21,704 nucleotides of DNA from a virus (IMGVR_UViG_3300026762_000070:1-21704), one strand, 5' to 3'. Counted from the stretch's first letter, positions 1 to 21,704 are shown. The notes: a model not told the origin generated them from the letters alone. Made by a program: numbers and translations.

Positions 1-7
1 TCTCTCC

Positions 8-529
8 TTATAACAAAATATTCATATTCCCCTTTCTCTCTCCTTTTATCTTCTTTGCGTCAATCGTTTCTATCCCCTCTTCTTCTTTCAGATATTCTAG
101 CACTGCGTCACTGTCATCTACCACTATTACCTTATCTTGGTCATATTTTTCCCTGAGCCTCCTTACGACGTCCCTCTTAAACTCATGGTCTTTCCTGAAG
201 TCCTTCTCTCCCCTCAACATGACTTCGTTCGGCTCTATCCCTATCGCAGACAGCTGTTTTAGAGTGGCTTCGCGTTGTTTTTCTGAACGCCCACTGACTA
301 CTGCTATTACTTCTGGTTCTTTCTCCTCAATCAGCTGTTTCACGAACTCGATAACCTCCCATTTAGGCTTGTCCAAATTCATGAACCTCGGCGATTGATA
401 GCATTCCCAAAACACACGGTTGGGTGTCCAAGATAATGTTTTCTTGTCTCCTCTGGATATCTTCTCGCATTCGTACCACCTGGCAGAAGTATCGAAAAGC
501 GTGCCGTCCATATCCAAGACCAACATCAT
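8..529 (-). CDS. HAD-superfamily phosphatase resembling the T4 polynucleotide kinase 3'-phosphatase domain
   Basis: Motif I VLDMDGT, motif II VVSGR, R-x3-D-x-RKD-x3-K segment (LRGEKDFRKDHEFK; cf. T4 Pnkp QREQGDTRKDDVVK), motif IV VVDDS. ATGA overlap with the upstream gene and a GGTGGAGG SD-like site. Confidence 0.85.
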   Translation of the reverse strand: MMLVLDMDGTLFDTSARWYECEKISRGDKKTLSWTPNRVFWECYQSPRFMNLDKPKWEVIEFVKQLIEEKEPEVIAVVSGRSEKQREATLKQLSAIGIEPNEVMLRGEKDFRKDHEFKRDVVRRLREKYDQDKVIVVDDSDAVLEYLKEEEGIETIDAKKIKGERKGNMNILL

Positions 530-1131
530 TTTCCTCCACCTTCTTGTTTAAAACCTAGTATTGTTATTTCTCCATTCTCTTCTTTGAACTCTAGCTCCTT
601 AGCTTTCCCCTCGACATTATATACGAGCCACAATACTTCGGCACCGTTTTCGTCTTTTCCCCATTTTAGTTTGCTACATTTCCCATCAAATTTAGTATTA
701 AAGTAGTTTATCGCTTCCTGGTCGTTTTCTTCTTTTTGCAGTTTGTCTAACGTCGCTGGGTCAAACGGTTGGTCAAATAGGTAGATCTTCTTGTAGAGTT
801 TTAGGATCGGCTCACCGTCTTTCCATTCCAGGATAACATTGTTTTTCACGTCATCAAAAACGAAATATATCCCGAATTTGAACCCGTTAAGGTTTGAAGT
901 TGCCATTAGGTCGCGATGTTTCCTGATAAATTCGTTATCCACAACAGTAGAAATATTAATGGTGTTATGACCGTCAGATATGCTTATACATAATAAGTTT
1001 GCGTGGCTGACTTTGTCGGCTTTTACGTAGAAAGTGACGTATGTTACAGCAATGGTTGGTATAGTCGTGGGTATGTACCCGTGGACACGCACTATGAAAA
1101 ACTTATCTATGCTGATTGACGAGCTTACCAT
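526..1131 (-). CDS. Hypothetical protein, 201 aa, beta-rich
   Basis: Long ORF, TTTTTAAA box 24 nt upstream (1155-1162), stop overlaps the HAD gene start. Confidence 0.8.
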   Translation of the reverse strand: MVSSSISIDKFFIVRVHGYIPTTIPTIAVTYVTFYVKADKVSHANLLCISISDGHNTINISTVVDNEFIRKHRDLMATSNLNGFKFGIYFVFDDVKNNVILEWKDGEPILKLYKKIYLFDQPFDPATLDKLQKEENDQEAINYFNTKFDGKCSKLKWGKDENGAEVLWLVYNVEGKAKELEFKEENGEITILGFKQEGGGK

Positions 1132-1175
1132 GCTAAATACTTCACGCGATATTCTTTAAAAAAGCCGAGTTAGTT

Positions 1176-1193
1176 CTCAAACATATGTTTAAG
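1176..1193. promoter_or_regulatory. Palindromic site 1 (CTCAAACATATGTTTAAG) centred between divergent TATA boxes
   Basis: 22-bp inverted repeat at 1174-1195 with one mismatched pair. The 18-mer lies exactly 13 bp from TTTTTAAA on each side (1155-1162 on minus; 1207-1214 on plus). Confidence 0.8.
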
Positions 1194-1237
1194 AAACAAT
1201 TCGTTATTTTTAAACCTTTTTGTGACAAGTTAAAGAT

Positions 1238-1519
1238 ATGAAACCCGAGTGTAAAGTTCTTTTAAAGGCATTCGAGAGCGTTTCTTCATATAAATATGAT
1301 GAAGATTTTCCTGAAATGCTATCATATATGTACCTTTTGTTAAAGGGGTACTGGAGAGTAAACGATGACGGAGAGACCGAAGAAGTAAAAGCACCACCGT
1401 TCACTACTATATCCCTGCTAAATGCCATGAGGTCAATAGTGGAAAAAGTTAGGGACGGCACCACAATCGAAGAAATCGTAAACGAAAAGGAACTGTGCGG
1501 AGATGTTGAGGAGGTATGA
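1238..1519 (+). CDS. Hypothetical protein, 93 aa
   Basis: TTTTTAAA at 1207-1214, 24 nt before the ATG; ATGA overlap with the next gene. Confidence 0.78.
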   Translation: MKPECKVLLKAFESVSSYKYDEDFPEMLSYMYLLLKGYWRVNDDGETEEVKAPPFTTISLLNAMRSIVEKVRDGTTIEEIVNEKELCGDVEEV

Positions 1520-1932
1520 CAGCAACAAATTCAACCGTAATAAATGCGTTACCACCCTTTTTCTATACTCAGGTCTTTCTTATTGACGTCGCTGGTGGAT
1601 TCATAATAATGACAATAATTGAGCTGTTTCTGCTAAGAAACAGTAGCCTGACCCATCTACGACTTGCTTTGCCGTTTCTAACATTTTCGATAGGTTTTAC
1701 TCTTATATCGTTATATCTTTCTCCCTACATAACGTATAACCCAGTATACACTACACCGTTCAACGTGACGTACAGGATCACGCCCTATAGCACCGATGGT
1801 GCTGTACTCCTATACATCAGTATCGCAGTCCTTGCCATGGCTATAGCGTACTTTATTTACGCGTTTGCGGTCGACGTGTTGCACCTTTCCTTTGGCAGTA
1901 GTAGTAAAGATGATGGTTATTTCATACCTTAA
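1516..1932 (+). CDS. Membrane protein, ~3 TM helices, 138 aa
   Basis: Three hydrophobic stretches; N-x-S/T sequons (NST, NSS, NVT); translationally coupled to its neighbours. Confidence 0.8.
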   Translation: MTATNSTVINALPPFFYTQVFLIDVAGGFIIMTIIELFLLRNSSLTHLRLALPFLTFSIGFTLISLYLSPYITYNPVYTTPFNVTYRITPYSTDGAVLLYISIAVLAMAIAYFIYAFAVDVLHLSFGSSSKDDGYFIP

Positions 1933-1934
1933 GG

Positions 1935-2525
1935 GTGATGCCCATGTTATTGTTCAAGAAAAAAGCGTTGCCAAGCGTCTATAAGAACTACGACGCATTA
2001 TTATTTTTGCCTCCAGCCTTAGTCAAAATTGATAAAAAAACAAGGATAATAGAAAAAAACGGTGTACATGTTGCTATAATGTATTCTGAAACTAACGGTA
2101 TTTCCGTCATGTTAGATTTGCCGATTGATTTTCTGAAATTATACTATAAGATGACTACACAAGTAAACCAGGGGAACCCCAGTGACAGGATAGTCTATTT
2201 TGCAATAGTTTACATTTCTCCGCAAGCGTATGCAATAAAAAGGGCAAAAGTACAAAAAATGAATGCGAATACTAAAAAGAAGTTTTTCATTTTCCCAAGG
2301 TGGGTTTGGCTCAACCTAGAACGTTATAACGGTGCGTCGAATTATTTCGCCATAAATAAATTTGGAGACGAAGACCCTGCAAACTTCTCCTCAAAGGAAT
2401 TTGATACATTCGGTGCCGTTGGGGTTACCTATAATAATTACTTTATTTTCGCCAGTGTTGCGAGGAAGGAGTACGTAGCTTCTATTAATAAACAAATATC
2501 CCTCGGTCTGGGGTTGGGGTTATAA
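1935..2525 (+). CDS. Hypothetical basic protein, ~196 aa (start may be GTG 1935, ATG 1938 or ATG 1944)
   Basis: Long ORF 2 nt after the previous stop; TAATG overlap with the next gene. Confidence 0.78.
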   Translation: MMPMLLFKKKALPSVYKNYDALLFLPPALVKIDKKTRIIEKNGVHVAIMYSETNGISVMLDLPIDFLKLYYKMTTQVNQGNPSDRIVYFAIVYISPQAYAIKRAKVQKMNANTKKKFFIFPRWVWLNLERYNGASNYFAINKFGDEDPANFSSKEFDTFGAVGVTYNNYFIFASVARKEYVASINKQISLGLGLGL

Positions 2526-3049
2526 TGTCTCTCACATATTTACAATCACTCGTTGGGAAAAATGTGGTATTATTCAACTATCTACGTAATGTATTCAAAA
2601 ATAAAATATACAAAATAGCCGAAAATGGGAATGAATACACTCTTTATATTGATATGGGGATACCTAGCAGGTTACAGCACAGGGTAGCACACCCCGGCAT
2701 TTACTTTATCACAGACGTAATGATACAGGGTACTAACTATGTAATTTATCTGAAAAAGCAGGTCGACCTAAAGAAGTTTGCACTAGTAAGCTCGACAACA
2801 ACTTCTGAATATTACGTATCTTCGTACCGTAAAACGCAGTATAAAACCGATGGAGGGTACATATTCGACGCTTTAGAATTCGATATAGGTGGGTTTAAGC
2901 ACCTTACGTTTAACTATAATAAGTGTATTATAGCGAAAGTGAAAAAGAGTGGTTATAGGCGTATTGCGGTATGCTTAGGTGATAGTGTCCTTATACAGGA
3001 TATAAACAATATTACGTGCAGTGGCTGTGATTGGTTTACGGTTGAGTAG
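2525..3049 (+). CDS. Hypothetical protein, 174 aa, beta-rich, Cys near C-terminus
   Basis: Long ORF coupled by TAATG overlap. Confidence 0.78.
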   Translation: MSLTYLQSLVGKNVVLFNYLRNVFKNKIYKIAENGNEYTLYIDMGIPSRLQHRVAHPGIYFITDVMIQGTNYVIYLKKQVDLKKFALVSSTTTSEYYVSSYRKTQYKTDGGYIFDALEFDIGGFKHLTFNYNKCIIAKVKKSGYRRIAVCLGDSVLIQDINNITCSGCDWFTVE

Positions 3050-3060
3050 GGTGATGGACA

Positions 3061-3717
3061 ATGGTATATAGTAAAAAAGAAAACGAAGTCCCTACTCCTG
3101 AACAGTTTCAGTTCCTGGTCTACAAAGAGGTATGTATGGATAACAATAGTATGATATATCCTACTTTAGCTATAGAGAGGCTGAACACTGTAATGCTTAC
3201 CTATTACAGCGACGAGATAGAAGAGCTATGGAGGGAATTAGTTCTCAAAAAATATGAGAACGCGACGTCTGAGGACGAACTAAGGCAGATATTGAAAATC
3301 GGTTGCGATATAATGTTCATCGTAATGAATGCGTCTGGTGACGATGTTAAGCCGTTGGTAACGAAAATACTAAACGGCACAAGGAAAAAACATCTGTTTT
3401 ATGTTAACGAGGAGGCACTTGTGACTGAAAGTTCGTATCTCATAGACGTACTGACAAAATTCGTTAACCCCAACGGGTTTGACGTACTCACCGTGTTGAG
3501 CATACTAAAGGACGTACAAATTAGGACAGCTACTATGATTAGCAGTATTAAAGGTACGTCGTTATATCAGACACTTGTCAGCGAATTAGGAATAGATGAG
3601 AATGTCATTGAGAAAAAATGCACGGCGAAGTACTATAGAGAATGTGTAACAGAGAAGAAAACACAGTTATTAAAAGCATTGCAGTTCATCAGGATGAATA
3701 TAAATATCCCACGTTAA
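3061..3717 (+). CDS. Hypothetical alpha-helical protein, 218 aa
   Basis: Long ORF with GGGTGA SD-like site upstream; last gene of the 1238-3717 operon. Confidence 0.8.
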   Translation: MVYSKKENEVPTPEQFQFLVYKEVCMDNNSMIYPTLAIERLNTVMLTYYSDEIEELWRELVLKKYENATSEDELRQILKIGCDIMFIVMNASGDDVKPLVTKILNGTRKKHLFYVNEEALVTESSYLIDVLTKFVNPNGFDVLTVLSILKDVQIRTATMISSIKGTSLYQTLVSELGIDENVIEKKCTAKYYRECVTEKKTQLLKALQFIRMNINIPR

Positions 3718-3730
3718 AAAAGAATTTACC

Positions 3731-3976
3731 TTACATTGTGTTTTTGTTTAGTTTTTTGAGTAGTCTGTCTAAAAGACGTTTATCCACCATTAAGATGTCT
3801 GCAATGTCATCAATATATTCGTTCGCAATGTCCTCTAAATCAGTACGATCAAGTTCCACATCATCAACGTCAACGTCAACGTAATCTTTGTAGTCGTCAC
3901 ATATGATCCCTTCTAGTTTATCGCAATAACAATTGTCCTCTAATCTAGTATATTTTATGAACACTGGTACTTTCAT
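3731..3976 (-). CDS. Small acidic protein, 81 aa (22 Asp/Glu)
   Basis: Strong GAGGTGA SD-like site; ATG directly follows the upstream stop. Confidence 0.78.
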   Translation of the reverse strand: MKVPVFIKYTRLEDNCYCDKLEGIICDDYKDYVDVDVDDVELDRTDLEDIANEYIDDIADILMVDKRLLDRLLKKLNKNTM

Positions 3977-4249
3977 TTAGCTCACCTCTGCGACTACGAG
4001 CTTGTCACCTTCTAATCTTGCCTTTATTGTGAACGTCGGCTCATTCTCACCATATACCTTAATCAGTAGTGTGCTGTCGTCAATGATGAAGTAGTCATAC
4101 TTGTCCCATGTCCTCATGTGATCGTTTAGGAATGATTCTATTAGTTGTTCGATAACATCCCAGTCTAGCTTTAGCAGGCTTCTATTAGAATTGAAAATAC
4201 TTCCCCATCCTTCTTGGTCTTGTGAAAATTCTTGAGACATGTTGCTCAC
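3977..4249 (-). CDS. Small acidic protein, ~87-90 aa (GTG 4249 or ATG 4240)
   Basis: TTTATATA box at 4272-4279 (minus strand) with a palindrome immediately upstream; coupled to the 81-aa gene. Confidence 0.8.
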   Translation of the reverse strand: MSNMSQEFSQDQEGWGSIFNSNRSLLKLDWDVIEQLIESFLNDHMRTWDKYDYFIIDDSTLLIKVYGENEPTFTIKARLEGDKLVVAEVS

Positions 4250-4280
4250 ACTATAATACTATCAAAACTAGTATATAAAC

Positions 4281-4298
4281 CTCAAACAGCTGTTTGTG
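4281..4298. promoter_or_regulatory. Palindromic site 2 (CTCAAACAGCTGTTTGTG), abutting the TATA box of the 3977-4249 gene
   Basis: Core AAACAGCTGTTT is a perfect palindrome; intergenic; lies over the expected BRE position. Confidence 0.75.
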
Positions 4299-4322
4299 AG
4301 AGCGGAATACGGGTTCCACTCC

Positions 4323-4988
4323 TTAACCTCCATTTAAAACTACGGAGAAGATCGTAGTGTTTTGTGCATATATAACTAGAGTATTATCGCATATGTACGA
4401 TTTTACTTCCCCACCGTCATGTACTACTATTATGCTTCCGTGTATCGGGTAGTATAATGTCTGTTCTATCAGTGCTGTCCCGTTTATCGTGATTTTTCCT
4501 TTTTGCACTGTCACATTCCCGTTATATAGTATCTGCCAACCGTATTCCGATATCCCATACGATGAGTTGTATATTACAGTAAAACTAGGATTTACGATCG
4601 GATATATCGTACCTGCAGGGGCAAACCCGCTTATAGATAAGACAGCAGTTTGAGTACTGTACAGGTAGAATGTAATTACATATGGTGAGTTTTGCGAAAT
4701 GGCAACAGTAGGATCAGGTGCCGTAACGTTTACTATAACATATTCGTGCGGTTTTAGGATTATTATGTTTGGGTACCAACGATGACTGTTAATCACCGGC
4801 ACCAATACATATGTTTTATTGGTAGGGTTTTGTATGCATATCGTTATCACGTTATACTTGTTTATTTCTCCTATATCGTAAAAATCCAATACTTTTGCGT
4901 GCAGTTGCGGGTGATAGAAAAAAATGGAAAACGTGAAAAGAGATGGTATTATAACTGCTAACATTAGTACGATTTCAAACTTTTGCAT
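4323..4988 (-). CDS. Membrane-anchored beta-sandwich-like protein with N-glycosylation sequons, ~221 aa
   Basis: Likely start ATG 4988 (GGTGG SD-like site upstream; overlaps the glycosyltransferase stop by 14 nt). N-terminal TM segment followed by a Tyr/Ile/Val/Asn-rich domain with sequons NKT, NVT, NSS, NGT, NTT. Confidence 0.75.
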   Translation of the reverse strand: MQKFEIVLMLAVIIPSLFTFSIFFYHPQLHAKVLDFYDIGEINKYNVITICIQNPTNKTYVLVPVINSHRWYPNIIILKPHEYVIVNVTAPDPTVAISQNSPYVITFYLYSTQTAVLSISGFAPAGTIYPIVNPSFTVIYNSSYGISEYGWQILYNGNVTVQKGKITINGTALIEQTLYYPIHGSIIVVHDGGEVKSYICDNTLVIYAQNTTIFSVVLNGG

Positions 4989-6027
4989 CTTCTGCCACCA
5001 TCCATTCTGCATATTGTAACGCAAAATAAAATGTAAAATACGCTAAATCTCTAAAAGAGAATATCCATATCAACGCTGGGAGACCCCAAGCTAATTCTTT
5101 CTTATTATTATATAGTAGGATTAATGCGAAAAGAGACACCTCAAGTACGGTATACACGAATGAGGGGATAGGTAAACCGAAGGCTGTAAGGAGTGAAAAC
5201 GAAACGCCCTGTTGTGCAACCGGTTGTGTAATAGTTATAACGGACGCAAGGTACTGCTTTGAAATGAAGGGTATTGATGAGAGCAGTAGTGGTAGCACAA
5301 ATTCTGCTATCTTTCTAAGTTTCTGTCTTTCAAATTTAACTAGGAGAATAGCTATCAATATCGCAAACTGCTTTACGTCTGCAGAGATCCCTAGGAGCAA
5401 GTATCTTAACCTCTCATTAAATATCGCAAGGAACGCGATAGAATATGCGAGAAGGTTCAGTTCTTGCCCTGTCGCAAAGTCATACGAAAGTGCAGGAAAT
5501 AGGAAAAAAGATGCGATGAAGACGTTTTCACGTCTTTTGAGGAAGGAATACGTAAAAGCTAAAACAGCTGTTATTACGTCTACTGTTTCAAGGTTATGAA
5601 AAACTGCAACGGCAATGAACGATAATGGTGGGTAAATATAGACTGACGGCAAAAATGAGTTTGACGTAGTGCCTGTCACAACGTTGTACGGGACGTGATA
5701 TATTGAAAATGCTTTAGCCATTGAGTAAAGGTACGGGTTTTTCCCGTCTAGGAATAAGTGTGACGCGTATAATATTATTGCTTCTTCATCCGTTAGTATA
5801 GGTAACCCTGTCATTATATTCGCTACAGCTGTAATAGTCGCAATAGCAAAAGCTGAAGTGATGAGTATTCTTTGCCTTACGAAGATAGAGAGCATACCTA
5901 AAGCAACAACGAGGAATGCGGTAGGCAGTAAATACGGTTTTCCGTCACCTAAAAACGCTGATCCCATGCTAACTAAACCTAGCCCTGCCAAAAACCATGA
6001 TATATTATCTTTCAATTTTTCTTCCAT
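4975..6027 (-). CDS. Polytopic GT-C-fold glycosyltransferase (GT87/DUF2029-like)
   Basis: About 10 TM segments. First large loop carries TDE...LFLDGKNPY and YIYPPL, the acidic / GxNPY / YxYPP signature of GT87-like enzymes; later KQF motif. Confidence 0.72.
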   Translation of the reverse strand: MEEKLKDNISWFLAGLGLVSMGSAFLGDGKPYLLPTAFLVVALGMLSIFVRQRILITSAFAIATITAVANIMTGLPILTDEEAIILYASHLFLDGKNPYLYSMAKAFSIYHVPYNVVTGTTSNSFLPSVYIYPPLSFIAVAVFHNLETVDVITAVLAFTYSFLKRRENVFIASFFLFPALSYDFATGQELNLLAYSIAFLAIFNERLRYLLLGISADVKQFAILIAILLVKFERQKLRKIAEFVLPLLLSSIPFISKQYLASVITITQPVAQQGVSFSLLTAFGLPIPSFVYTVLEVSLFALILLYNNKKELAWGLPALIWIFSFRDLAYFTFYFALQYAEWMVAEDAKV

Positions 6028-6039
6028 AACCGACCCCTG

Positions 6040-6696
6040 CTATAACCTATCTGTACTTATAGGAGTAATACCTAACGTCTGTGCTATTTCTAGTGGAGAT
6101 AACATTTCTACTCTCATTTTCGATGTGCTTACTCCTGCAACTTCCATGATACTCCTTTCAAACGATAACAAAAGTAATATCACTAGTTTATGTGCCTCAT
6201 TAAGCTTAGCTATTATATCATCATAATTCGCATCGCTTGATATCAAACTACGAAGCTCTGAAAACTTTTCAGACAATTCGTCAACGGCAAGACTTGAAAA
6301 CCTATCCGTCAAAATCGATAATAAGATCTGGAAATTCTCATCTACGTTATATGGAGTGCCGTAGAACTGTAAAGACCCGCTCTTAAGGTCTTTCGTTAGA
6401 ATTAGGACGTAATTGTTTATGATTTCTTGAATAGTTGTTACTTTGATGGCTTCCTTCTGTGTCACTTGCCTTGTCGGTATTATTGCCTTTTCCCTGATTG
6501 CCTGCCTGACCAGGTTTGGGTCAACTTTTACAATATTTCTCCTTCCAAGTGGAGATAACTGGGGTTGTTGTTGGGTTTGTTGTATTTGTGGAAATAGTGG
6601 CGTTGGTGGTGCAGGCGATGTCGGGGTTCCAGGTATTTCATAAGTGGGTTCCTGTTGCTGTTGTTGTTTTTTATTATTGGAGTTATTTAGGCTCAT
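6040..6696 (-). CDS. Hypothetical protein with Gln/Pro-rich disordered N-terminus and helical C-terminal domain, ~218 aa
   Basis: TTTTTAAA at 6720-6727 is 24 nt from ATG 6696, so the ORF-track start at 6720 is probably too long. Poly-Q and PTSPAPPTP segments. Confidence 0.78.
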   Translation of the reverse strand: MSLNNSNNKKQQQQQEPTYEIPGTPTSPAPPTPLFPQIQQTQQQPQLSPLGRRNIVKVDPNLVRQAIREKAIIPTRQVTQKEAIKVTTIQEIINNYVLILTKDLKSGSLQFYGTPYNVDENFQILLSILTDRFSSLAVDELSEKFSELRSLISSDANYDDIIAKLNEAHKLVILLLLSFERSIMEVAGVSTSKMRVEMLSPLEIAQTLGITPISTDRL

Positions 6697-6740
6697 AATA
6701 ATTTCTTGTACAGAAGTCATTTAAAAAGCGGGTTTTTAGG

Positions 6741-6758
6741 CTCAAACAGATGTTTGAG
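6741..6758. promoter_or_regulatory. Palindromic site 3 (CTCAAACAGATGTTTGAG) in the divergent promoter of the MoxR gene and the 6040-6696 gene
   Basis: 8-bp perfect arms; 13 bp from the minus-strand TATA (6720-6727) and 5 bp from the plus-strand TATA (6764-6771). Confidence 0.8.
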
Positions 6759-6792
6759 GAAAATTTTTAAGCTTCAGACGCTAGATGTTTTT

Positions 6793-8556
6793 ATGCAATT
6801 ACAAGAACAACAAGATAAGAACAGTGGAACTTTGTCGTCTTCTGTTGATGTTTCTACTATTGCAAGACGTTTGAAGGACGAGTTAGATAAATATGTTGTA
6901 GGAAATGAAGACGTCAAAACAGCTGTAATAACAGGACTCTTGACGGGGTTTCCTACCCTGCTCATAGGAGACCCAGGTACTGCAAAAACGTATACTATCG
7001 AGATCCTTTCGAAAATGATCGATGGGATTAAACCAGAAGAGCTTTTTATAGTACTCGCTCACGAGGCAATGACGCCAGAAGACATTTTTGGAAATACAAA
7101 CCTAAAAAAATTGAGAGAGGAAGGAGTACTAGAGTATATTACTGAAGGCTTCTTGCCATCTGCAAAACTCGTTTTCATAGACGAGATTTTCAAGAGCAAT
7201 AAAGTCCTTGCCGAATCGCTGTTCAGAGCGATCAACGAAAAGAAGTTTAGGAATGGAAGTAAAGAGATCTCGTTACCTTGGCTAGCGTTCTTTTCTGCGT
7301 CAAACGAAGTTAGAGTAAATACACAAGCGGACAGAGCGTTCCTCGATAGGTTCAAGATATTCGCTACAGTTCTTTCGCCTAACTTGGAAGACATACAAAA
7401 CCTCCGCTCAGTTGCAGAAAGGTATTATAAAGTTCTTACGGCAACTAAGCCTACTTCAATCCCAACTGTAACGAGTTATGACGAAGTTAAAAAAATACAG
7501 GATAAAATCCTTTCAGATTACACGAAGTACGTGAAGCAGGATATTGTACTCGAAGCAGTGAAGCAGGGTAACCTCATCCTAGGTGCGATAGCACAGGCTT
7601 TACAAAACCCAAGAGCGTTTAGCGATTCCGGAATCGTAAGGTCGTATTTCCGTTCGATGGGTGGGTATCTGACAATCAGCGAGAGAAAATTCAAAAGCAT
7701 AATGCAAGTCGCCAATGCACTACGCGAAATGTTCGGCAATTCAACAATTACACCAGTGCATACTGCGTTAGCGTTCTACCTTACAATTCCGTTCACACCA
7801 GAGCTGAAGAATATAATATCTCCTATAGTTTCGACATTGATCAAATCGTATTTCAACACAAGTGCATTTAATAATAATAATTCTTCTATTGATATTAATA
7901 GCTTGGTAGATAGTATTTCTCAAACAGTAAAGAATATCCTGGACGACAAAAACCTAAATAATTTGCTAAACAAAGCGTCTTCATACGCTGTAGACCTTAT
8001 TGGTAGAACATTCCCAGCGTCGACGCCTGAATTGGCAAAATATAGAGGAACTCTTCTTATGAAATTTTCCGATGTGGTGACGAGTAATAATGATAATACA
8101 CCACAAAAGCTGGCTAAATTCGCGGAAGCTGTAGGTATCCTGCACGACGTTGCAACAAAGTATGCCAATAATATTAAAATTAGGACTTTAGCACAGAAAC
8201 TGCTCCAAAATATTGTATCTACTGTCTTCGATAAGATAGATGTAGATCGTATGAACCATGATGCGATGACTGAGCTTGACAAAGTTTATGACAAGATAAA
8301 AGCTGAAATTGAAAGTAAATATAACGAACTAATGAAACTAGGAGAGAACGATGAGTACAGTAAACTGATCGCAGGGATACGAAAATTCTTTCCACAATTT
8401 TCGGACGCGTTGCCAGGAGCAGTAGTAGACCAGGAGCAAAAAGAAGAAATAATGAAGCGTCTTGATGAAGCTGTAGGTGAGGCGAGGACTACAATACTAG
8501 ATTATATAAACACATTAAGAAAAACTAAGAATGCACTTTCACAAATGACGAAGTGA
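6793..8556 (+). CDS. MoxR/RavA-family AAA+ ATPase (ATV p618-like), ~587 aa
   Basis: Walker A GDPGTAKT, TPEDIFG, EGFLPSAKLVFIDEIFKS (Walker B), AINEKKFRNG, ASNE sensor-1 and AFLDRF Arg finger all closely parallel RavA. Start moved to ATG 6793 on TATA spacing. Confidence 0.93.
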   Translation: MQLQEQQDKNSGTLSSSVDVSTIARRLKDELDKYVVGNEDVKTAVITGLLTGFPTLLIGDPGTAKTYTIEILSKMIDGIKPEELFIVLAHEAMTPEDIFGNTNLKKLREEGVLEYITEGFLPSAKLVFIDEIFKSNKVLAESLFRAINEKKFRNGSKEISLPWLAFFSASNEVRVNTQADRAFLDRFKIFATVLSPNLEDIQNLRSVAERYYKVLTATKPTSIPTVTSYDEVKKIQDKILSDYTKYVKQDIVLEAVKQGNLILGAIAQALQNPRAFSDSGIVRSYFRSMGGYLTISERKFKSIMQVANALREMFGNSTITPVHTALAFYLTIPFTPELKNIISPIVSTLIKSYFNTSAFNNNNSSIDINSLVDSISQTVKNILDDKNLNNLLNKASSYAVDLIGRTFPASTPELAKYRGTLLMKFSDVVTSNNDNTPQKLAKFAEAVGILHDVATKYANNIKIRTLAQKLLQNIVSTVFDKIDVDRMNHDAMTELDKVYDKIKAEIESKYNELMKLGENDEYSKLIAGIRKFFPQFSDALPGAVVDQEQKEEIMKRLDEAVGEARTTILDYINTLRKTKNALSQMTK

Positions 8557-8563
8557 GTGAATT

Positions 8564-10804
8564 ATGCAAAGCTTCTTTAATAATAATCAAGACAATGAGG
8601 AAGAAAGACTAGAAGAACTAACAAACACTATTTTTGAAACACTGGTAAGAGATCTTGAATCTAATGAGTTTCGTTATCTTCCAATTCCACCCTGGCTTAG
8701 GGCTAGTTTAAGAGACACTGTATATAAACTTGTCAAGATAGCATCACAACAAAACAAACTTCTTTTGCAATTCCCAGCAATACTAGCTTATTTTGTTTAT
8801 AATTTTTTGAAAAATATCGATTTAGATAGACTTAACTACATAAACGAAAAATTAGACGAACTTCAGCGTCTGATACAACGTAAAAACTTGCAAGGTTTAT
8901 CCTTCAATACTATCAAACAGATGTTGCAACAGGAATTACAGGAGAAAAAATTCAGACCCAGACAAAAAGAGCAGAAGCAAAGCGGAAATAAACAAGGCGA
9001 AAAGAAGCAAGGAGGAGAAGAAGGACAGGAAAGTGAAGAAGAAGGAAACGAAGGAGAACAGAGCAATTCCCAAGAAGGACAGGAATCAGAAGGTGGGAAT
9101 GAAGAGAGTCAAAACGAGGAAGAGAGTGGAGAACAAGGGCAAGAATTAGAAGGTGAAACAGGTAAAGAAGAAGGAGAACAAGGTGAAGAAGGTCAGGGAA
9201 GCGAAAAAGAAGGACAAAATAGTGAGGAACAAGAAGGACAAAGCGGTGAACAAGGAGAAGAACAGGGAAGCGAAAGCGGAGAAGAGAGTGGAGAACAACA
9301 AGAACAAGAATTAGGAGAAGAAGGGCAGGAAAGTGAAAACGAAGGAGAAAATGTGACTCAAGAGAGTGAAGGACAAGAAGGAGAGGAATCAGAATGGGAA
9401 AGTGAAAACGAAGGTCAAAGTGGTGAACAAGGACAAGAAAGCCAGGAGGGTACTGAGCAGGAACAAAGCGGAAATGAAGGACAAGAAGGAGAAGAGGGTC
9501 AAAGTGGAGAGGAACAAGGTGAAGGCGTAGAAGAAGGAGGAGAACAAGGAGGAGAGGAATCAGGAGAAGGAGAGGAAAGTGAGGGGAGCCAAAGTGGTGA
9601 AGAAGGAGAACAAGGAGAGGAATCAGAAGGTGAAGAGGGAGAAGAACAAAGTGGAGAAGAAGGCAACCAAGGTCAAAATGGCGAAGAGAGCCAAGGAGAA
9701 TTAGGAGAAAGCGAGCAGGAAAACGGTGAGGAACAAGGAGAAGAAGGTGAAGGAGGAGAAAGTGGTGAAGAAGGCGGTGAACAAGGAGGAGGAGAATCAG
9801 AAGGAGGATCACAGGGAGGAGAACAGCAAGGAGGAGAAGAAAGCGAAGAAGGTCAAAGTGGTGAACAAGGACAAGAATCAGAAGGTGGGGAAGGACAAGA
9901 AATCGAAGATATTACAGAAGACCTCGAAAATGACATTAATGAAGAATCAGAGATTTTAGATGAATTAGAAGAAAGCCTTCAAAAGTCGTTATCAGTGTTA
10001 TCTATTGGGGAAGGCTCAGGAGGAGGAGTATTAAAGGATGTCAATCCTAGAGTTTTGGAACTGCTAGATAGGGCTAACAGGATTATGGCTTTAGCTAACC
10101 AAGTTGATTTACAGTACGCTAACAGAGGCGTTAAAGATCAGGGTGGAGTAATGAAGGGGATAACGACTGGAAATAATGTCAAACATATGTTTAAGAGCCA
10201 ACTAATATTACCAGACGAGATTTTCCTCGAGCGGTACACTAACAGAGCCTTACTGCAAAGAGCGGTAGAAAATGAGGGCGTTGGGGACTTATATTTCATG
10301 ATAGACAAAAGCGGGTCTATGATAAGTGAAATGCCGAACGGGTACACAGCGTTGGAAAACGTTTCTGCAGTAGCCTTAGCTTCTGCTATGGAAGCGGAAA
10401 AGAATAATAAGAAGGTGTTTGTGCAATACTTCGATGATTCAGCAACCGAGCCTCTAGACGTTAACAACGTTTTCGAACTAGCTCAGATTGCACCTGGAGG
10501 AGGAACGGACATGATGGTGGCACTAAAACGTTTCATGGACTATTATAATAACTATCCAGGACTAAAGGACGTAAAACAGATCTTCATACTGTCTGATTTT
10601 GAGACGAATTATGATAAACAAACTCTCCAGGATTTCAAGAACTTTGCAAGAAATAACGACTTAGTAGTTACGTGTATACATGTATATAATGGCGAAGTGC
10701 CTGATGAAATGCAACACATAATAGACGAAATCTGCGACGAATATTACAAATTTAATAAGTACGATGCAAGTGAATTATTTTCAGCAGTGTATTCAAAGGT
10801 TTAA
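8564..10804 (+). CDS. VWA/MIDAS-domain protein with long acidic low-complexity insert (ATV p892-like MoxR partner), 746 aa
   Basis: MIDAS residues DKSGS, GGTD and LSDF in the C-terminal ~200 aa; directly downstream of the MoxR gene; central E/G/Q/S tract. Confidence 0.9.
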   Translation: MQSFFNNNQDNEEERLEELTNTIFETLVRDLESNEFRYLPIPPWLRASLRDTVYKLVKIASQQNKLLLQFPAILAYFVYNFLKNIDLDRLNYINEKLDELQRLIQRKNLQGLSFNTIKQMLQQELQEKKFRPRQKEQKQSGNKQGEKKQGGEEGQESEEEGNEGEQSNSQEGQESEGGNEESQNEEESGEQGQELEGETGKEEGEQGEEGQGSEKEGQNSEEQEGQSGEQGEEQGSESGEESGEQQEQELGEEGQESENEGENVTQESEGQEGEESEWESENEGQSGEQGQESQEGTEQEQSGNEGQEGEEGQSGEEQGEGVEEGGEQGGEESGEGEESEGSQSGEEGEQGEESEGEEGEEQSGEEGNQGQNGEESQGELGESEQENGEEQGEEGEGGESGEEGGEQGGGESEGGSQGGEQQGGEESEEGQSGEQGQESEGGEGQEIEDITEDLENDINEESEILDELEESLQKSLSVLSIGEGSGGGVLKDVNPRVLELLDRANRIMALANQVDLQYANRGVKDQGGVMKGITTGNNVKHMFKSQLILPDEIFLERYTNRALLQRAVENEGVGDLYFMIDKSGSMISEMPNGYTALENVSAVALASAMEAEKNNKKVFVQYFDDSATEPLDVNNVFELAQIAPGGGTDMMVALKRFMDYYNNYPGLKDVKQIFILSDFETNYDKQTLQDFKNFARNNDLVVTCIHVYNGEVPDEMQHIIDEICDEYYKFNKYDASELFSAVYSKV
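8966..9900 (+). repeat. Purine-rich low-complexity repeat region encoding a Glu/Gly/Gln/Ser tract
   Basis: Degenerate EGQSGEQG-type units; one exact 30-bp repeat at 9410-9439 and 9848-9877. Boundaries approximate. Confidence 0.85.
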
Positions 10805-10862
10805 GCTCTCTTTTTCTACACTGATATAGCTCTTTTTATAAGTTATAACCCAAGTTAAAATT

Positions 10863-11222
10863 ATGAAATATTATGTAGTTAATACGAGGGTGTATTTACC
10901 AGAGCCTGTAGCAGAATATTTTGCAAACTGCTTTTCACTGAAATTGCCGAACAAGTATTATGAGGTTAGTAATGTAATAACATTCAAAGATGAGGAGAAC
11001 AAGGTAAGCATCAACGTGCCAGCAGACCAAGTTGGGAGCGTTACAGACGCATTACTGGCGTCTGCGTTAGATTTTTATATAGCACTAGCCGTTTGCACCG
11101 ACGATAATATTTTACTATATCGTATGATTAGAAAGGCTAGAGCGAAAGTGAAGGAAATGCTAAAAATAGATAATATAAACCTCGACCCCGAGTTCCCAAT
11201 TTGTCTGAAAGGTGGTAAATAA
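10863..11222 (+). CDS. Hypothetical protein, 119 aa
   Basis: TTTTTATA at 10833-10840, 23 nt upstream; TAATG overlap with the next gene. Confidence 0.8.
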   Translation: MKYYVVNTRVYLPEPVAEYFANCFSLKLPNKYYEVSNVITFKDEENKVSINVPADQVGSVTDALLASALDFYIALAVCTDDNILLYRMIRKARAKVKEMLKIDNINLDPEFPICLKGGK

Positions 11223-11659
11223 TGCCAACTGAACTCACGCCTGCAGACGTGATTTCGTTAATATCTGAAGCCCTAGGAGAAAAAGATGAGGAGGGCGAAC
11301 CAGAGACCTTGCTGAAATTATTACTACGCGACGATTTGCCTAAACAAACTAGGCTAATTATCCTCAACTGTATCGTGAAAAACTGCGGGTTGCAGAAAAG
11401 TTTGTCCGTCCTAGACCCATTCGTCCCACTAGACGAAATAGAATCATTAGAGACGCTAAAGATCGATGGGACGAAAGTACTTGCATGCATTAATTACACA
11501 AAAGTTAGGGACTGTTACCTGATAATTTTAGCGAATAGGCAGTTTCACATCAAAAGAGTAACTAATCCTAACGAACTATTACAGAAGATGAAGCAAGGAG
11601 GAGGAAAGAAACAAAACAAGGATCTTATTTTAAGTAAGCTCAGCGGTGAGGATATATGA
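11222..11659 (+). CDS. Hypothetical protein, 145 aa
   Basis: GGTGG SD-like site; overlaps both neighbours. Confidence 0.8.
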   Translation: MPTELTPADVISLISEALGEKDEEGEPETLLKLLLRDDLPKQTRLIILNCIVKNCGLQKSLSVLDPFVPLDEIESLETLKIDGTKVLACINYTKVRDCYLIILANRQFHIKRVTNPNELLQKMKQGGGKKQNKDLILSKLSGEDI

Positions 11660-13170
11660 TATGCGAAGTCGTTGCCAGTTCGTTCAAGCCAAGAGACGGT
11701 GACGTGGTGAACGCTGACATAACAAACATACGTTTTGCATACCCACCAGGCTGTATCTTCTCCTCTCAGTACACGCAATTCATCCACGTAGATTACCCCT
11801 TGCCGAAGATAAGCCGTCTAAAATTCAAGAGAGAGAATGGGGAAGAAGTGAAGGACGACAATTACGTAGTAATAGATATGGGAGAGGACTTTTTGGTTTT
11901 ACCAATAGAAGTATGGAATAAGCTGAAGGAGCTTATATCCACGTACTTGAGTGAAGGGACTTTGCACGGAGGTATACTATTGTACGGAGTCCCTGGTACC
12001 GGTAAATCGTTCATTGCAACAAAACTGCTTACAAGGATTCTTGGTTTGAAAGCAATCGTTAAGCAACCTACTGATTTCCTGACGAAATACGTGGGCGAAC
12101 CTTACCAATTGCTAAACGATTTCATAAACAAACAGCTGTTTTCAGACAAACCTTCCATCATAGTGTTTGACGAGGGAGAAAGGTTTCTGTTGAAGAGAGG
12201 TGGAGGGAGTGGCGAAGCTGAAAAATTGGTAGAGGACAACATGAAGAATATATTATTAGAAAAATTGCAGGAATTTGCGGATTCGCAATATCCTTCGATT
12301 CTCGCATTAACCACAAACGCTTCAATAAACGATATGGACGACGCAATGCTGAGGAGGTTTCCGTGGAAAGTTTATTTCCCTCCTTATTCGCACACCGTTT
12401 ACGAGTATATAGCAAGGAGAATAACTACACAAAGGACTTTCAAAATTGAGGATAAGGAATACGATGTACAGAAATTATCGTTTTATGCATCTGCTACCGG
12501 CATTTCTGTAGCTGAGTTCAGGACTATAATACAGACTGGGACTATCTCTTTCCTCAGGTCAAAAAGTAACTTCCCTAGGAGACTCGTACCATTCGAATTA
12601 CAAGATAAGGAAAGTATTTTAGATATAACGAAATTGCCCCAACTCAGGCGTTTTGATATCAAAAATAAGAACGTAAAAATGTTATGCGAAGGGGCATTAT
12701 ATACCATGACTGCAGTAGTAGCAAGCTATTTTCTTACAATCGAGAATAGACCAGTTTACCTTATAGATTTACAAGAGTCCACTTCGCTCAGGTACGGAAG
12801 TGACGATATCATAACATTACTCAAGCAGGAAAACAAACCCGTCGGTATAATTCACATGCATTCCAACCTCAACATCAACAAACAGCTGTTAATAGAGCGT
12901 CTACTCGAAGAGGATAACGTTAGTTTTGTGGTGATAACAAGTTTTGATAGTTCATCATTACAAGTACAAACATTGAAGCTTCTACCTAGGGTTGACATAA
13001 CGCAATTACCTGCAACTGACACAGACATTTTGAAAAAAATAATATACACGGTAGACACATTTTACGGACTTAAGTTGGACATGCAAAAAACTATGAACGA
13101 ACTGTACAAAGAGATGGATTTTAGAAAAGCTATGGACGTGCTGGAGAAAATGATTGTCATGGCAATCTAA
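11656..13170 (+). CDS. Classical-clade (CDC48/Vps4-like) AAA ATPase, probably ATV p529-like, 504 aa
   Basis: Walker A GVPGTGKS, pore loop KYVGE, Walker B IIVFDEGE, second region of homology TTN...MDDAMLRRF; GGTGAGG SD-like site with ATGA overlap. Confidence 0.9.
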   Translation: MICEVVASSFKPRDGDVVNADITNIRFAYPPGCIFSSQYTQFIHVDYPLPKISRLKFKRENGEEVKDDNYVVIDMGEDFLVLPIEVWNKLKELISTYLSEGTLHGGILLYGVPGTGKSFIATKLLTRILGLKAIVKQPTDFLTKYVGEPYQLLNDFINKQLFSDKPSIIVFDEGERFLLKRGGGSGEAEKLVEDNMKNILLEKLQEFADSQYPSILALTTNASINDMDDAMLRRFPWKVYFPPYSHTVYEYIARRITTQRTFKIEDKEYDVQKLSFYASATGISVAEFRTIIQTGTISFLRSKSNFPRRLVPFELQDKESILDITKLPQLRRFDIKNKNVKMLCEGALYTMTAVVASYFLTIENRPVYLIDLQESTSLRYGSDDIITLLKQENKPVGIIHMHSNLNINKQLLIERLLEEDNVSFVVITSFDSSSLQVQTLKLLPRVDITQLPATDTDILKKIIYTVDTFYGLKLDMQKTMNELYKEMDFRKAMDVLEKMIVMAI

Positions 13171-13227
13171 GCGACTCAATAAGCACTTTCTCCTTTTTTA
13201 TTAACCCTTATTCGTCTATTTTTTCTC

Positions 13228-13422
13228 ATGAACAAGTATTTTGCACTCGGAATACTATTCTTCTCTATTTATAACGTTATTTTCTTCCTATTCTTTTTCC
13301 ACGTCTTGTCATTTTGCAAAGAAGGCATAATTGCTACTGGTATATTAGGTGGAATAGGTGCCTCTTCGGCTATAGCTGGTTTAGCTTTTCTAATGCTAGG
13401 GCTAGGCACTTCTGACAACTAA
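13228..13422 (+). CDS. Small two-TM hydrophobic protein, 64 aa
   Basis: TTTATTAA box ending 24 nt upstream; two hydrophobic helices, the second Gly-rich. Confidence 0.65.
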   Translation: MNKYFALGILFFSIYNVIFFLFFFHVLSFCKEGIIATGILGGIGASSAIAGLAFLMLGLGTSDN

Positions 13423-13433
13423 TGACATAACTT

Positions 13434-13451
13434 TTTAAACAGCTGTTTGAG
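13434..13451. promoter_or_regulatory. Palindromic site 4 (TTTAAACAGCTGTTTGAG) overlapping the TATA box of the 13463 gene
   Basis: Core AAACAGCTGTTT at 13437-13448; TATA TTTTTAAA at 13432-13439. Confidence 0.78.
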
Positions 13452-13462
13452 AGAGATATAAT

Positions 13463-13945
13463 ATGAGTGAAAATAGCAACAGCAATAAGAAGCTCCCCTC
13501 ATTCGAGACGTATGCAGAAGCGATAATGAGAATACTAAACTTAATAAATGTAATTGACCAACTTTCGCAATATTACAACCTAAACCAAATCTCTACACAG
13601 TACCTTAACGAGCCATTTACGCCCATTTCACCTAAAACAGTTGCAAATTATTTTGGAGTTCAGTACAACAAAATACCAAACCTAGTTCAGCAAACTCAGT
13701 ATAATCCTGTGGTATTGGTGACTAAGGCAAACCAAATTGCAGAACAAATTGCACAGCAACCAGATGTATTAAATTCTCTGGCGTCCATGTATGGCGTCGC
13801 ACCAGGGATAATAAAATCGTTACAGGTATATCTACAGCTGGCACAAGTTTTGCCAAAAATAGTTATTAACCAGTCCGTTCAAGTCACCACTAATCAACAA
13901 AATCAACAATATACTGCGTCACCTAACGTGTTAGAAAACTACTGA
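13463..13945 (+). CDS. Hypothetical Gln/Asn-rich helical protein, 160 aa
   Basis: TATA 24 nt upstream; clean ORF. Confidence 0.8.
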   Translation: MSENSNSNKKLPSFETYAEAIMRILNLINVIDQLSQYYNLNQISTQYLNEPFTPISPKTVANYFGVQYNKIPNLVQQTQYNPVVLVTKANQIAEQIAQQPDVLNSLASMYGVAPGIIKSLQVYLQLAQVLPKIVINQSVQVTTNQQNQQYTASPNVLENY

Positions 13946-14001
13946 ACTACCAGTCCTCACGGCTGACTTCCGTCCCCTTAACCACCCAGAAATTTAAATC
14001 T

Positions 14002-14019
14002 GCAAAACATATGTTTTAA
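14002..14019. promoter_or_regulatory. Palindromic site 5 (AAAACATATGTTTT) between the TATA and the start of the 759-aa gene
   Basis: 14-bp perfect palindrome at 14004-14017; AATTTAAA at 13991-13998. Confidence 0.75.
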
Positions 14020-14025
14020 TGATGT

Positions 14026-16305
14026 ATGATGAGAGTTATCAGAAGAAAGACCATATTTCTAATCCTGCTATATTTAGTTTTCTTTATCTTACCGTTTTTC
14101 CTGTTAACAACAACAAAAGCTAGTCTTATCCAGGAAGAAGTACCTATATCAGTTAACGTAAACGCAAACATTTCACAAGGGCTAATTTACATTGCTCCAC
14201 TCCCGCAACAAACCCAAGTGTTCGGTCAAAATTACTACGTATCGAACTCCCTGGGTTATTATGAATATTCATATTTGTTCTCAGAAACACCACCGTTGCT
14301 TGTGTGGTACGAGCCATCTCCTTCATCGCAAACTTATTATTTCGTTTATGGAGGAAACACTCAAGCTAGTGCCGTGACGACGGGTGTGTTTAGTTTTTAC
14401 ACTCAGTTCTATTATCTCAACACATCTATCTTCAATGTATCAGACGTTTCACTGCTTGGTGGGTCATTGATACTAAACGGGCAAAATAGCCTTGTAACTT
14501 TTACAACGACGGCGTTGCGTTATACATCTGCAGTTATACTTTACAACTTTCAATCTCCAGCTGTTGTAACGCTACATGAATTGACATATGCTGGCTCAAT
14601 TCCTCCAGGTAGCATAGTTACGCTAAGCCTTTTCACATATTCCGACTTACAGACAATTCCTTCGTATACAGCGTTTCCTTTCGGGTCTACGACCTGGGTT
14701 ATAGCTTCCGACGATTACGTTAAAAGTTCGCAATTCACAATTTCAAATTCACAATTTATATACAACGCCCAGGTAGCAGGCACGCCGAACGAAGAAGTTA
14801 CCCAAGTCGCTTTGCCAAAATCATCTATATACGGATTGGTGTTTGGGTCGTCAATGCTTTTACAGTACCCTTCTACTAAATATTTAGCACCGCAAACTGT
14901 AGCCCCACCATCCATTACGTTTAACGGTACTTTTGCGGTATCTCAAAGTGCATTATTCAGTACTAATTCAGTACTGTTAGAAAACCCAGTATACTTCTTT
15001 GACCCAACATTACTTAACGGTTCTAATATCCTGGTGTATAACGATAGCAAATGGTACTCCTTACCAGTGCAAGCCAGCAATCTGAGACTCGACCAAAACC
15101 ATATTGTCATGTATATTTTACCTTATAACTCGTCTTCCAATTGCATTTTCTTCGAAGATATACCAGTAGGTAGTGTGATTTCAGTTAAGTATGCAAACGG
15201 CACTACATATTCTGTTACTGCGAGCGGAAAGACGGTAAACACGGTAGGAGGCGTGAGTTTAGTTGATCTGAAAGTTTACGGACGGAATGTGGTAGGGATA
15301 TCGATCAAGCCATCGTTAGTGAACACACAAATCAATTACAATATGCTGGTTGGGTTTTCTGACTTTCTACACAAAGCTGGGCTGATAGTAAATACGACAG
15401 GGGTATACGTGTACAACTCTCAAACAGCTGTTACAAAGCTGGTAAATAATCCGCAATTTCCAGCTGATGTTGGAGTTGGCTATGCGGACATAGGCAATAC
15501 ATTCTATCTCATAGGTTTTTATTATTCCTCAGGGTCTTTTTACACGTTCATAACACCTATGCCAAACCCAGTCGCGTCAACTGGTATAGTTCCTTATATT
15601 AATTATAATGGCACAATACCGCTATCTGTATCAAGTATCGGTATAACACTGTCTTCCGGTCTATATTATGAAGTTACAGGTATCATATCAATTGCAACAG
15701 GTTCGCCTACACCATTACAGTCTTCCGTGCTTAGTTTGACGACAGCCCCGGGAGACGCAATAGTCAATAACAATAATGCAATCTACCAAACTAAGCTATC
15801 AAATTCGTCGTCGTCTCTTACACTAATAGGCTTCACTGGGTATAACCTTGTTGTTCAGTACGGGAGCATAGAATCACAACTTATCATATCCAGTAACTAT
15901 TACCCAACAAACTTGCCAACAAACTTACAAGTAGTTGTTACAGTATCGGAATCCACTAGGACGATAACAATTTCCACATCACCGCTACCAGTCAAACCAG
16001 TCCAGGTCGCATCATTGAATATTACTAATGCAACCACTGTTGTAAAATATAACGGCAATAGCGGAGCTTCATTTATAACTAATATACATTCAGTAAATAA
16101 CCAACTAATAGGAATTATAACATACTATGGATTTCTAGCAATAGCCGTAGCATCTTATCGTTATTCTTCTCAACTGTGGTCTTCAACATTGTTTCTTAGT
16201 TTCGCTACACTCTCTATGGGTCTGCTCTTTGCTAACTATATAGTACTACCCTTCAGTATCGGTGCCGTAATATTAGGCTTCATATTCAAAAGGCTAAACC
16301 TCTGA
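14026..16305 (+). CDS. Large membrane (glyco)protein: N-terminal signal/TM, beta-rich ectodomain, ~3 C-terminal TMs; probable virion or adsorption protein, 759 aa
   Basis: Basic-then-hydrophobic N-terminus; S/T/Y/V/N-rich body with 13 N-x-S/T sequons counted by eye; hydrophobic C-terminus. Virion role is inferred. Confidence 0.8.
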   Translation: MMRVIRRKTIFLILLYLVFFILPFFLLTTTKASLIQEEVPISVNVNANISQGLIYIAPLPQQTQVFGQNYYVSNSLGYYEYSYLFSETPPLLVWYEPSPSSQTYYFVYGGNTQASAVTTGVFSFYTQFYYLNTSIFNVSDVSLLGGSLILNGQNSLVTFTTTALRYTSAVILYNFQSPAVVTLHELTYAGSIPPGSIVTLSLFTYSDLQTIPSYTAFPFGSTTWVIASDDYVKSSQFTISNSQFIYNAQVAGTPNEEVTQVALPKSSIYGLVFGSSMLLQYPSTKYLAPQTVAPPSITFNGTFAVSQSALFSTNSVLLENPVYFFDPTLLNGSNILVYNDSKWYSLPVQASNLRLDQNHIVMYILPYNSSSNCIFFEDIPVGSVISVKYANGTTYSVTASGKTVNTVGGVSLVDLKVYGRNVVGISIKPSLVNTQINYNMLVGFSDFLHKAGLIVNTTGVYVYNSQTAVTKLVNNPQFPADVGVGYADIGNTFYLIGFYYSSGSFYTFITPMPNPVASTGIVPYINYNGTIPLSVSSIGITLSSGLYYEVTGIISIATGSPTPLQSSVLSLTTAPGDAIVNNNNAIYQTKLSNSSSSLTLIGFTGYNLVVQYGSIESQLIISSNYYPTNLPTNLQVVVTVSESTRTITISTSPLPVKPVQVASLNITNATTVVKYNGNSGASFITNIHSVNNQLIGIITYYGFLAIAVASYRYSSQLWSSTLFLSFATLSMGLLFANYIVLPFSIGAVILGFIFKRLNL

Positions 16306-16363
16306 CGGGTGGTCTGACAACCACCCAAGCAACCACCCAAGAGGAGAAAAAACTTATATTCAT

Positions 16364-16381
16364 CTCAAACATATGTTTTAG
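16364..16381. promoter_or_regulatory. Palindromic site 6 (CTCAAACATATGTTTTAG) between the TATA and the start of the 507-aa gene
   Basis: Core AAACATATGTTT at 16367-16378; CTTATATT at 16353-16360 preceded by a purine-rich BRE-like run. Confidence 0.78.
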
Positions 16382-17904
16382 TGAATAGGGTAGAACAAAT
16401 GACTGAAGTATACCTATTAAATCTATACCCAGGGACGGTAACGGTAAGAGTAGTGGAATATGCAAAAGAATACGAAGGTACAAAAGAATCTGGGATAACT
16501 ACACCGCAAGCATTTCAATTAAAACTGTCAGAACACCAAATTGTCAACCTACTCAACACTAATTTTATACCGACTTCTCTAGAATACAAGGCGGTTTATC
16601 CACGTATGAAGTTTCCACATTTTTCTAATTATATAGGTATCATGGTTGAGGCTCAGGGGAGGGAAGCTATAAGTACTGTGCATGTACCATCATCAGTTCC
16701 ATTTTTTACTATTTATATTACTCAAGGATCTGACGGTTATCCACAAATTCAGACTAGCAATTCACCACCCCAAGTTGTACTAAATGAAATAGCAAGAACT
16801 AGTTCCACAACATCATCTCAGAGTTCTACGACGTCATCAACTAGTTCTACAACATCATCTAGTGCTACACAGAGTTCTACACCACCAACCACAACAACAA
16901 CGCCATTGTCTAGTACTACTAGTTCCTCTTCCAGTTCTACAAGTTCTCTAATAGACGAATTATTTAATATAATAGACTTACCAACATTTCAAAATTATAT
17001 TGATTACGCATACCTGGAAATCTCGTACTTGCTTAAGGGAAGTGGTTCTATTGCAAATCTCAGATCATATCTTCAACAAATATATGACGGCTTGCAGAAA
17101 GCAATAAACTTCCAAAACCAGGCTGGAGTTCATTTCGCAATTGTAGATGTATGGTGCCAAATTTATAAAAATCTTAAAACAATATGTGAAGAATTAAGTA
17201 ATGGAACGCTAACTGTAAGTAGCTTACAAAGCCTAAGAATGCCATCTGACATTTATGCTAATGCGTCATCATCTTACGAACGTGCTATAGCACAACAATG
17301 TGTAGATGATTATTGTAAAAATCTGAACTACTTCATTTCCCTTTTAAGTTCAACACAGAGTTCTACGACGTCGTCAACTAGTTCCACAACGACACCACCC
17401 AACCCTACTAGTTCCTCTTCCAGTTCTGCAACATCGTCTAGTGGCACTACGGTGTCGTCTTCATCTCCTACTACAATATCTCAGGGTCAGATATTAGCTC
17501 AGATACAGGCAGGTGACATAAATTCGCTTCAATCAGAAATGTCAGAATTACCCTCGAATATGGTTCCAGTAGTTAGTGCTGTTATTCAATTGTACCAAAC
17601 ATATGACATACCCGATGGAACTCCATTATCTACTGCAGTTGAACGTTTACTTAGTGATATTAGGGACGCATATTATAAAATAAGTAACCATAAGCAGGAA
17701 CTAGTAAACACGCAACAATTATCAAAGCTACTGCAAATATATAAAACTCTTGCTAGTAATGGCTTAGCACCTGCAAGCGAAAGTGCGTCGAAATTAAGTA
17801 AACTGGTGCAAACTTCAGGAGTTATGCCAGCTCTACCAGCTGTTTTAGGTCAATCTTATCCTGGCAGTGTGTATAACAATAATGTAAATAGCAATTTAGT
17901 CTAG
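16381..17904 (+). CDS. Modular protein: three globular domains separated by two Ser/Thr-rich linkers, ~501-507 aa (GTG 16381 or ATG 16399)
   Basis: Long ORF; S/T tracts at about 16800-16950 and 17345-17480; helical domains between them. Confidence 0.8.
   Translation: MNRVEQMTEVYLLNLYPGTVTVRVVEYAKEYEGTKESGITTPQAFQLKLSEHQIVNLLNTNFIPTSLEYKAVYPRMKFPHFSNYIGIMVEAQGREAISTVHVPSSVPFFTIYITQGSDGYPQIQTSNSPPQVVLNEIARTSSTTSSQSSTTSSTSSTTSSSATQSSTPPTTTTTPLSSTTSSSSSSTSSLIDELFNIIDLPTFQNYIDYAYLEISYLLKGSGSIANLRSYLQQIYDGLQKAINFQNQAGVHFAIVDVWCQIYKNLKTICEELSNGTLTVSSLQSLRMPSDIYANASSSYERAIAQQCVDDYCKNLNYFISLLSSTQSSTTSSTSSTTTPPNPTSSSSSSATSSSGTTVSSSSPTTISQGQILAQIQAGDINSLQSEMSELPSNMVPVVSAVIQLYQTYDIPDGTPLSTAVERLLSDIRDAYYKISNHKQELVNTQQLSKLLQIYKTLASNGLAPASESASKLSKLVQTSGVMPALPAVLGQSYPGSVYNNNVNSNLV
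16819..17427 (+). repeat. Duplicated Ser/Thr linker sequences
   Basis: 35-bp repeat with 2 mismatches at 16819-16853 and 17356-17390; 23-bp exact repeat at 16916-16938 and 17405-17427. Confidence 0.85.
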
Positions 17905-17939
17905 CAGAAACATAAAATTCACTTTATCGGAAACTGCTG

Positions 17940-18437
17940 TTAGGGACTAAAGATAATTTTTTCCTTTTCGAATAATTCCCTTATCTTTCTAGCTTCTTCT
18001 TCGTTTCTTTCTCCACCAGAATAAAGTAACGGTACGGCTATAGGTTCTTTCGTCAACCCTAACACATTAGCAAACTGTGTTATAATTTCCTTTAATATAG
18101 ATATCTTTAACATGTTAATTTCCTGCTCAACTCCGAACGCCGTAGGTCGAAGTTCTAATTGTAAAATGTCATCTATGTTTGAATTGATAATATCATTAAC
18201 CTTTACCAACAGTTCCCTAGTGTTCTTTACATCTCCAAGGTCAAACCCAAGCTTTATGTAATTCTGAAGTACAGTCTCAGCTACTCGTTTCAACTCATTA
18301 AAAATTATATTATTCTCAGCAACATCAAGTTCGCTAACTTGTTGTTCCAGAAACGTGGTGAGGTCAGCAAACGCATACAAAATAGAATTCGCATCGTTAT
18401 ACGAAAGAATAGAACCTAGTTTTTCTGAAAGTTTCAT
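17940..18437 (-). CDS. Hypothetical alpha-helical protein, 165 aa
   Basis: TTTTTAAA (18461-18468) 24 nt upstream of the ATG. Confidence 0.8.
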   Translation of the reverse strand: MKLSEKLGSILSYNDANSILYAFADLTTFLEQQVSELDVAENNIIFNELKRVAETVLQNYIKLGFDLGDVKNTRELLVKVNDIINSNIDDILQLELRPTAFGVEQEINMLKISILKEIITQFANVLGLTKEPIAVPLLYSGGERNEEEARKIRELFEKEKIIFSP

Positions 18438-18479
18438 ATAATGTACTTTGAAAATTAAGGTTTAAAAAAGGAAGTTGAC

Positions 18480-18827
18480 TTATGCGTTAACCACCTGTTC
18501 TGCGCTCATGGATGATAATAAGTTGTATGCTTCTTGCACTACAGGCATATATTGCTGTTGCACTTCTGGTGGGATTTCGACGTCCTGGAACCCCATACCT
18601 CTCTTCTTCAACCCTGCATTTTCTACTGCAGTCCTTATTGCTTCTACTACTTTATGAAGAATTGCTTTTACTTGTGGGTATCCATCCCTAGTCGCGTTAG
18701 CCTCTATTCCAGCGATCTTTAACGTTATTGTTGGGTATTTTGTTATTTTCCCGTCTAGTATTGCTTTTAATAGGTCTCTTGCCCCACCTATCACATCTTC
18801 TTTTCTTGGGAAATATTCATCCACCAT
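18480..18827 (-). CDS. ATV p131-like major virion protein (four-helix bundle, historically annotated as bicaudavirus major capsid protein), 115 aa
   Basis: YFPRKEDVIGGA...YPTITLKIAGIEANA...AILHKVVEAI...KRGMGFQ...IPPEV matches the p131 sequence as I recall it (YEPKKGDYAGGA...YPEVTLKLAGEEANA...AIHAIV...KGSGFQSQPIPGEV). Start set to ATG 18827 (TATA 18860-18867, GAGAGG upstream). Confidence 0.82.
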   Translation of the reverse strand: MVDEYFPRKEDVIGGARDLLKAILDGKITKYPTITLKIAGIEANATRDGYPQVKAILHKVVEAIRTAVENAGLKKRGMGFQDVEIPPEVQQQYMPVVQEAYNLLSSMSAEQVVNA

Positions 18828-18834
18828 TTTTCCT

Positions 18835-18852
18835 CTCAAACATATGTTTGAG
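18835..18852. promoter_or_regulatory. Palindromic site 7 (CTCAAACATATGTTTGAG, perfect 18-bp) over the expected transcription start of the p131-like gene
   Basis: Perfect inverted repeat between the TATA (18860-18867) and the ATG (18827). Confidence 0.82.
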
Positions 18853-18942
18853 CTGGTGGTTAAAAAACTTTTCGGGTGCATTTCTAAGCATTTGGCACGT
18901 TGAATAGGGACAGTTTCAGCCCAACCAGTTAGACAGAAATGG

Positions 18943-21704
18943 CTAACTCTGGGCATTCGTGACACGCAATGCCCAAATAGAGTAAATCAACGCAACGACT
19001 GCAAGCACAACCGTCAGTAGCACTATAGACATCGGGAAACCTATGGCAAGGAGGAAAGGTGCTACTGCAGTAATGTAAACAACAGACCCCAGTGCCATAC
19101 TGTTAGGTATTGTCCTGAACACGAAGCCGATGAAGAACGATACAAAGAACAGTGTAAGAATCGCAGTAGCTCCTAGGAAAGGTGAATTCGCAATAGCATT
19201 AGTCAGGGAAGCAACATTAAACCGCTGATAAGTGAGGGGTATGGTAACAGTAGAATTCGTAGTCTTTACTGTAACATTTCCAGTAGTCATTGGTAATATT
19301 ACCGTAGTTGGAGATGTAACACTTTCAGACAGTAATACTGTGCCGTTAGATGCAGTAAATGTGACGTTCACATTAACGTTTGTCGGCGACGAAAGCACCA
19401 ACTCAGGTCTATTTACAGAGTAATTATAAACCAAGTATGCCGTCACACTGCTGTTTACAGACGAAATTGAATAATGAACCAACCAAGGTGCTGTAAGATA
19501 AACACTACCATTGATTACGACACTGGCTTGATTAGGGTTAATGGTGGTAGTCGTTGTAGTTATGTTGATAGGTGTTGTGGTAGATGACGACGATGATACG
19601 TTAGAAGATGATACCAAAATCGGTGGCGGTGATGATACGTTAGAAGATGATACCAGGTTAGGTTGATAATTGGCGTAGAACGTCACTTTTTCAGATTTAG
19701 GGAGTATCACTACGCCACCAGTGAGGGACTGATAACTCTGTTCTGGTACTCCGAAAGGAGAAATTACGAATGACTGAGATGCGGAAATTACTGTAAAAGT
19801 TAGTGTCTGTGCGTTATATGTTACGGATATAGGAGACGAGGACACTGCAAGGACTGGGACGTTATACGTTACATTATAAAACGCGAAAGACGCACCTATG
19901 ATACCATTAGTGCCTGGAACTATGAGGTAGTTTTCGCCGTCAACCAGCTGTGTGTTTTGGACTGTGATCGAAGTGTTTGTGATAGTGTAGGAGAGAGAGA
20001 ACGGCGAATAGAAGTTAAATGATGTGACGCCTGAGGAAGAGACTAAAGGAATTGAGTTGACGCCGAAGTAGGAAACAAACGTATAAGATCCAGGGATTCC
20101 CAATCTAATTGCAAAAATTCCTATATCTTGCCATGGCATTGGTAGAATTTTATTCATAGTGTATAAAGTAGAATTAATGTAGATTGATTGCAAATCAACA
20201 TATCCGTTACTGGATTCTGTCAAAATAATTGTAAACGTAAATGGATAAGGATAGTTAGCACTAGGTGTGCTAAAGGAAGAATACGAACCATTAGGATATA
20301 TAAAGTATGATAAACCTCCATACCATGATATCTGAATGCCATACCAACCACCAAATTGATTATCGGTAGGTAAATCACCTAAATTAGGTGAAGCTATATC
20401 TATCGCTGGATTCCCACCAGCAACATACCAACTTGTTACATGCATAGTAACGTTGATTTCGTTAGATATTAAAGAAACCCTCCAACCTATATATTGACCA
20501 GCTGTAGACGCACCTGCTCCATCCAATATAAGTTCACCATTTTCCCAATATGGGTAGATTTTCCAACCCGTACTTTCAACCATAGGTATATTCGCATAAA
20601 TCTGGTTACCTACAGCTAACGTAGTTAAGAAGAGGGGAACATTCGTGGAATTCCACGCACCTATTGAAGGAATGACGTTAACTGTACCGCTACTCATCAC
20701 TTGATAGAGTGTGGTAGTTAAAGTAAATGAAGGTGAGAACATGGGGAGAGGGGTCTGAGAGTTTACAATCGGTGCTGGTGATACGTAAACGTCGTAACTG
20801 ATGGGGTAGGGAAAGACTGCTACGTAAACTGTGCCAGTGTAAGGTGTGTTCGTGGTAGGGTTGGTAACAAGAGAGTATGCGGATAACAGCTGTGTGATAC
20901 CGAAGTAGGAGACGTAGAATAAGTTACCAACATCACCTCTTATTCCTATCCAATAAATTTTGTTCCACGGGAAGGGTATGTTGATGTCTGGAAAGCTGTA
21001 AAGTGTCCCGTTAACGTAAATCTGTGATATCGTTATATTACCAGCACTGTTCTCAGTGAGGATTACGGTCTCTGTAAACACTTTACCCATCAAGTTAGGT
21101 ATAGAAGAGGAAGAAATTAGTGTAGTTTGACCAGATGTGGGGGTTTCATACTGATAAGCACCAGACCACTGTATTGCCAGCCAATAATAATTACCACTTT
21201 GAAAATCATAAGCCGTAGACGGATTTGCCGAGAATATATCAATACCAGGATTGGCATTGCTGGATGGGAACGATGTCACGTGAATCGTTATGTTAATGGT
21301 GTTACTTACTGGTGAATATCTCCAAGCTATGTACTGACCGCCATTACTTGCTCCAGTACTATTCATCACCAGTTCGCCTTTTTCCCAATATGGGTAGATT
21401 TTCCATGATGTAGACTCCACGTTGTTCACGAACTGTTCAACACCGCCGTAAGGTGCTGGCGTGATACCGAAATAGGAAACGTAGAATGTGTTATTGAGAT
21501 CGCCTCTTACTCCCACGTAGCTTATCTGCGTCCACGGGAACGGAGTGTTTACATTTACTGTGTAAGCCGTTGAGTTGATGTATACGCTCTGTACTGTAAC
21601 GTTACCCGCTGAATTCTCAGTAAGAATAACACTCATTGTGAACGGATAATTAGGGTTAGGTTGAGGTAGAGAAGTGTAAAGTAGTTCCCAACCAGATGTT
21701 GGGG
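18943..21704 (-). CDS. 5'-truncated large membrane (glyco)protein with tandem ~170-aa beta-rich repeats and ~3 C-terminal TMs; putative adsorption or tail protein (>919 aa)
   Basis: The frame stays open upstream of ATG 21636 to the window edge (PTSGWELLYTSLPQPNPNYPFT, which resembles repeat sequence). Repeats are marked by WKIYPYWE.GEL, ILTE.S.G and VSYFG. Sequon-rich, hydrophobic C-terminus. Confidence 0.85.
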   Translation of the reverse strand, partial: PTSGWELLYTSLPQPNPNYPFTMSVILTENSAGNVTVQSVYINSTAYTVNVNTPFPWTQISYVGVRGDLNNTFYVSYFGITPAPYGGVEQFVNNVESTSWKIYPYWEKGELVMNSTGASNGGQYIAWRYSPVSNTINITIHVTSFPSSNANPGIDIFSANPSTAYDFQSGNYYWLAIQWSGAYQYETPTSGQTTLISSSSIPNLMGKVFTETVILTENSAGNITISQIYVNGTLYSFPDINIPFPWNKIYWIGIRGDVGNLFYVSYFGITQLLSAYSLVTNPTTNTPYTGTVYVAVFPYPISYDVYVSPAPIVNSQTPLPMFSPSFTLTTTLYQVMSSGTVNVIPSIGAWNSTNVPLFLTTLAVGNQIYANIPMVESTGWKIYPYWENGELILDGAGASTAGQYIGWRVSLISNEINVTMHVTSWYVAGGNPAIDIASPNLGDLPTDNQFGGWYGIQISWYGGLSYFIYPNGSYSSFSTPSANYPYPFTFTIILTESSNGYVDLQSIYINSTLYTMNKILPMPWQDIGIFAIRLGIPGSYTFVSYFGVNSIPLVSSSGVTSFNFYSPFSLSYTITNTSITVQNTQLVDGENYLIVPGTNGIIGASFAFYNVTYNVPVLAVSSSPISVTYNAQTLTFTVISASQSFVISPFGVPEQSYQSLTGGVVILPKSEKVTFYANYQPNLVSSSNVSSPPPILVSSSNVSSSSSTTTPINITTTTTTINPNQASVVINGSVYLTAPWLVHYSISSVNSSVTAYLVYNYSVNRPELVLSSPTNVNVNVTFTASNGTVLLSESVTSPTTVILPMTTGNVTVKTTNSTVTIPLTYQRFNVASLTNAIANSPFLGATAILTLFFVSFFIGFVFRTIPNSMALGSVVYITAVAPFLLAIGFPMSIVLLTVVLAVVALIYSIWALRVTNAQS
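19592..19655. repeat. 25-bp direct repeat (39-bp period) encoding LVSSSNVSS twice in a Ser/Thr/Pro linker
   Basis: GATGATACGTTAGAAGATGATACCA at 19592-19616 and 19631-19655. Confidence 0.85.
20062..21704 (-). repeat. At least three intragenic domain repeats (A: edge to ~21464; B: ~21420-20897; C: ~20580-20062)
   Basis: 26-bp exact repeat at 20540-20565 and 21380-21405 (840 bp apart); 27-bp repeat with 2 mismatches at 20894-20920 and 21461-21487 (567 bp apart). Confidence 0.85.

Follow-up and report, generated by a model that had tools for sequence, protein, structure and literature searches.

A palindrome repeated at promoters of monocaudaviruses and their relatives as a putative operator

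Archaeal viral RHH regulators usually repress by binding over the transcription start (PMC5569661). The closest described systems are the RHH or wHTH repressor operators of SIRV1 SvtR, SSV1 F55, and AFV6 AvtR (PMC5569661), which resemble the palindrome described here in being dyad sites and in having the position, between or over TATA and the transcription start, and the promoter occlusion that are predicted for it; in both cases, small RHH and wHTH proteins are encoded by the same viruses. Those regulators have been described for one or a few promoters (PMC5569661), whereas the palindrome is a 12-bp word found in 43-59% of the promoter-bearing gaps of complete relatives (15/28, 23/39, and 25/58). 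It also differs in occurring inside genes, in having lineage-specific relatives in ATV and ATSV, and in having a binder that is so far a candidate. A preliminary description of this DNA, made from the sequence, was aware of no such operator for bicaudaviruses; in agreement, we found none described in the literature on promoters and motifs of SMV, Bicaudaviridae, and ATSV, and a literal literature search with the 12-mers and ACAGCTGT combined with virus names returned no relevant paper.

The window, meaning the whole stretch of 21,704 nt that was analysed (IMGVR_UViG_3300026762_000070:1-21704), is a fragment of an SMV1/SMV4-like monocaudavirus of the Bicaudaviridae. It contains 10 exact copies of AAACANNTGTTT, seven of them intergenic and three inside ORFs, against a chance expectation of 0.09 copies (maximum 1 in 100 dinucleotide-preserving shuffles), close to the roughly 0.1 estimated beforehand. 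The preliminary description had placed intergenic cores at 1179, 4284, 6744, 13437, 14005, 16367, and 18838; all seven are present, and all fall in the intergenic gaps of the gene model, which total 771 bp. It had missed the three exact copies at 3388, 10181, and 12130, each inside an ORF. The copies are as follows, with a strand given where one is assigned.

1176..1193: palindrome CTCAAACATATGTTTAAG, between the facing TATA boxes of the divergent genes 526-1131(-) and 1238-1519(+)
3388..3399: intragenic copy AAACATCTGTTT, in a 218-aa ORF at 3061-3717(+), without CTC/GAG arms; kept in SMV1 (34638), SMV4 (31428), and SMV3 (33925)
4281..4298: palindrome CTCAAACAGCTGTTTGTG, 5 nt upstream (BRE side) of a TTTATATA box whose operon encodes two proteins, both small and acidic, at 3977-4249(-) and 3731-3976(-); start codon 34 nt off (- strand), with the TATA box between palindrome and start
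6741..6758: CTCAAACAGATGTTTGAG, a perfect 18-bp palindrome, in the promoter region between two divergent genes, a 226-aa gene at 6040-6720(-) and MoxR at 6793-8556(+)
10181..10192: intragenic copy AAACATATGTTT, in the VWA-protein gene 8564-10804(+); kept in SMV1 (27904) and SMV4 (24351)
12130..12141: intragenic copy AAACAGCTGTTT, in the AAA ATPase gene 11656-13170(+); kept in SMV1, SMV4, and SMV3 and also in SMV2
13434..13451, + strand: palindrome TTTAAACAGCTGTTTGAG, in overlap with a TTTTTAAA box and 14 nt upstream of the ATG (13463) of a 160-aa gene
14005..14016, + strand: core AAACATATGTTT, 5 nt past a ATTTAAAT box, with the ATG (14026) of a 759-aa membrane protein 9 nt downstream
16364..16381, + strand: palindrome CTCAAACATATGTTTTAG, 6 nt past a CTTATATT box, with the ATG (16399) of a 501-aa protein 20 nt downstream
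18835..18852, - strand: perfect 18-bp palindrome CTCAAACATATGTTTGAG, 10 nt past a TTTTTTAA box, with the ATG (18827) of a RIP/P131-family capsid-type protein, 18480-18827(-), 10 nt downstream

The dyad symmetry is that of a perfect 12-bp palindrome, reaching 18 bp at 6741 and 18835, and the full consensus reads yTC-AAACA-K-M-TGTTT-kAG. The CTC/GAG arms that had been attributed to most copies are perfect at 6741-6758 and 18835-18852. A single mismatch is found at each of 1176, 4281, and 16364 and two mismatches at 13434, and the copy at 14005 lacks the arms. A TATA box near every core, as proposed earlier, is borne out by a TATA-like octamer 0 to 16 nt from the palindrome at 7/7 intergenic sites, on the strand of the neighbouring gene, and the start codon lies 9 to 47 nt from the palindrome. 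The palindrome is downstream of the TATA boxes, save for the copy at 4284 on the upstream (BRE) side. The site at 1176..1193 is separated from the TATA boxes by 15 nt (+) and 13-15 nt (-), with each start codon 47 nt off, and at 6741..6758 the core-to-TATA distance is 15-16 nt (+) and 6-8 nt (-). Seven of the 10 promoter-bearing gaps of the window hold a copy. In a set of 42 oriented pairs of site and gene, the motif is flanked by yTC and kAG, positions -18 to -7 relative to it form an AT-rich TATA zone, and the distance to the start codon that comes after it has its mode at 9-16 nt (range, 2-29 nt). The variable TATA spacing (0-16 nt) is more in keeping with an operator than with a core-promoter element of fixed position. 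The usual distance from the TATA box to the transcription start in Sulfolobales is 26-27 nt, and the positions relative to +1 given below are calculated from this distance.

The relatives show the same enrichment and conservation, on which the preliminary description had made its claim depend. The 12-mer of the AAACANNTGTTT type occurs 28 times in SMV1, 30 times in SMV4, and 31 times in SMV3, with 0 copies of a reversed control pattern, and no other palindrome is strongly over-represented in these genomes. At orthologous intergenic sites of SMV1/3/4 and the window, the motif identity is 0.94-1.00 (94-100%) versus 0.70-0.90 for the flanks. Most of these 12-mers lie in the non-coding DNA, which makes up 12-14% of the genome; in SMV4, 24/30 copies are within the non-coding 12.5%. 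Most copies in SMV2 are decayed, the orthologous positions having 1-4 mismatches, and SMV2-like metagenome contigs still carry 1.2-2.5 sites per 10 kb, so the system is reduced in the SMV2 lineage and not gone. Scanning IMG/VR for TCAAACANNTGTTTGA returned, for the most part, unrelated single matches, and a genome search for integrase relatives gave no match. The results support the palindrome as real, under strong selection, and associated with promoters, with the character of a binding site for a dimeric factor.

Beyond SMV, the shorter core ACAKMTGT is present in 42-51 copies in SMV1/3/4, ATV, and ATV2 and in 23 copies in ATSV, where 3-5 are expected; in ATV, ATV2, and ATSV it is over-represented 5-12 times and has lineage-specific flanks. 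STSV1, STSV2, and YNP1 contain it at background counts, with no over-representation. The ATV core sites are non-coding in 19/51 and coding in 32/51 cases, and a purely promoter-level role explains neither these coding sites nor the conserved intragenic SMV copies. We put forward, as a rather speculative extension, that the SMV, ATV, and ATSV lineages may share a family-specific code, in which an ACAKMTGT-core palindrome with co-evolving flanks would be read at 25-50 sites per genome by a virus-only candidate winged-helix family (SMV4 gp60/ATV ORF98a/ATSV gp84), acting as a master switch of the whole transcription programme and possibly also marking viral DNA as self.

The genes beside the sites had been described as largely probable virion or morphogenesis genes. 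MoxR (6793-8556), VWA (8564-10804), the RIP/P131-like protein (18480-18827(-)), and the 759-aa membrane protein are indeed among them, and the protein given as 507 aa has 501 aa from its ATG or 507 aa if counted from a GTG. The generalisation does not hold, as sites are also found at variable-region and anti-defence promoters and inside genes, the site-bearing promoters of the relatives including capsid, MoxR, membrane-protein, variable-region, and anti-defence genes. The palindrome does not define a virion/morphogenesis regulon; early, late, and variable-region genes are all marked. In the parts of the 2025 SMV1a transcriptome paper considered here (PMC12199143), genes with site-bearing SMV1 orthologues fall in the early and the full-time/late classes; among them, gp03 ranks first in expression throughout, and gp05, gp06, and gp09 are already high 0.5 h after infection. 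The same parts term the pattern complicated and name no cis-element. The high expression at 0.5 h and the top rank of gp03 indicate that any repression would be incomplete, late, or dependent on conditions, and activation through the palindrome is also conceivable.

We favour, with modest confidence, the reading that the palindrome is the putative operator of one two-fold symmetric, sequence-specific protein, most likely encoded by the virus outside the window, that would exert genome-wide negative feedback or silencing by promoter occlusion. At most promoters, the site would fall 0-16 nt after the TATA box, at about -22 to +5 from the transcription start, where a bound dimer may still allow TBP/TFB to bind while keeping RNA polymerase out, and at divergent gene pairs a single central site could serve both promoters. 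It is this position just past the TATA box, with its occlusion geometry, that suggests an operator for negative feedback or silencing; other effects are perhaps exerted by the intragenic copies and by the few that lie upstream of TATA/BRE. The preliminary description had invoked a dimeric viral or host factor. The dyad is of the kind bound by a dimer, and a host factor with its own regulon is unlikely given a background count in 61 genomes sampled from the Sulfolobales-type order (1.1-2.7 Mb each), which contain 0-5 copies per genome and about 46 in total versus about 29 for the reversed control. The host copies sampled have neither common flanks nor a common TATA geometry, and the flanks differ between SMV, ATV, and ATSV in step with the virus lineage, all of which speaks against the virus exploiting a Sulfolobales transcription factor, be it an activator from the first minutes or a host repressor. 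We regard such a factor as unlikely, even though expression of site-bearing genes at 0.5 h fits a factor predating viral protein synthesis, the decay in SMV2 could reflect a host switch, and the window has no recognisable DNA-binding protein (the lack of an HTH/RHH regulator stated earlier agrees with Pfam, which gave 0 HTH/RHH domains in 20 window proteins scanned).

The intragenic copies bring in another reading that we also hold to be improbable, namely, that the sites are mainly non-transcriptional and provide genome-wide docking for compaction, packaging, partition, or replication, like parS or nucleoid-protein sites. They number 3-12 per genome versus 0.05-0.11 expected from codon-order shuffles and are conserved at wobble positions too; together with the coding sites of ATV, a site density more than 1000 times that of the sampled host-order genomes, and a copy number fitting a parS-like centromere family, they favour docking, whereas the mostly non-coding placement of the 12-mers in SMV1/3/4 and the window, tightly tied to TATA boxes and start codons, does not. 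Those same intragenic copies, which have no TATA boxes, argue against an unusual core promoter element, whether proximal element or initiator, that TFB, TFE, or RNA polymerase would recognise without a dedicated factor, as do the variable TATA spacing with one copy upstream of TATA, the disuse of the palindrome by host promoters (0-5 copies, no common geometry among those examined), and a perfect dyad symmetry and base-by-base invariance unexpected for a directional element. The A/T-rich sequence, the position of many copies at about -12 to -1, which is that of the Sulfolobus proximal promoter element, and the high expression of site-bearing genes would fit such an element, which we nevertheless consider very improbable. 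An RNA hairpin acting as a 5' leader, processing site, or terminator is hardly credible: the extended 18-mers can form stems of 7-8 bp and some copies are followed by T runs, but the energies predicted for the stems at 37 C are only -1 to -8 kcal/mol, and at 80 C, close to the temperature at which the host grows, no pairing is left; we rejected the hairpin on these thermodynamics. Moreover, the bases are invariant with no compensatory variation, and if transcription starts at the usual distance from TATA, the transcript would begin downstream of most of the motif.

For the putative operator, the leading candidate binder, proposed tentatively, is the winged-helix family of SMV4 gp60, SMV1a gp43, ATV ORF98a, and ATSV gp84. 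It is found in exactly the motif-bearing genomes tested, in none of the others tested, and in 1/101 sampled genomes of the Sulfolobales-type order; the phyletic match comprises few independent contrasts, and other genes without a counterpart in STSV1/2 and YNP1 may share the pattern. The structure predicted for the gp60-family protein is a winged helix, and palindromes lie about 30-75 nt from the end or start of its gene in ATV, ATV2, SMV4, SMV3, and ATSV, while in SMV1 a palindrome overlaps the annotated 3' end. The protein is not notably basic. PDB sequence and Atlas searches with gp60 and a 64-aa protein beside the integrase gene gave weak leads to wHTH-type (0.83) and MazE-like (0.78) families. 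A more doubtful candidate is a TraY-like tandem RHH protein (SMV1 48050-48370, SMV1a gp50), whose model (pLDDT 91) has F-plasmid TraY as its best structural match, which matches the PHROG 876 "transcriptional repressor", and whose gene has motif copies upstream and just downstream. Both candidates are encoded outside the window. Their presence in SMV2, despite its mostly decayed sites, counts against both. Some other viral protein would be a weaker guess still, and a host protein equally so. A lost-regulator comparison of genes present in SMV1/3/4 and absent from SMV2 found only two. The acidic multi-copy gp01 family (HicB-like by eye), absent from SMV2, was rejected as a binder for being too acidic for a DNA binder; a Phd-like antitoxin absent from SMV2, which also occurs in ATSV and some SMV2-like contigs, was rejected as well.

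For the timing and balance of gene expression in large spindle-shaped archaeal viruses, the palindrome offers a direct experimental handle in the form of a pull-down oligo, two candidates for EMSA, and mutable sites in the genetically tractable SMV1a/S. islandicus. SMV2, with its decayed sites, provides a natural comparison for regulon loss. The palindrome would moreover supply genetic tools for Sulfolobus with an operator that is virus-specific and orthogonal to the host.

Among the other known systems, the early anti-defence gene motif (PMC11065993) is similar in being shared by many promoters of one virus, as derived from aligned upstream regions. As far as the portions of that study of SMV1-4 considered here describe it, the consensus is centred on a strong BRE/TATA and the motif covers only 5 SMV4, 8 SMV3, and 1-2 SMV1 genes, compared with 28-31 palindromes, and the inverted repeat given for SMV2 differs in sequence and overlaps the BRE. 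Compared by gene lists and description in these portions, the two are not the same, the palindromes including capsid, MoxR, and membrane-protein genes. The aCcr1-box is likewise a short palindromic box in the interval from TATA to the start codon, bound by the small RHH protein aCcr1 and by its SMV and ATV homologues, ATV gp29 and SMV3 gp63 (PMC9976878). It differs in being the 9-bp A[T/G]G[A]TA[G]A[T/G]TACN and in targeting host cdvA and other host promoters (PMC9976878). We rejected membership in the aCcr1-box regulon on the differing consensus and the background frequency of the palindrome in the sampled host-order genomes. The central hexamer CAGCTG, CATATG, or CAGATG resembles the eukaryotic E-box (CANNTG), which is bound by bHLH dimers; however, no bHLH protein was found and the specificity of the palindrome spans 12-18 bp, making the resemblance formal only. 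Omega, a small RHH protein of inc18 plasmids, acts at short repeated sites in the copy-number and maintenance homeostasis of its replicon. The likeness is that of one regulator serving many promoters of one replicon via repeated sites, although these are 7-bp heptads in variable orientation and not a 12-bp perfect palindrome. F-plasmid TraY is a single-chain tandem RHH protein, as is the SMV candidate; Omega and TraY belong to bacterial plasmid systems, and their homology to the SMV protein is at the level of the RHH fold.

The palindrome AAACANNTGTTT is real, strongly selected, and virus-specific, and it marks most promoters of the SMV1 clade of Sulfolobus monocaudaviruses (SMV). The window contains 10 copies versus 0.09 expected. 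The seven promoter sites of the preliminary description are all present and all intergenic, and three extra copies lie inside ORFs (3388, 10181, and 12130). Seven of the 10 promoter-bearing gaps of the window hold the palindrome, and those gaps total only 771 bp. The central two bases are almost always GC, TA, GA, or TC, and the word can therefore be described as two abutting hexamers, AAACAK and its complement. The word is flanked by the arms yTC and kAG, with perfect 18-mers at 6741 and 18835.

The window, an IMG/VR fragment of 21.7 kb with an estimated completeness of 41%, is about 89% identical to SMV4 and SMV1 (Bicaudaviridae), its orientation being reversed relative to those records. Its identified genes are as follows:

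8-529, minus strand, HAD/PNKP phosphatase (Pfam)
6793-8556, MoxR ATPase (Pfam)
8564-10804, VWA protein (identity from the SMV1 annotation)
11656-13170, AAA ATPase (Pfam)
18480-18827, minus strand, RIP/P131-family capsid-type protein (Pfam)

Pfam recognised no DNA-binding domain among the 20 window proteins scanned. The VWA protein has a calculated pI of 4.1, and its gene shows an extreme strand composition at 9001-10000 (GC skew 0.59, AT skew 0.68).

Exact copies number 28 in the complete genome of SMV1, 30 in SMV4, and 31 in SMV3, with 0 for the reversed motif used as a background control, and every SMV1-like metagenome fragment has 3.3 to 8 copies per 10 kb. No other palindrome is strongly over-represented in the SMV-clade genomes compared. 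Non-coding DNA makes up 12.5% of the SMV4 genome and holds 24 of its 30 copies; promoter-bearing gaps with an exact copy are 15 of 28 in SMV1, 23 of 39 in SMV4, and 25 of 58 in SMV3. Annotated genes contain 3 to 12 copies per genome, the intragenic expectation being 0.05 to 0.11 from codon-order shuffles and 0.6 to 1.7 from shuffles keeping the protein sequence. According to the SMV1, SMV3, and SMV4 site lists, CATATG-type sites are mainly located in the half of the genome with the structural genes, and the variable region has predominantly CAGCTG-type sites; the two types may represent two affinity classes. Two SMV4 stretches, at 40933 and 42566, are identical over about 90 nt compared, each with the palindrome about 59 nt upstream of a paralogous 101-aa gene (gp50 and gp53), which looks like a recent duplication of promoter and gene.

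At intergenic sites that are orthologous among the window, SMV1, SMV3, and SMV4, identity is 0.94 to 1.00 at the twelve motif positions and 0.70 to 0.90 in the flanks. Intragenic copies reach 0.90 to 1.00 identity even at positions where adjacent codons vary at the wobble base. The orthologous positions of SMV2 show recognisable copies with 1 to 4 mismatches, intergenic and intragenic alike, leaving only 3 exact copies, and SMV2-like metagenome contigs retain a reduced set of sites, including that at the promoter of the orthologue of SMV1a gp03, the major capsid protein according to PMC12199143. We read this decay and partial retention as relaxed constraint, in the SMV2 lineage, on an ancestral element.

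Two further protein groups differ in their occurrence between these clades. The SMV2-like clade, in which the palindrome has largely decayed, is the only one with a 140-aa HTH_45 (winged-helix) protein (SMV2 47044-47442, gp57; contigs L226:7973-8395 and L228:6743-7171). An acidic domain of about 90 aa, HicB-like by eye and with the signature FYIATF...VWGVGS...DAER.W...NPFRE, is confined to the motif-rich SMV1-like clade, being absent from SMV2-like genomes. It occurs in 1 to 3 copies per genome, at times as tandem fusions (L230:4390-4773 and 9181-9576; L232:7268-7915 and 8028-8306; L216:4443-5090; SMV4 9-440), and may be an anti-defence protein.

In a set of 42 oriented site-gene pairs, the motif has an AT-rich TATA zone 7 to 18 nt upstream, and the start codon follows the motif mostly after 9 to 16 nt, a few start codons being as far away as 29 nt. 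Within the window, TATA box and motif are separated by 0 to 16 nt. Two copies, at 1179 and 6744, are located midway between the facing TATA boxes of divergent genes, and the copy at 4284 precedes the TATA box by 5 nt, on the BRE side. The usual TATA-to-start distance in Sulfolobales is 26 to 27 nt, by which we infer sites at about -22 to +5 relative to the transcription start. The only window promoter with the palindrome upstream of its TATA box belongs to a separate unit of two small, very acidic proteins (3731-4249, minus strand; pI 4.2 and 4.3); SMV1 has no match to either gene, and its record annotates a MITE at the corresponding place. The P131-type virion protein of SMV1 (HG322870.1, 16772-17233) probably starts further downstream than annotated: in SMV3 and SMV4 the annotated ATG follows the palindrome by about 10 nt, the window shares this ATG (18827), and the palindrome at 16864 would fall within the SMV1 ORF as annotated.

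The palindrome is not a host motif, judging by 61 sampled genomes from the same order as a Sulfolobales MAG. They have 0 to 5 copies each, about 46 in total versus about 29 for the reversed control, and the sampled copies share neither flanks nor TATA geometry; the viral site density is more than 1000 times that of these genomes. Spacing is variable, the site has dyad symmetry, and it is absent from host genomes, all of which favours an operator over a core promoter element. At 80 C, any RNA hairpin of this sequence would be melted. The preliminary description had proposed a regulon of largely probable virion or morphogenesis genes, which is not borne out, as variable-region and anti-defence genes have sites in front of them as well, and so do both early and full-time/late genes. 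In the SMV1a time course (PMC12199143, a paper describing no motif), gp03 is highest at all times, gp05, gp06, and gp09 are early, and gp11, gp23, and gp24 are full-time/late; the SMV1 orthologues of all of these carry the site. This span of expression classes weakens a simple tight-repressor model, and it is compatible with negative feedback that begins after the factor has accumulated, or with positive regulation.

Related palindromes are present in part of the Bicaudaviridae. ATV, ATV2, STSV1, STSV2, and YNP1 have no exact copy of the 12-mer, and the core ACAKMTGT is strongly over-represented in some genomes without it. The site types by lineage are GAACAGCTGTTC (ATV-type) and AATCACAGCTGTGATT (ATSV-type).

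Copies of ACAKMTGT in other spindle viruses, with expected or control counts and flanks
ATV (NC_007409.1): 51, about 4; rrACAGCTGTyy, GAACAGCTGTTC five times
ATV2 (KX607101.1): 49, about 4; as in ATV, GAACAGCTGTTC six times
ATSV (NC_029316.1): 23, about 4-5; 18 copies of CACANNTGTG, often ctgAAwCACAKMTGTGwTTcag
STSV1: 3, 3; none
STSV2: 5, 5; none
YNP1: 2, 1; none

Only 19 of the 51 ATV sites are non-coding, indicating that in this virus the element is more than a promoter feature. Octamers of the ACAGCTGT type occur in about 50 copies each in ATV (NC_007409.1) and ATV2 (KX607101.1) versus about 4 expected, with two copies in the 98-nt gap between the convergent ORF211 and ORF98a. In three ATSV cases checked, 17 to 18 nt separate a CACANNTGTG copy from the ATG that follows, and this interval includes an SD-like cgggg(a/t)gg stretch. 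In STSV1, AATTGTCATGACAATT occurs four to five times. This virus has a repeated palindrome of its own, AGAATTGTCATGACAATTCT (NC_006268.1; four to five copies: 30957, 66612, 68683, and 73168), which is unrelated in sequence to the SMV motif and has near-copies in STSV2.

No window protein qualifies as the binder, and we consider two candidates encoded elsewhere in the genomes:

Winged-helix (wHTH) family, about 100 aa: SMV4 gp60; SMV1 43683-44096 (SMV1a gp43); ATV ORF98a; ATSV gp84
Tandem ribbon-helix-helix (RHH) protein, 106 aa: SMV1 48050-48370; SMV4 gp67; SMV3 gp86

The wHTH family model is a winged helix (pLDDT >90 over residues 30-100), with Foldseek matches to CRP/FNR-type wHTH proteins at probability 0.98 and weak E-values. 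The family is present in SMV1-4, ATV, ATV2, and ATSV and was not found in STSV1, STSV2, or YNP1, a distribution exactly matching that of the motif among the genomes compared, with few independent contrasts. Only 1 of 101 sampled host-order genomes has a member. Palindromes lie about 30 to 75 nt from the end or start of the wHTH gene in five of six viruses checked, and in SMV1 the palindrome overlaps the annotated 3' end of this gene. The SMV2 orthologue is the most diverged among the shared small proteins compared (42%). The tandem RHH protein matches Pfam RHH_1 (1e-8) and PHROG 876, "transcriptional repressor" (9e-29), and its model (pLDDT 91) has the order strand-helix-helix, linker, strand-helix-helix. 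Motif copies are found upstream of its gene and at the next downstream promoter; distant tandem-RHH relatives occur in every large spindle virus, the motif-free STSVs among them. The box bound by the aCcr1-like RHH protein differs from the palindrome.

The most likely role of the palindrome is that of an operator for a dimeric regulator encoded by the virus. No description of the motif sequences, or of a promoter palindrome in SMV, Bicaudaviridae, or ATSV, was found in the literature, subscription papers (among them the original ATV, SMV1, and ATSV genome papers) being outside the text search, so that an earlier mention is possible. A study of anti-defence regulatory sequences, compared here without its logos, assigned its motif to only 5 to 8 genes per SMV, and its SMV2 inverted repeat differs from the palindrome. 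The closest structural match of the SMV tandem RHH model is TraY of the F plasmid.
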